From Escherichia coli (GTDB lineage: Bacteria > Pseudomonadota > Gammaproteobacteria > Enterobacterales > Enterobacteriaceae), in NCBI RefSeq assembly GCF_003991155.1, contig NZ_CP031294.1: a stretch of 64,000 bases of DNA, one strand, 5' to 3'. A program made the position numbers and the translations under genes. This document shows positions 1 through 64,000 of this stretch, one piece after another; within the stretch, counting starts at the first letter, position 1, and each line of letters opens with the position of its first letter. The notes below the pieces were generated by a model. That model searched no databases, had not been told where the DNA came from, and saw only the letters and a program-made list of their open reading frames with translations.

Positions 1-1198
1 AAAGATTGTCGTTAATTACACATTTTATCTTAGAAATAAACTCAGATTCATTGTCCTTGAATGAGTCACTAAAAATATCCCAAACATTGTTAACCTCACA
101 TAAAGCCTTGTGTTCTTTATATTGTTTATTTTTTTCTTCTATTATACCTCGAATATTGCTTTCAGTAGAAAGATAACCATTCTTGAGATAAAAATCTATG
201 TCATCATCGAAAGCAATTTCCGCTCGTTCATAAATAATATCAAGACTATTAATAAATGAATATACAGAATCATCCTTTTTATCATCTAACATGTAATCAA
301 ATACATGTATGTTTTTAATTGATTCTTTAAACAAGGCATAATCAACACCTGGAACACCAGAATAGTAAACCACTGAAAACAGAACCAATCTATTGATAAA
401 ACTTTCTCTAACCTTATCCTCTGCCAAGCTTAGCTCATTCCTAAGATTAACCAGAGATGTTTTTATTTTATTTAATATACGGATATTTTTAATGCCTAAG
501 TCATTTGCTAAGACTTTTAACAAAAGAAAATCAGAATCAGTTTCATAAAAAACTTTACGTAAGTTCTTCTCAGGCGTAGGATCGTATTTTATTTCGACAT
601 CAATTACTTTTTCTCTGTACTCTAAAAACTGTTTTTTTGCAGTTTCATCATGTAAATTATCTTCATTTAAAATTAGAACAACTTTGCAACCTTTTCTTCT
701 TGCTAATTCATCAATTACCCCCATAATTTCTTTAACTTCTAGCGAATTACCTTTTCTTTCAACATCATCAATACAAACCAAATAATTATTAACAAATTTA
801 TACTCAAGAGATGACAGCAGGTTATCTGTTTTGAACCCAAAAAAATCGTTCTTTCCGAAATGTATTAAAAATTTTGACAAGGAGTTGTATTTCAACCATC
901 CCCAAAACCCATTTCTATAACGAATCATAGTTCGATCCGTTTCAGATAAAATTAGTTCTTTATATTTCTTTTCATTAATTGGTGTGGCACAATGATAAAG
1001 AGTTTTTTTAATATCACCAATAGAGTTAACCCCAAACAAAGAAACATACGAATATGCATTAAAATCTAATCCTTCAGAATGCTTAGTATAAAAACTATTC
1101 CAATAATGAGTTTTACCAACGCCCCAATCTCCTTTTATGACGGCAACCCGATGATCTGAAACTAGAAAATTTTTTAGAAATGATTCTATCGATTCCAT
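1..1198 (-). CDS. KAP-family-like P-loop NTPase, partial (3' end runs off the window start)
   Basis: Manual minus-strand translation from ATG at 1198: MESIESFLKNFLVSDHRVAVIKGDWGVGKTHYWNSFYTKHSEG...; GxWGxGKT Walker A as in KAP NTPases; no complete ORF in the track for 1-1200, consistent with a frame open to the edge; very AT-rich. Confidence 0.55.
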   Translation of the reverse strand, partial: MESIESFLKNFLVSDHRVAVIKGDWGVGKTHYWNSFYTKHSEGLDFNAYSYVSLFGVNSIGDIKKTLYHCATPINEKKYKELILSETDRTMIRYRNGFWGWLKYNSLSKFLIHFGKNDFFGFKTDNLLSSLEYKFVNNYLVCIDDVERKGNSLEVKEIMGVIDELARRKGCKVVLILNEDNLHDETAKKQFLEYREKVIDVEIKYDPTPEKNLRKVFYETDSDFLLLKVLANDLGIKNIRILNKIKTSLVNLRNELSLAEDKVRESFINRLVLFSVVYYSGVPGVDYALFKESIKNIHVFDYMLDDKKDDSVYSFINSLDIIYERAEIAFDDDIDFYLKNGYLSTESNIRGIIEEKNKQYKEHKALCEVNNVWDIFSDSFKDNESEFISKIKCVINDNL

Positions 1199-1220
1199 TA
1201 GTATCAATCCTTTAATTCAT

Positions 1221-1247
1221 ATATTGGGCGTAACAAACGCCCAATAT
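1221..1247. promoter_or_regulatory. 10-bp-stem inverted repeat (atattgggcg-N7-cgcccaatat) between the KAP-like gene start and the downstream end of the partition operon
   Basis: Perfect inverted repeat read directly; no U-tract on the minus strand, so terminator versus operator is unresolved. Confidence 0.35.
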
Positions 1248-1249
1248 AA

Positions 1250-1609
1250 TCAACCTTTCTTCATCAACTCTCGTTTAATTTCATCGGTACGCATCGTAAC
1301 GTCGGCAGCTGTGATCGCCTCGTTAAGCTTCACGATGTCCTCGATTTCCTGCGGTGACTTCTCTGCCAGATGGAAAATGGCTGCTCGAATCACGTCAGAA
1401 CGAGTGAACTTCTCGAAGCGAGGGATGAACTTCATCATCTCCAGCAGTTCGAAGTATTCGTCTTCCAGTGACATTGTGCGGCTTTTAATTTTCTCTTTGC
1501 CACGAGTCGGGCGTCCCTGTGGTCTGACTGGTTGGCGCAAAGGAGTTGTGTTCTTAGCCGGTGCATCAGGCTCTTTGCGCTTTGCTAGGTCACCCATTTT
1601 CATGGACAT
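1250..1609 (-). CDS. small basic protein downstream of parA; candidate centromere-binding partner (ParG/ParB-like), function not verified
   Basis: 119 aa ORF immediately after and translationally coupled to the ParA-type ATPase; basic N-terminus; position typical of type Ib partition operons. Confidence 0.4.
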   Translation of the reverse strand: MSMKMGDLAKRKEPDAPAKNTTPLRQPVRPQGRPTRGKEKIKSRTMSLEDEYFELLEMMKFIPRFEKFTRSDVIRAAIFHLAEKSPQEIEDIVKLNEAITAADVTMRTDEIKRELMKKG

Positions 1610-2277
1610 TATTCTTCTTCCTCCAGACTCAACAGATAATCTACAAATTCTTCAAACTCGGCTTCCGCCTTTTTGTCGCGCTCGTTACCGGTCATTTCAA
1701 AGATAGAACGACCAGACTCTTCCGCATCATCATAGACGTTGCGGTTATATAGATTGACTGGCGCAGACTCGATGCCAAACGTCTCAACAATCTCTTTAGC
1801 CGCCAGAATGCGAGACACTTGTGATGGCAAAGCCGGGCACTGGTTCATGACCGCGCGGACCTTCACTTTATCGTTTACATTACGAACATTGTCGATAATA
1901 GGATCAATGTCACGTAAAGATTTCAAATCACGACGCTTAGGACGCAGCGGGATAATGATAACGTCAGCCATCAGCATCGCTTGTCGCTGAATTTCGGAGT
2001 CGAAGCCACCAGCATCTACCACTACAAACTCAGCTCTACCCTGAAGCGATTTTAGGTGCTTAATGATGTCATCCTGAACGTATGCAAAAGGAATCAGCTC
2101 AAGGTCTTCGTTCTGTCGACGGTCTTCACACCAGCTCGTTGTCGTGCGCTGAATATCTATATCGGTAATATAAACCTTCTTCTTCTTTTTGACTTTCAGG
2201 CAAACGGCAATTTGCTGGGCAACGGTGGATTTGCCAGGCCCGCCCTTTGTGCCGCCAACCACAAAGATCTTGGTCAT
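1609..2277 (-). CDS. parA: ParA/Soj-family partition ATPase
   Basis: Deviant Walker A GGTKGGPGKST near N-terminus, ~220 aa, typical small ParA architecture. Confidence 0.8.
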   Translation of the reverse strand: MTKIFVVGGTKGGPGKSTVAQQIAVCLKVKKKKKVYITDIDIQRTTTSWCEDRRQNEDLELIPFAYVQDDIIKHLKSLQGRAEFVVVDAGGFDSEIQRQAMLMADVIIIPLRPKRRDLKSLRDIDPIIDNVRNVNDKVKVRAVMNQCPALPSQVSRILAAKEIVETFGIESAPVNLYNRNVYDDAEESGRSIFEMTGNERDKKAEAEFEEFVDYLLSLEEEE

Positions 2278-2453
2278 TGGAGAGTTCCCTTTGCGTATAT
2301 AATTATCGTCTGAAACAACTTGTTTTCTTATATGTGATATAGCCTAAATGCCTACGGCTGTGGTGTAAAGGTTAAATGGTAGGTGCTGCCTTAGAATTTT
2401 TAGGCGAGAATTAATGGCTGTTAACAAAAAAGGCGACCAAAGTCGCCTGATTT

Positions 2454-3206
2454 TTAATCTTTTAGGTATAAACCTACTGGAGTTCTTGTTTTGCGGGAGA
2501 TGATAAGTACGATAAATTTCTGAACGTTAACTTGCACTTTGTTTGGGAGCCAAGAGCTTAACTCTGCATCAAGCAACAATCCTCTGTTCCACGGCAAAAA
2601 TCCGGTTTCTTTCCCCATCCCGTACTCACCTAACACATCTTCGAACGTTTCTGTTTTGGCATTGTATATACGCACATCGCCGGTTCGCATGAGAGGCCCT
2701 GCCCAGATCTTAGCACCAGGAATGGTTTGTGTATCGTCGCAGACTAAATGCTCATACCAATGAAGAAGAAAGAGATAGGTACGGTGACACAATCCTCGCT
2801 GACGACGCTCTCTGACAGTTTCGACACCAGCTACCTGGTAACATTCGATCTCATTACCGTCTTCAACAAAACTATATTCACGCAGAGCTATCCTACCAGC
2901 GATCGTATTTTTGTTTTCGTCCAGAAGCCCGGACTGGAGCACCTCTTTGATAATCTCTTCTTCAGGGGCATCTTCATCCGCTCGATCTAAGATGAATTCG
3001 CTCAGGTCGCCTTGGTCGCGCGCACCTACACGTTCCATAGAGACATACAGGCAAATGTCATCTTCTGGTTCAATGATTTCAATTTCTGAGATTTTATAGA
3101 GGTAGGCTTCATTGATAAGAAAGCCAAAACGAACAACACGAGTCTCCCCTTTATGAGGAAACTCGCTTAGATCTTTTGAATATGCGCTATCTAGTGTAGG
3201 AGCCAT
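2454..3206 (-). CDS. hypothetical protein
   Basis: 250 aa ORF, no recognised motif. Confidence 0.45.
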   Translation of the reverse strand: MAPTLDSAYSKDLSEFPHKGETRVVRFGFLINEAYLYKISEIEIIEPEDDICLYVSMERVGARDQGDLSEFILDRADEDAPEEEIIKEVLQSGLLDENKNTIAGRIALREYSFVEDGNEIECYQVAGVETVRERRQRGLCHRTYLFLLHWYEHLVCDDTQTIPGAKIWAGPLMRTGDVRIYNAKTETFEDVLGEYGMGKETGFLPWNRGLLLDAELSSWLPNKVQVNVQKFIVLIISRKTRTPVGLYLKD

Positions 3207-3574
3207 TTTGTAGCAGAATCATCAGCCTTAACCGTGCTGACAATGCTACCATGATTGCGTAAGAAGCGGCGAATAGAATGTTCAATAACCTCCGAAAAAG
3301 CCTCGATAAAACGAGACAGCTCAGGGTACTGTTTAGCTGGCTTGACTACAAAACGAACACGACCATTCAGGTAAATTGCTTCAGCTAATGGCTTCACGCT
3401 TGCACCAGCGCGCTCAACATCGTCTTTGAAGGTAACGATGAAGCGTGAGTCTTCCGGTTCAATAGCGTCATTATTGAGCTTACGTACTTCAAGCTTGTGC
3501 TGATTCAGCACATGAGTCTCGATAATACTCGTGCAATCGCGAATAGTTTGTATAGAACGTTTCTCGTTCAGCAT
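3191..3574 (-). CDS. hypothetical protein
   Basis: 127 aa ORF overlapping the downstream gene by 16 nt. Confidence 0.45.
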   Translation of the reverse strand: MLNEKRSIQTIRDCTSIIETHVLNQHKLEVRKLNNDAIEPEDSRFIVTFKDDVERAGASVKPLAEAIYLNGRVRFVVKPAKQYPELSRFIEAFSEVIEHSIRRFLRNHGSIVSTVKADDSATKWLLH

Positions 3575-3798
3575 GTGTCCACCTTAGCCGTTAACACAAG
3601 TGTCATTGCGGCACCCCTCTCGGGGTTGAAGGCTACGAGGATGCGTAGCCTGTATGTGCCCACTTACGTGGATGCCTAATAAATCTACATCAAATTACTA
3701 AATGATTCAACATGAGCTTGAGTGAACAGGCGTGTATATGAGTGAAGATGCCATCTTTAGGATAAAAGGTAAACTGAGACCACTCATCAATCATCGCC

Positions 3799-4131
3799 TC
3801 AGTTCAGGTGCCCCCACTCACACAGCCTTTCACCTATCGTATTGTGGATAAGCAACTGTCGCTCCGTTTCCTCAGTCATAAAATCCTCTCTACTCACATA
3901 GATAGGATTTGCAGCATCGCAGAATAGCACGCCTGGAGCCTGCGTCTTAATCACGCACCCATTTATCAAGCAGCTCGCGATGAACACCAGAGGCATCTTT
4001 TTGCCGCACTTCATTAACCGTTTCATTTTTGACATCCACTGTGCTTTGAAGTCGTTTTCTGTCTTCCTGTTTTGCCTTCTCTTCCATTGCTCGTCGCGCC
4101 GCATTTCCGCCCATCGTGTAAGCGCCGACAA
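3799..4131 (-). CDS. candidate o-spanin-like lipoprotein (true start probably internal, near 4026)
   Basis: ORF in alternate frame overlapping the 3' end of the preceding TM protein gene; internal MKRLMKCGKKMPLVFIASC resembles a lipoprotein signal with lipobox. Confidence 0.3.
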   Translation of the reverse strand: MSALTRWAEMRRDEQWKRRQNRKTENDFKAQWMSKMKRLMKCGKKMPLVFIASCLINGCVIKTQAPGVLFCDAANPIYVSREDFMTEETERQLLIHNTIGERLCEWGHLN

Positions 4132-4198
4132 GAACGAAAAGAACGGCAGCCAGCGTAATCAAAGCAACTTTTAGCTTTGTCATCAGGCTGCCTAGCAT
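3947..4198 (-). CDS. candidate i-spanin-like protein (N-terminal TM helix, charged C-terminal part)
   Basis: 83 aa; hydrophobic N-terminus LKVALITLAAVLFVLVGAY followed by charged region; directly downstream of putative endolysin. Confidence 0.35.
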   Translation of the reverse strand: MLGSLMTKLKVALITLAAVLFVLVGAYTMGGNAARRAMEEKAKQEDRKRLQSTVDVKNETVNEVRQKDASGVHRELLDKWVRD

Positions 4199-4199
4199 A

Positions 4200-4919
4200 T
4201 TAGACCATCCCTTTCTGGTGTCTTCTTACCTGCGACCAGGCGATAAATCCAGCCACAACAATAGTGGCAATACCGAAGATGATGCGTACTGTATCCCCGC
4301 TAGAGATATGACCTTGTGCTTTATCCATAGCAGCGGAAACCTGCGGCATAACATCGGCCAGCTGCGCCAGACCAATACCTGCTGTAACAGTTGCGCCAGC
4401 GGTTTCTTTAGTTACAGGAACAGCCTTCACGGTTTTCACCGGCTTAACGACGCCAGCTCGACGCAGACCTTCCTCAATAACTTCTGCCGCATACCAGGTG
4501 TTCAGCGTTTTTAGTGGACCTCGACCATTCTCGTGGCGAATGATTGCCTCAACCAAAGGTCGAAGGATGTCGTAATCATGCAGATCGATGATCATGTCTG
4601 CGGTTACACCAACGGCTTTAGACACCTCATTAATGTAGGCGTCAGTGTTGTTTTCATTCGGCGGTGCCCAACGTTCAATAACTTCACGAATGGTATCGAT
4701 ACTTGAGCCGTCTTTTGCGCGACGTTTGTCGTGGTAGGTAATTAGAGTCACCGCCAGCGCACGAATCCCCCAAACAGGGTCTTTAAACGTGCAAAAGCGC
4801 GGTTCGTCTGGATTCGCAACCAGACCTTGCCACGGTGATCCTTTATCAAGATTACCGGGGTTATTATTACGAATGCCTCTCGGAGTCTTCATCCTTGATC
4901 TCCTGTTATTGCAGTCCAC
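4200..4919 (-). CDS. putative phage peptidoglycan hydrolase / lysis protein with C-terminal hydrophobic anchor
   Basis: 239 aa; GIRNNNPGNL N-terminal motif; C-terminal TM-like IIFGIATIVVAGFIAW; position between holin-like and spanin-like genes. Confidence 0.4.
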   Translation of the reverse strand: MDCNNRRSRMKTPRGIRNNNPGNLDKGSPWQGLVANPDEPRFCTFKDPVWGIRALAVTLITYHDKRRAKDGSSIDTIREVIERWAPPNENNTDAYINEVSKAVGVTADMIIDLHDYDILRPLVEAIIRHENGRGPLKTLNTWYAAEVIEEGLRRAGVVKPVKTVKAVPVTKETAGATVTAGIGLAQLADVMPQVSAAMDKAQGHISSGDTVRIIFGIATIVVAGFIAWSQVRRHQKGMV

Positions 4920-5241
4920 TTTTTACGCCATACGCGGCTAACCCCAAAAGCAGTGCGGTAATAATGAACGACGTTATTTTAGAAACAATGCCGCCAAAGA
5001 ACCCACTTGAGATGGAATCTAACCGGTTAAGGAGTTTGTCCAGATTGGAGTGTTGAATACTATGTTGCGCCGGGGTCATATCACCAAAGTAGGTTTTCAG
5101 CTGATCATTGACCTCCTGGCCAATTTCTTCACGTAGCTCTTTACCTAATTTGCCAACAACCTCCCGAGCAACGATCGCGGCAATACGCTCAACTTGCTCT
5201 GTTGTAACGCCCGCCATCTCGTTCGACATGTTTTCCTCCAT
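4906..5241 (-). CDS. small membrane-anchored protein, holin-like position
   Basis: 111 aa with C-terminal TM segment ITSFIITALLLGLAAYG; first gene of lysis cluster. Confidence 0.3.
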   Translation of the reverse strand: MEENMSNEMAGVTTEQVERIAAIVAREVVGKLGKELREEIGQEVNDQLKTYFGDMTPAQHSIQHSNLDKLLNRLDSISSGFFGGIVSKITSFIITALLLGLAAYGVKSGLQ

Positions 5242-5431
5242 GAAAAGTCAAATCGGGATGGCGGATTTATATCACACTTCTCCTTTCAATTATAGGTATA
5301 TACTTACCTACCTATGCATATACCGTTTAACGGCTGTTCAAATTCGTATCTAGTAACTCACTAATATATCCCTATGATTGCGGCTGTGAGATCGCATTTT
5401 AAACCTCACAGCCATATAAATAATGTCTAAA

Positions 5432-8400
5432 TCAGTTACTTGTTGCCCCAACAGTACCTGCAAATTTCAGCCATTGACCTGACGGACTTCTATTACTACG
5501 GTAATGATAAACGAGGATTGCGTTTGTAACTCCACCGTAGTCAGCTTTATGTGACGTTGTTAAACGAATTGTATAATCACCGTTAGGTAGATTAAAAACT
5601 TCGATTATAGATTCTGCTAATTCTACAGCACCAAATCCCGTTATATTGTTGATACTGCCAGCATTGAATCCCATAGCATCGCCAAAGCCAATCCAATAAC
5701 TTTTGCTAAACGCCCCATTTGATTTTAGGTGGCTAATGAATGTGGACAAACTCATGCCCATATCCCCACCTGAAACAGAGGAAGTTCGCACAGTCATACT
5801 TGGAAGAGCACTGCTCTTCACATAGGAACTTAGAAGGTTTGTTACCTCTGTTTTCGTATAGGCATTAAGGTTAGCCGCAGTCAAAGTAATATCGGCAGAG
5901 CCATCAAACGCCACACCAGCAATTTTCCTTGCTGTCTGCAATTTTGTGGCAGTGGCAGCATTACCAGTAGTGTTCTGATTACCGGTTGTATTCACACCAG
6001 GTATTGAATCCTTAGCGGTATATACCTGCGCCCACGCAGACCATGCCGCATCAGTGGTATCTCTTCGGGAGCGAATGAAAACCGGCGCATGTGCACCGCT
6101 CGTACCACTCCAGCCAATAAGCAACTCGCCCTCACCAGCAGCACTCGCACCTTTCATGTGCAATACGTTGCCATACGTGGTCGGGTAGCTATTGCTGTAC
6201 GCCTCGTACATTTGAATGCCAGCAGTACCTTGAGCAGAACCGCTTAACGCCGTAACTCGGCCACGAGATACCAATGTATTAATGTTGATATCGCCTGAGC
6301 CATCAAACTTAACACCATTGATGTTTCTCGCTGTTTGCAACTTCGTAGCTGTTGAAGCATTACCGTTCAAACTACCATTTACGCCACCAGTCACATTTAG
6401 TCCATTACCAATTGATACAGCACCGCTGGTATTATTAATTGTAATAGGTCGCAAACCGTTCCATGAACCTAATGTGTCTCCTGATGCTGTTAGCATGAAA
6501 TATGTGTTCGATCCATCATTACGGATAAAGAACCCAAAGCTACCGTAAGCAATGCGGAAACCATTTGCATATTTTGAAATGATCTCGCCAGAAGATGTCA
6601 AACCTCCAGATAATGTACCACCGGTAAGAGGTAATGCACCGACATCAGAGGCTGTTGGTTTGTTTTTCGTGTTATATACTCTTCGCCATCCTGGAGAATA
6701 ATCTGTGCCATTAAATACATAGATAAACTCCGCATTAGTGAGAGCACCAGAGACACTCGTCGTTGTGGCCGTTGTTATACGGATCGTATAATTGTTTGAG
6801 CTACTACCGTTATTAAATACCTCTATAACAGCTCCTGCCAATGGAATAACGCCACAACCAGTTTCACTATTTGGTATGGTTGCACTATTGGCATAGGCCC
6901 ACGCACATCGAGCAATCCATGACTTTGTGTTAAATGCTCCATTATTTTGCAATAACGTCACTAACTGTGCTGTTGTTATTGCTCCGCCATTACTTCCTGT
7001 AGTTAACCAACCAGTAGGAGATGCCGGGCAACCTATATTTGCTGGCGACAAGGAAATATTTGCCGAGCCGTCAAACGACACCCCATTAATAGTACGCGCA
7101 GTCTGCAACTTCGTAGCAGTAGCCGCGTTGCCCGTTGTATTCTGATTACCAGTCGTATTAACACCTGGCAAATTAATATTCGCAGTACCATCAAAGCTCA
7201 CGCCGCCGATAGTTCTTGCCGTCTGAAGTTTTGTAGCAGTTGCAGCATTACCAGTGGTGTTCTGATTACCCGTAGTATTTACACCTGGAAGGTTGATATT
7301 TGCAGAACCGTCGAAACCAACTCCACCGATAGATCTTGCCGTCTGCAATTTCGTGGCTGTACTTGCATTACCATTCAATGAACCAGTTAATCCACCTGTA
7401 ACAGACAACGGACCTGAAACTGTTCCTCCGGTTGTTGGCAGTGCTCCAATATCTGATGGTGTAGGTTTCTGATGTGAGCTATACATCGTATAAACAACAC
7501 CATCGGTAACGCTGGAAGGCTTACTCGCTGAATATGTTGGCGAGGTATAAATAGAAACTGTCGCATTTGCAGTACAATCCCAATGGATATTTACACGAGT
7601 CGCATAATTGCCAATCTCAACGTAAATATCATATGTATCGCCGGATGTGTTGATCCAGGCGAAATTCGTTAATCCGACAGCTGTACGCTTCCACAAAGCA
7701 CCTGTAATCCCTTTGGGGTTTCCATTGCCTGCTCGTAGAACCAGTTCTGAAATGCCTGCCTGATGTGGGGAGCCGACGTTGTAACCAGCGCCACCAATCA
7801 ATGCGATGTAAACGATGGAACTCGCTTGTGGCATGGTAACCGTAGCCAGTTTGAACCACCCTGCCCCGCCAGAGAAAGACATCGTTACTGAATTTAAAGT
7901 ACCAATATCTTTCGGCGTTAATGTGATATCCGCAGTCAGTGCTTTACCGTTAACTTTTCGGTTAGATGGCACCCTGCTATTCGCATTGTCATTGGCTGCT
8001 TTAACTGCTTTTGGCGTTGCGGCCAGCGATTCACTGGTGCTGTCGACAGCACTGCTAAGTTTCACAACACCTTTAGTTGTAAGGCTTGCGTCTTCCATCG
8101 CAACTGCACCGGCAATCTCTTCAGCACGATCAGCAGCAGCTTCCGCACGGGTCGCAGCGGATTCAGCAGCAGTTTTGCTCTGAGATGCTGCCGTCGCACT
8201 GCCTGCCGCCTCTGTTGCTTTCGTGGATGCCGTCGTGGCACTGCCCTTCGCTGCTGACGCCTGTCTGGTCGCCTCATCTTTTGAAGCAGACGCAGATGAT
8301 GCCGATGACGCCGCCGAACTGGCGGACGATGCGGCAGCCGTTTTTGAGGATTCTGCGCTGGTTTCCGACGCTTTCGCGTTCGTTTCGGATGTCTTCGCTG

Positions 8401-9460
8401 CGGAAGCAGACCTCGCTGCTGCGCTGGCCTGTTCAGTGGCTTCGCCAGCCTTCGTTGTGGCTGTTGAAGCAGACGATGCGGCACTTTCTGCCGATTTTCC
8501 GGCGGCGGTGGCACTGGCTGAGGCCTGCCCGGCACTTGTTGACGCGGCACTGGCAGACGACGCAGCCGCTGTTTTTGAGCCTGCCGCAGCTGAGGCACTC
8601 TGTGCTGCTGCCGTCTCAGAAGACTTAGCGTTCGTCTCGGACGTTTTTGCCGCCTTCGCGGAATTGCCTGCCGCTGTTGCCGAGGAGGCTGCACTACTGG
8701 CGCTCAAGGATGCGTTCGTTTCTGATGATTTCGCTGCCTCTTTTGAGGCCGCCGCATCCCGGACTGAGGTGGCAGCTTCTGACGCTTTCGTGGTCGCGGT
8801 GGATGCAGAAGTGGCTGCTGATTGTTGTGACGCTGCGGCATTCGTTTCAGATTTTTTCGCAGCAGTTGCACTCGCACTTGCGGCACTTTGTGAGGATGCC
8901 GCAGCGGATGCACTTTGAGACGCTTGAGAGGCTTTTTCTCCAGCGGTATTGGCGCTTTCTGCTGCTGCGGCAGCACTGGCCGCCGCCTCACGAGCTTTGT
9001 CGCCAGCAGCATCAATCGCGTCAGTGTTATTTTTATACCACTCAACGTTTTCGTTGTGCTCGTTGACGATCTGCATTAGCGGCTTAACGGTTACTTCTGT
9101 ACCGTCTTCACGCTCGATTGTCACCTCATCCAGAGCAGTCAACCAACTGCGCATAGACTTGGAATCAGCCGACATACGCGACATTAGTGCTGTAAAGCGC
9201 GCGCTAAACTGTGTTAAGTCGCCTTCATAGGTCGTAATGATTCGGCACGGAACCTCAGACTGAGTTTCGCCGGTATAAGGTTCTGAGAGAACAATATTCG
9301 TATCGCTTATTACGCGCTTGATCTCATACAGCTTATTGTCGGGGCCAATGACGATCATCCCCGGCAACACACCATTAGCTGTTACGTTCCAGGCTGTCCC
9401 TGCCCCAACCAGAGTATTGCTACCCTGTGTAAATGTGATAGTACCTTCCCTGTACCACAT
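5432..9460 (-). CDS. phage tail fibre protein (long, Ser/Ala-rich linker, repeated GNAATATKLQTAR fibre repeats)
   Basis: 1342 aa; low-complexity A/S/T region; three or more tandem ~50-aa repeats containing GNAATATKLQTAR typical of phage fibre proteins; located downstream of J-like gene. Confidence 0.85.
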   Translation of the reverse strand: MWYREGTITFTQGSNTLVGAGTAWNVTANGVLPGMIVIGPDNKLYEIKRVISDTNIVLSEPYTGETQSEVPCRIITTYEGDLTQFSARFTALMSRMSADSKSMRSWLTALDEVTIEREDGTEVTVKPLMQIVNEHNENVEWYKNNTDAIDAAGDKAREAAASAAAAAESANTAGEKASQASQSASAAASSQSAASASATAAKKSETNAAASQQSAATSASTATTKASEAATSVRDAAASKEAAKSSETNASLSASSAASSATAAGNSAKAAKTSETNAKSSETAAAQSASAAAGSKTAAASSASAASTSAGQASASATAAGKSAESAASSASTATTKAGEATEQASAAARSASAAKTSETNAKASETSAESSKTAAASSASSAASSASSASASKDEATRQASAAKGSATTASTKATEAAGSATAASQSKTAAESAATRAEAAADRAEEIAGAVAMEDASLTTKGVVKLSSAVDSTSESLAATPKAVKAANDNANSRVPSNRKVNGKALTADITLTPKDIGTLNSVTMSFSGGAGWFKLATVTMPQASSIVYIALIGGAGYNVGSPHQAGISELVLRAGNGNPKGITGALWKRTAVGLTNFAWINTSGDTYDIYVEIGNYATRVNIHWDCTANATVSIYTSPTYSASKPSSVTDGVVYTMYSSHQKPTPSDIGALPTTGGTVSGPLSVTGGLTGSLNGNASTATKLQTARSIGGVGFDGSANINLPGVNTTGNQNTTGNAATATKLQTARTIGGVSFDGTANINLPGVNTTGNQNTTGNAATATKLQTARTINGVSFDGSANISLSPANIGCPASPTGWLTTGSNGGAITTAQLVTLLQNNGAFNTKSWIARCAWAYANSATIPNSETGCGVIPLAGAVIEVFNNGSSSNNYTIRITTATTTSVSGALTNAEFIYVFNGTDYSPGWRRVYNTKNKPTASDVGALPLTGGTLSGGLTSSGEIISKYANGFRIAYGSFGFFIRNDGSNTYFMLTASGDTLGSWNGLRPITINNTSGAVSIGNGLNVTGGVNGSLNGNASTATKLQTARNINGVKFDGSGDININTLVSRGRVTALSGSAQGTAGIQMYEAYSNSYPTTYGNVLHMKGASAAGEGELLIGWSGTSGAHAPVFIRSRRDTTDAAWSAWAQVYTAKDSIPGVNTTGNQNTTGNAATATKLQTARKIAGVAFDGSADITLTAANLNAYTKTEVTNLLSSYVKSSALPSMTVRTSSVSGGDMGMSLSTFISHLKSNGAFSKSYWIGFGDAMGFNAGSINNITGFGAVELAESIIEVFNLPNGDYTIRLTTSHKADYGGVTNAILVYHYRSNRSPSGQWLKFAGTVGATSN

Positions 9461-9505
9461 GTTGAATATGCTCCTTGATTTGGCGGGTTATCCTTGCCCG
9501 CCATT

Positions 9506-9523
9506 AAGTAAATACTTACCTAT
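9506..9523. promoter_or_regulatory. family-1 motif TAAGTAAATACTTACCTA upstream of tail fibre gene, followed by a GC hairpin and SD
   Basis: Read directly. Confidence 0.5.
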
Positions 9524-9553
9524 TTTTACCGATATAAAATTTTTTTTCCACCA

Positions 9554-12500
9554 TCACAGACGGCCAATTCTTACTCGTAGGACGTTGTTATCGTCATAAA
9601 CGTCAATCCGCTGACCATTTATAACCAATCTCCCATTGCCGCCGCTATTACCGTTGATCTCAAGCGTTCCATTTTTGCCGAACCGCCATCCAGATCTACC
9701 GCTAACAAAATTGGTAGATTGCAGATCGCCTACTTTTGCATTGGTGATTGTGCCATCCTTGATATACGCTCCATTCATATAGGCGATACTGTTTTCGATA
9801 ACAAATGGCGTTGTGATCTTCCCGTTAACAGAGTTGACCAAACCAAACCTGTCCGCCTGAACCAAAAACTGAGATAGCCCAGTGGTGTCAATACCAAGCG
9901 CAATACCGGCAACATACTTCTGCCCTCCGCTCGTTGAAGTCTCCATTTTCAACGTCCACGCGGTTGATACTTTTTTGTTGGTATCAGCAATAGCTGTTGC
10001 CTGCTGTTGAATTGTCGCGGTATTTCCATCCACCTCTGCTTTCAGAGTATCGATTCGCCCACTCAGAGCATTATCTGCCTGCGTTCTCGCTGTCGTTTCA
10101 GTTGTGACCGCCGCAGAAATGTTGGCTGCTGTTTGAGACTCTAAGTTTGTGATTTGAGTCGCCAATGCAGCATCTTGCTCTGTACGCGTTTTCGTTTCGG
10201 TTGCTACAGCCGCTTTAATATCCTCTTTGTATTGAGAGGTCAGCTTGGTGATCTGAGACGACAACGCCGAGTCAGCATCAGTTCGAGCCTGCGTTTCAAC
10301 TGCAACGGCCGCACTAATATCTTTCGCTGTCTGTGCTTTTAAACTTGAAACCTCTTTTGTTAAAGCGGTATCACCATCTGCACGAGCCGTTGTTTCTCTG
10401 GCAAGAGACGCCTCGAGATCATTAGCTTTTGCTGTAAGAGACGTAATCTGGGTAGACAATGCACTATCGGCATCAGTCCTTGCTTTTGTCTCTACAGCAA
10501 CCGCTGCGGCAATATCAGTTCCGGTTTGTGCTCGCAGGCTGTTAATTTCTCGTGAGAGCGCCTGGTCAGCACTTGCTCTGGCCTCCTGCTCCTGAGTGAT
10601 GGCCGCGGATATATCACCGTCAACCTTTGACTGAAGCTGGTTTATTTGTTTGGCTAACGCAGAGTCCCCGCTTGCTCGGGCCTCCTGCTCACTACGTATT
10701 GCAGCAGAAATATCATCATCAACCTTTGCCTGAAGTTGGGTGATCTGGCTTGCCAGAGCCGAATCTTCCGTTGCTCGGGCTTCTTGCTCTTCCTTAATAG
10801 CTGCGACGATATCGTTGCTTACTTTCGACTCAAGCTGAGTGATCTGTGTCGTCAGAGCTTCATCGGCAGATGTACGAGCCTCCTGCTCTGTACTAATCGC
10901 CGCGCTGATATCTCCTTCAAACTTAGATTGCAGCTGAGTGACACGCTTTGCCAACGCTTCATCGCCATCGGCACGAGCGGTGGACTCTTCCAGAATACTG
11001 GCCTTAATGTCTTCGCCAATTTCTACGCGAATTTCCTCAACCTTCGTGGCCATTGCAGACATATCATCAGCAAAGGTTTTCTGTGTTGTTGCGATCTTCG
11101 CGTTATTGACCATCTGCTTGTGCTGGTCTTCATCTTGACGAAGAGCCAGGTCAATATTTGTTTTGGCTAACGCCTCAATGTTCGTAGTCAGTTCTGCACT
11201 GGCACGATCGACCTCTGCAACCGTCTTTTTCATTTCTTCAACGGCAGCGGAGCTTTCCTCTACCGTTGACTGCAACACTTCCAGTTGTTTAGCGTTTGCA
11301 GCATCGCCTTCAACACGAGCCTCGCTTTCCTTAGCAATAAGAGCCGCCGCTTCATCTCTTGCAGCCTTTATTGCCTCGACTGTATTAGCGAGAGCTTTAT
11401 CGTGTTCAGATACGGTGTTTTCGATTTCAACAATTGCAGCATCAGTAGCATCAATTTTTTCAAACGCTTCATTGACCTTGTCGATCGTTGCCGAAACCTC
11501 ACCTTTAAGCTCGGTTTGTGCGTTCTCCAAAGCATCGCTACGCTCGTTGAATTTTATTTCAAAATCCGCGAGGTTATCGCTGAACTGCTTATCTAATTCA
11601 GCTATATCTTCCTTAACGTCGTTTACCGCCCCCTCCAAAGATTCGACGCTCTGGTTGATATGCTCATTTAACTCGTCAACTGCTTCTTGAGAGGCTTTGC
11701 TGTTGATGTCCTCAAGCAGAGCCTGACCAAGCTCGGAAGATGTAATTTTGCCAGTCAGGAACGACAGTACATCGCGAGTTGTCGCCTCTGTACCCAAGTT
11801 TGAGTTCGGAGGACTTAACATACCTCGCTTGTTCGATGCTCGAACCCAGTAATACCACGTTTCGCTATCCCCAAGACCAGCATGTGTAAAGGTGGTGCTT
11901 GCAGACTCTGCGATCAGTTTCGCCGTATCCAGATTGTTGGTCTGGGATGCGTAAACATTAATGTGATCAAGGTCTACCGAATCTGGATTAACCCAATTCA
12001 GTATCACATTACGATAGTCTCCAACGGCCGTTAATGACGTTGGGGCATCCGGCGGTGTCATTGTGCCCAACACCTGATAAACGGTACTGATAATCTCTGT
12101 TTTTTTACCGTTGAATGAAACCGCATACAGCTGGAAGTCGTAGCGTCCATTCTCCGCGACATTAACGATTTCGTATTGCTCTTCGGTTACACGCGCCGAT
12201 TGCCAGTTCGATACATTGTTTTCATCAGAACGTCGCCAACTGATCCAATACTCTGGAGATTTCCCTTCCCATGTTGCAGTCAGTTTTACTGACAGGTTGC
12301 CCGGGCTTGAGAGATAAGTCCCTTCAGTGATTTGCAGATTAGATGGCTTGGAGTAAGTTGGGTCCAATACCGTCGTATTCTGCGGGATCAGCGTTGCACC
12401 ATTGTCGATTGCCTCATATTTAGACGGATTGTTCTCAACAGCGGTGATGTCAAAGCTACCCGGCGTTTCCCCTTGCGCGATGTTAACGATGCGAACGCGC

Positions 12501-14287
12501 ATAGGTTCGAGGTCTGGTTCTGTAATAGTCCAGACGCCGTTCAAAACAGGCGTTTCAGCCGAAGACAGGGCTTTTGAAAACGTAACTTTTGTTATATTTT
12601 CGCCAGTTTCAAGAACATCGCGTTCAACGATTTTGCCTTCCTGATTCAGTATTCGAATAAAGCAGCCGCCTTTGGCTAACGACACAGGCGCATCGAGTGT
12701 GACGCTGTTTTTGGTAAACGCCACAATTCGACCTGAGTTACGTTTGCCTGCGCGATATTTGTTCTGAATCAGAACGGTTTCACCAGGCATCAGAAATGAC
12801 GCGTCTAAGCCGGCAGTAAATGTAATTACATCCGACTCCATTCTGGCGGTATATAAAAGCCACAAACCAACTCGGTGAGCCTGCCCTCGGCTTGTACAGC
12901 CAAATGCTACGACTTCTGTTTTACGCTCACCATAACGGCGCATTGCGTCCTGATCTTCGACGTACTCGATGTTTTGCTTATAACCGTCCTCCTTGTTGTT
13001 GTAGGTTACGAGCGCAACGGATGGGCGATCTTTACGCGCAGAACCTTTATAGGTAAACAATCCATCTTTGACGTTAGAGTTGGTAAACATCATTACCGGA
13101 TCTGATGGGCTATCCTGCATGATGTTAACCATCCCACCAGCCCAAAACACCATGCCGCGGAATGCTCCGGCAATATCCTGAATTAGCCGGTATGCGTCCT
13201 GTCGACTGGTGATCTGCGTATTGATTGCAAAGCGTTTCTCTTTGCCACCAAAGCCATCATCGACCTCTTCGTCACAATATCGACCAATCTGGTACAACTG
13301 GCCAAGGTCAATCATAGATTCCGACACATACTGACCAAGGCCATATCGAGCATTGGTCAGCAAATCAAAGAGAATCCACGCGGGGTTCGAAGAAGACAAC
13401 AGCTTAAAAGTGCCATCCCATACCCCAGCGTAAGTGTTACTGGACTCGTTATAGTTTGAAGGTACTCGAATTTTTAGGCCACGCACCAGATAAGAGCGAG
13501 ATGGCATGGTGCTGCCGAATTGCTCAGAGTTTACCTTCAATCCAACCAAAACAGAGTTTGGATAGTTCATCGGTGTATCGACAATTTCCCCGATTGAATC
13601 CACCCATGTATCGTTATAGAGATACTGGCTACTGTTATCATCGGTAATACGGACCACACGAACCTTGTATGCTCGTCCAGGCTTAGGCAGCTTCAGCTCA
13701 TAGCTACGGTAATAAACGCCGGTCTTCTTTGCTGTTAGCTTAATGCCAACGCTTTTTTCACCTTCAGCGACCACATCTACAAATGTTGAGTCGCCATTTG
13801 CTATCTGGAACTTGTACTCAACAGTCGTACCGTTCGTGTCACCAGTTTTTTTATCTATGCTTCGCAAAGAAGGAAACTTCATGATGACACGAACCCGATC
13901 AGCTTCATCGTTATCGATTGAAACCGTTACATAATGTGTTTTTTTTAACTGGATATTGACGGATTTAGGCGTTTCAACGAAATCAAAGCCAGACATTGGA
14001 GTCTGGTCTTGTGAACCGTCGCGAAAATCCCATGTGATTCCGCTGAAGTTGGAGGAACCGTCTTCATTTACAATCGGCAGATCGTCGATAAAAATAGATC
14101 TTGCGCCATTTACTAAGCCGCCAATTACCCCTTCCCCAAGAAGATCGAGGATAGCGGCCATTGCACGAGAATTTACGGTATCGTCGGCTTCAACCGGTGT
14201 ACGGCTGGAGCTTTTGCTGCTTTTTTTACCACCCGCACCGGCAATAAACAGCGGTAGCTTTTTCTTCTTGAACTGTTCCATGTTCAA
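9554..14287 (-). CDS. lambda J-like central tail fibre / host specificity protein with internal coiled-coil repeat array
   Basis: 1577 aa; conserved J motifs NYPNSVLVGLKVNSEQFGS, GVWDGTFK, AFGCTSRGQAHRVGLWLLYT; C-terminal domain resembles lambda J C-terminus. Confidence 0.9.
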   Translation of the reverse strand: MNMEQFKKKKLPLFIAGAGGKKSSKSSSRTPVEADDTVNSRAMAAILDLLGEGVIGGLVNGARSIFIDDLPIVNEDGSSNFSGITWDFRDGSQDQTPMSGFDFVETPKSVNIQLKKTHYVTVSIDNDEADRVRVIMKFPSLRSIDKKTGDTNGTTVEYKFQIANGDSTFVDVVAEGEKSVGIKLTAKKTGVYYRSYELKLPKPGRAYKVRVVRITDDNSSQYLYNDTWVDSIGEIVDTPMNYPNSVLVGLKVNSEQFGSTMPSRSYLVRGLKIRVPSNYNESSNTYAGVWDGTFKLLSSSNPAWILFDLLTNARYGLGQYVSESMIDLGQLYQIGRYCDEEVDDGFGGKEKRFAINTQITSRQDAYRLIQDIAGAFRGMVFWAGGMVNIMQDSPSDPVMMFTNSNVKDGLFTYKGSARKDRPSVALVTYNNKEDGYKQNIEYVEDQDAMRRYGERKTEVVAFGCTSRGQAHRVGLWLLYTARMESDVITFTAGLDASFLMPGETVLIQNKYRAGKRNSGRIVAFTKNSVTLDAPVSLAKGGCFIRILNQEGKIVERDVLETGENITKVTFSKALSSAETPVLNGVWTITEPDLEPMRVRIVNIAQGETPGSFDITAVENNPSKYEAIDNGATLIPQNTTVLDPTYSKPSNLQITEGTYLSSPGNLSVKLTATWEGKSPEYWISWRRSDENNVSNWQSARVTEEQYEIVNVAENGRYDFQLYAVSFNGKKTEIISTVYQVLGTMTPPDAPTSLTAVGDYRNVILNWVNPDSVDLDHINVYASQTNNLDTAKLIAESASTTFTHAGLGDSETWYYWVRASNKRGMLSPPNSNLGTEATTRDVLSFLTGKITSSELGQALLEDINSKASQEAVDELNEHINQSVESLEGAVNDVKEDIAELDKQFSDNLADFEIKFNERSDALENAQTELKGEVSATIDKVNEAFEKIDATDAAIVEIENTVSEHDKALANTVEAIKAARDEAAALIAKESEARVEGDAANAKQLEVLQSTVEESSAAVEEMKKTVAEVDRASAELTTNIEALAKTNIDLALRQDEDQHKQMVNNAKIATTQKTFADDMSAMATKVEEIRVEIGEDIKASILEESTARADGDEALAKRVTQLQSKFEGDISAAISTEQEARTSADEALTTQITQLESKVSNDIVAAIKEEQEARATEDSALASQITQLQAKVDDDISAAIRSEQEARASGDSALAKQINQLQSKVDGDISAAITQEQEARASADQALSREINSLRAQTGTDIAAAVAVETKARTDADSALSTQITSLTAKANDLEASLARETTARADGDTALTKEVSSLKAQTAKDISAAVAVETQARTDADSALSSQITKLTSQYKEDIKAAVATETKTRTEQDAALATQITNLESQTAANISAAVTTETTARTQADNALSGRIDTLKAEVDGNTATIQQQATAIADTNKKVSTAWTLKMETSTSGGQKYVAGIALGIDTTGLSQFLVQADRFGLVNSVNGKITTPFVIENSIAYMNGAYIKDGTITNAKVGDLQSTNFVSGRSGWRFGKNGTLEINGNSGGNGRLVINGQRIDVYDDNNVLRVRIGRL

Positions 14288-14298
14288 AAAATCCTTGT

Positions 14299-14892
14299 TT
14301 ACATTAGCTGGTCAATCGTGATTGAAGAACTCACAACCTGTGAGCCAACCAGAATTTCCTCGCCATAGATAAGTTGTACTGGGTTGCCCTGGTTTTCTGT
14401 ATTTTGAGGGCCGTCGAAATAATAAGAGTTCGAGTTATCTGCCTGTCTCACACTTTCGTTAGTGGCTTGCGGCGATATGATTTGTGATATGCCGCCCATC
14501 ATCAGTGACAAACCGAGAGGTGCTAAAGCAGGCATCACTACCGCCGATACAACCAACAAAGCGGCCCCTACTACCGTCTGAAACCACCCAAAAGCAGATC
14601 CACCGCTTCCTCGCGGAACAGGTGTAATGCGGATTTTGGCAATGTTGTCAGACTGCCCCATCATCTGATATTCACTTTCGTCAACAGACCACTTGTGGCC
14701 CTGTTTATTGGTGATCTGGATGTGGTAACGGTCATAGGTTTTGATATTGCGCTTCATCCATGCTTTAAACCCAGGCTTGTTGGCCTCAATTAAATCCAGA
14801 GCCTGTTTTGTATTGCGCACCTTTAGATGCCAGTGGCGGCCAAAATGTTTGGCCATAGGGCCGCCAAGCTGCACATGAACTAACTCAGACAC
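14299..14892 (-). CDS. lambda I-like tail assembly protein
   Basis: 197 aa; hydrophobic central segment and C-terminal YGEEILVGSQVVS resembling lambda gpI; synteny. Confidence 0.75.
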   Translation of the reverse strand: MSELVHVQLGGPMAKHFGRHWHLKVRNTKQALDLIEANKPGFKAWMKRNIKTYDRYHIQITNKQGHKWSVDESEYQMMGQSDNIAKIRITPVPRGSGGSAFGWFQTVVGAALLVVSAVVMPALAPLGLSLMMGGISQIISPQATNESVRQADNSNSYYFDGPQNTENQGNPVQLIYGEEILVGSQVVSSSITIDQLM

Positions 14893-15704
14893 GTCTCATC
14901 TCCCTTGAGCAAGTCTCTGTGACGCAAGTGATGCGTCGTATGTTTCTGATACATTCCGCCGTAATAAGCACGACAACTAAGACGGTCGATCTGGTGATGA
15001 AGAATCATTCCATCGCCGATATAAACCGCGCAGTGATCTGGCATTTTCCCGTATTGAATAAAGAAGACGTCCCCACGTTGAGGCTCTGTTCCAGGTGCAA
15101 GCCGTACCAATCCCTCGTTTCGGTAGTTCTGGTCGAGAATGTCGTTATCGCCGGTGTACCACGATGGAATATGCAGGTGTGCGTTCGGGTTAAGCTCGAC
15201 GTTAAACTCACGCTTCAAATAGTCCCGACACAACATCCAGCAATCGAATACGCCAAATACATACGGTCTACCCAGGTATGGCATTTCGAAACCATCAGGT
15301 GTGATCACATTCATCTCGCTAAAATGGAAAGGGGCATCTCCCTCAACATTCTTGCGAATAGCCAGAATCATCCACGGAACTTCCGTCGCTTCACAGCCTG
15401 CACGATCGGCATCAGATGCTTCTGCTGATTCATCAGTATGTGAATGCCAGATTGCGATTACGTCACCTGCATCCTCTGCCGCCATAATGTCGTCAACGTG
15501 CATTACAAAAGTGTTCTGCGGGTTCTCCGAAACATTTCGCGCTTCCATAAAGCGATATTTGTCGCCATTAGTTCTCACCAGAAAGCCACACGCTTCATTA
15601 GGGTAGCGATTTATGGCGCAGAGATAGATTTGCTGCATAACATCAGAGCCAAGCTCAGGGATTGCTTTATTACCCATATCGCGTAGCTCCAATAAACCCG
15701 CCAA
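14880..15704 (-). CDS. lambda K-like tail tip assembly protein (JAB/MPN + NlpC/P60-like)
   Basis: 274 aa; EACGFL...HSH motif pattern and C-terminal CAVYIGDGMILHH as in gpK; synteny. Confidence 0.75.
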   Translation of the reverse strand: MAGLLELRDMGNKAIPELGSDVMQQIYLCAINRYPNEACGFLVRTNGDKYRFMEARNVSENPQNTFVMHVDDIMAAEDAGDVIAIWHSHTDESAEASDADRAGCEATEVPWMILAIRKNVEGDAPFHFSEMNVITPDGFEMPYLGRPYVFGVFDCWMLCRDYLKREFNVELNPNAHLHIPSWYTGDNDILDQNYRNEGLVRLAPGTEPQRGDVFFIQYGKMPDHCAVYIGDGMILHHQIDRLSCRAYYGGMYQKHTTHHLRHRDLLKGDETCLS

Positions 15705-16401
15705 AATGGATCACTCCGTTGGCAAAATAATTCCGACGCGCATTACAGGCGTCATAACGTTTTGTGCAGTAATCAGCACCAGACATAGACGTCTGCTGGT
15801 TATTTTTGTCGAAATATGGACCGGTATAGCCGCATTCTGGCCCTCGGTATTTCCACGGGCAGGTGTTTTTAATGATCTGACGATACGGCAGTTGCACCCC
15901 CATCAAATCGAACACACTGGACAATTCAAACTCGACAACCTGATGAGTTTCGAGAGTTTTCTGTTCGATAAACCACATTTCATCCGGGAAATGTTGGTTT
16001 GGATCTGCTGTTGGGTTGCCGTCTTTAAAATTAACGGCATCGAGGAAGCGAGCCAGCGTCATCTTGCGAATAATGCGGCAGCCAACAAGATCGTCGTTCG
16101 CCTGAACTTCCGCAGAGACGGTTCCGGCAAAGTTCGATACCTGAATTTTTGGACGTGGCAACGTTCCCTGGCCAGTTTTGTCAAAGCCTGATGCTTTGAT
16201 TGGCCACGGCTCGTATGTCACTCCTTGCCAGACGACCGGTTGCATCAGTTCGTTTGTTCCGGCGTGGAAGAATAACTTCCCCCCTGAAGTTGTGTTCGAC
16301 ATATCCAGTACGAACAACTCAATGAGTGCAGAGGGAGATAAGCTCTGAATATCAGCTTTAATTCCCATTGTTTCATCCTTGAAATAAGTAGGCGCTAACA
16401 T
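15670..16401 (-). CDS. lambda L-like minor tail protein (true start possibly at 16368)
   Basis: 243 aa; ARFLDAVNF, CPWKYRGPECGY, FGGF motifs shared with lambda gpL. Confidence 0.85.
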   Translation of the reverse strand: MLAPTYFKDETMGIKADIQSLSPSALIELFVLDMSNTTSGGKLFFHAGTNELMQPVVWQGVTYEPWPIKASGFDKTGQGTLPRPKIQVSNFAGTVSAEVQANDDLVGCRIIRKMTLARFLDAVNFKDGNPTADPNQHFPDEMWFIEQKTLETHQVVEFELSSVFDLMGVQLPYRQIIKNTCPWKYRGPECGYTGPYFDKNNQQTSMSGADYCTKRYDACNARRNYFANGVIHFGGFIGATRYG

Positions 16402-16450
16402 CCTGTCAGCGCCACAATGATAGTAAATTAGTACTTACTTATCCAGATAC

Positions 16451-16786
16451 TTAAGCCTCAAATACTTGTCTGAATGTAGCAGTTAAGACACAGTACCCCT
16501 GATATCGCTTGACCGTATGACTGTCACATACAACTACAATCCGTTTTCCTCTTGGATTAACCCAATAGAACGACTCAACGCCTGCTCGCTCAGTCAGGAA
16601 GTCATCGATTGCATTAATTTCGTTGTATGATCTGGTAAAGGTTAACGACCATTCTTCTTTAATACGATTAAGACCTTGAGCCTGTCGCTGCTCGTAGTCA
16701 TCACCAAAATTAAGTACCGTTACATTCGGTTTTACGCTTTTTTCAGATTCGTAATCTGGATACCAATTAAACGTTTGTCTTTCCAT
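16451..16786 (-). CDS. lambda M-like minor tail protein
   Basis: 111 aa; size, position and FGDDY...GLN pattern as in gpM. Confidence 0.75.
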   Translation of the reverse strand: MERQTFNWYPDYESEKSVKPNVTVLNFGDDYEQRQAQGLNRIKEEWSLTFTRSYNEINAIDDFLTERAGVESFYWVNPRGKRIVVVCDSHTVKRYQGYCVLTATFRQVFEA

Positions 16787-16828
16787 CTCACATCCTTGTG
16801 AGACTGCCCCGGTCGGGGCAGTCGATAG

Positions 16829-19800
16829 TTAGTTACGTTGAGTGTTTGGGTTGAGTGATCCGCCAGGGCGTTTCTCTTGAGCGATAGTCTCAAGCGCGAT
16901 TGCTTTCATCCGTTGAGCGGCATTGTTCCATATGCTTTCTGTATCGCCGGATTCAGTTGTGCTACCGTCACTATGGACGTTGATCTCAATTGATACAGGA
17001 GAAAGAACATTTCCTCCTCCACTCATACCATCGGTACTGAGCGTTACAGGGATTGTTCGACCATCAGGCAATGGAACATACGCCTCATTCATATCGCCTT
17101 CCCCAAACAACGCCAATTGAGGTGAGTTGGCGATACCGCCTTTCTGGTATGCCCGGAGCGGGATCACGCCGTCTTTTCCGAATATGCCACCATTTGCAAA
17201 CTTCGGAATTGCAGGAATACCATTCGTGCCATCGGCAGCAGAACTGGTCAGATTGTTGAACCCGGAAGTTGAGCCAGAAGAACCGGACATCAATCCATCG
17301 AATCCACCACCAGCCCATACTGAAACCAAACCAGATGCAACTGTCGCGCCGAAATTCAACCACTTATTACCAGAGCCGGAAGCATTAGCTCCAAGCATTG
17401 CAAACGCGGCAGACAGAGCGCCGGTAACAGAGCTGAGGTTCTGCATCGAGAAGATGGAGTCCTTCACTGCTTTTGTCTCAGCATCTTTGGCTTCGGTGCT
17501 ATTAAATAGCCCTGATACCCAGCTACCAATCGCATTTGTTGCTGTGCCAATTGCGCTGGTGGTCTGCTGTGTCGTTTGCCCCAATCCAGTTACCGAACTG
17601 GACGTCTCCTTCGTGGCTTCTCCTACCGACTTGTCGCCATTAACAGTGTTGCTTATGCGCACACCTTGATTGGCAACTGCGGAAGCAACCCCGGTGAGCA
17701 AATTACCACTCTGTGAACTACCAGCTGCGGTGGTTCCCATCCCCAACATGTTCATTAGAGGCAGCGTGATCTGCGACTTCACGACCATATTGGTGATATC
17801 TTTCAAAATGGACTGAGATAGGCTGGAGAAGCTCATCTTCCCGTTAATAACGAAATCAGTCAGGACATCAGTTAAGCCACTAAACAAATCAGTCCAGGTG
17901 CTTTCGATCTGCTCTGCCAGATTTTCGTATTCCAGTGCCAACTTCTGCGTCGCAGTCCCCGTCTCTTTAATAAGCGCGGTATTGCCAGCAGCAATCAGTT
18001 GATTGATTTTCTTTGTATAAAGCGCCACAACTTTAGGATCAGACGCCTTATCACGAAGTTCTATCAACGCTTTGAGATTGCGGTTGTAGGTGTCTTCGAA
18101 ATCAGCAACTTTCTCTTCGCGAGACGGCGTATAGCCAGCACTAATAATGGAATCCGCCTCCGGTGCCCAAGTGGAGATCATCTGCTCAACATTGCGGCGA
18201 TTAAACATCTCACGATATTCAGGTGTCGCATTTTTGAGGTCTTCAAGACGTTTTTTCGCCTTGTCGATCATCTCTTGAGTGATGAACTCGTTAGGAACCG
18301 CATTAGCCAAATCTGTCAGCGATTTCGTTGTATCGCGAAGAGACTGATCAAACGATACCGTAGCCTTAGAGCTTTCACCCATTTGCCCCATAAGCTGATC
18401 GGCTTTGTCCAGAGCCTTCTGGTATCCGGCTGCCAGTTTCTGTTGCGCTGCCTGTTCCTTCTTGGCCGCACGCTGCGAGGCGTTAGCTGATCGTTGGGCT
18501 GCTTTCTCGGCAGCTGCTGCATCCTGTTCACGAGCTTTAGTAAGTGCGGCAATGGCTGCGGCACGCTCTTCATCGCTCATTTTCTCCAGAGAGCTGGCAC
18601 TGGATGCTTTCTGCAAATTAAGCTGCGTCTTGAGTTGTTTAGGCCCAATAATCGGCTTACCTTCGAAGTCCATCATCGGAGTGCCGTCAGGCAAAGTACG
18701 CTGATAAGTCGCAGAATCCATCTGGTTTCGCATATATTGCGCCAACGCCTTCTGAGCAGCTTTATCAGTTGTACCTAACCCAAGAACAGTCCCCTGGTTT
18801 GACATTACGCCCTTACCAGTTTTGGCCGCGTTATCTCTCTCGAACTCTGCCTGAGTAAGTTCCTGAGCAACGGCTTCCAAATGCTCCTGATAACCACGAA
18901 TACTGCCTTGCAGTTTCTGGATTTGCTCGGTATTGCCATCCTTTTTGGCTTTTTCAAGCTGATCATTAAGAGTCGCGATTTGCTTCTCGGTCGCATTCTT
19001 ACGAGAAGAAAGTGAATCAACCAGTTTTTGCGCAGGCTCCAGATAGCTTTTGTTTACCGTTTCACGTAACGGTGCCAATAGCTTGTTCTTTTCGTCATCT
19101 GAAAGTGAACCGTCATCATTGATTTTCTGGATCTTATCCAGAGCCTCCTGCCGGGCTTTCACGAATGTTGCCGCGAAAATCTGGTTTTCCGCTCGAATTT
19201 TCTCAATCTGAGATTCGGCAGCCTCTTTAGCCAAACGCTTTGCTACAGCGCCGTCACCAAGAGCTATCGTGCCGGTTATCTTTTGATACTCTTCCTGATT
19301 TTTTTTCAGGCGTGCTTCGATGTCAGCCTTCGACTCTTTGTGAGTAATAACACCGGCAGAGTTAGATACGTAATTAACACCCTCACCAGTTTTTAATGCT
19401 CGTTGATCAGCAAGAATCTGCTTTTCGAGCTTTTCTGCGCGGTCGGCCATTTGTGCACGTTTGGCCGCCGTCATCGCCTCTGGTATTTTCCTAATCTCGT
19501 CAACGACCTTTGAAGTTTCGCTGCGGAGCATGGTCATGTACGTGATTAGGCCAGCAACAGCTACAGTGGCAACTGTAAATGCTGCCCCTATAGGGTTTGC
19601 TGCAATGAACGCCGTTAATCCAGCAAAAGCGCCTTTAAGCCCCGTAATCGCCCCACGGATGGCGAAAATAAGAGAGGGGATCGGAGCCAGCCCCATACGT
19701 GCCGCACGATTGAATCGGGTTACTGCTGTAGCGCCGAGGTTAAATGGAGTCTGTATGGCGGTCGCCATCGTGGCAAAGGTGCTAACCATCTGGCTGCCTG

Positions 19801-21421
19801 CGCCAACTACCCCCATGATCCCTGCTCGCATCAGTTTGAACGCAACCATCGCGGCCACGACCTTACCGAGATTAATTACCAGCTCTTGGTTCTTTGCTAA
19901 CCATTGAGCAAGCTGACGCAACCCATCGATTGCCGTCGTTAACCCCGAGCCTAAAGAATTGGCAAACGAAATCCCTTCGGCGCTATTCATGATTGAAGCC
20001 AGTTCTTTCATCCCCTTCGATAGAGAATCCAGATATCCGGCCTGACCAACCCGATCAGCAAATAACGTGAATGACGTCTGAAGTTGCGCCAGCGCACCTG
20101 TGTAGGTTTGCATCATGTCTTTCGCTGCGTTCTCATTCTCCGCACGCAGACCAACAAACATCAGAGACAACGCCTGTTTTGCCTCAACCGTACCGCTGGC
20201 AACGGCTTTAGTCAGTTCCCCCATAGTGATGCCTGCGGCGTCTGCCATTGCCTGCATCGCGTTAGGAACGGCTTCACCTAATTGCTGACGTAGCTCTTCC
20301 ATTGACACAACGCCCTTACCGGACATCTGCTGAACGGCCACAGCCGCACGTTTCAACAGCTCACTATCACCACCAAAACGAGCAACGGAGTCCACCAGCG
20401 CCTTCAGAGAACCATCGGTTGGATCTAAGCCAGCAGAACGAAACTTCACGAAGGAATCTGTTAACGCCTGCATCGCGAACGGCGCATTTTGCGCCATGTC
20501 TACGATGTACTTCATATCATCAGCGGCAGCCTGGCCCGGGTTGGACTTCTCCTTATTCAACCCTCGAAGCATCACCCGCATACGTTCCATTTCGGCCGCA
20601 GCTTCAACAATAGGCTTCTGCCACCCAAACATGATGTCAGTAACCGTTCTGGCTGCATCTCCGATCTCGCCAAGCAGGAAAATGTTGCCACGAAGGCCAG
20701 AGAACATACCTCCTTCGTTACTTTTACCGCTATGGCCAGAAGCGCCGCTACGCCGCCCGCTACCACCATCGCCACTTCCAGATGTACGAACGCGTACCGG
20801 CTTGCTAATCAGTTGCTGACGTCCGATAACTTCGTCCATCTGCTCACGAACCTTTTTCAGTCCCTCGGCAGCCTGACTCGTTGTGACACCCCAATTACTG
20901 AGTCGCTTCGTCGTGGTATTAAGGCGCGTATTCATGCCACTCACGGACGCAGAGGCTTCTTTGGCCTCCGTACCAAAGCGGCTTGCGCTTTTGCTTGCAT
21001 AGGTCGCCCAATCAGAGAAATCATTTAGCTCTGATTGCACTTTACGTAATGACGCGGTGAGTTTATCTACTGAAGAAGTTGTCGTATCGACGCGCTCAAT
21101 CAGGGCTTTAAGACCAGAATTGAGGCTGGTGATGTTGCCACGCATTTTACGCGTAGCATCTGAAGCAAGCTCAAAACCGGCAGCTACATCCTGTAGTTTA
21201 TCTGCCGTAGAATCGAGCTTGCTTTCCAGAACGCCAATGATACGGGCGACCGAACCCAAAGAGCGTTCAAAGGTTTGGATTTTTTGAGCAGGCTTTGTTA
21301 CCTGCTCACCAAATCGAGTAAGCAGTTTCCCCGCACGATCGATTGACGCTGTAAACTGTTTGTCTTCCAGCGACAGGATAAACTCTACGTTTTGTGACAT
21401 TCCCTTGTCATCCTCTGCCAA
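16829..21421 (-). CDS. tail tape measure protein
   Basis: 1530 aa, coiled-coil rich, hydrophobic segments, between G/T-like chaperone genes and M-like gene. Confidence 0.85.
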   Translation of the reverse strand: MAEDDKGMSQNVEFILSLEDKQFTASIDRAGKLLTRFGEQVTKPAQKIQTFERSLGSVARIIGVLESKLDSTADKLQDVAAGFELASDATRKMRGNITSLNSGLKALIERVDTTTSSVDKLTASLRKVQSELNDFSDWATYASKSASRFGTEAKEASASVSGMNTRLNTTTKRLSNWGVTTSQAAEGLKKVREQMDEVIGRQQLISKPVRVRTSGSGDGGSGRRSGASGHSGKSNEGGMFSGLRGNIFLLGEIGDAARTVTDIMFGWQKPIVEAAAEMERMRVMLRGLNKEKSNPGQAAADDMKYIVDMAQNAPFAMQALTDSFVKFRSAGLDPTDGSLKALVDSVARFGGDSELLKRAAVAVQQMSGKGVVSMEELRQQLGEAVPNAMQAMADAAGITMGELTKAVASGTVEAKQALSLMFVGLRAENENAAKDMMQTYTGALAQLQTSFTLFADRVGQAGYLDSLSKGMKELASIMNSAEGISFANSLGSGLTTAIDGLRQLAQWLAKNQELVINLGKVVAAMVAFKLMRAGIMGVVGAGSQMVSTFATMATAIQTPFNLGATAVTRFNRAARMGLAPIPSLIFAIRGAITGLKGAFAGLTAFIAANPIGAAFTVATVAVAGLITYMTMLRSETSKVVDEIRKIPEAMTAAKRAQMADRAEKLEKQILADQRALKTGEGVNYVSNSAGVITHKESKADIEARLKKNQEEYQKITGTIALGDGAVAKRLAKEAAESQIEKIRAENQIFAATFVKARQEALDKIQKINDDGSLSDDEKNKLLAPLRETVNKSYLEPAQKLVDSLSSRKNATEKQIATLNDQLEKAKKDGNTEQIQKLQGSIRGYQEHLEAVAQELTQAEFERDNAAKTGKGVMSNQGTVLGLGTTDKAAQKALAQYMRNQMDSATYQRTLPDGTPMMDFEGKPIIGPKQLKTQLNLQKASSASSLEKMSDEERAAAIAALTKAREQDAAAAEKAAQRSANASQRAAKKEQAAQQKLAAGYQKALDKADQLMGQMGESSKATVSFDQSLRDTTKSLTDLANAVPNEFITQEMIDKAKKRLEDLKNATPEYREMFNRRNVEQMISTWAPEADSIISAGYTPSREEKVADFEDTYNRNLKALIELRDKASDPKVVALYTKKINQLIAAGNTALIKETGTATQKLALEYENLAEQIESTWTDLFSGLTDVLTDFVINGKMSFSSLSQSILKDITNMVVKSQITLPLMNMLGMGTTAAGSSQSGNLLTGVASAVANQGVRISNTVNGDKSVGEATKETSSSVTGLGQTTQQTTSAIGTATNAIGSWVSGLFNSTEAKDAETKAVKDSIFSMQNLSSVTGALSAAFAMLGANASGSGNKWLNFGATVASGLVSVWAGGGFDGLMSGSSGSTSGFNNLTSSAADGTNGIPAIPKFANGGIFGKDGVIPLRAYQKGGIANSPQLALFGEGDMNEAYVPLPDGRTIPVTLSTDGMSGGGNVLSPVSIEINVHSDGSTTESGDTESIWNNAAQRMKAIALETIAQEKRPGGSLNPNTQRN

Positions 21422-21677
21422 ATATTTGCATCAGTTGCTCTTTGGCGTCAGGGTCTGCCTTATCCTGGCTTGGATCGTAGACTTTATCTGTTACGACTGG
21501 TCTTCCAATCCTGAGTTGCAAACCCTCCATGAACGCCTTCACAGCCTCGCCATCCGCCTGGGACGCACGAGCGACTTGTAAGTTGCGGACATCCTCTTCC
21601 GCACGCAGACGGTCTATATTGCGACTGAGCATCCAGAACATCGTGAGAGGAACGTTCAGTAGCTCTAATGGCGACAC
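21408..21677 (-). CDS. tail assembly chaperone T-like segment (probably expressed as G-T fusion by frameshift)
   Basis: Short ORF in shifted frame immediately downstream of G-like ORF; canonical position. Confidence 0.45.
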   Translation of the reverse strand: MSPLELLNVPLTMFWMLSRNIDRLRAEEDVRNLQVARASQADGEAVKAFMEGLQLRIGRPVVTDKVYDPSQDKADPDAKEQLMQIFGRG

Positions 21678-21757
21678 GGCGTAGTGAGCAACTACACGAC
21701 TGAAATAGAATCCGAGATCTATTGAGACGGTCCTTGTCCCGGATTCATCGCGGGAAA

Positions 21758-22075
21758 TTACTTTGCCCCTTCGCCAGCCGCTTTTTCGTTTTCTTCATCA
21801 ATCACTTCCATAGCGAAGGTGAAGATCTGCTGGAGTTGCGGAACAGTCAGTTTTTCAAGAACTTCGTCAGGTACTGAAGGGATAACCTTACGAACCAGAT
21901 CTGCATAAGCTGTCACTTGCTCAACAGGAGACATGTTCATGAGATCTTTGCCTTCCATCTGCTTGATGGAAACGAACAGACCTACCGTCATTTCAACGAT
22001 GGGATATTCCTGACCGCCAAATTTGATGCTTTTCTTCGGAGGCAGAATGGAATCGAGATCGAGTAATTTGGTCAT
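21758..22075 (-). CDS. tail assembly chaperone G-like
   Basis: 105 aa acidic protein between major tail gene and tape measure gene. Confidence 0.6.
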   Translation of the reverse strand: MTKLLDLDSILPPKKSIKFGGQEYPIVEMTVGLFVSIKQMEGKDLMNMSPVEQVTAYADLVRKVIPSVPDEVLEKLTVPQLQQIFTFAMEVIDEENEKAAGEGAK

Positions 22076-22130
22076 TGGTTAAAATCCTTTTAAAAGAGAG
22101 GCCCATCCTGAGCCTCTGCTTAATTACTGA

Positions 22131-22877
22131 TTAATCTGCGGGGTTAATCGTTACTGACTTAGTTGCCTTCTTACCACCGCTATTGCTGGTGAAGGAGATA
22201 TTTGTAGAACCCTGCGCCACACCACGTACCAGACCCGTTTGATCTACCGTGGCCTTTTCCTGGTCTTCGGATTCCCAAACACCGGTTTTGTCTGCGGCAT
22301 CAGCTGGAGTGATTTCGGCTGTCAGTTGCACAGTTTCTCCAGCTTTTACGGTTGGAGATTCCGGTGAGATCGACACAGTTTTTACCGGTTTAGGACCGCT
22401 CATTTTGCCCAGAACGCCTTCATCATCCGGGTATGCGCTGAACTGAACAGAGAACACACGAACATCATCAGACTGGTAGGTCATAGTGAAGTTGCCCGCG
22501 GTTGCCGCTTTCGGGATGGTCAACACATAGTCGGTGGTGTCCTGCGGAGTCAGAACCAGCTCCTTCGCCACATCAATCAGGTTAACGCCCTGTGCAGATG
22601 TGATCGTGACAGAGTTGTCATCTTCGCTCAGAGTAGAACCAGGCATCAGGTCAACCATGTTTTGGAGTACAGACTCAGCCAGAGGCGCGGTGATGGTAAT
22701 GTTGCGCCCCTGAACTAATTCGGAAATTACGGTCTGCCCCAACTGATCGACGGTGACTTTCAGCGTTTCAGTGGCTACTTCAACCTGAACACCACCTTTG
22801 GTGTAACCCAAATCCACACCACCAAACGACACCTTACAGGCACCAAGTTTGATGTTTTTTACATGGGTATTAGACAT
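22131..22877 (-). CDS. major tail protein with C-terminal Ig-like (Big_2-type) domain
   Basis: Start set at internal ATG 22877 (MSNTHVKN) preceded by AAGGAG; C-terminal Ig-like repeat similar to the decoration protein domains. Confidence 0.7.
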   Translation of the reverse strand: MSNTHVKNIKLGACKVSFGGVDLGYTKGGVQVEVATETLKVTVDQLGQTVISELVQGRNITITAPLAESVLQNMVDLMPGSTLSEDDNSVTITSAQGVNLIDVAKELVLTPQDTTDYVLTIPKAATAGNFTMTYQSDDVRVFSVQFSAYPDDEGVLGKMSGPKPVKTVSISPESPTVKAGETVQLTAEITPADAADKTGVWESEDQEKATVDQTGLVRGVAQGSTNISFTSNSGGKKATKSVTINPAD

Positions 22878-22925
22878 TGATGGAAAACTCCTTTTTCCGT
22901 TAATTCTACGCATTCATTGCGCTAA

Positions 22926-22945
22926 TAGTAAGTATATACTTACTA
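22926..22945. promoter_or_regulatory. family-1 perfect 20-bp palindrome TAGTAAGTATATACTTACTA upstream of major tail gene
   Basis: Read directly. Confidence 0.55.
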
Positions 22946-22951
22946 ATTGAG

Positions 22952-23335
22952 TTAATTCAATAAATAGCCAGCAAATTCAACAGGAATGCCTGCTTCTATT
23001 AATGCCCCATCATTTTTGGGATAAATGATTGGCATCGCCATCGGTCGTACAAGTCGAAAATAAACACCACCAGATTCCGTTTCCTCTACTGGAAACATCT
23101 CAATGATTTTATGGGCTTTCTCAACCGTCGTAGTAATTGACGAACCACGCACAATGATTGTGAATGATTCGTGATAAAAGCCCTGTAGCTCATGATCGAT
23201 GCTGATGCCGGTATTTGGGTTAATAAGCAGGACGCCAGATTTCACATTGGCAGGCAAGTAGTGACAGAAAATGTCAGTCCCGACCGTGCCAATCTTTGCC
23301 TTCTGCATCAAACTTGCAAACGCTTCAATAAACAC
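22952..23335 (-). CDS. tail terminator-like protein (gpU position); start uncertain (GTG at 23335 or ATG at 23308)
   Basis: ORF track 22952..23458 overlaps upstream gene by 120 nt; GTG with GAGAGG SD overlapping upstream stop proposed. Confidence 0.4.
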   Translation of the reverse strand: MFIEAFASLMQKAKIGTVGTDIFCHYLPANVKSGVLLINPNTGISIDHELQGFYHESFTIIVRGSSITTTVEKAHKIIEMFPVEETESGGVYFRLVRPMAMPIIYPKNDGALIEAGIPVEFAGYLLN

Positions 23336-23336
23336 A

Positions 23337-23810
23337 TTAACCTCTCGTAAATCCGGCTTTTCTGGCAGCCTCAAGAATCGCTTCTGAGAACTGCTTCTCG
23401 CTAATTTCCACCGCTCTTTCCAGAAAGTGTGGCCCAACACGGGGTTTAACACCGGCAATTGGTGGGTTTGTCACGTTCTTCATTCGAGAAAGATAACCGA
23501 GTCGGTATTTACCCAGCTCCATGTACTTAGCATAGTCACCTACTTCTACGCCCGGATGCCCCTGACGTGGTTTTGCTCCAGACACAGAAAGCTCAATACG
23601 CAGCCCTGAATAACCTTCTTTAATCACCCTGGCAAAGATGGCTGTCTCCAGAGATCCGGTTTCCAGCGGGGCCATTGCACGGCTGAGACGCTCAACCAAA
23701 CGCGCCAGCTTTTCCATGTCCCGGATAAGATATCGCTTAAATGCTTTCTGGCTGTTGTTGAGTCGATTCCCCGCACGTTTGAACTGATGCGCATCGTATT
23801 TCAGACCCAT
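23337..23810 (-). CDS. tail completion / HK97 gp10-like protein
   Basis: 157 aa, position between head-tail joining genes and tail terminator. Confidence 0.45.
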   Translation of the reverse strand: MGLKYDAHQFKRAGNRLNNSQKAFKRYLIRDMEKLARLVERLSRAMAPLETGSLETAIFARVIKEGYSGLRIELSVSGAKPRQGHPGVEVGDYAKYMELGKYRLGYLSRMKNVTNPPIAGVKPRVGPHFLERAVEISEKQFSEAILEAARKAGFTRG

Positions 23811-24145
23811 ATATTCGCCCCTACTTCAAGATGCCCAGGTCTTCCTCGTAGCCCCCAGCGGCGATGAACACTGGACACCTTTAATTTTTGACCTTCAAGG
23901 ATCAGCACATCATCAAGTTGTACAGCCGCTTCTAAAGGGACAACTAACACAGCATCAAACAGCTCCAGACTCGCCTTACCACGACTACCAGAGCTATCAG
24001 CACGAACTGACGATTTCTCATTACTCTGTTCGAACTTAACCACGCCGACATTCGTCTTCCTGACGAATTGTAATTGCGCCTCGCCGTAAACGTTCTTTGC
24101 GCCAAAGCGGTAGATCGCAATTTCTGTTTGCCACGAAATATTCAT
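23801..24145 (-). CDS. head-tail joining protein (hypothetical)
   Basis: Start set at internal ATG 24145 (MNISWQ) with GAGAGAGAG upstream; position. Confidence 0.4.
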   Translation of the reverse strand: MNISWQTEIAIYRFGAKNVYGEAQLQFVRKTNVGVVKFEQSNEKSSVRADSSGSRGKASLELFDAVLVVPLEAAVQLDDVLILEGQKLKVSSVHRRWGLRGRPGHLEVGANIWV

Positions 24146-24224
24146 GCTCTCTCTCTGTTGTTGTCGGTCGCTCTCATTACTGGCCAAAAACCCTTTCGAC
24201 CAAAAGTAAATAATGCGACTGGCG

Positions 24225-25058
24225 TTACGCACGGCGAACAATCATACGGTTGTTGATGTAACTGACCAGCAAGCGCCAGGTACTGCGAGCCACATGAACG
24301 TTTGCAGCTTTACCGGTACGGTACATGTTGGTTGTTTCACCGATTGACTCTGACAAAATGCCATCCTCTCGTGCTGCGGCAACATCATTGCCATTTGCGA
24401 TCTCACACGCTTCGTTGACAACGGCAAGCATCAACGCTTCTTTGAAGTAGTCAGGGAACTCTTCAAACTTCTCCTGCGTCATCTTTTCCCAATCGACTAA
24501 ATCATGCCGGTACGCTCCATCTGCTCCCCACGGAATGTCATACACATTCAGCATATTTTGAGGGCGATCGTATCGGTCAAAGTCGATACGTAGAATTTTG
24601 CGGATTGAGAACGGTAAAGTTTTAATTCGTCTGGTAGCCTCAATGAGACGCTTGCGCATTAAGCCTTCACCATCCGACAGCAAAGTGTCCCCATTCAGCA
24701 TATCGATCGCCTGCATTTGAGCATCAGCGACAGTTGCAAACGACTGTTCTGGTATCGACAGTTCAAAACTATTCAGCAGAACATACATTTGCCGCTCTTC
24801 ATGCGTCAGACCCGATGCAACAGCCTTCACAATGACGTACCGCAGATCGCGTTCTTTCTCAGAGAGCTGGTTATATTCAGCCGACACGACAACCGGAATC
24901 GACATTTGACCGCTGGTAATTTCTAGCGGCTCGCCATCAACGAGAATAGCCCCGGTGCTGTCCTTTACTGTGTAGGTAGCAGATTCGATATCCAGCACGT
25001 TGAAGGCAAATGAAAGGGAAACAGCTTCACCGCTACGATACGAGTCGATCTGCGCCAT
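24225..25058 (-). CDS. phage structural protein (head completion/connector candidate)
   Basis: 277 aa in head-tail joining region. Confidence 0.45.
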   Translation of the reverse strand: MAQIDSYRSGEAVSLSFAFNVLDIESATYTVKDSTGAILVDGEPLEITSGQMSIPVVVSAEYNQLSEKERDLRYVIVKAVASGLTHEERQMYVLLNSFELSIPEQSFATVADAQMQAIDMLNGDTLLSDGEGLMRKRLIEATRRIKTLPFSIRKILRIDFDRYDRPQNMLNVYDIPWGADGAYRHDLVDWEKMTQEKFEEFPDYFKEALMLAVVNEACEIANGNDVAAAREDGILSESIGETTNMYRTGKAANVHVARSTWRLLVSYINNRMIVRRA

Positions 25059-25492
25059 TACTCACCGCCTTGTGCTTTCAGGATGCCTTCAATCATCTCG
25101 ACAATTCCTTTCGCTTTGACACCAACCTGATTACCAATCACACGTAGACCGGCAATGCCTTCATTGTCTGCAATTGACTCCAACTCTTCTCGTGTGAAAG
25201 TCTGGATCTGTTTGGCCGGTTCATCTGGTGTCCCACGTTTCATTGGCACAATGTCAGGTGCTGCTGGCTCGGTAATCAGGTCTGCGGTCAACTCGCCACG
25301 ATCACTGTATGCGGCAGACGGAGAAACATTTTTGCCCTCGACTGTTGATGCTCGCATTGAGGCACAAATCCTTTGCTGATCGATAAAAGGCAACTCCGCT
25401 ACGGACACCCCGTTCTCGAACTGAACGCCGCACAACATTCCCGAATAACCGGAAAATTGCGGTTCTAATAAAACAATTTTTGCTGGTTTCAT
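25058..25492 (-). CDS. phage hypothetical protein
   Basis: 144 aa, translationally coupled to downstream gene. Confidence 0.45.
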   Translation of the reverse strand: MKPAKIVLLEPQFSGYSGMLCGVQFENGVSVAELPFIDQQRICASMRASTVEGKNVSPSAAYSDRGELTADLITEPAAPDIVPMKRGTPDEPAKQIQTFTREELESIADNEGIAGLRVIGNQVGVKAKGIVEMIEGILKAQGGE

Positions 25493-25536
25493 AACGCATT
25501 CTCTCTACATGGGCGGCTTTCGCCGCCCAATATTGA

Positions 25537-26457
25537 TTATTCCTGTGCAGCAGTGACTTCTACGGTCGCTGTCGCTTTGTGGCTACCATCTTGGGTAGTA
25601 ACCTCGATTGTGGCAGTACCAGCCGCAACGCCAGTTACAACACCGGTTTCGCTATCCACCGTTGCAAACTCGGTATTTTTGGATTCCCAAGTAACGGTTT
25701 TATTTGTTGCTCCTGCCGGCTCGACATTTGCGGTCAGCTGAACAGTTTTGTTTGCCTCAACGGTTGTGCTATTTGGGTCGATTTCGACGCCGGTAACAGC
25801 CACAACAGGCGCAGTTACTTCCACCGTTGCAGTTCCCTTTTTGCTGCCATCTTGGGAAACGATCTCAATCGTCGCAGTGCCAACTTCTACACCAGTAACG
25901 TTCCCGCTCTGGTCTACCGTTGCCTTGTCTTCATTTTTGGAAGACCAAGTAACTGCCTTATTCGTCGCATTTGACGGCTGAACATTCGCTTTCAGACTGA
26001 CTGATTTCCCTTTCTCAACAGAGGTTGAGTCTGGCGTTACCGTTACGGATTGAACGGCTACCGGATTTACGGTGACTTCCACTGACGCGGAAAGCTGGGT
26101 TTCCTGATCAGTTGCGGTAATTTTCACTTTGCCTGGTGCTACGCCAGTTACTAATCCAGTGCCGTTGACGGTTGCAATTTGATCATTGGCTGACTTCCAG
26201 GTGAATGAACTGGCACTCTTACCCATAGTAATACCTGCACTAAGTTGAACAGTTTTCCCAACCAAAACTGACGGTGAAGCCGGGGTTATGTTTACGGATT
26301 GGGAGAAGGGAACCGCCTGCAAACAAGCAGATAGCTGACTTTGTTGTCGCTCGGTTAAAGGTTCATCGGAGATAGAATTGGTAAATCCGGCACGGCACAT
26401 ATGCCCCGTAAAATCCGAAAATGCCTCTTCCGTAATCTTCATCTTTTGTTCTGGCAT
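25537..26457 (-). CDS. capsid decoration-like protein with three Ig-like (Big_2-type) domains
   Basis: 306 aa; three ~80-aa repeats with VTGV...AGTATIEVT pattern; directly downstream of major capsid gene. Confidence 0.65.
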   Translation of the reverse strand: MPEQKMKITEEAFSDFTGHMCRAGFTNSISDEPLTERQQSQLSACLQAVPFSQSVNITPASPSVLVGKTVQLSAGITMGKSASSFTWKSANDQIATVNGTGLVTGVAPGKVKITATDQETQLSASVEVTVNPVAVQSVTVTPDSTSVEKGKSVSLKANVQPSNATNKAVTWSSKNEDKATVDQSGNVTGVEVGTATIEIVSQDGSKKGTATVEVTAPVVAVTGVEIDPNSTTVEANKTVQLTANVEPAGATNKTVTWESKNTEFATVDSETGVVTGVAAGTATIEVTTQDGSHKATATVEVTAAQE

Positions 26458-26467
26458 TTCTCGCTCC

Positions 26468-26499
26468 TACAAAAAGGGTGGGCGTATAGCCCACCCTTT
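26468..26499 (-). terminator. stem-loop with T-run between major capsid and decoration genes (attenuator/terminator)
   Basis: aaagggtgggc-gtata-gcccaccctttt read directly; followed by SD and ATG of next gene. Confidence 0.5.
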
Positions 26500-26530
26500 A
26501 ACATAGATAATTACTTATCTACTTCACTGA

Positions 26531-27406
26531 TTAAATTTTTACATTGGTCAGTGCAGCGATAGCCTTATCGTGCTTATTCGCCAGAGAGCAGTACCACTTC
26601 ACACGGGTACGTACTGCGTCTTTGTTCTGTACAGTACCAATGTTTTCAACAACGATACCTGCGTTGTCGCCGCCATACAGACCAGTAACGCCGTTCTCTT
26701 CTGACAGATGCAGGCAGTAGATGCTTGCTTTGCCAGAATCGGTCGGGATGAAGTCGTTGATGATGAACGGAACGCCGTTATGACACAGCATCGGACGACC
26801 GAAGTTCTCCATCATGATTTCAGACGGACCTACGTTTACTGTACGCAGCAGCGCACGGTAAGCACGCAGGTGCTCTGAACGCATCATGATGCAGTCAGCA
26901 CCAAGATCTTTCACCGCATCGACCAGTTCGTCGAACATAGAGAAAGTCATAGATGCACCGGCGATATCGATCTTCTGATCTGCGTGCATCAGGCGTGGAA
27001 TGCCGTCAAACGCCTTGTTGTTGGAGCTGGAGTCACCCAAAATCAGGTTGCGACGGAACGCACGAGCCAGACCTTTAACTTTCTGACGAACCTGAATAGC
27101 CAACTGGTTGTTGGTGTCGGCCATAGTGGTCGCCAGGAATTTATCAACGTCTACGTCACCAGCCAGAATACGCAGTTTCGCAACGCATTCTTCGAAGGTT
27201 GCTGCACCTTCAGGGATGGTGTCGTTAACGTCGATGAAGGTAGCTTCACTCAGCGTTTTTTCACGGTTGTACAGATATGCCTTTGAATTAATTTTCATAA
27301 AAGGCAGGATGGCAAACAGGTCATCGCGATCGATGATAGTTTCGATCACACCCTGTTCAAGTTCGTTGTTAGACAGCTTTTCAGCTTCTTCACGCAGTAA
27401 TGGCAT
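26531..27406 (-). CDS. major capsid protein (HK97-fold candidate)
   Basis: 291 aa, position between scaffold and decoration genes. Confidence 0.7.
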   Translation of the reverse strand: MPLLREEAEKLSNNELEQGVIETIIDRDDLFAILPFMKINSKAYLYNREKTLSEATFIDVNDTIPEGAATFEECVAKLRILAGDVDVDKFLATTMADTNNQLAIQVRQKVKGLARAFRRNLILGDSSSNNKAFDGIPRLMHADQKIDIAGASMTFSMFDELVDAVKDLGADCIMMRSEHLRAYRALLRTVNVGPSEIMMENFGRPMLCHNGVPFIINDFIPTDSGKASIYCLHLSEENGVTGLYGGDNAGIVVENIGTVQNKDAVRTRVKWYCSLANKHDKAIAALTNVKI

Positions 27407-27431
27407 CTATCAATTCCCTTTGATTTAGATG

Positions 27432-28319
27432 TTACTTAAGTCCAATTTTCCCCAGACCGGAGGCCAACTTATCCATAGTCGACTTGTTCTTCGGTTGGGA
27501 TATTGTGTAGGTCGATTTGGAATGTGAGCCTACACCCTGCTTGGCTTCGCTACGCATCAATGCGTCAGCTTCCGGATCTGCCCGCACAATGCGTTCAATC
27601 GCGGATTCAAACGGCAACGGCTTACCTTCACCGTCAACCAGAACAGCTCGTTCTTTGTGACCTGCCGGTTTGTCATAACCCACTACGCTACCGTCTTCAC
27701 CCACTTCAAAATGAGAACCGTAGATCACGCGGGCTTTTGCCGGGGTCATCAGAACTTTGTCACGTAGGAAGAGAGAGTTACTGAAGGAAGCGCCCACGGT
27801 CATCTCGACTAATTGAGATTTCAGTGATGCGTTTTCACTTTCCAGTGCTGCATAACGTTCGTCACGCTGTGCCAGCTCTGCCTGGTGTGCTTCGATCATC
27901 TGTTTTTTAACAGCATCGAACTCACCACGACGCTCCAGTTCAGCTTGCTCCGCCTCACGACGTGCGTTTTCTGCGGCCTGTTCAGCTTCTAAAAGCTGGC
28001 GAGCACGAGCCGGATCGATATCACCGTACTGAGCAAGCTGATCGGCCAATGTGCGCTCTTTCTCTTTGCGCTTCATGTTCTCCTTCAGCAGTTCAGCACC
28101 AGCTTTCTTGGTTTTACGAAGTTCGGCCAGTAACTCTTCCTGAGTCATGCCAGCGTATTCGTCATCGCCCTTCGGCTGCTCTTTTTGTTCACCCTGTTTG
28201 TCAGGATCTTGTGTACTCTGCTCATTATCAGCAGCTACACCGCCAGCGCCTCCACGCTCATGCGCTTCAGCGACATCCATCAGACCACGACGGGCCAAAA
28301 GCATTTGCCACAGATTCAT
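27432..28319 (-). CDS. scaffolding protein
   Basis: 295 aa, highly charged coiled-coil (EAEQAAENARREAEQAELERR), between portal and capsid. Confidence 0.6.
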   Translation of the reverse strand: MNLWQMLLARRGLMDVAEAHERGGAGGVAADNEQSTQDPDKQGEQKEQPKGDDEYAGMTQEELLAELRKTKKAGAELLKENMKRKEKERTLADQLAQYGDIDPARARQLLEAEQAAENARREAEQAELERRGEFDAVKKQMIEAHQAELAQRDERYAALESENASLKSQLVEMTVGASFSNSLFLRDKVLMTPAKARVIYGSHFEVGEDGSVVGYDKPAGHKERAVLVDGEGKPLPFESAIERIVRADPEADALMRSEAKQGVGSHSKSTYTISQPKNKSTMDKLASGLGKIGLK

Positions 28320-28340
28320 AAAAATTCCTTTTGTTACTTA

Positions 28341-29915
28341 TCACTCGTTCTCTTGAGTAGATGAGTCCCCATTCCCTCGGGGTTGATCTTGCCCGCTTTC
28401 TTGGGCTGCACCACGATCATAAGTAAGTACTGACTTATTTTCAAGGGTATTTAGATCATTTTTTGGAGGAAAATTCAAGAGATCTTTATCAAATTCCTTT
28501 TTCATCGCCTCAGTAATGTTCGGGAAAATCTTCTCAATAAGCATTTCCATCTGGTGACGACGTACAGAGTCCGGTGCCTGAAGTAATGACAGTTTCTCGG
28601 CAACAGAAAATTCATCAGTAAGGCCACGAATATCGAAACTTTCTGGATATGCAATTAAAGAGTGGTCTTCGTCCAGATCTACCCCCATCCATTTCGCAAC
28701 CAGTAGCATGATTTGGCGTTCAGCCCTTTCCAGACGCTCTGCTTTTGTGACAAGCAAGCTATTTACACGCTGGAAGTCATACATTTTTGCGGCACCAGAT
28801 GAATTATCGATTCCCTGTGCGTTGTCCTGCTTCGTTCGCTCACCAGCTACACCAACTGAATGGTAGATTTCGTTAATCACCGTCTTAATCGTAGTGATGA
28901 TCATCTGAGCTTGTTTCGGGTCTGGTGACAGATAAAACGGCTGGTTTCCACCTTCAGAATCGTAGGTGAAGACTCGCTTTGTGCCCATTTCAAGCACTTT
29001 AGTGTGGTTTTCATCACCAGGTAAAAGCGACTGTACCGGTATAGCCAACTGGCTAAATGTCTGATCCTGAATAATGGCATCAAGGTTTGACAGATAGTTT
29101 GCAACCGCACGATCAAGATAAGCGATATCATCGATCAACGATGGGCTGAAATACGGTGATTCACTTTCTCCAATACAATCAACAGGAAACACAGGAACTA
29201 CGCCGAGATTATGCTCACCGCTATCCTCTAAAATAACTTTTGCCTGACGGCGACCTGCTCCACCAGCGCCCTTCTTCACTTCCTCACGGAACAGATACCA
29301 CTCGTTTTGTGTCCACAGACGATAACGTTGGTATTCCTGACCTGTAGAAGTAAAAGGATCTGCGTCATCACGAGCGACTTCCACAATTAACGCCCACAAC
29401 ATATTCCCGTCGTCGTCCCATGCCACATCCAGCATTTGCTGAGGTGAAATCCAGTAGGCGTAGGCGCGAGCATCTTTCTTTTTCTCGTCAGCTACTGACT
29501 CAACATCACCACTCATCGTGCTATCGACAACAACCCATATGCGACCGTAAATAGACGACTGCAAATCAATAGCGGCCATAAATGAGTCAATAGAGGCATT
29601 CTGGCGAGTCGCACGTTTCCAGAAATTGCGGATCTGCTCTGGTGCCTCTTCGATATTTCTATGAATGTCTTCTTTAAAGAGATATTTGTTGATGAGGTTT
29701 ACCACCTCACGAGTGTGGTTGAAGCGATAAGCACGTTCAACTCGCTCCTTAAACTCCTGATCTCCCTCTTTAAAGTAACGAAAGATATTGTCTGTAAACC
29801 AACCACGCCCGCCAGCGTAAGTGCTGGCGAGGAAGTCCCAATGTTCTTTTTTCTTTTCGTATTCCGGGTGGCGTCGCGCCACCAGATCCTTAATTTGTTT
29901 GTCGTTCAATTCCAT
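28341..29915 (-). CDS. portal protein
   Basis: 524 aa, immediately downstream of large terminase. Confidence 0.7.
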   Translation of the reverse strand: MELNDKQIKDLVARRHPEYEKKKEHWDFLASTYAGGRGWFTDNIFRYFKEGDQEFKERVERAYRFNHTREVVNLINKYLFKEDIHRNIEEAPEQIRNFWKRATRQNASIDSFMAAIDLQSSIYGRIWVVVDSTMSGDVESVADEKKKDARAYAYWISPQQMLDVAWDDDGNMLWALIVEVARDDADPFTSTGQEYQRYRLWTQNEWYLFREEVKKGAGGAGRRQAKVILEDSGEHNLGVVPVFPVDCIGESESPYFSPSLIDDIAYLDRAVANYLSNLDAIIQDQTFSQLAIPVQSLLPGDENHTKVLEMGTKRVFTYDSEGGNQPFYLSPDPKQAQMIITTIKTVINEIYHSVGVAGERTKQDNAQGIDNSSGAAKMYDFQRVNSLLVTKAERLERAERQIMLLVAKWMGVDLDEDHSLIAYPESFDIRGLTDEFSVAEKLSLLQAPDSVRRHQMEMLIEKIFPNITEAMKKEFDKDLLNFPPKNDLNTLENKSVLTYDRGAAQESGQDQPRGNGDSSTQENE

Positions 29916-29928
29916 TTGAATAACCTTA

Positions 29929-29946
29929 GATAATTACTTACCTATC
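29929..29946. promoter_or_regulatory. family-1 motif GATAATTACTTACCTATC between terminase stop and portal start
   Basis: Read directly. Confidence 0.5.
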
Positions 29947-31198
29947 GAGAACCACCAAGAATAACACGGTTTTTGACTGGATACCTACGATGTACTGGAT
30001 AGCCCAATGCGTCTGCACTATGCTCAATGCCACCTGTCTTATCCATATCTCGTGTTCCAGGCTTGTAGATGACTTTTTCCAGTGAATCAATCAAATGCTT
30101 GCACTTCGGATCGATATACAGCCGGATATCTCCAGATGCGGTCATCAGCATTCGGTTAACAGCATTAACACGATCCGCAATTGGCGGGTGCTTTTTCGAA
30201 TAATCGACACGTAAGAATCCCTTCTCTTTGAATATGTCGACGTCAGACTCCCCGCGAGCATGTTGGCGATAAGCACCTGCCGGATCTGGAAATACCGTTA
30301 TCTGTGATTTCCAGCGCCAGAAGCGTCTCTCAAGCTCATCACAAACCTCTGCCGTGTTAGAGGAAAAGAGCACCAATTCATCAATTGCCCATAGCTCACC
30401 ATTTGGCTGAGGTTGCAAAATTACTGAAGACATCGGGTCAATGTTGAAGTCCTGCCCTACCCATATAGGCAACCGAGGGTTGAACTGAAGCGGTTTTACA
30501 TGCACGTTACGATCGAACGGGTAGTAAACGCGCCCGGACATGTTCTCAAAGCTCGCCAGGTACTCCTGAGCGAACGATTTCGGGTCCATATCGTTCTTAG
30601 CAGCTTCAATTTCCGCCGTAGGTACAAACGGAGAATCGGCAGTTACAAACTGCCAGCTCTTCCACTGTCCCTTTCTTTGCAGCTCTACGTTCTGGCCTAT
30701 AGTCCACAGTTTGTGAAATTCCGAGAAGCCTTTTGGCGTACCAATGATCAGTGCACCGCCGCGTGTCGATGAAAGAGTAGGTCGTAACACCTTGTACCAG
30801 GTGTCAGCCTTCATATCCTGAAATTCATCAAGCACTACAAAATGCAACGCTACGCCGCGCAGAGTGTCAGGCTTATCAGCACCTTTGAGGGCGATCTCCG
30901 AACCGTTCTTCAACACGATTGTCATCGTGGTGTCGTTCTTTTTCCTAACCCACTTACGAGGCAGAACTTCCTGTAGATCGTCCCACAAAATCTGGCGAGC
31001 CATCTGGTAAGTAGGAGCGACATACCAGACTCTTTGCTTTTTTTCCTTTGCCGCCGCACGAATAATAGTGGAGATCGACAACCGGGATTTTCCCCAGCGT
31101 CGACCAGCACAAACAACTTTAAATCGATGCGGAGACTGGAAGACTTTCATCTGTCCAGAATGCAGTTGCACAAGACTGAGCGAGGACGGGATTGCCAT
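29942..31198 (-). CDS. terminase large subunit
   Basis: Walker A CAGRRWGKS, Walker B-like VVLDEFQ, C-terminal nuclease-like region; upstream of portal. Confidence 0.8.
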   Translation of the reverse strand: MAIPSSLSLVQLHSGQMKVFQSPHRFKVVCAGRRWGKSRLSISTIIRAAAKEKKQRVWYVAPTYQMARQILWDDLQEVLPRKWVRKKNDTTMTIVLKNGSEIALKGADKPDTLRGVALHFVVLDEFQDMKADTWYKVLRPTLSSTRGGALIIGTPKGFSEFHKLWTIGQNVELQRKGQWKSWQFVTADSPFVPTAEIEAAKNDMDPKSFAQEYLASFENMSGRVYYPFDRNVHVKPLQFNPRLPIWVGQDFNIDPMSSVILQPQPNGELWAIDELVLFSSNTAEVCDELERRFWRWKSQITVFPDPAGAYRQHARGESDVDIFKEKGFLRVDYSKKHPPIADRVNAVNRMLMTASGDIRLYIDPKCKHLIDSLEKVIYKPGTRDMDKTGGIEHSADALGYPVHRRYPVKNRVILGGSR

Positions 31199-31830
31199 TA
31201 TTCGTCCTCCCCTTCACTTCCATCATCTGTCGCATCAAATTCGCTTAGAGCTTCTTCTTCCAACGTCTCAAGCAATTCGTCATCGATGATTTCAGGCTCG
31301 TCGTCTTCCTGACGTAATTTCGCCACCTGGGAAGGCGTAAGCTCACCAAATACCAGGTTCGGAATTTCTTCCTCGTCATTTTCCGCATGATCCATGCCCA
31401 ATGCTTTGGACGAAACTTCAAAGCATTTTGCAAGGGTATTACTGGCTCTCTGTAAGCTCTTGAGAGAATCCTCAATCGCCCCTAAAGGCTTACCCTCACG
31501 TTTGGCCGTAGTGACTTCGACCATCACCATCTGCCCCAACGCATACGCCCAGCCGTCATAACGTGTACGACGTTCTTCTATCTTTTCCGCACGGGCTTTA
31601 GCGCGAAGCTCTGCGTCAGATTTAAGAGACTCACGAACCATCTTCCCAACAGAGTCCGCGCCTTTCTCTAATCCTCGCTTTTTGAAATGTCTGGAGAGTG
31701 TTTCACGACGAATGCCGTACTCTTCCTCCAGCTTTGAGAGTGTATATTCGCCTGACGTCCATTTGGCTTCAGCTTCGGCCCACTCCGCTGGTGTCAGGCG
31801 AGTTTTTACCTCGTCTTTTTCGACCGTCAT
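31198..31830 (-). CDS. terminase small subunit candidate (HTH, acidic C-terminus)
   Basis: 210 aa, start of terminase large subunit overlaps its stop; N-terminal HTH-like segment. Confidence 0.5.
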   Translation of the reverse strand: MTVEKDEVKTRLTPAEWAEAEAKWTSGEYTLSKLEEEYGIRRETLSRHFKKRGLEKGADSVGKMVRESLKSDAELRAKARAEKIEERRTRYDGWAYALGQMVMVEVTTAKREGKPLGAIEDSLKSLQRASNTLAKCFEVSSKALGMDHAENDEEEIPNLVFGELTPSQVAKLRQEDDEPEIIDDELLETLEEEALSEFDATDDGSEGEDE

Positions 31831-31925
31831 AGATCCCTCTAAAACACACAGAGCGCGTCCATGCGCTCTAAAACAACTTGTTTACTGCATCTGCTAACCA
31901 ACTTGTTTTCTGGGGTGTTTAATTA

Positions 31926-31993
31926 GGTCTGGCATGTCTTACGAAGCCTGCTTCCGTATATATTTAATAAGTTACTTATTATTTATATATACA
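31926..31993. repeat. long imperfect palindrome (gcctgcttccgtatat-AT-rich core-atatacagatgcagg), copy 1 of 2
   Basis: Read directly; second copy with same arms at 62229-62289. Confidence 0.7.
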
Positions 31994-32025
31994 GATGCAG
32001 GTCTTTAAATAAGCTCCCAGACCGA

Positions 32026-32292
32026 TTACATCACCAGTAACTTCGCTTTGGCTCGACCTAAAGTGGTTAACCCAAGAGTCCGGCGGTGATAGCGATTGTC
32101 ACTGCGTTGGCGCGTATGCCCTTTCTCCACCAGCCCCTTTTTTATCAGAGCGCGAATTGAGAACTGGATACTTTGCTTGGTTGTCTTGTACGGCAAAACT
32201 TCAAGCAATTCGTCCAGGTCAAGTAGATGACCTCGCTCATAACCGAGATTGAGCGTTTTGATGATGTCCTTTTGTTTGTCGGTTAACGTCAT
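32026..32292 (-). CDS. small winged-helix/HTH-like DNA-binding protein
   Basis: 88 aa basic protein, last gene of the ParB/ABC/GNAT operon. Confidence 0.4.
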   Translation of the reverse strand: MTLTDKQKDIIKTLNLGYERGHLLDLDELLEVLPYKTTKQSIQFSIRALIKKGLVEKGHTRQRSDNRYHRRTLGLTTLGRAKAKLLVM

Positions 32293-32301
32293 GGCAAATC
32301 C

Positions 32302-33192
32302 TTATGCCGGTAAAGCAATTTCTAACGGTTTATCCAAAGGTTGTTTGTCGAATGCCAGCAGTGGCAGCGTGTCAGGCAGTCGACGGCCAAAGTCAGGGTT
32401 TCGGTACACACCATACAACGGAGACGTAAAGCTCAGGTTGTGAATGTCCTTGAGCAGCTTCACAATGCTGGCCTCGTCCACCAGACTGTCGGCAATGTCC
32501 TGAATCGTCGTGCCACGATTCCGCCCAGCTTTTGCCAGGGAACTGTTCTTATGGTAGTCCGCCACCAAATCGCGCAGCGCACGGCGACGACGAGACTCGC
32601 TCATAGCGAACAACTCTTTGACGATCGCCTCGTTATCACCCGGGTCGGAGCGGAAATGGCGCTGGAACACACGCAGTGCACTTTCATAGCTCTTCGGTCG
32701 CTCAGGGCGGATGAACTTAAACCCTGCTTTCATGGCGAAGGGATTGTATTTGCTCATCGAGGACTGGATCTCAATGATTGGCCGGTCATGCATCCTGCTA
32801 ACCAGGTTAATCATTCTATAAGAGACGCCTACGCCACGATACTGAGTATCCACAACTGAGCGACTGATCACCGCAAAGTTGTTATTCACGTACCGACCCC
32901 AGTACTGGTTAGCCACGGTGGTATTAGTGGTTGGTTTCAACTTAGGAAACATGCGGTGGCGAGGTGCCAACAGTAGTTTCGGGTAAGCCATAACCACGAC
33001 GCCCACCAGACGGTCATCAAGTTCGCAGCGATAGTAAGTTGGCGCGAAAGGTTTGCCGTCTGTTTTGTAGTGAAGCGACTTAAGAGCGTGCCAGTCCTCT
33101 ACAGTTCCCTTTGTAACAGTCATTCGCTCCAGAAAGTCCAGATGACGCGGAAACTCTTCAGGGCGGTAGCGTTTAATGATGATGTCCGTCAT
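32302..33192 (-). CDS. GNAT-like acyltransferase-domain protein (tentative)
   Basis: 296 aa; central QYRGVGVSYRMINLV resembles GNAT acetyl-CoA motif A, followed by KAGFKFI. Confidence 0.35.
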   Translation of the reverse strand: MTDIIIKRYRPEEFPRHLDFLERMTVTKGTVEDWHALKSLHYKTDGKPFAPTYYRCELDDRLVGVVVMAYPKLLLAPRHRMFPKLKPTTNTTVANQYWGRYVNNNFAVISRSVVDTQYRGVGVSYRMINLVSRMHDRPIIEIQSSMSKYNPFAMKAGFKFIRPERPKSYESALRVFQRHFRSDPGDNEAIVKELFAMSESRRRRALRDLVADYHKNSSLAKAGRNRGTTIQDIADSLVDEASIVKLLKDIHNLSFTSPLYGVYRNPDFGRRLPDTLPLLAFDKQPLDKPLEIALPA

Positions 33193-33854
33193 GAATGGAC
33201 CTCATCATGACTACCATTGTGATATTCCACCTTCACGCGTTCTTTGTAGTGCTTGGTGATCTGCATATCAGGGCGCAGCGCGTTCTTCAGGTCTTCGTGA
33301 GTCGTCGCCACCATTACCGTCGCACCAACCTTTCGAGCGGCACGCTGGAGGTTAGACGCCACAACCTGAGCGGTTACACGGTCGAGAACAGCGCCGAACT
33401 CGTCAGCAGCCCATACTTTAGCGCCTGACTCAATCAGTTTGGCAATCTTGAGACGATATTTCTGGCCGTCTGACATTTCAGAAGGCTTGCGAACAAACAG
33501 ATATGCATCGTTCAGACCAGCCATAGATAACAACCCAAGCGCATCACTGGTCGTTTTGCCCAACTGATCGATGACGTTAACCTCATTATCGAAGGTAAAA
33601 TCATCGATGGAGGCTACAGACAGCCCTTCATCCTTCATCTGTCGTTGCAACTCGCGCAGCACAACGGATTTGCCGGAACCGGATTGGCCGGTGATGTACA
33701 CCACATCGCCCTGCTTCACTTCCAGCTCCAGATTGTCGTAAAGCGTCCACTCTTTTTCGTCCAGGCCAAGCCCGAACGACTCAGCGATTTCCAACGTGCG
33801 CGTGGTTTTATTTACGCGTGTCTGAAACGATACGTTGATGATGTATTTGCTCAT
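33189..33854 (-). CDS. small ABC-type ATPase (nucleotide-binding domain only)
   Basis: Walker A GQSGSGKS, ABC signature LSDGQKYR, Walker B VWAADEFGAVLD, H-loop TTHE. Confidence 0.7.
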   Translation of the reverse strand: MSKYIINVSFQTRVNKTTRTLEIAESFGLGLDEKEWTLYDNLELEVKQGDVVYITGQSGSGKSVVLRELQRQMKDEGLSVASIDDFTFDNEVNVIDQLGKTTSDALGLLSMAGLNDAYLFVRKPSEMSDGQKYRLKIAKLIESGAKVWAADEFGAVLDRVTAQVVASNLQRAARKVGATVMVATTHEDLKNALRPDMQITKHYKERVKVEYHNGSHDEVHS

Positions 33855-34519
33855 GCAGCCATCTCCCCGGAAGAGATCTTCTCCGCATATGCCACAAATG
33901 CGTCTACCCCGCTTTCTCCCGTCATTTCTTCCATATGGGCAAGCAAATCACCAACAACAATGGCAGAGCCAGCAGGGAGCGTTTTAAAGCCCAATACGTC
34001 GACAACACGTACTTCTTCCGCTGCAACTTCACGACTGATCTCGGTGTGTTCATCCTTCTGTCGTTTAGTTTCTTCGCCAAGATCGATAACTAGCGAGTCG
34101 GTGTCCATTTCTTCTGTCATACTGCCAACGAGAACATTCAACTCACGCTCTTCAAAGCCGAAAACCTCGATATCGTCCAGAACAAGCGACTCAAGCTCTT
34201 TCTGTAGCTTAATTGCATCGTAATCAATGCTGGCAAGTCGGTTATCTTCAAGGCGCTTCGCACGAACCTCGTCATCACTGAGATCATCGCGAACAATAAC
34301 CGGTACGCGCTCAAGTCCAGCAAAAATTGCAGCCTCACGGCGGCCGTGGCCAGTAATAATTACGTCGTTCTTATCGACCGTAATTGGCTGGTCAAATCCG
34401 CGCTTTTTAATGGCTGCGGCTAGATCTCGGATCTGCTGTTCATCATGCTTTTTGGCATTCATCTCATAGGGAATAAGATCTGCCGGGTCGCGATATACGA
34501 TTTCAAACTTTTTGGTCAT
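33851..34519 (-). CDS. ParB/Srx-fold domain protein 2
   Basis: Start at ATG overlapping upstream stop (TAATG); ParB N-domain-like QPITVDKNDVIITGHGRREAAIFAGLERVPVIV. Confidence 0.65.
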   Translation of the reverse strand: MTKKFEIVYRDPADLIPYEMNAKKHDEQQIRDLAAAIKKRGFDQPITVDKNDVIITGHGRREAAIFAGLERVPVIVRDDLSDDEVRAKRLEDNRLASIDYDAIKLQKELESLVLDDIEVFGFEERELNVLVGSMTEEMDTDSLVIDLGEETKRQKDEHTEISREVAAEEVRVVDVLGFKTLPAGSAIVVGDLLAHMEEMTGESGVDAFVAYAEKISSGEMAA

Positions 34520-35217
34520 TACATACGCTCCTTGTAGTAGTCGACCAGCCACACCAGAGCCTCACCAGCGTTCTCCATTTCATTACCGGTGTTAATAGCC
34601 TGCTCTTTGATGATGTTTTTTATGGTTTCTGCAACACGATCTGACGCATCGAAAGTTACTTTGAAGCGCATGGTCTGATGTTCCGCACCCACACGTTCGG
34701 TTTTCTCTCGTTTGTCGGTATCGACAGGCTCATCACTACCACGAGACAACGCCTCCAGTGCTTCAAGGTCGATTGCCGCCTCTTTTGCTAAAACCATCGA
34801 GATTTCGTCGTCATACGGAGCGATTTCAGACAGTTGATAGTCAAGTTCTGACTGAATTTCTTCAATGAAGCGTTGCAATGCGATTTGGTCGTCTTCACCG
34901 TATCGCTCGTTGTCCACCAGTGACATCTGTTTAGCTACGACATCGCTAATTTTGCCCACAGAAAGCACCGGAACCGTTGAAATTCCTTGCTCAATAGCAG
35001 CACGCCAGCGATGTTCGCCGCCGAGGATTTCAAAAAATCCATCTTCAAGTTCACGAGCCAAAATTGGCTTAAAAAAGCCCAATTTTTCGATAGAACCTTT
35101 CAGTTTTTCAAAATTCTGCGCACCAACCGAATTGGTGTTCCAGGTATTCGGGCGAAGGTTGGCAACATCAACCTGCAAAATCGTGATTTTTACATCCATT
35201 TTATTGCTACAATCCAC
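34519..35217 (-). CDS. ParB/Srx-fold domain protein 1
   Basis: ParB N-domain-like segment FEILGGEHRWRAAIEQGISTVPV. Confidence 0.65.
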   Translation of the reverse strand: MDCSNKMDVKITILQVDVANLRPNTWNTNSVGAQNFEKLKGSIEKLGFFKPILARELEDGFFEILGGEHRWRAAIEQGISTVPVLSVGKISDVVAKQMSLVDNERYGEDDQIALQRFIEEIQSELDYQLSEIAPYDDEISMVLAKEAAIDLEALEALSRGSDEPVDTDKREKTERVGAEHQTMRFKVTFDASDRVAETIKNIIKEQAINTGNEMENAGEALVWLVDYYKERM

Positions 35218-35281
35218 TAAGTAATCACTTACTTATTATAATAGCCAAATAACATACAAAAGGCACTAAGGAAAGAGGTTT

Positions 35282-36841
35282 ATGACTGTTCGGATTGTAT
35301 CTAACGCAGTAAATGCGCTTATTTCTGGCGCAGATGACAAGGTAAAGCAACTGGTGCAGCAAATGTTGAGCTACGAAGTCGAGACTGGCGACTGGAAGGG
35401 CACAAGCACGATGTTCAACTGGAGTAAAAACTCGTTCCCTGCTGGCTTTGCCAAGCCTGTAGCGGCGAACTTGAACAAGGCGGGCATCAAATGTGTTCAT
35501 ATCCGCAAAGACAAAGCCCCGGCGCTTGGTAAACCAAATCCTGCGGTTAACCCATTCCCATACAATCCTGATTATGCGTATCAGGATCAGACTGTGGAAA
35601 CACTGGTTCGAGAGGGAATGATGATTGCGCAGATCGCTACTGGTGGCGGGAAATCTAACGTTGCCTGCAAAGCAGCTGCACGTATCGGTCGAATGACATT
35701 ATTTTTAACAACCCGCTCTGTTCTGATGTTTCAAATGGCCGAAAACTTCCAGAGATCCATCGACTACCGCGCCGAAAATGGCGAACCGTGGTTAAAAGAC
35801 CAAAAGGTTGGAGTCATTGGCTCGGGTGAGTTCCAGGTATCACGACATATCAACGTCGCTACAGTTCAAACTCTTGCAAGTTTCCTCGAAGAACCACCAC
35901 GCGATGCAACACCAGATAAGAAAAGCTACCACCTCAAACGTCGGGAGTTGGTGAAACGCTTCCTTTCAAGTGTCTCTCTTCTTATTCTGGAAGAGGCGCA
36001 TGAGTCTTCAGGCTCAAATTTCTATGACATCGCCAGATTATGTGTGAACGCAGACTATCGTCTGGCGCTTACAGCCACGCCGTTCATGAAGGATTCGACG
36101 GAAGCCAACATGCGCCTGATGGCGGTGGCCGGGCGAATTGAAATTAAAGTCACAGAAAAGTACCTGATTGATCGAGGCATTCTGGCAAAGCCGTACTTCC
36201 TTTATCATAAAGTTGCCTACAAGCCAGACGAGGCCAGAATCAAGGCCGAACTTGCCAACAAACACCTCAATTTTAGAGTTGGTATGAGCACCGCCTACCA
36301 AAAGGCTTATCAGTTGGGGATCGTGTATAATTTGGGACGTAACGAGGCCATAGTGCGCGAGGCATTGCTTTATAAGCAACATTCACTCAACTGCATGACT
36401 CTGGTTCGTCTTAAACGCCACGGGCAAATCCTGATGGAGATGATGAAGGAGTCAGGTCTTAAAGTTGATTTCATCTATGGGGAATCTAACCAGACGACAA
36501 GGCAAGCAAAGCTGAATAGTTTAGCGTCTGGTGAAATAGATGTTTTAATAGGCTCGACTATTCTGGATGTTGGTGTTGATGTGCCAAGCGTTGGTGCGGT
36601 CATTCTTGCTGGTGGTGGGAAAGCAGAAGTTGAAATGAGACAGCGTGTCGGTCGTGGCTTACGAGCCAAAAAAAATCAGGCAAACGTGTGTTTTATCACC
36701 GATTTCATTGACATTAGCAACAAATACCTGTTGTCTCACTCTTATGAGCGAAAACACATCATCGACACCACACCTGGCTTTGCAGAAGGTGTATTGCCTA
36801 TTGATGGAGCATTCGATTTTGGAGTTCTGAAACGAGATTAG
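35282..36841 (+). CDS. superfamily 2 helicase (DEAD/DEAH-like, ResIII-type)
   Basis: Walker A ATGGGKS, motif II LILEEAH, motif III LTATP, motif VI QRVGRGLR. Confidence 0.85.
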   Translation: MTVRIVSNAVNALISGADDKVKQLVQQMLSYEVETGDWKGTSTMFNWSKNSFPAGFAKPVAANLNKAGIKCVHIRKDKAPALGKPNPAVNPFPYNPDYAYQDQTVETLVREGMMIAQIATGGGKSNVACKAAARIGRMTLFLTTRSVLMFQMAENFQRSIDYRAENGEPWLKDQKVGVIGSGEFQVSRHINVATVQTLASFLEEPPRDATPDKKSYHLKRRELVKRFLSSVSLLILEEAHESSGSNFYDIARLCVNADYRLALTATPFMKDSTEANMRLMAVAGRIEIKVTEKYLIDRGILAKPYFLYHKVAYKPDEARIKAELANKHLNFRVGMSTAYQKAYQLGIVYNLGRNEAIVREALLYKQHSLNCMTLVRLKRHGQILMEMMKESGLKVDFIYGESNQTTRQAKLNSLASGEIDVLIGSTILDVGVDVPSVGAVILAGGGKAEVEMRQRVGRGLRAKKNQANVCFITDFIDISNKYLLSHSYERKHIIDTTPGFAEGVLPIDGAFDFGVLKRD

Positions 36842-36843
36842 TT

Positions 36844-37122
36844 ATGAGTGAAAAGAAAACAACTTACTGTCAGGTAGCATTGTCTGATAAGGCCAATGAC
36901 AAACTTGGAAAGTTTCAAGTGAAACTAAAAGAAAAAAATATCAAAATGTCTAAGGCTGAAGTCATAAATACCATTCTGGAACAATTGACAATGGCCGACT
37001 TTGACAAGGTTATATCTTCTGTCGGGGCTTCCGCTAAGACTCGTGAGAAAATCATGCGTATCTATGAGAACTCTAATATGACAAAGGAAGATCTCAAAAC
37101 GCTATTAAGCAGATTAAAATAA
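36844..37122 (+). CDS. small protein, possible ribbon-helix-helix DNA-binding protein
   Basis: 92 aa, start 3 nt after helicase stop (coupled); RHH assignment tentative. Confidence 0.4.
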   Translation: MSEKKTTYCQVALSDKANDKLGKFQVKLKEKNIKMSKAEVINTILEQLTMADFDKVISSVGASAKTREKIMRIYENSNMTKEDLKTLLSRLK

Positions 37123-37148
37123 TCACGCTATCAATTAGGGAGACAAAG

Positions 37149-37613
37149 ATGAAGTCTCCCATACTGTTCACTTTCTGTTCTAAAACTATCATGAAATACT
37201 CGCTTCTCCCTCTACTAACGTTACCAGTGTTGATGCTTGCCGCGTGCCAATCACACCCAATATCAATCCATGACGCCAAACCAGCACCGCAGGCCAAAGT
37301 GTTCAAGTATCAAAGCGCAGCGCCAGCTACGTTGGTGGTAATGAGAGACACAGGTTTTGTAGGAGCTGGATGTGATGCTTCCATTTTCATCAACGGCGAA
37401 ACTGTCGCAAAACTGGCTACAGGCGAAAAAGCGACTTTCCATTTAAATGCCGGAGAATTAATTGTGGGTGCATCTCTTGAAGGTGCAGGTTTATGTGCTC
37501 TAAACCCCGCTCGTCAAGAGCGAGAAACGACTCTGAAGAATGGAGACACAAAAGCGTTCAGGGTGTTTACCAGCAATTCTGGTGACATCGACATTCTGCC
37601 AACAACTCTGTGA
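37149..37613 (+). CDS. putative lipoprotein
   Basis: Signal peptide with lipobox-like LAAC (MKYSLLPLLTLPVLMLAAC). Confidence 0.55.
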   Translation: MKSPILFTFCSKTIMKYSLLPLLTLPVLMLAACQSHPISIHDAKPAPQAKVFKYQSAAPATLVVMRDTGFVGAGCDASIFINGETVAKLATGEKATFHLNAGELIVGASLEGAGLCALNPARQERETTLKNGDTKAFRVFTSNSGDIDILPTTL

Positions 37614-37617
37614 TGAC

Positions 37618-38142
37618 ATGACAACCAAAGATATTACCTACGGTATCCAAGCTGAACTCTGGCCGCGAGATTACACTAACGTTGAAAAACTACTGATGTT
37701 CTGGCGCAGAGAACAAATTCCTGTAAGGGTCACTCTCGAAGATGGCCAGGCGTTTTGCATGTACGTTTATGGCCTCATGCCATCTCGTAACAAAGTTGAC
37801 CTTTGCCCAGCCCCTTTTGACAAAGAAAATCGTATAAGGCTCCCACTTGAACGCATTAGTACAATTGAATCAGGTGTGGTTGACAGTATCGCTCACGATT
37901 TCAAAGGTCGACTAACAGTTCACCCTGATTATGTCGATAATCGGCCATCACGCCGCGATTTTTTTGCAATTTGCAACCAAGCCTACAAAGCAAACAAATC
38001 TATAAGGGTGTACATGGCGGATGGCCGTGAAATTGAGGGGGTGTCAGCAGGCGCAGATGCTTGTCAGGTTACACTACGTGTCGAGAACGGTAGAAAAATA
38101 GTTGTTTTGTTCGATTGGGTTGAACGAATTTTGCCTTTTTGA
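37618..38142 (+). CDS. hypothetical protein
   Basis: Start set at in-frame ATG just after upstream stop; ORF track 37540..38142. Confidence 0.4.
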   Translation: MTTKDITYGIQAELWPRDYTNVEKLLMFWRREQIPVRVTLEDGQAFCMYVYGLMPSRNKVDLCPAPFDKENRIRLPLERISTIESGVVDSIAHDFKGRLTVHPDYVDNRPSRRDFFAICNQAYKANKSIRVYMADGREIEGVSAGADACQVTLRVENGRKIVVLFDWVERILPF

Positions 38143-38145
38143 GTT

Positions 38146-38454
38146 ATGAAATCGATATTGTTACCACCATTATTTTTACTTTGCTCAGTTGCGGCAAATG
38201 CAATGGACTATAAGCCTGTCATTCAGTCGCTGATGAATGACGTGTGCTCAACGTCTCAGAATGTATCAGTTTGCATGTATCAATTTTCGGCAGCCGTAAA
38301 AGCAGGAAAAGCGATAGGCGAGAATGTGGAACTGTGTAAGAAAGTGGCAAATGAAGAACGGGCAATGTTGGATTGCGAATCTAGCGAGTCATCGGCACAG
38401 TTCGTTGATGCGCTATTTGACACCAATCGTAAGGCTGTAGAGTCTGTTCAATAA
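38146..38454 (+). CDS. small secreted protein (signal peptide)
   Basis: MKSILLPPLFLLCSVAANA signal-peptide-like N-terminus; 102 aa. Confidence 0.5.
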   Translation: MKSILLPPLFLLCSVAANAMDYKPVIQSLMNDVCSTSQNVSVCMYQFSAAVKAGKAIGENVELCKKVANEERAMLDCESSESSAQFVDALFDTNRKAVESVQ

Positions 38455-38645
38455 ATCTATAAGGTTAATAACCGGCTAAGTCCGGTTATTATTTTTCACA
38501 TCACTTCTTTATATCTACAAATCAAATAACCTAAATATATATAAGGTCTAAAGCCGCAATCAATTATTTATTTAGGGAACACCTTCGACGATCTCGCTTT
38601 TATTTCTAGGACTTTCATCCCTGCAAAAAATTTAAAAAAAAACAC

Positions 38646-38673
38646 TTGCAATCTTTTTTCGCATATCGATAAT
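38646..38673 (+). promoter_or_regulatory. sigma70-like promoter candidate (TTGCAA-N16-GATAAT) preceded by A-tracts
   Basis: Hexamers read directly upstream of the 38739 operon; not validated. Confidence 0.4.
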
Positions 38674-38738
38674 TGAACTCGTCGAAAGCGAAGACGCTAA
38701 CGACAATAAATTTTAAATTTACATAAGGAAAAATTATC

Positions 38739-39389
38739 ATGGCTAACATTATCATTTCTAAAAAATCCATCATTGAAGCTGCTTCCATTGTATCCGATGA
38801 ACTGCGCGAAAAAGCAGATCTGGCAACTCAAACATATAACGAACATTATAAAAATGGTACGCACACTAAAGCAGACAAAGCAAATATGCAAGCTGCGACC
38901 ACTAAACTTGCTTACTTCATCAACAACGTCGTAAACGCAGTAGAAGACGAAAAATTATGCTCTGTTTTCTACTATGCGATTAAAGCAAGCAAACAAGCGC
39001 CAGAAGTATTTTTCCGTGATGCAATGACTAATAGTTATTCTCTGGAAAAACTGGTTTATCTGGTTAAATCAATTAAATCTGGTAAATGCGTTTATTCCAT
39101 CGCTGATATGTCTGGATCTCGTGTATTCGCTTTAATCGATATGATTAACGACGAGATCGACACGTTCACTAATGGCGCTGTTTTCGATTTAATGAATGAA
39201 GCTAAAAAAGCGTGTGAAATTAAATTGGACGCTGGTTATACTCAAGCCAACCAGTTGATCAATCTTTGCGAACGTCTTGGACTTGTTGAAAAAGTCAAAG
39301 GAGCTGGGAGCGCGAAAGCTGGTACTCAGCAATATCGCTTCATTAAAAATGATTTCTACAATTATTTAGCTGATGCTTTCAAAGCGTAA
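38739..39389 (+). CDS. hypothetical protein (AT-rich)
   Basis: 216 aa ORF with upstream promoter candidate and downstream hairpin. Confidence 0.55.
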   Translation: MANIIISKKSIIEAASIVSDELREKADLATQTYNEHYKNGTHTKADKANMQAATTKLAYFINNVVNAVEDEKLCSVFYYAIKASKQAPEVFFRDAMTNSYSLEKLVYLVKSIKSGKCVYSIADMSGSRVFALIDMINDEIDTFTNGAVFDLMNEAKKACEIKLDAGYTQANQLINLCERLGLVEKVKGAGSAKAGTQQYRFIKNDFYNYLADAFKA

Positions 39390-39437
39390 TTAATGGAATC
39401 AAGCGCCCACTATGGGCGCTTTAAAGGAGCTTTGAAA

Positions 39438-39641
39438 ATGGTCAGCTATGACAAGATCCGCGCGGAATATCGCGCAAAGTATCGCGCTTATAAACTAGAA
39501 TTAATCGATGATTTAATCGCGCAACGCGACCAATTAAATTTTACGTTTTCTGATTTGCTTAACAGCAAGCGAGATTGCAAGCGCAAACGTGAATACTTAC
39601 GTTTAAGCGCATTAATCGGAAAACTTCAAAATTCTATTTAA
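39438..39641 (+). CDS. small hypothetical protein
   Basis: Start at ATG preceded by AAAGGAG; ORF track version starts inside the upstream hairpin. Confidence 0.35.
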   Translation: MVSYDKIRAEYRAKYRAYKLELIDDLIAQRDQLNFTFSDLLNSKRDCKRKREYLRLSALIGKLQNSI

Positions 39642-39661
39642 TTTTTTTAAGGAGCTTAATC

Positions 39662-39892
39662 ATGTTTGTTCTTATCGCTGGCGTTAACGTCCATAACGAA
39701 TATTATGTTAATCGCATCGCTGGGATCGCTGGTTACGCTGGGCGCGCAGTCGAGTTTATCGATGAAACAACGCGTAAAATTGATTTATTGAGCGACCAGG
39801 AGCGAAAAAAAGCAGACGTGAACGACGCTGATATATTTTTAATGTTAAAAGCGTTTGTAGAAATGGGATTTAAAATCAGTTTACACAAATAA
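39662..39892 (+). CDS. small hypothetical protein
   Basis: 76 aa, SD AAGGAG upstream; followed by two tandem terminators. Confidence 0.4.
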   Translation: MFVLIAGVNVHNEYYVNRIAGIAGYAGRAVEFIDETTRKIDLLSDQERKKADVNDADIFLMLKAFVEMGFKISLHK

Positions 39893-39897
39893 AATCG

Positions 39898-39925
39898 AGC
39901 GCCCACTATGGGCGCTTTTTTCGTT
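39898..39925 (+). terminator. intrinsic terminator (gagcgcccac-tat-gggcgct + T-run); same hairpin also at 39401-39422
   Basis: Stem-loop and T6 run read directly. Confidence 0.7.
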
Positions 39926-39942
39926 TCCAATACTTCCACAAT

Positions 39943-39970
39943 AACGCGCCATTGATGGCGCGTTTTTTAT
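39943..39970 (+). terminator. second tandem intrinsic terminator (aacgcgccat-tga-tggcgcgtt + T-run)
   Basis: Stem-loop and T6 run read directly. Confidence 0.65.
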
Positions 39971-40383
39971 TGTCTTTAACTCACTCCAACAACATAAAAA
40001 TAAGCGCCAAAATAACGCCATAAACGCGCTTTTATATCCTTACCAGTACATACCCATTACTTAACACATTAACGCGCTTAAAACGCGTTATATTGCGCTA
40101 TAGCGTATGGTTAATCATTGGCTTTTAGTCTTGCTATGTGATCCGCGTTTATTTGTCGGCGCGGATCGGCATTTTGTTTTGTTCCGTATCCGCTCGCGTA
40201 TTATGTGCGCGTGATTTTTCACATAATCACACCACTTAATCACGTATGTGATTATGCTACGAAAGAAATCTGGATGTCTCAGGCGACGAAAGTCATCATA
40301 ATTTTCCCCGCTCGCCTGTCCGACAACCGCTGGTTGGATTCCACCAGCTTCCCGATGTTTTTTTCTACATAAAGGCGAATGCA

Positions 40384-40460
40384 GCCGTTTCCCGAAAAAA
40401 TCCTGGCCGTTTCCCGTCGGCTCATGAATACGTTCCTCGCCGTTTCTGAAAATTTCCCTG
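40384..40460. repeat. three iteron-like repeats GCCGTTTC(C/T)(C/G)
   Basis: gccgtttcccgaaaaaa / gccgtttcccgtcgg / gccgtttctgaaaatttccctg read directly. Confidence 0.5.
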
Positions 40461-40509
40461 CGGCAGCTGGTGGCTATAGAGAAAGGGCCGTTTCTGGCCC
40501 TCTTCTCAG

Positions 40510-40992
40510 TTACACGCCATCAAGGATGTGGATGCGGTTGCTTGCGTATACATTCAGCATAAAGTTAGCGCAAAACAGTTTCCATGTATCAACGCCAGCG
40601 GTATACGTAATGTTTTTGCATTTAATCGCATTGTTGGCGATCCGCATCCCCTGCGATACTGCTTCATCGTCGGAAAATTTGAACGACGATTGAGTTTTAA
40701 TCCAGACAGAAATCTGCGTAGCGAACTCAATCAGCTTGGACTGGCAGAATCGCCCGGAGCGCACCGGAAAGACGAACGTTCCGAATCCAGAATTTACCAC
40801 ATATGCTTTCTCAAATACCCGCGAGTAACGACGATTGCCAATGATGTCGCGTGCAATAATGCATTTTTCTTGTGCTGACAGTTCTACCGTCTCATTGTCG
40901 CGCCATGCACCAAGTACTCGTTTTTCAATGTCAGAGAACGTTACAGCGATATTGCCATGTGCGGGTGCGTTTACAGTAGCGATAAAATTCAT
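40510..40992 (-). CDS. hypothetical protein
   Basis: 160 aa; conserved family-2 box immediately upstream of start. Confidence 0.55.
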   Translation of the reverse strand: MNFIATVNAPAHGNIAVTFSDIEKRVLGAWRDNETVELSAQEKCIIARDIIGNRRYSRVFEKAYVVNSGFGTFVFPVRSGRFCQSKLIEFATQISVWIKTQSSFKFSDDEAVSQGMRIANNAIKCKNITYTAGVDTWKLFCANFMLNVYASNRIHILDGV

Positions 40993-41009
40993 GATTAATT
41001 CCTTATCGT

Positions 41010-41045
41010 AAATAACAAATTGTTTTCTTGTTGGTGTTAATTATC
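41010..41045 (-). promoter_or_regulatory. family-2 promoter/operator-like box (AACA-N3-TGTT core + TCTTGTTGG extension)
   Basis: aaataacaaattgttttcttgttggtgttaattatc read directly; about 20 bp upstream of ATG 40992. Confidence 0.6.
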
Positions 41046-41167
41046 GTTGTACGAATAAGGCGTCAAAGTGGAAAGTTGCGGTAGCCGGACGGGAACAGGT
41101 GGGTTTGTCGGTTGCCTGGAGGTAAGAGGTTGGTGTTTTTAGCCTGCGGGAAACAGGATGGTCATTT

Positions 41168-41191
41168 AAGGCCACCAGCATTGGTGGCCTT
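41168..41191. terminator. GC-rich hairpin (aaggccaccagcattggtggcctt); near-identical hairpin at 41651-41674
   Basis: Inverted repeat read directly; the two copies share flanks gtcatttaag / ccttaat. Confidence 0.45.
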
Positions 41192-41196
41192 AATCT

Positions 41197-41478
41197 TTAG
41201 TGGAGCAGACCGATGTCGATGGTATCCCCTGAATCATCCACACGGATCATCAGCATGGCAAAGGCGTTTAGTGGATAGCTTGCGTGCCATTCAGGGAAGC
41301 GGTCATCTCGCATGAAGTCGGCAATGTCGTAAACGCATCCCTCAAAGTGGAAGAATCGCGTGCTTACCTGCTCGTCATAATCCACATGATCCATTTCTTG
41401 CTGTTCTGTTTCCGGCAAGTCCAGCCATGATTCAAGAAATACATTTTGTGCTTTAGGGGTAATGGTGAAATCAGTCAT
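41197..41478 (-). CDS. small acidic hypothetical protein
   Basis: Start set at ATG 41478 with GAGGA SD; family-2 box upstream. Confidence 0.5.
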   Translation of the reverse strand: MTDFTITPKAQNVFLESWLDLPETEQQEMDHVDYDEQVSTRFFHFEGCVYDIADFMRDDRFPEWHASYPLNAFAMLMIRVDDSGDTIDIGLLH

Positions 41479-41495
41479 GAGCATATCCTCACTGC

Positions 41496-41529
41496 GTAAA
41501 CATGTTGTTTTCTTGTTGGTGTAATTATC
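41496..41529 (-). promoter_or_regulatory. family-2 promoter/operator-like box
   Basis: gtaaacatgttgttttcttgttggtgtaattatc. Confidence 0.6.
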
Positions 41530-41813
41530 GCAGTGTAGATAAGGCATAAAAGAAGTTAATACAGGCTGAATACACAAGAAAGGTTCTGGAAGTTGATAGC
41601 CAGGTTTCAAACTAACCTTCGGTTATTAAAAGTCATTTAAGACCACCAATGCTGGTGGCCTTAATAATTATCGCCCGATTACGCTAAGGATCTTTTCCTC
41701 AACTGATTTGTTGTTGCGACTAAACTGCCTTGCGTATCTGATGACAGAAGAGGCGTTTTGCTTTCTGACCATCTCGGCTCTTTCCTTCAGGCGTTTCTTG
41801 AAATCGCCCATAT

Positions 41814-42188
41814 TTACCACCAGGCGCAGAAGGTCAGTCTGTTATTGTGAAAGTCGTGGTTCTTAATCAGATCTTCCACAAGCTCTTTCAACTCCCCCAC
41901 ATCATGCCAGTAACCTTCATCGTACTCCTGACTGCCGAAGAAAAAACCTTCCCGGGTAGGCAAGTACTCTTCGCAATTACTTTCGTTTATGTGCATCAAA
42001 TGAGCCTTCAGAAAACAAATGTCATTCATCGTTAATTCTAAAAGCTCACAATTTTCGACTTCACCTACGTTGCGCTCCATCCACCCAACGAGCGCATTGA
42101 ACTTACGGAAGTAAGCAACCTGCTTTCTGGATGCCTCGTTATTCAGATCGTTTTTAGGCTGTGTCTCGATATAGATATCAAGTCCCAT
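41814..42188 (-). CDS. hypothetical protein
   Basis: Start set at ATG 42188 (MGLDIYIE) with AAGGAAA SD. Confidence 0.45.
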   Translation of the reverse strand: MGLDIYIETQPKNDLNNEASRKQVAYFRKFNALVGWMERNVGEVENCELLELTMNDICFLKAHLMHINESNCEEYLPTREGFFFGSQEYDEGYWHDVGELKELVEDLIKNHDFHNNRLTFCAWW

Positions 42189-42242
42189 GATGGTTTCCTT
42201 ATTAAGTTGCTTCAGTGAAATCATTTTCACAAATCAGATAAG

Positions 42243-42266
42243 GCAGAAAACAAATTGTTATCGGGC
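42243..42266. promoter_or_regulatory. family-2 palindrome core (agaaaacaaattgtt), inverted orientation relative to the other copies
   Basis: Read directly. Confidence 0.5.
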
Positions 42267-42305
42267 ATAAGAAAATGGCGCGGTTTACGCGCCATTCAAA
42301 GAGGA

Positions 42306-42701
42306 TTAAGCGAATACGCTTTCAGGGATTAAGGTGTCAGCAGGAATGCCGGAGGTAATGCGCAGGCCGTACTGACCAATCCAGGTAGTGTTGGTATTCA
42401 GGCTGGAGGCGAATACGGTGTTAACCATATTCATCATGGTTTCAAACACCTCTTCATCAACCTGGCGGAAGTAGTTCTCGATTTTCAGCAGCAGCGGGTC
42501 AGTTGCATCGAAAATAGACTGGTATTGAGTCGCGTACTCGCCGCCGGAGGCATCACCTTTACGCACGATCGTACTGGCCTGGACTTCGGCACCAGTTTCG
42601 GTGTTGTACGTAACAACGGTGATTTTTGCCACATTCTTACCTTCGGCGGTTTCAGAGGCATAGTAAACATCAACTGTCAGTTTTTCGCGTTTAACGGTCA
42701 T
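42306..42701 (-). CDS. hypothetical protein
   Basis: Start set at ATG 42701 (MTVKREK) with GGAGAG SD; family-1 palindrome and terminator upstream. Confidence 0.5.
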   Translation of the reverse strand: MTVKREKLTVDVYYASETAEGKNVAKITVVTYNTETGAEVQASTIVRKGDASGGEYATQYQSIFDATDPLLLKIENYFRQVDEEVFETMMNMVNTVFASSLNTNTTWIGQYGLRITSGIPADTLIPESVFA

Positions 42702-42764
42702 TTCACTCTCCGTAGTGTTTTGGTTATTTTTATATTCTATGATCGTAAGTATGTACTTACAATA

Positions 42765-42792
42765 CAAAAAAGCCCCGTAAGGATGGCGGGGC
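42765..42792 (-). terminator. intrinsic terminator (agccccg-taaggatggc-ggggct with T-run on minus strand)
   Basis: Read directly; downstream of gene 42828..43139. Confidence 0.65.
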
Positions 42793-42827
42793 TGTCGTAC
42801 TGTCGACTAATTACCACTTGCACATTA

Positions 42828-43139
42828 TCAGGCTATTGCCATCACTGATGCTCTCTGAATCTCTTGCTGGGCCACGCGGTTAACTTCCATCAAAGCCAGT
42901 TCGAGCTGATGTTCCGGCCACATTCTTTGAAATGCCACCCAGCCTTTTCCACGCTGGCGACGAACATTCATTACATAACGAGTAAAGGTGTATTTATCGA
43001 AAGACACCGCTGTTTCACGGAACAGACGAATAGAGGTTCCATTGGCAACGATGTCCAGCAAAGTTAATTGAGCAACCAGCGCAGGCTTCTCTTTTCTCTT
43101 CTGGTCTTTGTCCAGACCAAGAACCAATGATTTTTTCAT
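42828..43139 (-). CDS. hypothetical protein
   Basis: Start set at ATG 43139 (MKKSLVLG); family-2 box upstream. Confidence 0.5.
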   Translation of the reverse strand: MKKSLVLGLDKDQKRKEKPALVAQLTLLDIVANGTSIRLFRETAVSFDKYTFTRYVMNVRRQRGKGWVAFQRMWPEHQLELALMEVNRVAQQEIQRASVMAIA

Positions 43140-43147
43140 CACAACTC

Positions 43148-43186
43148 CGTAAACAACTTGTTTTCTCAATGGCGTAAATAATACCA
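43148..43186 (-). promoter_or_regulatory. family-2 promoter/operator-like box
   Basis: ccgtaaacaacttgttttctcaatggcgtaaataatacc. Confidence 0.6.
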
Positions 43187-43292
43187 GTAAGAAAACGGCT
43201 ACAAAGCATATTGATCAGGTGCATGAGCGATATGCAGGTTCTTCCCTGCGGCTATAGAGAAATTAAGCCAGCATTGCTGGCTTTGGTTAGGT

Positions 43293-43622
43293 TTACTCGA
43301 ATACTTCAAGAAACTCCTGAACGTCCCAATGCTGGACAAGGTGAAGATAGACCTTAGAAATAACATCATTCTCGCTATCGCATGTGAAGTAGTACTTCTG
43401 GCTGCGGTTGTATGTGTCCACACAAAATTCGCTCATATCCATAAAGTCAGCATCTTCACCCATGTCGCAAATCATCAAAGCAGGTGCGTCATCACGAGTC
43501 ATCAGCTCAAGCACCCACCGCGAATTGATCAGAGTGGAAGACCAACCTTCTAACTCATAAAACTGATCAAACTCTTTTTGAGTTAATTTCTTGATTTGGT
43601 TGATGTCGATATTTGCAAACAT
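43293..43622 (-). CDS. small acidic hypothetical protein
   Basis: Start set at ATG 43622 (MFANIDIN) with AAGGA SD; family-2 box upstream. Confidence 0.5.
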   Translation of the reverse strand: MFANIDINQIKKLTQKEFDQFYELEGWSSTLINSRWVLELMTRDDAPALMICDMGEDADFMDMSEFCVDTYNRSQKYYFTCDSENDVISKVYLHLVQHWDVQEFLEVFE

Positions 43623-43630
43623 AAAGCAAT

Positions 43631-43666
43631 CCTTAAACAACATGTTTTCTTGATGGTGTTATTATC
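43631..43666 (-). promoter_or_regulatory. family-2 promoter/operator-like box
   Basis: ccttaaacaacatgttttcttgatggtgttattatc. Confidence 0.6.
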
Positions 43667-43792
43667 GCAATAACGCACAGGTGAAAAAGGATTTTATTCC
43701 GGTGAATGTGGTTTTGGCAGTGAGTTTTCAGGTTCAGTACCGAGTACACTTTTTACATTATTCTGATTTAGTGGCCGAAGGTGGCTGGTGGG

Positions 43793-44125
43793 CAGAATAA
43801 TCCTCTCCCCGAAAACCTACTGAAATCGATTGTGACCCGTTGGCTGTCTGGCACAATTACGCTGTAACTGGGCATTCAGAGGGAATCCAGCGGTAAGTAA
43901 GTTCGCCTGCACGTGAGCGCCTCTCTTCTTCCCGCACATTACAGGTGGGTAGCCGCAACTCTCCCTCTCGCTATACCGGTACGCCGCCGTTCCTGAACCG
44001 GCATCGAGCCTTCTCCCGAAATCCACACAGGCAACTCGACCGTTTCCCTGAAAACCTCCAGCCGTTCCCCGAAGGCAACCCAGCCGTTTCTGTAGCGGGA
44101 TGCAACCTTTTCCCTGTATGGACCG
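43793..44125. repeat. array of about 7 iteron-like repeats (C(C/T)GTTTCCC(T)GAA-type)
   Basis: ctccccgaaaacc, cttctcccgaaatcc, ccgtttccctgaaaacc, gccgttccccgaagg, gccgtttctgtagc, ccttttccctgtatgg, gccgttcctgaacc read directly. Confidence 0.5.
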
Positions 44126-44229
44126 AAGGCTGACCGTAGGGGTGTTACGGGGGATAAAATCAGGAGTTGAATAAATACGAAAAAGGAGGCGACACCCCTC
44201 CTTCTCTCCCCACTTATACATACCTGGCT

Positions 44230-44830
44230 TCTTCGCTATACATGTTGTGTTTTATTCGTGTTTTATCTGTCTCAACCTCTCTATGGACGTTAATACTCAC
44301 TCCTTCCAGAACGTTCTATACGGCGACTAATTCTGTTGGTGAATTGGGTGTGTTGTTCTCTCTGTCGGTGTATGTGGTTTCGTTCGTTTTGCGGTGGTTC
44401 TTCTATGGGGTGTTCTCGTCGTTTTGGTGATTGTTCTTCTCCGTGTATGGAGTAATGGCAGGTGGGCGATTCCTTTCGTTATTGTGTTTGAGTTGTTTGT
44501 CTGGAGTGCGTGAAGGGCTTTTGTAGTTATTCGTGTGTTGGGTAATGGCGTTTCCCGTGATTGTTCTGTTTCGTGTCTTTTGGGATTGAGAGAAACCTTG
44601 CGGTTACAGGCTTCGTTGGGGTTTCAGTGATTCTGGTGTTTCTTCGCTGTTTGGGTAATGGCGTGTCGTGGGTATCGCGCGTATGGAAGTTTCGAATTGC
44701 CTGTGAAAGTTAGGTTGGTTGTCCGGTAGCCTGAGAAGAAGAGGTGGGTCTTTTCGGTAGCCTGCCATAAAGAGGTTGGTTGTTTTTGGTAATGGCATAT
44801 GTGTTATTTAGTTGTTTTGTTATGCCTGAA
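44230..44830. repeat. strongly strand-skewed (G+T-rich on plus strand) non-coding tract with degenerate ~60-bp repeats (ggtaatggc..., cggtagcctg...)
   Basis: Base composition and repeated words read directly; ORFs in the tract are low-complexity and rejected. Confidence 0.5.
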
Positions 44831-45036
44831 AATAAGTTGTTTATATGGTTATGTAACGCAACGGGAACGATTTTGAGCGTGTGTTTTTGTTGGTAGTGTG
44901 TTGGGTCGTCTGTGGTGAAAATTGGACGCTGTGGCGCTGTCTGCTGCGTAGAATTACGGGTATAAGCAGTGATGTGTGAAAACGTCAATTTTTTAGACCA
45001 AATCGGGTGAAAGCGTTGATGTTTCGTTGATCTGTT

Positions 45037-45074
45037 ATTCAGTTGTTTTCTTATTGGTATAAACAACTGTAACC
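45037..45074. promoter_or_regulatory. family-2-related box with split arms (cagttgttt-N12-aaacaactg)
   Basis: Read directly. Confidence 0.45.
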
Positions 45075-45176
45075 TATTGATATTTAAGGATGTGATTCCA
45101 GGCATGGAAGGGGAGTAGTGGCGATCAACGGATTCTTATAGAAAAGAATCAAATTGTGACCGCCATTATCAATGTT

Positions 45177-45911
45177 TTACTTAGTTTTGTTTAGCAGAGA
45201 GAGAATTTCATCACTAATTTCACTCGCCTGTTTGATAGCCAATGCAGTTACCTCTTCTATGGTTGGTGACTGTTGATGCTCATATTTGGTTTCGGTTATG
45301 ACAATGTGTTCTTCACCAGAATTTGCGCATAGTGCCGCATTGACGATAAGGTTTGAGTAAGAATTTAGCAGAGCACTGTTGATGAACGCTTTCACGGTAT
45401 TACTGTCTGCACCAAATACATCTTTTCTGACCGCTTCAGCCTCACAGCGAACCCCTGCAGCAACATCGTGAAGAACATGTATGGCCTTGGAGCTTGTTTG
45501 TTCACAGTACTCAATCATTATTGTCGAATTGTTCTGTTCAACAAACGATCTGATGCCTGACGATTTACCCATAGCATCGAAGGCAGCGTGACCCGCACTA
45601 GTAGAGATATCTTCATAGAGTTCTTCATCGCTATCTTTTTCTTCAGGTGTCGAGGTGTCTTCATCGTCGTAATAGATATTGCCTTTAATCAGTGTCTTGG
45701 ACACTTGATATAAACAATAAGAAACGAGATTTAAGCATTGGATTTTAGCTGTATTGTCCTTTGTCGCCTCGCTATTCAGTTCTTTCGCTTCTTCAGTAAG
45801 GCTGTTGATAAGACTTTGTATTTTTTCCAACGCGTTAGGTGCACACTCCGCGTTGTCCATAAAGAATTTATAACCAGTCCCAGGGATTTCTAAACTTTTC
45901 AACTTTTTCAT
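45177..45911 (-). CDS. hypothetical protein
   Basis: 244 aa ORF. Confidence 0.5.
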   Translation of the reverse strand: MKKLKSLEIPGTGYKFFMDNAECAPNALEKIQSLINSLTEEAKELNSEATKDNTAKIQCLNLVSYCLYQVSKTLIKGNIYYDDEDTSTPEEKDSDEELYEDISTSAGHAAFDAMGKSSGIRSFVEQNNSTIMIEYCEQTSSKAIHVLHDVAAGVRCEAEAVRKDVFGADSNTVKAFINSALLNSYSNLIVNAALCANSGEEHIVITETKYEHQQSPTIEEVTALAIKQASEISDEILSLLNKTK

Positions 45912-45956
45912 TTCTTTGATAATCCTAAAAACAAACTACCAATGCTTTAATATCTG

Positions 45957-46256
45957 TTACCAGTTCCAGCACTCAAGCCCTTCAACGACCGGCGCACCAC
46001 AATCAAAATGTACAGAGTCAAAGCCTACATCAAGTACTTTCTGAATGTTAGCAATCGCGCCTTCGGATATACCATATCGACGCAAGTCCTCTTTCCAGAC
46101 ATCATCCTGTAACCCAGCGTGGACAATACAACCGCCGTCAATTTGTGAAACCCAATCCAGCTCATTGCTTGCGATCATGAATCGGCGAGCATCTTCCTCT
46201 GATGTATGAGATGAGCTGATCAATGCCACCTGGTAGGCTTGGGTAATGTTCAACAT
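45957..46256 (-). CDS. hypothetical protein
   Basis: 99 aa; two family-2 boxes upstream. Confidence 0.5.
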   Translation of the reverse strand: MLNITQAYQVALISSSHTSEEDARRFMIASNELDWVSQIDGGCIVHAGLQDDVWKEDLRRYGISEGAIANIQKVLDVGFDSVHFDCGAPVVEGLECWNW

Positions 46257-46266
46257 TTCAACAACT

Positions 46267-46340
46267 CCGAAACAATTTGTTTTCTTATGTGGCTTATTAT
46301 CTCAATCAACAAAAGGTAGAAAACAAATTGTTTTAGGGTT
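46267..46340. promoter_or_regulatory. two facing family-2 boxes (46267-46301 and 46315-46340)
   Basis: ccgaaacaatttgttttcttatgtggcttattatc and ggtagaaaacaaattgttttagggtt. Confidence 0.55.
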
Positions 46341-46417
46341 TGTTAAAGTCAGAAGGGGTTGTGTCTATATGAAAATGCCCAGCGTGTTGCCGGGCATTGC
46401 GAACAGAGGTTGTTTAA

Positions 46418-48451
46418 TTACTTAACCTGGTGGCCTGGTTTAGCACCAGCATCCGGGCTTAACAGGAAGATATCTTTCCCGCCGGGGCCAGCAGCCATCA
46501 CCATGCCTTCGGAGATACCGAAGCGCATTTTACGCGGAGCCAGGTTAGCCACCATAATGGTGTGACGACCAATCAGTGCCTGTGGGTCTGGATAAGCAGA
46601 ACGGATGCCTGAGAAGACATTACGCTTTTCACCACCGAGATCCAGTGTCAGACGCAGCAGTTTGTCAGAACCTTCGACAAACTCCGCGTTTTCAATCAGC
46701 GCCACACGCAGGTCAACTTTGGCGAAGTCGTCAAAGGTGATGGTTTCCTGAATCGGGTCGTCAGCCAGTGGGCCAGTTACCGGTGCAGCTGTGGCTTTCA
46801 CTTCTTCTTTGGATGCTTCCACCAGTGCTTCCACCTGTTTCATATCGATACGGTTATACAATGCCTTGAACGGATTCACTTTATGGCCCAGCAGCGGTTG
46901 CTGGATACCATCCCAGGTCAGTTCTGTATTCAGGAATGCTTCTGCACGTTCAGTCAGTTTCGGCAGTACCGGTTTCAAGTACGTCATCAGCACGCGGAAC
47001 AGGTTAATGCCCATAGAGCAAATCGCCTGCAGATCGGCATCGCGTCCTTCCTGCTTCGCCACCACCCACGGAGCCTGTTCATCGACATATCGGTTAGCCA
47101 GGTCAGCCAATGCCATGATTTCACGGATAGCTTTACCAAATTCGCGGCTTTCCCATGCTTCGCCAATCACTTCAGCGGCATCAGTAAAGGTTTTGTACAG
47201 TTGCGGGTCAGCCAGTTCGCTTGCCAGCACGCCGTCAAAACGCTTGTTGATAAAGCCTGCATTACGGGAGGCCAGGTTAACCACTTTGTTCACGATATCG
47301 GCATTCACGCGCTGAACGAAATCCTCCAGGTTGAGATCGATATCATCAATGCGCGAAGAGAGTTTCGCAGTGTAGTAGTAACGCAGGCTGTCGGCGTCAA
47401 AATGATTCAGCCAGGTGCTGGCTTTAATAAAGGTGCCGCGAGACTTGGACATCTTCGCGCCGTTCACCGTCACATAGCCGTGAACAAACAGGTTGGTCGG
47501 CTTGCGGAAGTTGCTGCCTTCCAGCATGGCAGGCCAGAACAGGCTGTGGAAGTAAACAATATCTTTACCGATGAAGTGGTACAGCTCGGCTGTGGAGTCT
47601 TTCTTCCAGTATTCATCGAAGCTGGTGGTATCGCCGCGCTTGTCGCACAGATTCTTGAAGGAACCCATGTAGCCAATCGGCGCGTCCAGCCAGACGTAGA
47701 AATATTTGCCCGGCGCGTTCGGAATTTCAAAACCGAAGTAAGGCGCATCGCGGGAGATATCCCACTGTTGCAGGCCGGATTCAAACCACTCCTGCATTTT
47801 GTTCGCCACCTGCTCCTGCAACGCACCGCTGCGGGTCCATGCCTGCAACATTTCGCTGAAAGAGGGCAGATCAAAGAAGAAGTGTTCGGAATCACGCATT
47901 ACCGGGGTAGCGCCAGAAACCACCGATTTCGGCTCGATCAATTCAGTCGGGCTATATGTTGCGCCGCAGACTTCACAGTTATCGCCGTATTGATCTGGCG
48001 CTTTACATTTCGGGCAGGTGCCTTTCACAAAACGATCCGGCAGGAACATGCCTTTTTCCGGGTCGTACAACTGAGAGATAGTGCGGTTTTTAATAAAACC
48101 GTTCTCTTTCAGGCGAGTATAGATAAGCTCAGACAGCTGGCGGTTCTCTTCGCTGTGCGTCGAGTGATAGTTGTCATAGCTGATGTTAAAGCCTGCGAAA
48201 TCAGTCTGGTGTTCCTGACTCATTTCGCCAATCATCTGCTCCGGTGTGATACCAAGCTGCTGTGCTTTCAGCATGATCGGCGTACCGTGGGCATCGTCGG
48301 CACAGATGAAATTAACCTCGTGGCCGCGCATTCGCTGGTAACGAACCCAGACATCAGCCTGGATGTGCTCCAGCATATGGCCGAGGTGGATTGAGCCGTT
48401 AGCGTACGGCAGCGCGCACGTCACCAGAATTTTCTTCGCGACTTGGGTCAT
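46418..48451 (-). CDS. metG: methionine--tRNA ligase
   Basis: Near-full-length match by recall to enterobacterial MetG: HIGH-type motif [16 protein letters not shown], zinc knuckle CPKC...C..C, C-terminal tRNA-binding domain; start set at MTQVAKK (ATG 48451), the ORF-track start is an upstream artefact. Confidence 0.95.
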
Positions 48452-48608
48452 AGTAGGCATTACTTCTTTGTAGTGAAAAGGGGCTTGATAGTAACAAAAT
48501 GGCCTTATGTCTGCCATGTGATAACAGCATTTCTCATAAATGATTAAATGTCGTAGCTGGAGTACACTACAAGGCGACAATTGCGCAAATTAAAATAAAG
48601 GAGACGGG

Positions 48609-49709
48609 ATGAGCGAGTCCAAATCGCCGGATGCCCTGAGAGCAATGGTAGCCGGTACGCTGGCTAATTTTCAGCACCCAACCCTGAAACACAACCTGAC
48701 TACGCTTAAAGCGTTACACCATGTTGCGTTGATGGATGACACACTGCATGTCGAACTAATCATGCCTTTCGTGTGGAATAAGCCTTTTGAAGACCTGAAA
48801 GAGCAATGTAGTGGTGATCTGCTCCGTATCACTGGCGCAAAGGCTATTGACTGGAAGCTGTCGTACAACATTGCCACGCTTAAGCGCGTCAAAAACCAAC
48901 CAGGCATTAATGGCGTTAAGAACATTATCGCCGTCAGCTCAGGCAAGGGCGGCGTGGGTAAATCCTCCACGGCGGTAAACCTGGCACTGGCGTTGGCTGC
49001 TGAAGGTGCGAAAGTTGGTATTTTGGATGCCGATATCTATGGTCCATCAATTCCAACCATGCTGGGCGCGGAAAACCAACGTCCAACCTCACCTGACGGT
49101 ACTCACATGGCACCTATCATGTCTCATGGCCTGGCAACCAACTCTATTGGTTATCTGGTCACCGACGACAATGCAATGGTGTGGCGTGGACCGATGGCCA
49201 GCAAGGCGCTGATGCAGATGTTGCAGGAAACTCTATGGCCTGATCTGGACTATCTCGTTCTCGATATGCCGCCGGGCACTGGTGATATTCAGTTGACGCT
49301 GGCGCAGAACATTCCTGTAACTGGTGCGGTTGTGGTAACTACGCCGCAAGACATCGCGCTGATCGATGCGAAGAAAGGCATTGTGATGTTCGAAAAAGTC
49401 GAAGTGCCGGTACTGGGTATCGTCGAAAACATGAGTGTGCATATTTGCAGTAACTGCGGTCATCACGAGCCAATTTTTGGCACCGGTGGCGCACAGAAAC
49501 TGGCCGAGAAATACAACACGCAGTTGTTAGGCCAAATGCCACTTCATATCTCTCTTCGTGAAGATCTGGATAACGGAACACCAACCGTTATTAGTCGTCC
49601 AGATAGCGAATTTACGGCTATTTATCGTGACCTCGCAGATCGCGTTGCCGCCCAAATGTATTGGCAAGGTGAAGTAATACCTGGCGAAATCGCATTCCGC
49701 GCAGTGTGA
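48609..49709 (+). CDS. mrp: Fe-S cluster carrier ATPase Mrp/ApbC
   Basis: Walker A SGKGGVGKS, CxxC motif (CSNCGHH), conserved divergent arrangement with metG as in enterobacterial chromosomes. Confidence 0.93.
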   Translation: MSESKSPDALRAMVAGTLANFQHPTLKHNLTTLKALHHVALMDDTLHVELIMPFVWNKPFEDLKEQCSGDLLRITGAKAIDWKLSYNIATLKRVKNQPGINGVKNIIAVSSGKGGVGKSSTAVNLALALAAEGAKVGILDADIYGPSIPTMLGAENQRPTSPDGTHMAPIMSHGLATNSIGYLVTDDNAMVWRGPMASKALMQMLQETLWPDLDYLVLDMPPGTGDIQLTLAQNIPVTGAVVVTTPQDIALIDAKKGIVMFEKVEVPVLGIVENMSVHICSNCGHHEPIFGTGGAQKLAEKYNTQLLGQMPLHISLREDLDNGTPTVISRPDSEFTAIYRDLADRVAAQMYWQGEVIPGEIAFRAV

Positions 49710-49714
49710 TAAAA

Positions 49715-49734
49715 GGCGGTGCATTGCACCGCCT
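49715..49734. terminator. hairpin between convergent mrp and umuD'-like genes (ggcggtgca-ttgcaccgcc)
   Basis: Inverted repeat read directly. Confidence 0.55.
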
Positions 49735-49745
49735 AATCAGTTCTC

Positions 49746-50135
49746 CTACATCACGGGACAATCATCAAACTCGCCACTTCTTGCGTCGTTGATAATGTGA
49801 GTGATCACACCAAACACGGCATTGCTGCCCGTGCATCCATCGTCATCCTTTGGCAATGCTTCCTTCTTACCGGTTCTTAAATCCTCCAGATGCTGACGTG
49901 GGTACTTCCGGTATCTTTTTACGCGATATTCCCCATCCAGAGCGCATACAAGCAGAGAACCATCAACCGGGGTAAGTGAGGAATCGACCACCAGCAATGC
50001 ACCCTGTAATATTCCCTCACGATGATGACTATCAGCTGCCCTCATGAAGTAGGTCGCTGAAGGATGTCTAATTATCTGCTGATCAAGAGAAATACGGCTC
50101 TCAGCATAATCCGCCGCAGGAGAAGGGAAGCCCAT
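49746..50135 (-). CDS. UmuD'-like (pre-cleaved UmuD / HumD-type) S24 peptidase-fold protein
   Basis: Begins M-GFPSPAADY, i.e. at the position of the UmuD self-cleavage product; lacks the N-terminal arm; divergent C-terminal tail. Confidence 0.7.
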   Translation of the reverse strand: MGFPSPAADYAESRISLDQQIIRHPSATYFMRAADSHHREGILQGALLVVDSSLTPVDGSLLVCALDGEYRVKRYRKYPRQHLEDLRTGKKEALPKDDDGCTGSNAVFGVITHIINDARSGEFDDCPVM

Positions 50136-50233
50136 AGCGTTTTCACCTCAGAGTACTGTTTATCCATACAGTATACATTAAAGATGCTTGAAGTGTGCAA
50201 TAGCGCGATGCTTTGCGCTCGTCTGGTGGCGCG

Positions 50234-50485
50234 TTATTTTTTGGCTATATCTTCTTTCTGATATACCGGATCGTTTCCTTTTGGCAGCAGGAGGCTTAAC
50301 TGCCGGTAGTGCCGTAGCCGTTCCATGAAATAGGTGCGCAGGTTCTCAGGTTGCTCACGGGCTACCTGTTCCGCTATGACGGGTATGTTCAATCGCTCTT
50401 TGTAGGCAACCCCCCTGGCAGCCAGGTCAACGTTAACTTTATTCCTTTCTTCCTGGCTTTTGGCTGCTATGTTCCAGTTGCTCAT
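50234..50485 (-). CDS. hypothetical protein
   Basis: 83 aa ORF. Confidence 0.4.
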
Positions 50486-50747
50486 GTTTAAGGCTCACAT
50501 TTCCAGATGGTATTCTGAACACCCGTACCAGGCGCAAGATGAGGGTTAGCGTTCGCGCTATGCAGATATACAGCTTTAGACTTTCCGTATTGCTGACAGG
50601 CTTTATCTGCGTTTTTTGGCAGGCTATCCAAGCCAATACCAGCCATCGAACTGGATGCTAACCTTTTCACCGTCATTGTATTGCACCATCGCACACCCAG
50701 ACATAGCTAAAATCGCACCGACAATACCGCTTTTCCAAAAAGCTCTA

Positions 50748-50769
50748 ATTAGGTCATTCGTTACCTAAT
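50748..50769. promoter_or_regulatory. inverted repeat attaggt-N8-acctaat upstream of hsdM (candidate operator)
   Basis: Read directly. Confidence 0.3.
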
Positions 50770-50837
50770 GTCCGAACTGCTAAAGCATCCAAGTTGCTGT
50801 AGAATCACATCCAATTACTTAAACCTGAAATAAGTGG

Positions 50838-52396
50838 ATGAAAATGACAAGTATTCAACAACGTGCAGAGCTTCATCGCCAGATCTGGCAAATTGCTAAC
50901 GATGTCAGGGGTTCAGTCGATGGATGGGATTTTAAGCAGTACGTTTTGGGCGCGCTTTTTTACCGTTTTATCAGCGAAAATTTTTCCAGTTATATTGAAG
51001 CCGGTGATGACAGTATCTGTTATGCGAAACTGGATGACAGCGTAATTACTGATGACATTAAAGACGATGCCATCAAAACTAAAGGCTACTTCATCTACCC
51101 CAGTCAGCTTTTCTGCAACGTAGCTGCGAAAGCAAATACTAATGACAGACTGAATGCAGATTTAAACAGCATCTTCGTTGCTATCGAAAGTTCTGCTTAC
51201 GGTTATCCTTCAGAAGCTGACATCAAAGGTTTGTTTGCTGATTTCGATACCACCAGTAACCGCCTGGGTAACACCGTTAAAGATAAAAATGCCCGCTTGG
51301 CTGCGGTTCTGAAAGGGGTTGAAGGGCTAAAACTTGGTGACTTCCATGAACATCAGATTGACCTGTTCGGTGACGCCTATGAGTTCCTGATTTCTAACTA
51401 TGCGGCGAATGCCGGTAAGTCCGGCGGCGAGTTCTTTACACCGCAGCACGTCTCTAAGCTGATTGCACAACTGGCTATGCACGGGCAGACCCACGTTAAC
51501 AAAATCTACGACCCGGCAGCAGGCTCCGGTTCGCTGTTGTTGCAGGCGAAAAAACAGTTTGATGACCATATCATCGAAGAAGGTTTTTTTGGTCAGGAAA
51601 TCAACCATACGACCTATAACCTGGCGCGTATGAACATGTTTTTGCACAACATCAACTACGACAAGTTTGATATCAAGCTGGGTAATACACTGACTGAGCC
51701 GCACTTCAGAGATGAAAAACCGTTTGATGCCATCGTTTCTAACCCGCCGTATTCGGTGAAATGGATTGGCAGCGATGACCCGACGCTGATTAACGATGAA
51801 CGTTTTGCCCCGGCTGGCGTTCTGGCCCCCAAATCCAAAGCTGACTTTGCGTTTGTATTACATGCGCTGAACTATCTTTCGGCCAAAGGTCGCGCTGCGA
51901 TTGTCTGCTTCCCAGGCATTTTTTACCGTGGCGGCGCGGAGCAGAAAATCCGTCAGTATCTGGTCGACAATAACTATGTCGAAACCGTGATTTCACTGGC
52001 ACCGAATCTGTTCTTTGGCACCACTATTGCCGTCAATATTCTGGTGCTGTCTAAACATAAAACGGATACCAAAGTTCAGTTTATTGATGCCAGCGAACTG
52101 TTCAAAAAAGAGACTAACAACAACATTCTGACCGATGCTCATATCGAACAGATTATGCAGGTATTTGCCAGCAAGGAAGATGTTGCTCATCTGGCGAAAT
52201 CTGTTGCGTTTGAGACTGTTGTCGCGAATGACTATAACCTGTCGGTGAGCAGCTATGTGGAAGCGAAAGATACTCGCGAAATTATCGATATCGCTGAGCT
52301 GAATGCTGAGCTGAAAACCACGGTCAGCAAAATCGACCAGTTGCGTAAAGATATTGATGCGATTGTTGCTGAGATTGAAGGTAGCGAGGTACAGGC

Positions 52397-52400
<4 letters not shown>
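50838..52400 (+). CDS. hsdM: Type I restriction-modification N6-adenine DNA methyltransferase subunit
   Basis: NPPY motif ([10 protein letters not shown]), AdoMet-binding motif, 520 aa; operon with hsdS and hsdR. Confidence 0.93.
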
Positions 52401-53656
<1,256 letters not shown>

Positions 53657-53777
53657 TTGACCATTGCTACCGACCGGATCACCTTAACATCCGGTCTATA
53701 TAGAGACTATTTTTTACACGCCGGAAGTCGCCCTTAAAGCCCTTCCGGCCCTTGCCAGACGGCACAAAGGATGCGCT

Positions 53778-56700
53778 ATGACTCATCAGACACACACCAT
53801 TGCTGAATCCAATAACTTTATCGTTCTTGATAAGTACATCAAAGCCGAGCAAACAGGCGACAGCTACCAGAGCGAATCGGACCTGGAACGTGAACTGATT
53901 CAGGATCTGCGGAATCAGGGCTATGAATTTATTTCCGTAAAATCTCAGTCGGCGATGCTGGCCAACGTTCGGGAACAGCTTCAGAGCCTCAATGGTGTGA
54001 TGTTTAATGACAGCGAGTGGCGGCGCTTCACGGAGCAGTATCTGGACAACCCCAGCGATGGTATTCTGGATAAAACCCGTAAAATCCATATCGACTATAT
54101 CTGCGACTTTATTTTTGACGACGGGCGACTTGAGAACATCTATTTGATAGATAAAAAGAATCTCATGCGCAATAAGGTGCAGATTATCCAGCAGTTTGAA
54201 CAGACGGGTTCTCATGCTAACCGTTATGACGTCACGATCCTGGTTAATGGTTTACCGCTGGTGCAAATCGAACTAAAAAAACGCGGGGTGGCGATTCGTG
54301 AGGCTTTCAACCAGATACATCGTTACAGTAAAGAGAGTTTTAACAGCGAAAATTCCCTGTTTAAGTATCTGCAACTGTTTGTCATTTCTAACGGCACCGA
54401 TACCCGTTATTTTGCCAACACGACAAAGCGCGATAAAAACAGTTTTGACTTCACCATGAATTGGGCGAAATCAGACAACACGCTGATTAAAGACCTCAAA
54501 GACTTTACCGCTACCTTTTTCCAGAAACATACTCTGCTGAATGTTCTGGTGAACTACAGCGTTTTTGACAGTAGTCAGACGCTACTGGTGATGCGACCGT
54601 ACCAGATTGCCGCCACCGAGCGCATTCTGTGGAAAATTAAGAGTTCCTTTACAGCGAAGAACTGGTCAAAACCGGAAAGCGGTGGGTATATCTGGCATAC
54701 TACCGGTTCTGGTAAAACCCTCACCAGCTTTAAAGCCGCGCGTCTGGCAACAGAGCTGGACTTTATTGATAAAGTCTTCTTTGTGGTCGACAGGAAAGAC
54801 CTCGATTACCAGACCATGAAGGAATATCAGCGTTTTTCGCCAGACAGCGTCAACGGCTCGGAAAATACCGCAGGCCTTAAACGAAATCTGGATAAGGACG
54901 ATAACAAAATTATCGTCACTACTATTCAGAAACTCAATAACCTGATGAAAGCAGAAAGCGACCTGCCTGTATATAATCAGCAAGTGGTGTTTATATTTGA
55001 TGAATGCCACCGCAGCCAGTTTGGAGAAGCGCAGAAAAACCTGAAGAAGAAATTCAAACGCTATTATCAGTTTGGTTTTACCGGCACCCCTATTTTCCCG
55101 GAAAACGCTTTAGGCTCAGAAACGACCGCCAGCGTATTTGGTCGTGAATTGCATTCGTATGTAATTACCGATGCGATTCGTGATGAAAAAGTGCTCAAAT
55201 TCAAGGTGGACTACAACGATGTGCGGCCACAGTTTAAATCTTTAGAGACAGAAACCGACGAGAAAAAACTGAGTGCGGCTGAAAATCAGCAGGCATTTCT
55301 TCATCCCATGCGTATACAGGAAATTACGCAATATATTCTGAATAACTTCCGCCAGAAGACCCACCGTACTTTCCCAGGTTCCAAAGGCTTTAATGCCATG
55401 CTGGCAGTGAGTAGCGTGGATGCCGCGAAAGCCTATTACGCGACGTTTAAACGGTTACAAGAGGAAGCAGCTAATAAATCGGCTACCTATAAACCGCTGC
55501 GTGTTGCAACAATCTTCTCCTTTGCCGCCAATGAAGAACAAAATGCCATTGGTGAAATTTCCGATGAAACTTTTGATACCAGCGCAATGGACAGCAGTGC
55601 TAAAGAGTTTCTTGACGCTGCAATTCGTGAGTATAACAGCTATTTTAAAACTAACTTCAGCACCGACAGTAACGGTTTTCAGAACTACTATCGTGATTTA
55701 GCCCAACGGGTTAAAAATCAGGATATCGATCTGTTAATTGTCGTTGGGATGTTTTTAACCGGCTTCGACGCTCCAACATTGAACACGCTATTCGTCGATA
55801 AAAACTTGCGTTTTCACGGCCTGATGCAGGCATTCTCCCGTACCAACCGCATTTATGACGCTACTAAAACCTTCGGTAACATCGTCACTTTTCGGGATCT
55901 GGAACGCTCAACCATTGATGCCATAACGCTGTTTGGTGATAAAAATACTAAAAATGTGGTGTTAGAAAAGAGTTATGCTGAGTATATGGAAGGCTTTACA
56001 GATGCTGCCACTGGTGAAGCTAAACGCGGCTTTATGGCAGTAGTTTCAGAACTGGAACAACGGTTCCCTGACCCTGCCAGTATTGAAAGTGAAAAACAGA
56101 AGAAAGACTTCGTAAAACTGTTTGGTGAATACCTGCGTGCCGAGAACATCCTGCAAAACTATGATGAATTTGCCACGCTGAAAGCCCTGCAACAAATCGA
56201 TCTTAGCGATCCTGTTGCGGTAGAAAAATTCAAAGCAGAACATTATGTGGATGATGAAAAGTTCGCTGAATTGCAAACAATTCGTCTCCCTGCTGAACGC
56301 AAGATTCAGGATTATCGTTCTGCCTATAACGATATTCGCGACTGGCAGCGCCGTGAGAAAGAAGCTGAGAAAAAAGAGAAATCAACCACTGACTGGGATG
56401 ACGTAGTTTTTGAGGTCGATTTGCTGAAGTCTCAGGAAATAAACCTGGATTATATCCTTGGACTGATTTTCGAACACAACAGACAAAATAAAGGCAAGGG
56501 CGAAATGATCGAAGAGGTCAAACGCTTAATTCGTTCAAGCCTGGGGAACCGGGCGAAAGAGGGCCTGGTGGTCGATTTTATTCAGCAAACGAACCTGGAT
56601 GATTTACCAGACAAAGCCAGTATCATTGAGGCATTCTTTACGTTTGCTCAACGCGAACAGCAACGTGAAGCAGAAGCATTGATAAAAGAAGAAAATCTCA

Positions 56701-56894
56701 ATGAAGAGGCGGCGAAACGCTATATTCGCACGTCTTTAAAACGCGAATACGCCACCGAAAATGGCACAGAATTAAACGAGACATTACCAAAACTTAGTCC
56801 GTTAAACCCGCAATATAAAACGAAAAAACAGACCGTTTTCCAGAAAATCGTCACGTTTATTGAAAAGTTCAAAGGAGTAGGTGGGCAGATATAG
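53778..56894 (+). CDS. hsdR: Type I restriction enzyme endonuclease/translocase subunit (EcoR124I HsdR-like)
   Basis: 1038 aa; SF2 helicase motifs (TGSGKT, DECHR), N-terminal nuclease domain; sequence recalled as very close to EcoR124I HsdR. Confidence 0.93.
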
Positions 56895-56952
56895 TGTATT
56901 AATCTGAACCAGATCTGGCAGACATCTGTGCAAATTGCAGATAGCTGTCAGA

Positions 56953-57363
56953 TCAAACCATCGTAGGGATGTTTGTATCCACTTTGAACTCAGGTACACC
57001 AACGAACTCTTTAACCTTCATCTGGTAGCCGGTTCTGTCAGTTTTGATGACTTCCTGTTTGCCCTCTATAAACTGCTCACGCCACTCGTCGCGACGGGAA
57101 GCTGGCATGATCAGCAAAACGTTAGTCATATCCGTGACCTTCCTCCAGTACTCGGCCCAAATATTCTGTTTCACCCATTCCAGATCGACTTTATCCAGCC
57201 AAGCTCGATTCAAACGTGAGCGTTCTTCATCTGGTCGATGGTTTAGTCTCAGCAGGCGATTAATCATGTTGTGGCGTTCGTCGCCATAAACGAAGTCGTG
57301 TACCTGATACATGAAGGCGATCTCTTTCTCGCACTCGGCCACGATTTCGTGGATGACATTCAT
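56953..57363 (-). CDS. hypothetical protein
   Basis: 136 aa ORF; heptamer repeat directly upstream of start. Confidence 0.45.
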   Translation of the reverse strand: MNVIHEIVAECEKEIAFMYQVHDFVYGDERHNMINRLLRLNHRPDEERSRLNRAWLDKVDLEWVKQNIWAEYWRKVTDMTNVLLIMPASRRDEWREQFIEGKQEVIKTDRTGYQMKVKEFVGVPEFKVDTNIPTMV

Positions 57364-57370
57364 TTCCTGC

Positions 57371-57398
57371 CGATAGTCGATAGTCGATAGTCGATAGC
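57371..57398. repeat. heptanucleotide tandem repeat (CGATAGT)x4, 8 bp upstream of the 57363 start codon
   Basis: Read directly. Confidence 0.85.
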
Positions 57399-57443
57399 AG
57401 CGTTTGAGTTGGGATCGTCGATGATGGAAAGGGCTGTATTCAT

Positions 57444-57484
57444 AATAGCACCATTAAGAAGTGATTTGTTTAATGGTGCTATTA
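57444..57484. terminator. 14-bp-stem hairpin (aatagcaccattaa...ttaatggtgctatt)
   Basis: Read directly; downstream of gene 57547..58218. Confidence 0.5.
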
Positions 57485-57546
57485 TTTCAAAAATGAAAAG
57501 GTACTAAATAGAAATAAACAGGCAATCCTTCAAATAAAGGCATTGG

Positions 57547-58218
57547 CTAATCATACTTGGAGGTATTTATCACCAGAATTTTGTTTGTATAAATCTTCTT
57601 AATATCCCATGTGACATTACCGGAATACCATTGACCGTTATATACTTGGTTTCCAGTTGCACCTGTCATTGTTACATAGACAGGTCTGTCGTAATCGGTT
57701 CGTCTATAGTTATATACTCCAACCATAGCAGGCATTACCGCACATGGATACCCCATATCTATTGTAAATTGAGGGTCAGAAATAGTGATAAGTTTCGCAT
57801 CAAGGGGCATCATCTCACCGTGATACACCATTGCGCCTGCGCTGTTATACATGGCAATGCCATAGCCAGAATGTGGTAACACCATATCAGAAAAAGCATA
57901 AACTGTTATTGTTCCGGGGCTACCATTTACCTGATGCAATCTGAGAGCATTGTATCCGTTACTATGTTCATGAATAAACATCATGTTCGCCTTATTACTG
58001 CTTTTTATGAAAAAAAAACATGATTTGTTTGATGGGATTGATGTTTGAAAAACAGAACCTTTAGATGTAGACATTGTCCCTTTATTAATCAGATTTTGCG
58101 GAGTAAATTCAGGACTCATCCACAAACTTCCATCTGATTGAGTAATTGACATCCCGAACATAATTATCCCCAGTATGTGTATATGTAAGAACCAAGCCCC
58201 GTATATAAATTTGACCAA
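57547..58218 (-). CDS. hypothetical protein (AT-rich; contains T9 homopolymer on coding strand)
   Basis: 223 aa ORF; overlaps upstream ORF by 55 nt in another frame. Confidence 0.4.
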   Translation of the reverse strand: MVKFIYGAWFLHIHILGIIMFGMSITQSDGSLWMSPEFTPQNLINKGTMSTSKGSVFQTSIPSNKSCFFFIKSSNKANMMFIHEHSNGYNALRLHQVNGSPGTITVYAFSDMVLPHSGYGIAMYNSAGAMVYHGEMMPLDAKLITISDPQFTIDMGYPCAVMPAMVGVYNYRRTDYDRPVYVTMTGATGNQVYNGQWYSGNVTWDIKKIYTNKILVINTSKYD

Positions 58219-58445
58219 CTAACCGTATTTCCATTAATAGTAACATTTGGAACAGGTAAATTGATGTAGTTGTCGTTGTTAAGAGGCATTAATGACCACA
58301 CGGCATGTAGTGATTTACCCGGTGGCGGATTAGAGTACGTCTTAGAGCCTGATGACGCCGTAAATCGATCAAGAAAAAAAATAGGTGTAAGGAAGCCAGT
58401 AACGTTAATTCCTTTATTGTTGTAAATCCCTGTACCGTATGCCAT
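58164..58445 (-). CDS. hypothetical protein (possibly N-terminal part of a frameshifted gene with 57547..58218)
   Basis: 93 aa ORF, AT-rich. Confidence 0.3.
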   Translation of the reverse strand: MAYGTGIYNNKGINVTGFLTPIFFLDRFTASSGSKTYSNPPPGKSLHAVWSLMPLNNDNYINLPVPNVTINGNTVSWSNLYTGLGSYIYTYWG

Positions 58446-58499
58446 TTTTCACCCTTGTTTTTATCAACACAATATGGCCGATCATGCGGCCATATCAGA

Positions 58500-59069
58500 T
58501 CAATTAGAGCTTTGAAAGACTTTGTGTGGTTGTGTTGCGAGGTTATGTCGATGGCTTAACTCACGCATCATGTCTTCAAGGCGACTCTTTGTGTCGTCGA
58601 GTTGGTCGGCCATTGCTCCCAAAAGCTGACGAACGGCCATAGGATCATCGCTGTTTAGTGATGGCATTTTATAACCCGCCTGAGAAGACATAAGATTGAA
58701 CGCAGACATCAACATCGTTAGAGAGGATTTAAGCCCAGCAATTTCACGATCTTTGCTGGCAATAATCGTCTCACTCTTGTTAGTGTCATCAGTTCGTTGA
58801 GTCTCGCTCACCATATCCAAAGTCGCCTGCAACTTATCAGCGCGCTCTTTTTCAGCAAGATAATGAACACCGAAATGATGTGCTAAAGCTACAACCTGAG
58901 TTGGCTCTTCAAAGGTGGACTCAAAATTAAGTGCTGTAACCACTCTCTCAAATATGGAAACGTCTTCTATTCCTCGAAGAATGGCTAACATTTTGACCAG
59001 TTCATTAGCATCCATTTCTTCGAATAAGGCGTTTTGTTCATCAGCTATCGCTTTGCATTTCTTGCACAT
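58500..59069 (-). CDS. hypothetical protein
   Basis: 189 aa; family-2 box upstream. Confidence 0.5.
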   Translation of the reverse strand: MCKKCKAIADEQNALFEEMDANELVKMLAILRGIEDVSIFERVVTALNFESTFEEPTQVVALAHHFGVHYLAEKERADKLQATLDMVSETQRTDDTNKSETIIASKDREIAGLKSSLTMLMSAFNLMSSQAGYKMPSLNSDDPMAVRQLLGAMADQLDDTKSRLEDMMRELSHRHNLATQPHKVFQSSN

Positions 59070-59084
59070 GTGTTTTTCCTAATT

Positions 59085-59119
59085 CTTAAACAAGTTGTTT
59101 TCTTATTGGCTTTATTGTG
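59085..59119 (-). promoter_or_regulatory. family-2 promoter/operator-like box
   Basis: cttaaacaagttgttttcttattggctttattgtg. Confidence 0.6.
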
Positions 59120-59366
59120 ATGTGGCATAAAAGGGGAGCAAGCTAAACGTAAAGGTGCAAACTCTCTATTTCGGTCAACGAAACACAAGGGCCATTTGGC
59201 CCTTGTTATTAACACGTTGCTTTACGGACTAGCGGATAAGCGAAGTAGATCGCCAGACCAATGAGGACGCCATCAGAAATGACAGACATCATCTTTCCCG
59301 TAAAATCCACCAACACCGCCATCACCAGAAGAGCAATGACGATCACAAGCCGGAATCTCTCAAGCA

Positions 59367-59792
59367 TTAGAGATAAGCATCCAGTGACAACTGAAGCGCC
59401 TGGGCGATCTTTTTCAGTGCCTGCTCTTCTTGTTCACCAATGCCATCCTGATCGGCAATATCAAGGCACAGACACAGAACATCGACCGCCTCTGGAGTAC
59501 CCGCAATATCAGACAGCTCACGAATAGCCTGTGCATTAGCAGAACGAGGGGACGCTTCGTAACGAGCACGGATATTGGCGCTCATTTGGGCAATTTCACC
59601 AGCAAACGGAGAAAACGCAGGCAGAGCTGCAATTGTCTTCTCAAGAATGGCAATTTCTTTTGCGTCACATGTGCCGTCGGCATAGGAGATCATGTACGCG
59701 CCCCACACGGTGGCCTCAACCGCATCACGGTTCTCCATTTTTTTGACTTCGATAACTGCTTTACGAGTTTTCTTTTTGAAGAAACCTAACAT
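59367..59792 (-). CDS. TerB-like (tellurite-resistance TerB domain) protein, tentative
   Basis: 141 aa; two D-x-DG-x-x-x-x-E segments (SYADGTCDAKE, IADQDGIGEQEEQA) as in TerB. Confidence 0.45.
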   Translation of the reverse strand: MLGFFKKKTRKAVIEVKKMENRDAVEATVWGAYMISYADGTCDAKEIAILEKTIAALPAFSPFAGEIAQMSANIRARYEASPRSANAQAIRELSDIAGTPEAVDVLCLCLDIADQDGIGEQEEQALKKIAQALQLSLDAYL

Positions 59793-59812
59793 GTGTTTTC
59801 CTTTTGTTATTT

Positions 59813-59838
59813 GTCAAAACAAGTTGTTTTATAGTTTC
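59813..59838 (-). promoter_or_regulatory. family-2 palindrome (aaaacaagttgtttt)
   Basis: Read directly, about 20 bp upstream of ATG 59792. Confidence 0.55.
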
Positions 59839-59885
59839 ATAAATTGCTTACGCAAAGATGGTCAATGCATATGCACTAACAGCCG

Positions 59886-60074
59886 TCAGAAATAACCAAG
59901 TACCGAACCGACTGGAAAAACAAAAATCCCAACTACACGAGCCAAGGTCATGCCAGCCTGAAACTGGAGATCGCCAGAGCAAACAAGTTTTATAATGTTC
60001 GATACCCAACCGGCGGCCATGAGGGCAAGAATTGCCAGCCAAATTTTTCCAAAGTGATTTGAAAACCAGTTCAT
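59886..60074 (-). CDS. small membrane protein
   Basis: 62 aa, two hydrophobic segments. Confidence 0.35.
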   Translation of the reverse strand: MNWFSNHFGKIWLAILALMAAGWVSNIIKLVCSGDLQFQAGMTLARVVGIFVFPVGSVLGYF

Positions 60075-60083
60075 ACAACCGCC

Positions 60084-60578
60084 TTAGTCACAGCATGATC
60101 CTGAGTAACCGGATGAACTTGAGGTATCGCATCCACCGTCATCCCATCCAGAGTGACAGGACGCTCTACTGGAGTGGTGGTAATTGTCGTCGACGGAGGT
60201 GTGGTGATGGATGAACCCGGCATCAAAAGGCTCTGGCCGGCTGGAACGGCTACCGTCGCCAGTGAAACTATAATGAGAACGTAGGCCATTGGTTTCAGCC
60301 TCTTTCTTTGAAAATTTTCCATTCGAACTGTCCTTGTTGTTTTTCTCCTTCACTAAAGGCCGTGTACTTTTCGCTTCGCGTGAAGAACCAGAGGCAACAA
60401 TCGCCCCCACGTTCGCAACAACTGACGCTTGATTATCTAAACGTTCATTCAGCAACCGAACGGTAGTCTCTAGTTCATCAAGACGTGACATAACACGACC
60501 GCTAAACAATTCGGCCAAAATTTGACGTAAAGAACGAGGACGTTTAGTTGCAGAAGTGAAATAGGTTTGACGTGCCAT
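60084..60578 (-). CDS. hypothetical protein (C-terminal half may be artefactual; a signal-peptide ORF is embedded in another frame)
   Basis: 164 aa ORF; embedded ORF 60071..60322 begins MAYVLIIVSLATVAVPAG. Confidence 0.3.
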   Translation of the reverse strand: MARQTYFTSATKRPRSLRQILAELFSGRVMSRLDELETTVRLLNERLDNQASVVANVGAIVASGSSREAKSTRPLVKEKNNKDSSNGKFSKKEAETNGLRSHYSFTGDGSRSSRPEPFDAGFIHHHTSVDDNYHHSSRASCHSGWDDGGCDTSSSSGYSGSCCD

Positions 60579-60723
60579 GTGGACTCCATCCAGTGTCAGA
60601 AAGAGTTGCGGCTGGCGATTGCCAGCCGCCTTTCTCGTTCCATCCTGGAACTGTGTCTTACCGACACATTGTCATCCTGACGCTGATAAGATACATGATT
60701 TAAAATGATAGGTAAACACTTAC

Positions 60724-61317
60724 TTACCACTTGTTATAAACAAAACCAATATCTTTCTTGTGAGGCATATCTGCTGCTGAAAAAGCTGCGATCTTCGCGA
60801 GTCGATCACATATTTCATTTTCACGATGCCCGGCGTGACCTTTAACCCACTTCCAGCGAACATTATGTCGACTTGCGGCCTCATCCAGACGTTTCCACAG
60901 ATCAACATTCTTTACCGGTTTTTTATCAGAAGTCATCCATCCATTACGTTTCCACCATTTCATCCACTGTGTCATGCCGTTTTTCAGATACTGGCTATCA
61001 GAGTACAAAATAACGTTGCATGGATATTTCAAACGCTCCAGCCCGATAAGTGCGCCCATCATCTCCATGCGGTTATTGGTGGTGCTATGAAAACCATCTG
61101 AGAACTCGCGTTCCTCACCACGATACTGGAGAACGATACCGTAACCGCCCGGGCCACCCGGATTTTTAAGGCAAGAGCCATCACTAAAGATTTTCACGGT
61201 TTTGAGCTGGGGATTGAACTCTACGACAGGCGTTGTGGGATTGGTGCGGGGAGAATTTTTGTTTTTGGCTTTTTTGCGAGTTTTTGCTTGCGATCGGGCT
61301 GGTGTCTTCGTCGTCAT
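60724..61317 (-). CDS. RNase HI-like ribonuclease with basic N-terminal extension
   Basis: Start set at ATG 61317 (MTTKTPAR) with AGGAG SD; four acidic residues align with the RNase HI catalytic D/E/D/D positions by recalled alignment to E. coli RnhA. Confidence 0.75.
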
Positions 61318-61900
61318 ATAAACTCCTGAATCAAGCGCCGCGCCGATTTTTTCCTCGCGCGTGCGCACACGCGTGCGTGTTAATAATTATTAAAATAAAC
61401 AAATTACTTCCCAGAACAGGTTTTTTATAAACCTGAACTGAACGAACGAAGTGAGTGAAGTTCACCTCGAACGAAGTGAGAGGTTGTCTTTTCAGGTAAT
61501 ACTCTCCCAGGGAGGTGAGTATAAAATTCCTCACCAACCTGGTCGTTTCATAACCTGAAAAGCTATGGTCTAAGTCTACTGCCAGCTTAGACTTGGGAAG
61601 TTATGGATGACAGCACCCCAGAACCGAGATCTTCCCACACTTTATGAAGGGGAGTACTGGATTCAACCTCTCGAAACACCCCAGACTCGACAATCATAAA
61701 GTGACCCTTGTCTCTGCTCACTTTGGTTCCCCCTTCCCCGACACCTAAACGGCACCGGTTCTACGCTGGTAGTGAGCTTTTTTAAACCTGACGCCAGTGA
61801 CGCTTACCCCCACCCATCAGGTCGAGTCTCCAGTCTACGACTGGAAACTATCAGATCTTAGCACTTACAATTCACTTTATGAATAGTTTGTACTTATCTA

Positions 61901-62155
61901 TCATTTCGATTGATTATTTTTTCGACCATGTAGTTGAACATTCAAGGCAAACACCTCGTTGATCAACTCACCTAAAAGCTGTTCAACAAGTTCGCGATGC
62001 TCCCCAAGATGCAAGCACTTAATTGCCCATTCGTACAAGTTGAAAGCCTGCTCACGATCTTTCATCATTTCACGAGCCTGGGCCAGAAAATCGCTCTCTA
62101 CGAGCGCAACGACATTAGTCGGATATGACATGTTGGTTTCCTTAAAGTGGTTCAT
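61901..62155 (-). CDS. small hypothetical protein
   Basis: 84 aa ORF. Confidence 0.35.
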   Translation of the reverse strand: MNHFKETNMSYPTNVVALVESDFLAQAREMMKDREQAFNLYEWAIKCLHLGEHRELVEQLLGELINEVFALNVQLHGRKNNQSK

Positions 62156-62228
62156 AAAATCGATTTTAAAGCGTCTGGGAAGGGGTTCTAGTGGATTCTG
62201 TAGTGGTGTTCAGGTCTGGGAGTCTCTG

Positions 62229-62289
62229 ATATAAAACAGCCTGCTTCCGTATATTAATAATTAATATGTAGTTATTTATATATACAGAA
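62229..62289. repeat. long imperfect palindrome (agcctgcttccgtatat-AT-rich core-atatacagaagcaggct), copy 2 of 2
   Basis: Read directly; same arms and orientation as 31926-31993. Confidence 0.7.
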
Positions 62290-62317
62290 GCAGGCTAATT
62301 ACAGACGCCAGAACAAA

Positions 62318-62911
62318 CTAAGCAGCCTTCTTTGATGGTCTTTTTTTCCTGATCACATTCGCAGGATCATACCCTCCCAGACTTTTCATGACGTCCAAAG
62401 GGATCTTGCTTATAGAGTGCCCAGCGTCCTGACAGAATCCTCGAAAAACAACGAGCATACTGCCACCGGGGTTGATGTTTACTTCTACCTGACCCAAATT
62501 GACGTCAGGCTCGACAAACGCTACGCGGCCACCAGACAGAATAATCGTCTCATTCGCACACTCTGTTGCACGCTCATACCACTTTGTATCGAGGGATTGA
62601 GGAATTAGCATCACTGTTGTAACTCCGCGAGCCTGCTCACGTATAGCCGCATCAATCCAGGGGGAGATTTTGGAGTAGGGTGGATTGAGGAAGGCAATTG
62701 TACCTGGCTGTCCCCATTCAGATTTCAAAGCATCACGCTCAACGCCTATGAAATTAGGCAGCTTCGCATTGTCCTTGTTGCAGGCAACGTCAACATCAAA
62801 TGTCACTCCAAGATAACGTTGAATGGCAGAAAACAGCCAGTCAGGTGTTCTCCAGAGGTCACGAAGAGAGTTGTCGCGCTTTCGCTGTTTGATTTTTTCG
62901 GCTGCAATCAT
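62318..62911 (-). CDS. phage-type DNA N6-adenine methyltransferase (Dam-like)
   Basis: FLNPPYSK catalytic motif, 197 aa. Confidence 0.75.
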   Translation of the reverse strand: MIAAEKIKQRKRDNSLRDLWRTPDWLFSAIQRYLGVTFDVDVACNKDNAKLPNFIGVERDALKSEWGQPGTIAFLNPPYSKISPWIDAAIREQARGVTTVMLIPQSLDTKWYERATECANETIILSGGRVAFVEPDVNLGQVEVNINPGGSMLVVFRGFCQDAGHSISKIPLDVMKSLGGYDPANVIRKKRPSKKAA

Positions 62912-62922
62912 CTTCTTTCTCG

Positions 62923-62942
62923 ATAGGTAAGTGATTACCTAT
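62923..62942. promoter_or_regulatory. family-1 palindrome ATAGGTAA-gtga-TTACCTAT, 12 bp upstream of the methylase start
   Basis: Read directly. Confidence 0.55.
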
Positions 62943-62976
62943 TTTTGCATTTGATTTTATGTCTGACAATCAAATA

Positions 62977-63020
62977 AAACGCGCCAGAAATGCAAACGAG
63001 AAGCTCTCTGGCGCGTTTTT
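62977..63020. terminator. hairpin with flanking A/T runs (aaaacgcgccaga...tctggcgcgtttt), candidate bidirectional terminator
   Basis: Read directly. Confidence 0.55.
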
Positions 63021-63094
63021 GTGGTGCTGGATATGTGATTGGCTTACCCAGCACTATAAAGCTCTCTATGGGCTTTATTTTCAGTAGGGGGACG

Positions 63095-63904
63095 TCATCC
63101 AATAGTGTACTCCGCTACAAACTTCTTAACGATCGGTGATTCTTCGTTCAATGTTAGATTTCCACCGTCTCTAACGGCAATTCCTGTCGCTGGAAATACA
63201 GCCATCATTTGCCCAGCCTGAGTTGACGCAGTGTTAAGCGGATACGGTTTTTCTGGATTGCTCATTAAAGCAATCTTAATACTATTACTTGTAGCCTTCT
63301 TTTCTGTGAGAAGGTGTCTCATGGAAATTACCGTGTAAACACTAATATCTGGACCTCCGCTAAACCAATTAAGAAGGTTTAATATCTTATCCTTTGCTTT
63401 GACAGGCGCGTTTTCGTAAGCGTCTAAGAAAATATCTGTTTCTAAGCCTGCTTTATTGAAAAACGAATCATCTTTATCACTTAAAGTAAAACGAGGACCT
63501 CTTGCAGTACGCGCTTTTTTATTTGTGTTGCTATCATTTGACTGTTGAACTTTTAATTCATCATTAACATCAACACACTCTTCAACCTCAATCAATCCCA
63601 ATTGTTCTGGCTCGTTTTCGGCAGATTCAACACTTTCAGCGTTAATTACGTTTATAGGCTCATGCGCTAACTCCAACTCATTTAAAGCAGAGCTGAAATC
63701 ACCTGCTTTTTCTTCATTGAACAGTTCTTCGGCAACATCATCAGAACTCATGGCTACGCCAGCATCGAGGCCGAGCAGCAGATCGTCAATATCATCAGTA
63801 TTTTCAACCTGTGCGGCTTTTTTTACTGGCTCATCAAGTGATTGCAACATGGCTGTCAGCTCGTCCAGATCATCATTTGCCATTACATTTTCAACCGAAC
63901 TCAT
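63095..63904 (-). CDS. acidic hypothetical protein
   Basis: 269 aa, very acidic N-terminal half. Confidence 0.45.
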   Translation of the reverse strand: MSSVENVMANDDLDELTAMLQSLDEPVKKAAQVENTDDIDDLLLGLDAGVAMSSDDVAEELFNEEKAGDFSSALNELELAHEPINVINAESVESAENEPEQLGLIEVEECVDVNDELKVQQSNDSNTNKKARTARGPRFTLSDKDDSFFNKAGLETDIFLDAYENAPVKAKDKILNLLNWFSGGPDISVYTVISMRHLLTEKKATSNSIKIALMSNPEKPYPLNTASTQAGQMMAVFPATGIAVRDGGNLTLNEESPIVKKFVAEYTIG

Positions 63905-64000
63905 GTAAGTCTCCTTCTGCTTGGTTACATTTGCGTTTCGATAGCTACATTTTGACTAAACCTATCAGGCGGAAAAGTATTAAATACAGGCAGGAAATGA

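Follow-up and report, generated by a model that had tools for sequence, protein, structure and literature searches.

Among the closest described systems to the locus analyzed here are the central fibres of F-type pyocins, namely the F7 CFP and F2 PA0641 (PDB 25vf), in which a J-like hub and FNIII domains are followed by a long shaft and a C-terminal β-prism (PMC12874032; 10.64898/2026.02.24.707460). The source of the energy that opens a non-contractile tail and breaches the cell envelope is a long-standing question, and a switch of the shaft from coiled coil to prism was described only in 2026, for a pyocin. The motif SxSxxMxxLxS was defined by He et al. (2026) for the F7-pyocin central fibre; in the published pattern, Asp or Glu at the M position is paired with Arg four residues away, and the F7 homologue has been seen in both states, coil and prism (PMC12874032). 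According to He et al., lambda and T5 are without the extensive switch (PMC12874032), so that not all J homologues use this mechanism. The shaft of F2 has been solved as a coiled coil (residues 907–1084), which the F2 authors describe in terms of a heptad register with a stutter rather than hendecads.

Two further J-like proteins are relevant. In lambda gpJ (8iyk, 8xci, 8xcj), the α-helical shaft comprises residues 809–861, of which 841–861 (21 residues) change from helix to β structure on LamB binding (PMC11101478). In T1 gp33 (9l9p_S), the C-terminus (residues 821–1172) is unresolved and is described only as an AF3-predicted protrusion of about 370 Å with an α/β-helix fold; the paper makes no mention of repeats (PMC11945409). 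Literature searches on J-shaft repeats, their copy number or hendecads in phage tails returned nothing specific, and in a survey of phage-plasmids the structural genes appear only as a conserved block.

The DNA analyzed here (the window) is a stretch of 64,000 nucleotides from Escherichia coli that contains the J-like gene of an SSU5-like E. coli phage-plasmid. The open reading frame at 9554..14287 (minus strand) is a single frame of 1577 aa when counted from TTG, but translation likely begins at the ATG at 14281, which yields the length of 1575 aa annotated for phage Cyrano. The gene and the main domains flanking its shaft are as follows.

9554..14287, minus strand: J-like central fibre/tail-tip protein (ORF, Pfam, PHROG, identity to Cyrano and gene order)
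11699..14287, minus strand: conserved J core, hub and FNIII domains, aa 1–863 (phmmer against PDB)
9611..10015, minus strand: Phage_Tail_Tip domain PF09327, aa 1425–1559 (Pfam, alignment to lambda J, Foldseek)

The product is a lambda-J-like tail-tip protein. Its PHROG match is 'central tail fiber J', and the gene is 99.2% identical in nucleotides to that of the Cyrano 'tail host specificity protein J'. In the annotation of Cyrano the locus reads TMP, M, L, K, I, J, tail fibre, and the same order TMP-M-L-K-I-J-fibre is found in SSU5; the order of the flanking genes is also common to lambda. Pfam detects FNIII-A_GpJ (E=1.5e-29), Phage-tail_3 (E=7e-34), fn3 (E=2e-05) and PF09327 (E=1.4e-41), whereas the score against the NCBIfam model lambda_TipJ (527 bits) is far below its cut-off of 1950 bits. 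Query residues of about 20–865 are covered in phmmer searches of PDB by 8iyk_J (lambda J), 25vf_A (F2 pyocin) and 9l9p_S (T1 gp33). Three plus-strand open reading frames (10736..11170, 11163..11690 and 11285..11596) are antisense to J and were treated as spurious.

Comparison with lambda locates the part of J that is new. The core, FNIII and PF09327 β-prism of lambda gpJ are all homologous to J: lambda residues 3–837 align with query residues 21–863 (8iyk_J, E=2.3e-124) and lambda 839–971 with query 1420–1549. Because these alignments leave a gap between query residues 863 and 1420, about 556 aa of J are without a lambda counterpart, and it is in this alignment sense that the description of the repeats as 'inserted' is accurate. 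The insertion point maps within the lambda α-helical shaft, which is only about 53 aa long in lambda. By sequence, the PF09327 domain is the counterpart of the lambda β-prism 'central straight fibre' (residues 839–971), and Foldseek matches of this region are the open state of lambda gpJ (8xcj/8xci) and SU10 (7z4b_EA). The alignment stops at lambda residue 971, and J ends 18 aa past PF09327; the Ig-like receptor-binding domain of lambda (about residues 972–1132) is therefore absent from J.

The likeness to T1 and to the pyocins extends into the shaft itself. T1 gp33 contains the same 33-aa units (ALSREIDQLKAQIGDDIQASLTDIREVIATETE) in its unresolved C-terminus and shares the conserved C-terminal domain with its end ...LRVQIGRL, but its units number only about three or four, as against 10 scoring units in J. 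F2 PA0641 residues 882–1193 align with J residues 1242–1549 (phmmer, E=1.2e-24). A hidden Markov model of the J repeat unit recognizes F2 residues 1017–1046 and 1047–1074 (E=2e-9 and 1e-10), both within the coiled-coil shaft of the solved F2 structure, and the latter segment is homologous to the last unit of J (R10, below). The motif SxSxxMxxLxS with its Glu/Arg pair is common to both systems, and their side fibres may also be alike in the N-terminal domain, at marginal significance (E=0.004). The systems differ in several respects. J belongs to an infectious phage-plasmid, whereas a pyocin is a tailocin; the shaft of J is about 556 aa (345 aa of regular array) as against about 163–172 aa in the pyocins; it is built of clear periodic 33-aa units where the pyocin shaft is largely degenerate; and its unit number, unlike that of the F-type pyocin shaft, is polymorphic.

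The periodic array lies between the last FN3 domain and PF09327, where the first-pass annotation of this DNA had placed its repeats, between the J core and the lambda-J-like C-terminal domain. At lags of 33, 66 and 99, residue autocorrelation over aa 1080–1420 is 0.47, 0.39 and 0.31, respectively. The unit model places unit starts at aa 1077, 1109, 1142, 1175, 1208, 1241, 1274, 1306, 1339, 1372 and 1405, so units recur every 33 aa (99 nt) with the single exception of R6 (32 aa), and the nine core units are recognized with E-values of 1e-13 to 1e-18. The repeats, about ten in the earlier count, are real, with nine clear units plus one degenerate unit at each end; the earlier length of about 34 aa is to be corrected to 33.

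10964..11062, minus strand: unit R0, degenerate first unit, aa 1076–1108 (unit HMM, 16–28 bits)
10076..10963, minus strand: units R1–R9, nine clear units, aa 1109–1404 (unit boundaries, identity matrices, HMM and motifs)
9977..10075, minus strand: unit R10, degenerate last unit, aa 1405–1437 (unit HMM, 23 bits)
11063..11698, minus strand: proximal shaft, non-repeating and helical, aa 864–1075 (autocorrelation, periodicity, HMM and allele alignment)

Including its degenerate ends, the whole array occupies 9977..11062. The array had been given as 10030–11740; repeats are found at 9977..11062, while the remainder of that span (11063..11740, aa 850–1075, its upstream two fifths) is mostly non-repeating helix. 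The proximal shaft has no lag-33 autocorrelation, its hydrophobicity has one periodicity peak at 3.56 residues, and the unit model finds in it two weak degenerate units (aa 963–992 and 995–1016). Its length differs among alleles by 7, 18 or 25 aa in the allele alignment.

The repeats, which had been called near-identical, have in fact diverged widely. Pairwise identity among R1–R9 is 34–79% in amino acids and 44–71% in codon-aligned nucleotides, two subtypes can be distinguished (R1–R4 and R5/R7–R9), and no pair of units shares an exact nucleotide match of more than 12 nt, the longest found. Tandem-repeat analysis of the DNA, which had been suggested as a check, reveals part of the array: Tandem Repeats Finder reports only 2.2 copies (10572..10789, 76% matches), which correspond to the most similar pair of units, and leaves the rest undetected at the DNA level. 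As only this pair is caught, DNA repeat tools under-report the array, and protein-level HMMs are needed. Searches of the repeat region with Pfam, NCBIfam and relaxed Pfam gave no curated model above cut-off for the 33-aa unit, and the sub-threshold matches are to generic coiled-coil families only (e.g., SF-assemblin).

The number of units varies among natural alleles, as the first-pass annotation had anticipated for tip length. Among close relatives, J is 1353–1577 aa long and has 4–10 units that score above the HMM cut-off, with the degenerate R0 counted in (SSU5, 5; PhiR41_1, 9; Cyrano, 10); in addition, there is an allele with a duplicated unit. Five independent in-register gains or losses were found, between alleles that are otherwise about 98–99.8% identical where DNA was compared. 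The junctions of four were examined in DNA and proved to be microhomologies of 3–12 nt. PhiR41_1 has one unit fewer than CMS-2020a SCU-175, with the junction inside the 11-nt GCTGCTATTAA; P0003 has lost two units, leaving a chimeric R2/R3/R4 unit; a Shigella sonnei plasmid has gained one unit by duplication of R3, with the junction within GCCCGAGCAA; and plasmid AH02 has lost R4 exactly, with only the 3-nt microhomology GAC. The fifth change, the loss of one unit in P0117 relative to P0020, was seen at the protein level only. The variants are unlikely to be assembly artefacts, because the units are too diverged to collapse and three of the variants (PhiR41_1, CMS-2020a and AH02) stand in complete phage or plasmid records.

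The first-pass annotation had proposed that the DNA repeats are a substrate for recombination, a claim that finds no support as it was worded: the units are too diverged, with no exact match longer than 12 nt, for ordinary homologous recombination, and the short microhomology junctions speak against it as the source of the length variation. The annotation had also named low DNA identity together with a copy number conserved in all relatives as grounds for abandoning its reading; identity is indeed low, but copy number is not conserved. A stronger form of the recombination idea, in which near-identical DNA repeats bring about frequent slippage or recombination and hence rapid, reversible switching of length within a lineage, could draw on the five in-register indels among close relatives, but is very improbable given the low identity of the units, the partial detection by Tandem Repeats Finder, the nature of the junctions, and the age and divergence of the duplicated units. 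Population data also argue against it. Among 5,426 complete genomes of E. coli, 228 carry the phage-plasmid family; coverage of the query reaches at least 80% in 163 of the 228 plasmids, and in an even sample of E. coli plasmids about 70% keep the 10-unit length. The locus is not hypervariable, and the changes in length are better described as rare illegitimate events, with selection keeping the 33-aa register.

The sequence of the unit matches the published pattern of the F7-pyocin fibre. In each of R0–R9 the motif SxSxxMxxLxS occurs once forward, at offset 3, and once reversed, at offset 21, both orientations being present even in the degenerate R0, and R10 has a forward copy. In aa 850–1440 there are 19 forward and 13 reverse matches, where about 3.8 are expected and the maxima in shuffled sequences are 12 and 11. 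A unit profile compiled from 150 diverse homologues (275 units), which was gathered with the HMM from the J of the window and is thus biased toward the motif, has small residues at positions 3, 5, 13, 21, 29 and 31 in at least 98% of units; these six are the S positions of the motif and not coiled-coil core positions. In the same 275 units, L, I, V, M or F occupies positions 11 and 23 (the L positions of the motif) in 99–100%, a hydrophobic residue stands at position 8 in 98%, and conservation is 99% for Glu26 as well as for Arg30. This profile is the published motif pattern, including the Glu-Arg pair.

Hydrophobicity along the unit has power at periods of 2.06 and of 3.67 residues but not at 3.5, and the two harmonics jointly reach the observed values in 0.2% of column permutations. 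No harmonic of the unit is stronger than that of 2.06 residues (p=0.016), while the hendecad-type harmonic of 3.67 residues falls short of significance when taken by itself (p about 0.19). An AF2 monomer model (mean pLDDT 77.7) has helices at aa 1307–1386 and 1390–1409, so that R7–R9 are helical (block-mean pLDDT roughly 72–87), then a β-hairpin over R10; its strands from aa 1411 on are continuous with PF09327 and may represent a seed for a switch. A pseudo-trimer AF2 model (three copies of aa 1339–1577 joined by 70-residue Gly-Ser linkers, with a tiled 10-sequence alignment) reached a mean pLDDT of 33.8 and a pTM of 0.20, values too low to speak for or against a trimeric coil or a prism.

These observations bear on what the shaft does. 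The first-pass annotation had read the repeats as a coiled-coil spacer that sets reach, which is probably incomplete because the unit carries the signature of the F-type pyocin fold-switching shaft. As a full account, a rigid trimeric coiled coil that sets the reach of the tip, for example past O-antigen or capsule, tuned by copy number and never refolding, is rather unlikely. The helical AF2 model of R7–R9, the existence of viable phages with different numbers of scoring units (SSU5, PhiR41_1 and Cyrano) and the change of length by whole units all agree with such a spacer, but it leaves unexplained both the six almost invariant small residues outside the core and the strong period-2 hydrophobic pattern, and the homologous pyocin shaft is metastable by experiment. 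The opposite extreme, in which the units are hairpins of a static triangular β-prism that extends the PF09327 prism and is never a coiled coil in the virion, would account for the dominance of the 2.06-residue harmonic and for the hairpin modelled over R10, a diverged unit, and recalls the AF3 prism predicted by He et al. for 30% of related central fibres (PMC12874032). We regard it as improbable, since R7–R9 are modelled as helix, the solved structures of the homologous segments in F2 and F7 before ejection are coiled coil, and the i/i+4 spacing of the conserved Glu26-Arg30 pair suits a helix.

The array is thus probably a modular, length-polymorphic version of the fold-switching shaft. On this model, it would make up the distal two thirds of the much lengthened α-helical shaft of a trimeric central tail fibre, placed between the tail-tip FNIII clamp and the C-terminal β-prism of PF09327. 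The 33-aa unit would consist of three hendecads, with predicted core positions 4, 8, 11, 15, 19, 22, 26, 30 and 33, and one unit could supply one β-hairpin, because each contains SxSxxMxxLxS in both the forward and the reversed orientation. From the homology to the pyocin fibres, we infer that the virion shaft would be a metastable trimeric coiled coil, and that engagement of a receptor would cause it to refold into a triangular β-prism seeded from the C-terminal prism. Refolding would shrink the array, some 50 nm long as a coil, to some 10 nm, freeing the FNIII domains and opening the tail tip. Rare in-register gains and losses at microhomologies make the unit count adjustable in evolution, and each unit would shift the length of the shaft by about 4.9 nm and, on this model, also the stroke and the stored energy. 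A bolder proposal, which we put forward tentatively, is that each unit is a self-contained α-to-β module, three hendecads in the coil and one β-hairpin in the prism, so that the shaft would be a spring of interchangeable modules whose stroke and stored energy evolution tunes by whole modules.

The fold-switching model is directly testable across alleles, because natural in-register deletions and duplications of units exist in otherwise near-identical genes. If the modular-spring proposal is true, the natural alleles constitute a ready series in which spring length can be set against envelope penetration or host range. The sequence signature of the pyocin switch occurs here in a strictly periodic, modular form, in a shaft two to three times as long as that of the pyocins, and this modular shaft is present in common E. 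coli phage-plasmids and in culturable phages (Cyrano, SSU5 and PhiR41_1).

The neighbourhood of J offers further points of comparison with the pyocins. F-pyocin side fibres dock at one short acidic or kinked gap in the shaft and not on regular repeats. The corresponding features of this locus are as follows.

5432..9460, minus strand: side tail fibre of 1342 aa, directly downstream of J (ORF, Pfam Gp34_trimer, tail-fibre annotation in Cyrano)
10973..11242, minus strand: most conserved stretch of the insertion, aa ~1016–1105, with KTNIDLALRQDEDQHKQMVNNAKIATTQK (allele comparison)

Only 93 nt separate J from the side fibre, whose N-terminal domain (aa 2–108, 9137..9457) matches 25ve_A, F2-pyocin side fiber residues 3–105, at the marginal phmmer E-value given above. 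The pyocins have PyoF11/F12 (PA0642-type) genes after the central fibre; no PyoF11/F12-type adhesin genes lie between J and the side fibre in the window, nor are any annotated downstream of J in Cyrano or SSU5. As these adhesins are without a counterpart downstream of J, the trigger for tip opening may differ from that of the pyocins. The stretch at aa ~1016–1105 is nearly invariant in seven allele classes, including that of Salmonella phage SSU5, while its flanks vary. It forms an acidic, non-motif break in the J shaft and, by analogy with the F-pyocin gap, may be the place where the side fibre docks. That each repeat unit instead binds side tail fibres or an accessory protein, so that copy number sets the number carried, is a highly unlikely reading of the array: F-pyocin side fibres do bind the shaft, and the downstream fibre has an N-terminus similar (marginally) to that of the F2 side fibre, but the pyocin site is a single gap outside the regular repeats, the analogous conserved acidic break here lies upstream of the array, and the units vary among alleles, whereas the N-terminus of the fibre would need a fixed site.

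The simple 33-aa unit profile defined here describes a module covered by no curated family at present. It picks out the 33-aa module in over 1,400 protein clusters; distant homologues have up to 21 units.

The gene for J, the central tail-tip fibre protein, lies on an SSU5-like phage-plasmid of E. coli, in the order tape measure, M, L, K, I, J, long tail fibre and then lysis genes. Its ORF (9554..14287, minus strand) encodes 1577 residues counted from TTG; in phage Cyrano, whose gene is 99.2% identical, the annotated start is an ATG two codons past this TTG. Its matches in 5,426 complete E. coli genomes all lie on plasmids (228), none on a chromosome, and several are 100% identical. Its phage matches are Cyrano, CMS-2020a and PhiR41_1, together with Salmonella phage SSU5 over the first 62% only. 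PHROGs labels the protein 'central tail fiber J', and its score is far under the NCBIfam lambda_TipJ cut-off. Past the fibre and lysis module, the Cyrano locus (19507..22451; the window counterpart lies downstream of the lysis genes) encodes a KacT-type acetyltransferase toxin with its antitoxin, ParA and a RelE/ParE toxin, plasmid-maintenance functions that adjoin the phage structural block.

Domains and repeat units of J (gene on the minus strand), and the gene directly downstream
aa 104-238, FNIII-A_GpJ (Pfam)
aa 360-523, Phage-tail_3 (Pfam)
aa 747-826, fn3 (Pfam)
aa 1076-1108, minus strand, degenerate unit R0
aa 1109-1404 (10076..10963), minus strand, nine clear units R1-R9, 33 aa each except R6 (32 aa)
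aa 1405-1437, minus strand, degenerate unit R10
aa 1425-1559, Phage_Tail_Tip PF09327 (Pfam)
5432..9460, minus strand, side tail fibre of 1342 aa, directly downstream of J

Residue autocorrelation over aa 1080-1420 peaks at lags 33 (0.47), 66 (0.39) and 99 (0.31), signals that are absent from aa 850-1080. With boundaries anchored on a recurrent D-x-A-L, the core units score 45-59 bits against the unit HMM, and the unit falls under no Pfam or NCBIfam model. The first-pass annotation, which described about ten near-identical repeats of ~34 aa at 10030-11740, was thus close in number and length; the upstream part of that span (aa 850-1075; 11063..11740) is non-repetitive, a broader unit profile finding there only two weak units (aa 963-1016). 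Near-identity does not hold: units share 34-79% aa and 44-71% nt identity (codon-aligned), the longest run of identical nucleotides common to any two is 12, and Tandem Repeats Finder detects just 2.2 copies. Two subtypes, R1-R4 and R5/R7-R9, point to an array built by old duplications that would since have diverged.

Lambda J residues 3-837 align with residues 21-863 here, and 839-971 with 1420-1549, so that ~556 residues of J have no lambda counterpart; at the level of alignment, this bears out the description of the array as inserted between the core and a lambda-J-like C-terminal domain. Mapped on lambda, the point of expansion falls within the α-helical shaft (residues 809-861), which joins the FNIII domains to the β-prism 'central straight fibre' (PMC11101478). 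Whereas lambda J has an Ig-like receptor-binding domain, J here has none and ends 18 residues past the PF09327 prism.

The 33-aa module is widespread. A search with aa 1076-1577 against 1.84 billion cluster representatives returned 3,306 matches at E<=1e-3 (1,498 at E<=1e-10), and the best 150 of these 3,306 carry 0-21 units, mostly 32 or 33 residues apart. Among solved structures, the same units occur in T1 gp33, whose C-terminal 350 residues are unresolved in the structure, and the F2-pyocin central fibre PA0641 matches the J shaft and C-terminal domain (E=1.2e-24). The unit HMM matches F2-pyocin residues 1017-1046 and 1047-1074, both within the solved coiled coil. The array is very probably the α-helical shaft of this fibre in expanded form, a homologue of the shafts in F pyocins and T1. 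Klebsiella relatives match the first ~2.6 kb of J at ~75% nt identity; in phage vB_KpnS_p4727 (PQ492289.1), from locus position ~5980 on, the J ORF then goes on for >2,868 aa, beyond the end of the fetched locus, and is almost free of 33-aa units, so its distal part is built differently and is much longer.

Two 2026 pyocin preprints are decisive for interpreting the array; neither mentions repeats. On cell contact, a 163-residue trimeric coiled coil in the F7-pyocin central fibre becomes a triangular β-prism, whereupon the tip opens and the tape-measure protein is expelled (PMC12874032). A conserved SxSxxMxxLxS pattern follows strand orientation in its direction, and an Asp/Glu at its M position frequently pairs with an Arg four residues off (PMC12874032). 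F2-pyocin residues 907-1084 were solved as a coiled coil termed metastable (bioRxiv 10.64898/2026.02.24.707460). Each of R0-R9 carries this motif forward at offset 3 and reversed at offset 21 (in R4, ALAKQINQLQS and AAITQEQEARA, respectively), and R10 has a forward copy. A profile of 275 units, gathered across 150 diverse homologues by an HMM built on the window J and thereby biased toward the motif, is as follows.

Conserved unit positions (share of 275 units)
3, 5, 13, 21, 29 and 31: small residue, 98-100%
11 and 23: LIVMF, 99-100%
8: hydrophobic, 98%
26: Glu, 99%
30: Arg, 99%

Hydrophobic spacing within the unit (4, 8, 11 / 15, 19, 22 / 26, 30, 33) reads as three hendecads, and the odd positions form an apolar or small period-2 stripe. 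The hydrophobicity spectrum peaks at 2.06 and 3.65 residues, with no peak at 3.5; the upstream non-repeat helix has a single peak, at 3.56. In column permutations the 2.06 harmonic stands out (p=0.016), the 3.67 harmonic alone gives p=0.19, and both together arise in 0.2%. Such dual periodicity is evidence of a sequence that could fit both a helix bundle and a β-sheet, that is, of compatibility and not of switching. A metastable array that turns into a prism in the course of infection is slightly favoured on the basis of motif, homology and periodicity. By standard geometry each unit would measure ~4.9 nm when helical and ~1 nm when it forms a two-strand layer, which would take the 345-aa array from ~50 down to ~10 nm. 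A static spacer that does not refold is less likely; it leaves both the conserved small residues and the period-2 stripe unexplained.

An AF2 monomer of aa 1306-1577 (26 sequences, mean pLDDT 77.7) is helical in R7-R9 (aa 1307-1386, 1390-1409) and has strands from aa 1411 through PF09327, so that R10 is modelled as a β-hairpin; its F2 homologue (residues 1047-1074) lies in a region solved as helical. In Foldseek, the model finds the lambda gpJ 'open state' and the SU10 tail-tip fibre as matches. A pseudo-trimer construct has a pLDDT of 33.8, too low to read oligomeric state.

Tip length does vary between variants, as had been anticipated: the 120 top-ranking homologues in the database, almost all of them of Escherichia or Shigella origin, carry 4-10 scoring units.

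J length classes and units above the HMM score cut-off (R0 included)
1575/1574 aa: 10
1535 aa: 9
1515 aa: 10
1509 aa: 8
1498 aa: 8
1465 aa: 7
1426/1425 aa: 6
1386/1385 aa: 5
1353 aa: 4

SSU5 has 5 scoring units, PhiR41_1 has 9 and CMS-2020a (SCU-175) has 10; each has a database entry as a phage genome, and for two of them a laboratory host is named. Five clean unit changes separate otherwise near-identical genes, and all five keep the 33-aa register. PhiR41_1 (1535 aa) has lost one unit relative to SCU-175 (1568 aa), with flanks 99.6-99.8% identical and a crossover within the 11-nt GCTGCTATTAA. The homologue P0003 (1509 aa) lacks two units of the window allele and retains an R2/R3/R4 chimera with junctions of ~8 and 12 nt. 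A Shigella sonnei plasmid has an additional R3 copy (junction within GCCCGAGCAA), and plasmid AH02 (1541 aa) an exact loss of R4 with a microhomology of just 3 nt, GAC. At the protein level, homologue P0117 (1353 aa) has one unit fewer than P0020 (1386 aa), with junction KDI. These junctions are too short for homology-driven exchange between units, which tells against ~100-bp DNA repeats as a recombination substrate; they argue for illegitimate recombination or slippage, after which selection presumably kept the in-phase products.

J is not a hypervariable locus. At least 80% of the J query is covered in 163 of the 228 plasmids. Among 60 records sampled at even intervals, J spans 4,728-4,734 nt in ~70%, including two with an IS element interruption. 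IS3-family or IS1 elements split J in NZ_CP053233.1, NZ_CP151018.1, NZ_CP029421.1, NZ_CP028430.1 and NZ_CP020118.1, in otherwise near-identical phage-plasmids, which suggests that these copies have lost the ability to form infectious particles. In the Shigella sonnei plasmid with the additional R3 copy (contig ABGPZI010000001.1), an out-of-register 117-aa deletion at aa ~1234 fuses the start of R7 (DTALTKEVSS) to ADTNKKVSTAW, removing R7-R10.

Published work already covers the J family, its long shaft and the idea of a fold switch. We found no description of a shaft built from a regular 33-aa module with one forward and one reverse motif, of ~10 units in a common phage-plasmid of E. coli and as many as 21 elsewhere, or of unit-number polymorphism through in-register indels. 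The unit-number alleles are of moderate interest, chiefly because they offer a natural series on which the spring model can be tested.

The best-conserved segment of the whole insertion across E. coli and Salmonella alleles, aa ~1016-1105 (10973..11242, minus strand), contains a motif-free acidic break (...LALRQDEDQHKQMVNN...; LRQDEDQHKQ) directly upstream of the array, a possible analogue of an Asp-rich gap in the F7-pyocin shaft. Side fibres of the F2 pyocin dock through N-terminal domains on the kinked part of the shaft (bioRxiv 10.64898/2026.02.24.707460), and the first ~108 residues of the side fibre here resemble such a domain, marginally (E=0.004). By analogy with pyocins, the acidic break is a candidate site at which the side fibre may dock; unlike in F pyocins, no PyoF11/F12-type genes lie between J and the side fibre. 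Proximal-shaft lengths differ between alleles by 7, 18 and 25 aa, sums of 7 and 11 that would keep coiled-coil register.

Residues 151-450 of the side fibre (~8111..9010) form a ~300-aa stretch of 68-78% Ala/Ser/Thr with recurrent K(S/T)SETNA motifs, a low-complexity stalk that is probably helical, and several spurious ORFs on both strands overlap it. A ~40-aa motif, ...GN(A/S)ATATKLQTAR.I.GV.FDGS..I..., occurs five times (aa 700, 740, 780, 1036 and 1169; 5836..7399, minus strand), three of them in tandem at 40-aa spacing, each after PGVNTTGNQNTTGNA. The sole Pfam match in the fibre is Gp34_trimer (aa 907-1008).

What the first reader, a model, noticed from the sequence alone, without database searches (positions are those of the whole stretch)
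21408..22075. Tail chaperone pair in G/T arrangement, frameshift site not obvious
A G-like ORF is followed by a shorter ORF in another frame ahead of the tape measure gene, the conserved layout for a programmed -1 frameshift. I could not find a canonical X-XXY-YYZ slippery heptamer near the G stop (sequence there is gaaaacgaaaaagcggctggcgaaggggcaaagtaa), so the exact mechanism is open.
Basis: partly seen in the sequence, partly recalled or inferred. Interest (0 to 1): 0.3.

Follow-up and report, generated by a model that had tools for sequence, protein, structure and literature searches.

The report
Tail chaperone frameshift at non-canonical site
This is the ordinary two-protein tail-assembly chaperone gene pair of a tailed phage (here an SSU5-like phage-plasmid), and the longer protein is almost certainly made by a one-base backward ribosome slip on the last lysine codon (A_AAG) just before the stop codon, not on the textbook seven-base slippery sequence.

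Summary
On the minus strand a 105-codon ORF (21758-22075) lies between the major tail gene and the tape measure gene. It is overlapped by a -1 frame that stays open from 21794 to 21408. No canonical X_XXY_YYZ heptamer exists in the G frame.

The window is an SSU5-like phage-plasmid. Public records call both ORFs "hypothetical" and start the second one at an internal GTG or ATG.

The 30 codons between the G stop and that GTG evolve as coding sequence in the -1 frame. They carry a motif (IDxGF) conserved as far as Pseudomonas, Rhizobium and Methylobacterium relatives, and usually have no start codon before it.

All 10 distant relatives place T in the -1 frame, and 8 have canonical heptamers. One has G_GGA_AAG directly abutting the stop.

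All 86 SSU5-like loci with the junction keep N_G(C/U)A_AAG followed by UAA or UAG. In 31 of them a -1-frame TGA limits shifting to the last 13 nt, which leaves only A_AAG.

The best reading is a single-tRNA-Lys slip beside a "shifty stop". A downstream stem-loop may help, but that is unproven.

This is a new, unannotated member of a known kind, of modest interest.

The parts
22131..22913 (-). Major tail protein gene with a C-terminal Ig-like (Big_2) domain. It is the upstream neighbour that defines the synteny.
   Evidence: PF02368, E 5.8e-26; annotated 'Tail protein' in phage Cyrano, from a later ATG.
21758..22075 (-). G ORF: 105 aa, 11.7 kDa, acidic. It is the short product, the tail assembly chaperone.
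21758..21794 (-). Overlap window in which both the G frame and the -1 (T) frame are open in this genome.
   Evidence: In 31 of 86 related loci a TGA in the -1 frame (GGC>GGT) shortens this window to the last 13 nt.
21761..21767 (-). Proposed shift site G_GCA_AAG. The slip itself is on A_AAG (21764-21761), with tRNA-Lys moving from AAG to AAA.
   Evidence: The motif N_G(C/U)A_AAG is kept in 86/86 loci. It sits at the same position as G_GGA_AAG-TAA in relative L096.
21758..21760 (-). G stop codon UAA, directly abutting the shift codon (a 'shifty stop').
   Evidence: TAA in 82 loci, TAG in 4; always adjacent to AAG.
21408..21761 (-). T segment: 117 codons plus stop in the -1 frame, read after the slip (GUA AUU UCC ...). 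The G-T fusion is 222 aa, 24.8 kDa.
   Evidence: Variable sites by codon position in the first 30 codons are 10/3/21. pS far exceeds pN. The IDxGF motif is conserved in distant relatives.
21408..21677 (-). The part of T that public records annotate as a separate 'hypothetical protein' starting at GTG 21677. This is probably a truncated gene call.
   Evidence: phrog_1131 covers only this part. The GTG is GTA in the Klebsiella lineage.
21695..21752 (-). Candidate stimulatory stem-loop. The inner helix pairs GAAUCCGG (21746-21739) with UCGGAUUC (21715-21708). The outer helix pairs CGCGAU (21752-21747) with GUCGUG (21700-21695). It starts 8 nt after the AAG.
   Evidence: The inner helix is paired in 20/20 distinct sequences, with only pair-preserving one-sided changes. 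There is no compensatory change, and the stability z-score in the window is only -0.6. It is a candidate only.
16829..21400 (-). Tape measure protein gene, the downstream neighbour.

Best explanation
The two ORFs are the tail assembly chaperone pair of an SSU5-like siphovirus phage-plasmid. Most ribosomes translate G (105 aa) and terminate at UAA 21760-21758.

A minority slip back one base while peptidyl-tRNA-Lys (the single enterobacterial tRNA-Lys, anticodon UUU) sits on the last sense codon AAG (21763-21761). The tRNA re-pairs with AAA (21764-21762). The ribosome then reads GUA AUU UCC ... and makes a 222-aa G-T fusion ending at 21408.

The preceding codon (GCA, or GUA in relatives) cannot re-pair in the -1 frame. 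The site therefore behaves as an A_AAG tetramer (NNA_AAG hexamer) rather than a tandem-slip heptamer. The slowly decoded stop codon in the A site is proposed to raise the slip to a useful level, possibly together with a stem-loop starting 8 nt downstream.

Shown: the ORF geometry, the coding nature of the -1 frame upstream of any start codon, and the restriction of the shift window to the last 13 nt in relatives.

Inferred: the identity of the slipping tRNA, the role of the stop codon and the stem-loop, and the function of G and G-T by analogy with lambda (G binds the tape measure protein; the T domain recruits the major tail protein).
For: (1) Synteny is major tail gene, G, T, tape measure gene, in the window and in every relative examined.

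(2) T is in the -1 frame in the window and in 10 of 10 distant relatives.

(3) The 30 codons between the G stop and the annotated T start behave as coding sequence in the -1 frame.
- Variable sites by codon position are 10/3/21, against 31/20/63 in the rest of T.
- pS versus pN is 0.56/0.15 (L005), 0.36/0.07 (L080) and 0.74/0.27 (L094).
- Both indels are 3 nt long.
- 80 of 86 loci have no ATG, GTG or TTG before the ID[LF]GF motif.
- The annotated GTG is lost (GTA) in the Klebsiella lineage.

(4) The IDxGF...P.xxFW motif is conserved at 27-37% identity in Pseudomonas, Rhizobium, Stenotrophomonas and Methylobacterium relatives. There it follows the G stop directly in the -1 frame.

(5) Eight of those relatives carry canonical heptamers in the overlap: G_GGA_AAG twice, G_GGA_AAC three times, and G_GGA_AAA, C_CCA_AAG and A_AAA_AAA once each. 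L096 has G_GGA_AAG immediately before TAA, one base different from the window's G_GCA_AAG-TAA.

(6) 86 of 86 SSU5-like loci keep N_G(C/U)A_AAG plus UAA or UAG. In 31 of them a -1-frame TGA leaves only GAA GNG GCA AAG available for shifting. AAG>AAA is the only cognate re-pairing in that stretch.

(7) Literature. A_AAG is the most shift-prone tetramer in E. coli, reaching 5.6% with a pseudoknot (PMC4066793). NNA_AAG sites are used in IS1222 and occur in cdd, and E. coli has a single tRNA-Lys (PMC5009743).

Against: There is no direct evidence of the fusion protein.

According to PMC4066793, tetramers without a stimulator are barely above background. The proposal therefore depends on a stimulator that I could not establish. 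The stem-loop shows no compensatory changes, its stability is not above shuffled controls in the window (z -0.6), and it is absent in the 48%-identity relative L094.

In the window's own lineage the -1 frame is open for 37 nt, so A_AAA (21785-21782) and A_AAC (21791-21788) cannot be excluded as extra minor sites.

Six loci of the L080 clade have an in-frame ATG before the IDLGF motif, so some independent initiation of T is possible in that clade.

Confidence: 0.8

Rival explanations
1. Two independent genes. T is initiated at its own start (GTG 21677, or ATG 21641 as in the SSU5 record), as annotated in the public records, and the stretch between G and T is a non-coding spacer.
For: All public records annotate it this way. 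A GTG exists at 21677. phrog_1131 models only the C-terminal 84 aa.
Against: The 'spacer' evolves like coding sequence in the -1 frame. Its indels are multiples of 3. It encodes the IDxGF motif, the stretch of T that is kept even in relatives of 27-37% identity. The GTG is GTA in the Klebsiella lineage (17 or more loci). No Shine-Dalgarno-like sequence precedes the GTG. The scan found no promoter-like site upstream of T in this stretch; its single minus-strand match lies at 21411-21382, at the T stop.
Confidence: 0.05
2. T is made separately by initiation at a non-standard codon right after the G stop (AUU 21757-21755), using the GGGG at 21769-21766 as a Shine-Dalgarno sequence. This could be de novo initiation or termination-reinitiation.
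For: GGGG lies 8 nt upstream of an in-frame AUU. PMC4066793 reports exactly this kind of artefact: G-rich motifs driving initiation at an AUA 7 nt downstream.
Against: AUU becomes GUU in the four TAG-stop loci and AUA in the Klebsiella lineage. GGGG becomes GAGG, GAAG or GACG in relatives. Distant relatives have neither feature but do have canonical slippery heptamers.
Confidence: 0.04
3. The fusion arises at another site or by another mechanism: a ribosomal slip at the upstream A_AAA (21785-21782) or A_AAC (21791-21788), or RNA polymerase slippage on the A5 run.
For: In the window's lineage the -1 frame is open from 21794 and these tetramers are in frame. One metagenome assembly has an indel-type fusion at the A5 run (P0001), which is probably a sequencing error.
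Against: In 31 of 86 loci, SSU5 itself included, a -1-frame TGA lies downstream of these sites, so they cannot yield T there. In the L005/L006/L087 lineage GAA AAA is replaced by GAG GCC or GAA GCC. A 5-A run is short compared with runs known to cause transcriptional slippage (my own knowledge). A_AA.A is the weakest of the six active tetramers (PMC4066793).
Confidence: 0.08

Closest known systems
Phage lambda gpG / gpGT (and the conserved G/GT frameshift of dsDNA phage tail genes; Levin 1993; Xu, Hendrix & Duda 2004, as summarised in PMC5009743)
   Same: Both have two overlapping ORFs between the major tail and tape measure genes. In both, the second ORF is in the -1 frame without its own start and the shift occurs close to the G stop. 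The G product is short and acidic. Relatives of this locus even use lambda's exact heptamer G_GGA_AAG.
   Different: The window has G_GCA_AAG, so the P-site codon cannot re-pair and tandem slippage is not available. The shift codon abuts the stop codon directly. There is no detectable sequence similarity to lambda G, and no Pfam tail-chaperone match.
A_AAG tetramer / NNA_AAG hexamer -1 frameshift sites: IS3, IS1222 (G_CGA_AAG), Bacillus subtilis cdd (A_CGA_AAG)
   Same: Both involve a single-tRNA-Lys slip from AAG to AAA with a non-re-pairing 5' codon. This type of site is known to work in bacteria with one tRNA-Lys(UUU) (PMC5009743; PMC4066793).
   Different: Those cases rely on a strong pseudoknot (IS3) or an upstream SD-like sequence (cdd; my own knowledge). 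Here no such stimulator is demonstrated. The 5' codon is GCA or GUA rather than CGA. The 0-frame stop is immediately adjacent.
HK97 gp13 (PDB 2OB9), B. subtilis YqbN (3KLU), Geobacillus Rbstp2171 (3FGX): solved tail assembly chaperone structures

Membership tests
G/GT tail assembly chaperone pair with programmed -1 frameshift (lambda type) | Two consecutive ORFs located between the major tail protein gene and the tape measure gene | tested here: met
   The same order is found in all relatives.
G/GT tail assembly chaperone pair with programmed -1 frameshift (lambda type) | The second ORF is in the -1 frame, overlaps the 3' end of the first, and has conserved coding sequence upstream of any start codon | tested here: met
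   (frame and overlap). (codon-position pattern 10/3/21, pS far above pN, no start codon in 80/86 loci). The frame is -1 in 10/10 distant relatives.
G/GT tail assembly chaperone pair with programmed -1 frameshift (lambda type) | Canonical slippery heptamer X_XXY_YYZ in the overlap | tested here: not met
   None is present in the window's G frame. It is present in 8 of 10 distant homologues. The window has the one-base variant G_GCA_AAG.
G/GT tail assembly chaperone pair with programmed -1 frameshift (lambda type) | G protein has the tail-assembly-chaperone fold | tested here: inconclusive
G/GT tail assembly chaperone pair with programmed -1 frameshift (lambda type) | Both G and G-T are produced at a fixed low ratio, are required for tail assembly, and are absent from virions | not testable with these tools
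   This needs proteomics, genetics or reporter assays.
Pfam Phage_TAC_* sequence families | Match above the gathering threshold | tested here: not met
   G and G-T have no tail-chaperone hit at E<1 and no NCBIfam hit. Among 150 family members, only 3 weakly hit Phage_TAC_7 (best E 1.3e-4) and 1 hits Phage_TAC_19.
Z_ZZN tetramer / NNA_AAG hexamer -1 frameshift sites | A_AAG with AAG as a 0-frame codon inside the two-frame overlap | tested here: met
   (21764-21761). The motif is kept in all 86 junction-bearing loci, which were collected with a search pattern that contains the motif; a motif-independent ORF analysis had already found the same junction in 79 of them.
Z_ZZN tetramer / NNA_AAG hexamer -1 frameshift sites | The host reads AAA and AAG with a single tRNA-Lys (anticodon UUU) | not tested
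   Hosts are Escherichia, Salmonella, Klebsiella, Yersinia and Enterobacter. PMC5009743 states the single-tRNA-Lys property for E. coli. No tRNA gene is present in the window.
Z_ZZN tetramer / NNA_AAG hexamer -1 frameshift sites | A stimulatory element: a 3' hairpin or pseudoknot at 5-9 nt, or a 5' SD-like sequence | tested here: inconclusive
   The stem GAAUCCGG/UCGGAUUC is paired in 20/20 distinct sequences but shows no compensatory change. z-scores range from -0.6 to -2.5. The upstream GGGG/GGUG is not conserved. There is no Rfam match.

The most novel reading that the evidence does not exclude
The SSU5-like lineage has lost the P-site half of an ancestral G_GGA_AAG-stop heptamer, the form still present in relative L096. 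For a long evolutionary span (down to 48% protein identity, and in about 800 plasmid and phage records) it has relied on a single-tRNA A_AAG slip. The efficiency of that slip would be set by competition with release factor at the adjacent stop codon, possibly with help from a coding-region stem-loop. The G:G-T ratio, and therefore tail assembly, would then respond to host termination efficiency and tRNA-Lys modification state.
Probability: 0.3. Interest if true: 0.4.

Novelty: new member of a known kind. Interest (0 to 1): 0.28.

Why it matters
The practical value is in annotation. In all the SSU5-like phage and plasmid records I inspected, both ORFs are labelled 'hypothetical protein'. These records include pHCM2/pMT1-type plasmids of Salmonella, Yersinia pestis, Klebsiella and E. 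coli. The second ORF is truncated at an internal start in each of them, and none carries a ribosomal-slippage annotation.

The locus also gives a natural series for frameshift work. Homologous positions carry G_GGA_AAG-stop, G_GCA_AAG-stop and A_GUA_AAG-stop. That series could be used to measure how much a P-site re-pairing codon, an adjacent stop codon and a downstream helix each contribute to -1 frameshifting in enterobacteria.

It does not change what is known about tail assembly or recoding.

Tried and rejected
**Searches that led nowhere**
- The word-indexed protein search with the fused G-T sequence returned only six proteins. All are chimeric or frameshifted gene calls from poor assemblies, so they say nothing about natural fusions.
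- Foldseek against the PDB gave no hit with E below 0.9.
- A 150-sequence profile against PDB sequences gave nothing meaningful.
- NCBIfam and Pfam gave no family for G or T.
- Rfam gave no match at E <= 1.

**Ideas considered and dropped**
- I first noticed a small hairpin, UCCCG-N9-CGGGA, 5 nt after the AAG. It is weak, it is lost in L005 and L006, and it competes with the longer stem. I dropped it as the main candidate.
- RNAalifold proposed a long-range helix pairing UGGCGA, upstream of the slip site, with UCGCCA about 105 nt downstream. It shows two covarying pairs. Its 5' arm would lie inside or behind the ribosome at the moment of the slip. The covariation also rests on one or two lineages. 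I therefore do not count it as a stimulator.
- The upstream SD-like GGGG/GGUG is not conserved.
- Transcriptional slippage was rejected because there is no long homopolymer near the conserved shift window.
- A +1 frameshift was rejected because the +1 frame closes after a few codons.
- I found no clear link between stop adjacency and loss of the canonical heptamer. L096 has both a canonical heptamer and an adjacent stop.
Full report
**What is there**

All the genes concerned are on the minus strand. The ORF listing and a three-frame translation show these features:
- a 260-codon major tail gene (22131-22913) with a Big_2 domain (Pfam E 5.8e-26);
- a 105-codon ORF, called G here (ATG 22075, TAA 21760-21758);
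- a reading frame one base upstream of G (the -1 frame), open from 21794 to TGA 21410-21408;
- the tape measure gene, 7 nt further on (ATG 21400, ending at 16829).

A programmatic scan finds no X_XXY_YYZ heptamer anywhere in the G frame. The downstream ORF has no ATG near its start. Its first in-frame start codon is GTG 21677, and 28 codons lie upstream of that GTG with no start codon.

**Where the window comes from**

The region is 100% identical to Escherichia phage CMS-2020a and 99.8% identical to phage Cyrano. It is 87-92% identical to Salmonella phage SSU5 and to Klebsiella phage-plasmids. A tblastn search with the conceptual G-T fusion finds 796 plasmid records in Klebsiella, Escherichia, Enterobacter, Yersinia, Salmonella and others. 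In 784 of them the match is near-complete and split into two pieces, that is, two frames.

Every annotated record I opened calls both ORFs "hypothetical protein". Each starts the second ORF at the internal GTG (270 nt) or at a later ATG (228-234 nt). One record does not call it at all. PHROGs has separate unknown-function families for G (phrog_893) and for the C-terminal 84 aa of T only (phrog_1131). The pair is thus unannotated as a chaperone, and T is systematically truncated.

**Is the stretch between the G stop and the annotated T start translated?**

I collected 86 SSU5-like loci that contain the junction. Within them there are 39 distinct T-frame sequences. Four lines of evidence say the 30 codons between the G stop and the GTG are coding in the -1 frame:
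- Variable sites by -1-frame codon position are 10, 3 and 21. This is the same pattern as in the undisputed part of T (31, 20, 63).
- Nei-Gojobori comparisons of the window with divergent members give pS/pN of 0.56/0.15 (L005), 0.36/0.07 (L080) and 0.74/0.27 (L094) in this stretch. These values are similar to the rest of T.
- The two indels in the stretch are both 3 nt long.
- 80 of 86 loci have no ATG, GTG or TTG between the G stop and the conserved ID[LF]GF motif. The annotated GTG is GTA in the Klebsiella lineage.

The stretch encodes SIDLGFYFSRV.AHY. This motif is recognisable in Pseudomonas (hairong, nickie), Rhizobium (V1VFA-S, RHEph10, RHph_N1_10), Stenotrophomonas (ANB28) and Methylobacterium relatives at 27-37% identity. 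In those relatives it follows the G stop almost directly. This rules out a non-coding spacer, and it makes independent initiation of T at the annotated start very unlikely.

**Is it a -1 frameshift, and where?**

In all ten distant relatives examined the T frame is -1 relative to G. Eight of them carry a canonical heptamer in the G frame inside the overlap:

| Relative | Heptamer |
|---|---|
| hairong | G_GGA_AAA |
| V1VFA-S | G_GGA_AAG |
| RHEph10 | G_GGA_AAC |
| RHph_N1_10 | G_GGA_AAC |
| Methylobacterium plasmid | G_GGA_AAC |
| nickie | C_CCA_AAG |
| ANB28 | A_AAA_AAA |
| L096 | G_GGA_AAG, immediately followed by TAA |

The family therefore uses lambda-type -1 frameshifting.

The SSU5-like group keeps N_G(C/U)A_AAG followed directly by the stop in all 86 loci. 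The heptamer is GGCAAAG in 79 loci, AGCAAAG in 4, AGTAAAG in 2 and CGTAAAG in 1. The stop is TAA in 82 and TAG in 4. The 48%-identity relative L094 has the same arrangement.

In 31 loci, including SSU5 itself, a synonymous GGC>GGT change in G creates TGA in the -1 frame. The shift must then occur within GAA GNG GCA AAG. Among those four codons only AAG offers cognate re-pairing in the -1 frame (AAA). GAA>UGA, GGG>AGG and GCA>GGC do not.

The window's site G_GCA_AAG-UAA differs by one base from L096's G_GGA_AAG-UAA at the homologous position. I conclude that the shift occurs on A_AAG at 21764-21761, giving ...AAGEGAK|VISRDESG... and a 222-aa, 24.8-kDa fusion alongside 11.7-kDa G.

**Mechanism**

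The following rests on the literature. The minimal -1 site is a Z_ZZN tetramer, and A_AAG is the classic example. NNA_AAG sites are used by IS1222 (G_CGA_AAG) and occur in B. subtilis cdd (A_CGA_AAG). Their efficiency depends on the wobble properties of the tRNA that reads the 5' codon. E. coli has a single tRNA-Lys for AAA and AAG (PMC5009743).

Sharma et al. found A_AA.G to be by far the best tetramer in E. coli, at up to 5.6% with the IS3 pseudoknot. Without a stimulator, tetramers were barely above background (PMC4066793). A stimulator is therefore expected here. There are two candidates.

(a) The stop codon is invariably adjacent to the AAG. A slowly decoded A-site stop next to a slippery P-site codon is the long-known "shifty stop" effect (my own knowledge: Weiss et al. 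1987). After the slip, the A-site codon is GUA whether the stop is UAA or UAG.

(b) A stem-loop starts 8 nt after the AAG.
- Its inner helix GAAUCCGG/UCGGAUUC (21746-21739 / 21715-21708) is the MFE structure in all SSU5-like lineages.
- It is paired in 20 of 20 distinct sequences. The four pairs that vary change on one side only, and pairing is kept (A-U>G-U and similar).
- Synonymous divergence in the first 30 codons is lower than in the rest of T for the closer comparisons (pS 0.10 vs 0.24, 0.14 vs 0.46, 0.36 vs 0.64).
- Against it: there is no compensatory double change. Both arms encode conserved residues (ESG and LGF). Stability is not above shuffled controls in the window (z -0.6, down to -2.5 in L006). 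L094 lacks the stem-loop.

I rate the stem-loop as a candidate only.

**Is G a tail assembly chaperone?**

By sequence G matches no Pfam, NCBIfam or PDB family. A profile search finds about 1,400 50%-identity clusters of similar 100-130-aa proteins. Of 150 of these, three weakly hit Phage_TAC_7 and one hits Phage_TAC_19.

**Rivals**

- *Independent initiation at GTG 21677.* Contradicted by the coding signature upstream and by loss of the GTG in one lineage.
- *Initiation at the AUU right after the stop, using GGGG as a Shine-Dalgarno sequence.* Sharma et al. documented an artefact of this kind. It fails here because AUU becomes GUU or AUA, and GGGG becomes GAGG, GAAG or GACG, in relatives.
- *Slippage at the upstream A_AAA or A_AAC, or polymerase slippage on the A5 run.* Impossible in the 31 loci with the -1-frame TGA. 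It cannot be excluded as a minor extra route in the window's own lineage.
- *An in-frame ATG before IDLGF in six L080-clade loci*. Some separate T synthesis is conceivable in that clade.

**Verdict**

This is a new, unannotated member of the well-known G/GT class. It uses a known minority type of slippery site. Non-canonical motifs in tail-chaperone frameshifts are already recognised as common (PMC10885494). Interest is modest. The value lies in correcting annotation across roughly 800 records, and in a natural allelic series for dissecting heptamer versus tetramer-plus-stop frameshifting.

Noticed in passing
window 22094-22121 (minus strand), between the major tail gene stop and the G start: A stable hairpin (GCAGAGGCUCAGGAUGGGCCUCUC, -16.9 kcal/mol, z -2.85 against shuffles) is followed by UCUUUUAAAA. 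It looks like a leaky intrinsic terminator or an RNA-stability element after the abundant major tail protein gene. The simple terminator scan missed it because the U-tract is short.
   Followed up: partly
L095 1201-1521 (Logan SRR31628392 contig), a 37%-identity relative: The G gene ends in CAG GGG AAG TAA and the -1 frame opens only 13 nt before the end of the stop. The only plausible site is G_GGG(_AAG). This is another non-canonical, stop-proximal shift site in the same protein family.
   Followed up: partly
L091 (Stenotrophomonas phage ANB28), G-frame GAA AAA AAA GAC: The shift site here is an A8 run (A_AAA_AAA). It is long enough that transcriptional slippage could contribute alongside ribosomal frameshifting.
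   Followed up: no
window 21779-21664 (minus strand); alignment A4 columns 3-8 with 111-116: RNAalifold pairs UGGCGA, just upstream of the shift site, with UCGCCA about 105 nt downstream. Two pairs covary (U-A/C-G and C-G/U-A). It could be an mRNA structure that encloses the whole recoding region when no ribosome is present. The support comes from only one or two lineages.
   Followed up: partly
window 25537-26457 (minus strand): A 306-aa ORF downstream of the capsid-region genes has a repetitive, Ig-like-looking sequence similar in character to the Big_2 tail of the major tail protein. I did not run a domain search on it. It may be a head or tail decoration protein.
   Followed up: no
protein P0001 (ENA metagenome contig of 111,509 nt): A database 'protein' reads ...EENEKSGWRRGKVISRDESGTRTVSIDL... 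It is a G-to-T-frame fusion created by a one-base difference at the A5 run, followed by a second frame change. This is most likely an assembly or sequencing error at a homopolymer, not a natural fusion.
   Followed up: no

Follow-up and report, generated by a model that had tools for sequence, protein, structure and literature searches.

The window analysed, a 64,000-nt stretch of Escherichia coli DNA, is SSU5-supergroup phage-plasmid sequence, 98–99% identical to the Escherichia phages CMS-2020a and Cyrano/pLF82. Almost all genes run on the minus strand, including all those flanking two copies of a long palindrome. The 30-kb interval between these copies holds accessory and early genes, together with MetRS, a MinD/Mrp-like gene, a UvsW helicase, two ParB-like genes and two ABC ATPases. 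Genes for packaging, head and tail occupy positions 1–31,830 and thus lie outside this interval, not within it as the initial annotation supposed. Copy 1 (site B) is found 25 nt after the stop codon of an 88-aa winged-helix-like (wHTH) ORF (phrog_900, 32026–32292, minus strand), the last gene of a ParB-like/ABC-ATPase/wHTH block, and 115 nt before the start of terS (phrog_867, 31198–31830, minus strand), annotated in Cyrano as small terminase and first gene of the packaging/head/tail block. A regulatory region between copy 1 and terS (31849–31924, minus strand), with two copies of the motif AGAAAACAAnTTGTTT and a terminator-like leader hairpin (31849–31870), is kept in all site-B alignments. 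Copy 2 (site C) is located 23 nt after the stop codon of a phage N6-adenine methyltransferase gene (TIGR01712, 62318–62911, minus strand), the last of the replication/DNA-metabolism block, and the first gene past it encodes an 84-aa ORF (phrog_5343, 61901–62155, minus strand). These neighbours agree with those first reported. Every copy of the palindrome is 10–25 nt from the preceding stop codon, at the junction of two gene blocks.

The repeat itself is real and far beyond chance. Copy 1 is a 56-bp near-palindrome (31946–32001, minus strand; sense CCTGCATCTGTATATAT-aaataataagtaacttattaa-ATATATACGGAAGCAGG(C)) and copy 2 a 57-bp one (62239–62295, minus strand; sense GCCTGCTTCTGTATATAT-aaataactacatattaattat-TAATATACGGAAGCAGGC); the letters first quoted for them were correct, with coordinates (31926–31993 and 62229–62289) shifted by 8–20 bp. 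A repeat search pairs 31945–32001 with 62238–62294 at 81% identity over 57 nt and a spacing of 30,293. The 17-nt arm CCTGCTTCCGTATATAT, with up to three mismatches allowed, matches the window four times, at the four arms, where 0.12 matches are expected. Folding of the sense-strand RNAs gives −23.9 and −24.6 kcal/mol (z about −7.3 versus shuffles), each copy forming on the transcribed strand a hairpin of ~25 bp (24–27 bp), in which a 17-bp stem, G+C-rich at its base, carries an additional A–U stem of ~7 bp. The C/A arm mismatch said to be shared is present in both copies at arm position 9 on the plus strand and reads as a G·U wobble on the transcribed minus strand; copy 1 adds a T·T mismatch at position 6. 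Copy 2 is directly followed by a U-run (62228–62238, minus strand; sense UGUUUUAUAUC), the layout of an intrinsic terminator, and downstream of copy 1 the sense strand has none (CUUCGUAAG).

Both palindromes are enclosed in an outer dyad. At copy 1, its minus-strand arms are GGTCTGGGAG (32014–32023), immediately after the wHTH stop codon, and CCAGACC (31926–31932); at copy 2, they are GTTCTGGC (62307–62314), just past the methyltransferase stop codon, and CTCCCAGACC (62213–62222). Extended folds of 116 nt reach −44.2 kcal/mol for copy 1 (z −8.9), with 32014–32023 pairing with 31926–31932, and −40.3 kcal/mol for copy 2. Across relatives, TCTGG...CCAGA is kept as sequence and not by covariation, a pattern as compatible with a protein-binding site of symmetric form as with an RNA stem.

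The element, first described as a two-copy repeat, has a third copy just beyond the window edge. This copy (site A) was located in CMS-2020a, a relative of 99.5% identity, ~510 bp to the left of window position 1. The approach to it (1–1609, minus strand) comprises a 119-aa ParB/ParG-like gene (1250–1609) and a partial cargo gene (1–1197), part of an AT-rich 567-aa P-loop NTPase gene whose stop codon, in CMS-2020a, precedes the palindrome by 10 nt. A different cargo gene separates the 119-aa gene from site A in many other relatives, Cyrano among them; in relatives devoid of cargo, the palindrome comes straight after the stop codon of this 119-aa gene. On its other side, site A is directly upstream of the phrog_2500 gene and those of a DnaB-like helicase and a primase. 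Instead of the many copies genome-wide that would mark a generic repetitive family, each genome has three, always at the same orthologous places.

Conservation was assessed in loci retrieved through a neighbouring protein and not through the motif. The palindrome occurs at the orthologous position in 75/75 loci for site A, 66/66 for site B (all anchored on terS, 95–117 nt upstream of it) and 66/66 for site C (all upstream of the 84-aa ORF). Among 64 distinct variants, eight of the 17 outer stem pairs are invariant and the A+T-rich core TAATAAGTnACTTATTA is also conserved, while the flanking genes differ by 20–25%. Over 53 distinct arm combinations, G·U outnumbers A·C on the sense strand (43 versus 14), and arm positions 5, 8 and 9 show compensatory T–A double changes. 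Covariation is marginal (0.076 observed versus 0.064 in shuffles, with six of 500 shuffles reaching the observed value), and this control is lenient because the sequences are related. At site C of a Klebsiella-type lineage, mismatches favour the antisense strand (A·C 8 versus G·U 7). The U-run is restricted to two sites: on the sense strand it is found in 70/75 loci at A, 65/66 at C and 0/66 at B, versus 14/75, 0/66 and 27/66, respectively, on the antisense strand, and it persists although the sequence beyond diverges between lineages. More distant relatives inform on the history of site B. In pCAV plasmids, a sister group with TerS 59–65% identical, its position is occupied by a diverged hairpin and a T-run, and in an Acinetobacter phage-plasmid by a short hairpin and a T-run; to judge from these sequences, termination was likely the ancestral role at this position. 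The virulent Pseudomonas phage nickie, whose TerS and TerL are homologous and whose genes just upstream of terS are in the same order, has no such palindrome there.

Transcript data bear on site A. In RNA-seq of strain LF82, CYRAN_28, CYRAN_29 and CYRAN_30 have normalised counts of 49.8, 89.1 and 54.6, and CYRAN_31, the first gene past site A, has 6.2 versus 9.8 for the median background; under condition B6, the log2 value drops across site A from 10.42 to 2.56, the floor being 2.32 (PMC9928086, table S1). All these values are per gene and so do not locate the RNA 3′ end at the hairpin. The flanking genes of sites B and C are at background level in the same data. The 193-bp intergenic region of Cyrano at site A contains only the palindrome, followed by TCTTTTAAAG, and a terminator scan finds no other terminator-like site in it; the palindromic hairpins themselves are missed by a simple scan because their loops exceed its limit. 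Collectively, the hairpin, the conserved U-run and the fall of RNA across site A make sites A and C most likely intrinsic terminators. We infer that the hairpin causes this fall and that site C acts as site A does. Hence, the initial proposal of long stem-loop terminators or processing sites is supported for copy 2 and the third copy, the RNA drop concerning the third copy only; for copy 1 as a canonical terminator it is not supported, the U-run being absent from all 66 loci.

The preferred explanation of the whole, to which we give about an even chance, is a three-copy hairpin family that punctuates transcription, with Rho-independent terminators at sites A and C and another role at copy 1. 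As in the Rho-independent terminators of phages and plasmids, hairpins with a G+C-rich base follow a stop codon, a U-run is present at A and C, and transcript levels fall across A. Unlike in usual terminators, the stem is far longer (17 + ~7 bp) with an A+U-rich upper half, the sequence is near-identical at three sites and across genera, and copy 1 is devoid of a U-run. Facts that count against plain terminators include the eight invariant stem pairs and the conserved core, where structure and a U-run would suffice, the marginal covariation, the antisense preference at site C of the Klebsiella-type lineage, and site B, which has a U-run in no lineage yet is as conserved as A and C. The evidence at copy 1 weakly suggests an RNA-processing, pausing or 3′-end-stabilising hairpin or, alternatively, a second role at the DNA level. 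A stem of 24–27 bp would be of sufficient length for RNase III. The R0.3–R18.5 RNase III hairpins of phage T7 are likewise similar hairpins repeated between genes of a phage transcribed in one direction, with a characteristic internal loop. The present repeats resemble this family by analogy, in intergenic position and RNase III-length stems, but no internal loop is evident in the predicted folds. Only transcripts extending beyond the inner hairpin could pair the outer stem (GGUCUGGGAG/CCAGACC), a situation comparable to that at the sib/tI retroregulator of lambda.

A role at the DNA level is the core of an unlikely alternative, in which the palindromes are sites for a sequence-specific phage or plasmid protein and termination is a side effect. 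The palindrome and its outer dyad would then constitute a symmetric nucleoprotein site of ~100 bp at three places, with the RHH-type ParB as candidate binder at site A, and the wHTH protein, TerS or the two ParB-like proteins at site B. This would account for the near invariance of arms and core at three sites in many lineages, for the conservation of site B despite its lack of a U-run, and for the behaviour of the outer dyad GGTCTGGGAG...CTCCCAGACC, which lies at roughly symmetric distances, has disappeared from both flanks at once in one lineage (L163/L164/L189) and is accompanied after site C by three direct CCAGACC repeats in another (L240 type). In genome 2880329822, an unusual inner sequence is common to all three sites, as could arise if they evolved jointly with a protein that reads them. 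Precedents for dispersed sites are the four SopB centromere repeats (IR1–IR4) of the phage-plasmid N15 and the KorB operators of RK2, and as there, a few palindromes are scattered on a plasmid(-prophage), one next to a partition operon and one near a late operon. Those sites are, however, palindromes of 13–16 bp read by ParB/SopB-type proteins, versus 55 bp here (~100 bp with the outer dyad), and the partition partner appears to be a small RHH protein; the usual targets of type Ib RHH ParB proteins are short repeats arrayed upstream of parA rather than long palindromes. No family match ties any neighbouring protein to such a site. Some arm changes are confined, in a given genome, to one site (e.g. 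T8–A8′ at site C only, L243 versus L178), which speaks against a protein reader because changed specificity would alter all sites together. Moreover, the upstream outer motif is absent at site A where certain cargo genes are inserted, and the U-run conserved on one strand at A and C would have no role. The same strand-specific U-run and the RNA drop are left without account if the palindromes are lytic replication origins or priming signals, several per genome as in T4 and SPP1. Here, the A+T-rich centre would act as an unwinding element or the hairpin as a single-strand initiation signal, and the dyad form, the adjoining CCAGAC repeats and the position of site A before the helicase and primase genes could be so explained. 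We consider this very improbable, since nothing specific points to replication, no GC skew switch is seen at the sites and the virulent phage nickie has no palindrome at the site B position.

The singularity of site B, the sole copy devoid of a U-run, has a further possible explanation, namely that it is all or part of the recognition and cleavage site for phage packaging (cos/pac), A and C being related copies unused by terminase. The classical location of cos is immediately upstream of terS, as in lambda, and the GenBank records of both SSU5 and Cyrano begin and end inside copy 1. The linear SSU5 record ends ...GCCTGCTTCCGTATATAT-aaatactaagtgacttatta and starts aATATATACGGAAGCAGG, at the point where arm and core meet in a perfect palindrome located 115 nt upstream of terS, and the Cyrano record starts 1 nt from the end point of SSU5. 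The Cyrano record, however, is a plasmid sequence that was annotated anew, its orientation probably having been adapted to that of SSU5, and thus is not independent evidence. IMG/VR contigs break in or near the palindrome at varying positions, so that the SSU5 ends would be explained if its 454 assembly had broken at a perfect palindrome; SSU5 termini are not reported in the searchable literature. Dyad symmetry, position and the ends of the SSU5 record are reminiscent of lambda cosN and N15 telRL, but the prophage is circular, the parts of the Cyrano annotation examined contain no protelomerase, and a cos phage would be endangered by having three nearly identical copies in its genome. Phage nickie, again, does without the palindrome, and the TerL relatives (T5-like and Jersey-like phages and P23-45, at 25–41% identity) indicate no packaging type. 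A packaging site is therefore distinctly unlikely. Targets for a site-specific recombinase, resolvase or protelomerase, already proposed in the initial annotation, are largely refuted and retain only the slightest probability. The palindromic form with a central spacer and an integrase gene in the genome (CYRAN_44) would suit them. Yet, recombination among three directly oriented copies would remove segments of 30–46 kb, the replicons are circular, the Cyrano stretches 1–3 kb, 27–48 kb and 75.5–108.4 kb carry no annotated protelomerase, and a check for deletions between copies finds no C-up/B-down or B-up/A-down junction among 588 and 480 matching PLSDB plasmid records. The sole recombination footprint at the copies is gene conversion, and in the one mosaic genome with flanks compared at site C, both flanks are of foreign type, which puts the boundary of the exchange elsewhere than at the palindrome. 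The family resembles the PeSL cassettes of T4-type phages and the boundary or linker sequences of lambdoid phages, where a conserved stem–loop and a promoter-type motif are found at module junctions; cargo varies alongside (many genes upstream of site A) and gene conversion leaves footprints. It differs by having only three copies at fixed orthologous sites, with no copy-mediated shuffling or deletion found.

Returning to the hairpins as punctuation of transcription, the three palindromes of ~55 bp would mark the block limits of a nearly one-directional transcription in SSU5-supergroup phage-plasmids. Site B would mark the start of the packaging/head/tail/lysis and parAB block, site A that of the helicase/primase/ligase/polymerase block, and site C that of the accessory and ParB-like/ABC-ATPase/wHTH block. 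Their uniformity may be kept in part by gene conversion between the copies. At A and C, hairpin and U-run would keep the transcription of one block out of the next; at site A, the constitutive parA–parB–cargo operon would be halted ahead of the silent replication genes of the prophage.

The regions around both palindromic elements match SSU5-like phage-plasmids in megablast searches, most closely Escherichia phage CMS-2020a (98-99% identical), PhiR41_1 and Cyrano (pLF82 of E. coli LF82), and more distantly Salmonella phage SSU5 (78-87%) and Klebsiella phage-plasmids (76-80%). SSU5-type replicons are among the commonest phage-plasmids of Enterobacteriaceae and include S. Typhi pHCM2, Y. pestis pMT1 and carriers of CTX-M and KPC; a TerS search of PLSDB matched 954 records, ~770 of which share at least 60% identity. 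Nearly all genes point in one direction, the window minus strand corresponding to the plus strand of the Cyrano record. The genome of ~109 kb is split by three palindromic sites, here called A, B and C, into a block of ~32 kb for packaging, head, tail and lysis with toxin-antitoxin and parAB genes, a block of ~46 kb for replication and DNA metabolism, and a block of ~30 kb with accessory genes and ParB-like, ABC-ATPase and wHTH genes.

The two palindromic sequences reported in the initial annotation exist as quoted, with the gene neighbours described, but their positions were shifted: copy 1 (site B) lies at 31946-32001(-) and copy 2 (site C) at 62239-62295(-). In a repeat search, 31945-32001 and 62238-62294 come out as a pair with 81% identity, spaced 30,293 apart. 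The 17-nt arm, allowing up to three mismatches, has four matches in the 64 kb, precisely the four arms of the two copies, against 0.12 expected, which rules out chance or a low-complexity artefact. The mismatch said to be common to both copies is real at arm position 9 (C/A on the plus strand, a G·U wobble on the transcribed minus strand); copy 1 carries a T·T mismatch in addition. The pair is not the whole family. A third copy, site A, occurs in CMS-2020a at record positions 30712-30764 (2213-2265 of the retrieved locus L129), and the alignment of window 1-1229 with L129 2773-4001 at 99.5% identity places it ~510 bp beyond the left end of the window. No further copy with up to four mismatches was found in the rest of the CMS-2020a genome. 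Each genome has exactly three copies, of which two fall in the window and the third in the remaining ~45 kb of CMS-2020a. Nor do the two window copies bracket the structural module, as first proposed. The genes for terminase, portal, capsid and tail are found outside the interval, at 1-31,830, and what lies between the copies are accessory genes and genes for MetRS, a MinD/Mrp-like protein, a UvsW helicase, two ParB-like proteins (33851-35217), two ABC ATPases and a wHTH protein (32026-32292). A two-copy repeat flanking a mobile or structural segment is ruled out by the third copy and by the structural genes outside the interval.

Across relatives the element keeps to the same places. Scanning IMG/VR for exact matches to one arm gave at least 120 loci, 112 with full elements, and flank mapping placed all but a few chance matches in three orthologous sites. 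Site A follows the operon of parA and a 119-aa parB-like gene, often with a variable cargo gene between, and precedes a phrog_2500 gene, a DnaB-like helicase and a primase; site B follows the wHTH gene and precedes terS; site C follows an N6-adenine methyltransferase gene and precedes an 84-aa ORF. Loci were also retrieved through neighbouring proteins, which avoids selection on the motif itself, and the element was present in all of them (75/75 at site A, 66/66 at site B and 66/66 at site C). A generic family of the REP/BIME, ERIC or MITE-like kind is excluded by the presence of only three copies, always at the same three orthologous positions. Attachment sites (attL/attR) of an integrated element are likewise rejected, the replicon being a circular plasmid and the copies lying at conserved internal positions. 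The arms contain a CTGTATAT half-site, but on inspection the halves are ~45 bp apart and do not form the CTGT-N8-ACAG arrangement of a LexA box. Rfam 15 gave no match at gathering score anywhere in the window, and no description of the palindromic element was found in the searchable literature. The compact signature CCTGCTTCCGTATATA can serve for recognizing the SSU5-type group.

On the sense strand the consensus reads CCTGCTTC(C/T)GTATATAT - AAATAATAAGTnACTTATTAA - ATATATACGGAAGCAGG, predicted to fold as a 17-bp stem with a G+C-rich base, topped by an A-U stem of ~7 bp. Minus-strand RNA of the two window copies has predicted energies of -23.9 and -24.6 kcal/mol (z about -7.3). An outer dyad surrounds the palindrome, with TCTGG(GAG) ~20 nt before it, next to the stop codon that precedes, and (CTC)CCAGAC 14-29 nt after it; folds extended to 116 nt have predicted energies of -44.2 and -40.3 kcal/mol (z -8.9 and -6.8). 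This dyad is kept as sequence, and one lineage has lost both sides together. Eight of the 17 outer stem pairs are invariant among 64 distinct variants, and conservation extends to the A+T-rich core, whereas identity in the flanks has dropped to 75-80%. Covariation exceeds that of shuffles only marginally, with 90.9% versus 90.0% of cells paired and a score of 0.076 versus 0.064 that 6 of 500 shuffles reach. Compensatory T-A double changes occur at arm positions 5, 8 and 9, and sense-strand G·U pairs outnumber A·C by 43 to 14, with the exception of site C (7 to 8). Judged from these variants, structure would demand far less constancy of the primary sequence. Downstream of each copy are promoter- or operator-type motifs that are also present elsewhere in the genome.

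Every copy lies 10-25 nt after a stop codon. At sites A and C the hairpin is directly followed on the sense strand by a T-rich tail (70/75 and 65/66 loci, respectively), which persists though the sequence beyond varies between lineages; a T-rich tail on the antisense side is rare (14/75 at site A, 0/66 at site C). In Cyrano, the palindrome followed by TCTTTTAAAG is all that the 193-bp intergenic region at site A contains. Normalized RNA-seq counts in the Cyrano lysogen are 49.8 for parA, 89.1 for the 119-aa gene and 54.6 for the cargo gene CYRAN_30, as opposed to 6.2 for CYRAN_31, the first gene past site A, with a median background of 9.8 (PMC9928086, table S1). In condition B6, log2 expression across site A falls from 10.42 to 2.56, with a floor at 2.32; these are per-gene values, and the genes on either side of sites B and C are at background (PMC9928086, table S1). 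The drop in RNA, together with a palindrome standing alone in the 193-bp region, supports an efficient terminator at site A. Thus, the site A copy is most likely an intrinsic terminator, as the per-gene expression data support, and copy 2, which is followed in the window by the U-run UGUUUUAUAUC, is most likely one too, by sequence analogy with site A. Taken together, the copies are best read as a family of long hairpins that punctuate transcripts at the three block boundaries.

Copy 1 has the same hairpin and a different sequel. It is followed by CUUCGUAAG, and a U-run is found in 0/66 site B loci, although site B is conserved as strongly as sites A and C. The suggestion of stem-loop terminators in the initial annotation is therefore supported for copy 2, and also for site A, but copy 1 is not a canonical terminator. 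It may instead act in the processing or pausing of RNA, be bound by a protein as DNA, or be the packaging site. The predicted stems of 24-27 bp are of the length (~20 bp or more of dsRNA) that RNase III processing sites, such as the T7 R sites and lambda sib, require. Sequence invariance and the position of a copy lacking the U-run before terS point to a trans-acting factor or a packaging site. Between the regulatory motifs upstream of terS and its start codon, the leader carries a separate terminator-like hairpin, GAGCGCatggacGCGCTC followed by UGUGUGUUUUAG, at 31849-31870(-). It is kept in all relatives and has a counterpart in the leader of Pseudomonas phage nickie, which suggests control of the late operon by antitermination. 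At the position of site B, the pCAV sister group (TerS 59-65% identical) has a hairpin with a T-run that is diverged or degenerate but still recognizable as a homologue; in an Acinetobacter phage-plasmid an ordinary small terminator, a short hairpin plus T-run, takes its place, and in phage nickie, with the same gene order, the palindrome is absent.

It is tempting to see in the hairpins more than terminators, namely three sites that a phage protein would recognize as one system, though we consider this rather unlikely. In one version, copy 1 would be a cos-type site cut at the arm/core junctions, giving the ends of the SSU5 record, and sites A and C would be terminator derivatives of the same sequence. 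If site B were a cos site, as it could be, virion DNA ends would map there. At site B, SSU5 has a perfect palindrome, and its GenBank record ends and starts at the arm/core junction there; the start of the Cyrano record is 1 nt from the SSU5 ends. In window coordinates, both linear records begin and end inside copy 1, between 31963 and 31964. However, Cyrano is a re-annotated plasmid sequence for which a re-orientation convention is possible, and an assembly break fits the record ends equally well, given that contigs in IMG/VR are also interrupted inside or close to the element, at points that differ. No report on SSU5 virion termini was found in the accessible literature. The LF82 virome ERR8973296 covers Cyrano only ~41-fold, a level that its authors found to equal the estimated plasmid contamination. 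A cos site should be unique, and two near-identical copies lie 30 and 32 kb from site B, which alone adjoins terS. Packaging type (cos versus headful) could not be read from TerL, whose relatives (T5-like, Jersey-like, P23-45, Pelagibacter and Vibrio phages, 25-41%) are too distant. In the other version, a ParB-like, wHTH or RHH protein would bind all three sites, as dispersed organizing or centromere-like sites doubling as prophage transcription barriers. A protelomerase site (telRL) is not supported: related replicons are deposited as circular and three copies would fragment the genome; no protelomerase gene appears in the portions of the Cyrano annotation consulted.

Recombination or resolution between the copies, the other option initially raised, finds no support in deletion products. 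Halves of synthetic deletion junctions (C-up/B-down and B-up/A-down) matched separately in 588 and 480 PLSDB records, respectively, and were never joined. The 76-kb record pRM13322, considered as a deletion candidate, is linear, looks partial and still carries site B and structural genes. Footprints of gene conversion do occur: several E. coli-type genomes have one and the same sequence at sites A and B, genome 2880329822 carries at all three sites an unusual inner sequence missing at site C elsewhere, and the 3'-arm variant CGAAAG is found at site B only in genomes carrying it at site C. Such footprints without deletion junctions imply sequence exchange without crossing over, or loss of the crossover products, and exchange between copies helps explain their uniformity within a genome. 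On a larger scale, the genome IMGVR_UViG_2576861193_000004 is mosaic, sites A and B with their flanks (loci L152/L308) being E. coli-type and 97-99% identical to the window, and site C with both flanks (L263) Klebsiella-type (75-81%). Blocks have thus been swapped between lineages, with a swap boundary that is not at the palindrome itself.

Several further features of the window were recorded. The family ACACC-N4-AGAAAACAAnTTGTTT, with the palindrome AAACAAnTTGTTT, has 11 matches where 0.31 would be expected. It precedes parA, terS (with two matches) and many small operons of the accessory region (2316-2337(-), 31867-31886, 31899-31920(-), 41016, 41501, 42236(+), 43154, 43638, 45039, 46273, 46309(+) and 59091) and looks like an operator or promoter element of a global regulator, similar in this to the C1 operators of P1. 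A second motif, TAAGTAnnTACTTACCTAT, a small palindrome followed by CCTAT, occurs at 5292, 9504, 22928, 28419, 29926, 35217 and 62924, and at L129 2101-2120(-); it may be of late-promoter type, standing a few to ~25 nt before the start codon in the two cases inspected (the portal gene and the phrog_2500 gene after site A). In the accessory region, cassettes of ~470-500 bp are repeated (39392/39888, 41012/41497, 41161/41632 and 43150/43634), each combining a small ORF with the regulatory motif and a terminator hairpin rich in G+C, e.g. TTAAGGCCACCAGCATTGGTGGCCTTAA twice; they appear to be tandemly duplicated small gene units. Internal repeats in the structural-gene half (5871-7372, 8319-8863 and 10541-10936) comprise units of 77-131 nt, 26-nt units and four tandem 99-nt units, and a 12-nt unit, CTGAGCTTACCG, is present in about three tandem copies at 52944-52988. 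A full-length methionyl-tRNA synthetase gene and a divergent MinD/Mrp-like ATPase gene lie at ~45,000-49,400, by correspondence with CYRAN_99 and CYRAN_100. The MinD/Mrp-like ATPase gene is expressed ~9-fold above background in the LF82 lysogen (PMC9928086, main-text table).

Next to site A, the 119-aa gene that follows a type Ib parA, at 1250-1609(-), is annotated in Cyrano as a 'RelE/ParE putative toxin'. Its position and a weak ribbon-helix-helix match suggest a partition partner of the ParB/ParG type and a probably wrong annotation; searches of Pfam and NCBIfam with this protein and with the 88-aa neighbour of site B gave no usable family. Between this parB-like gene and site A sits an A+T-rich (GC 0.36) cargo gene for a 567-aa P-loop NTPase (GxxGxGKT motif, phrog_4740), partly in the window at 1-1248(-), with a small hairpin at 1221-1248. 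At least five different cargo genes occupy the spot before site A in other relatives, which makes it an insertion hotspot inside the terminated unit.

For the biology of these phage-plasmids, three conserved barrier elements offer a testable answer to how lytic genes are silent while maintenance and cargo genes on the same strand are expressed. They also mark the place where cargo is inserted, upstream of site A and inside the terminated unit.
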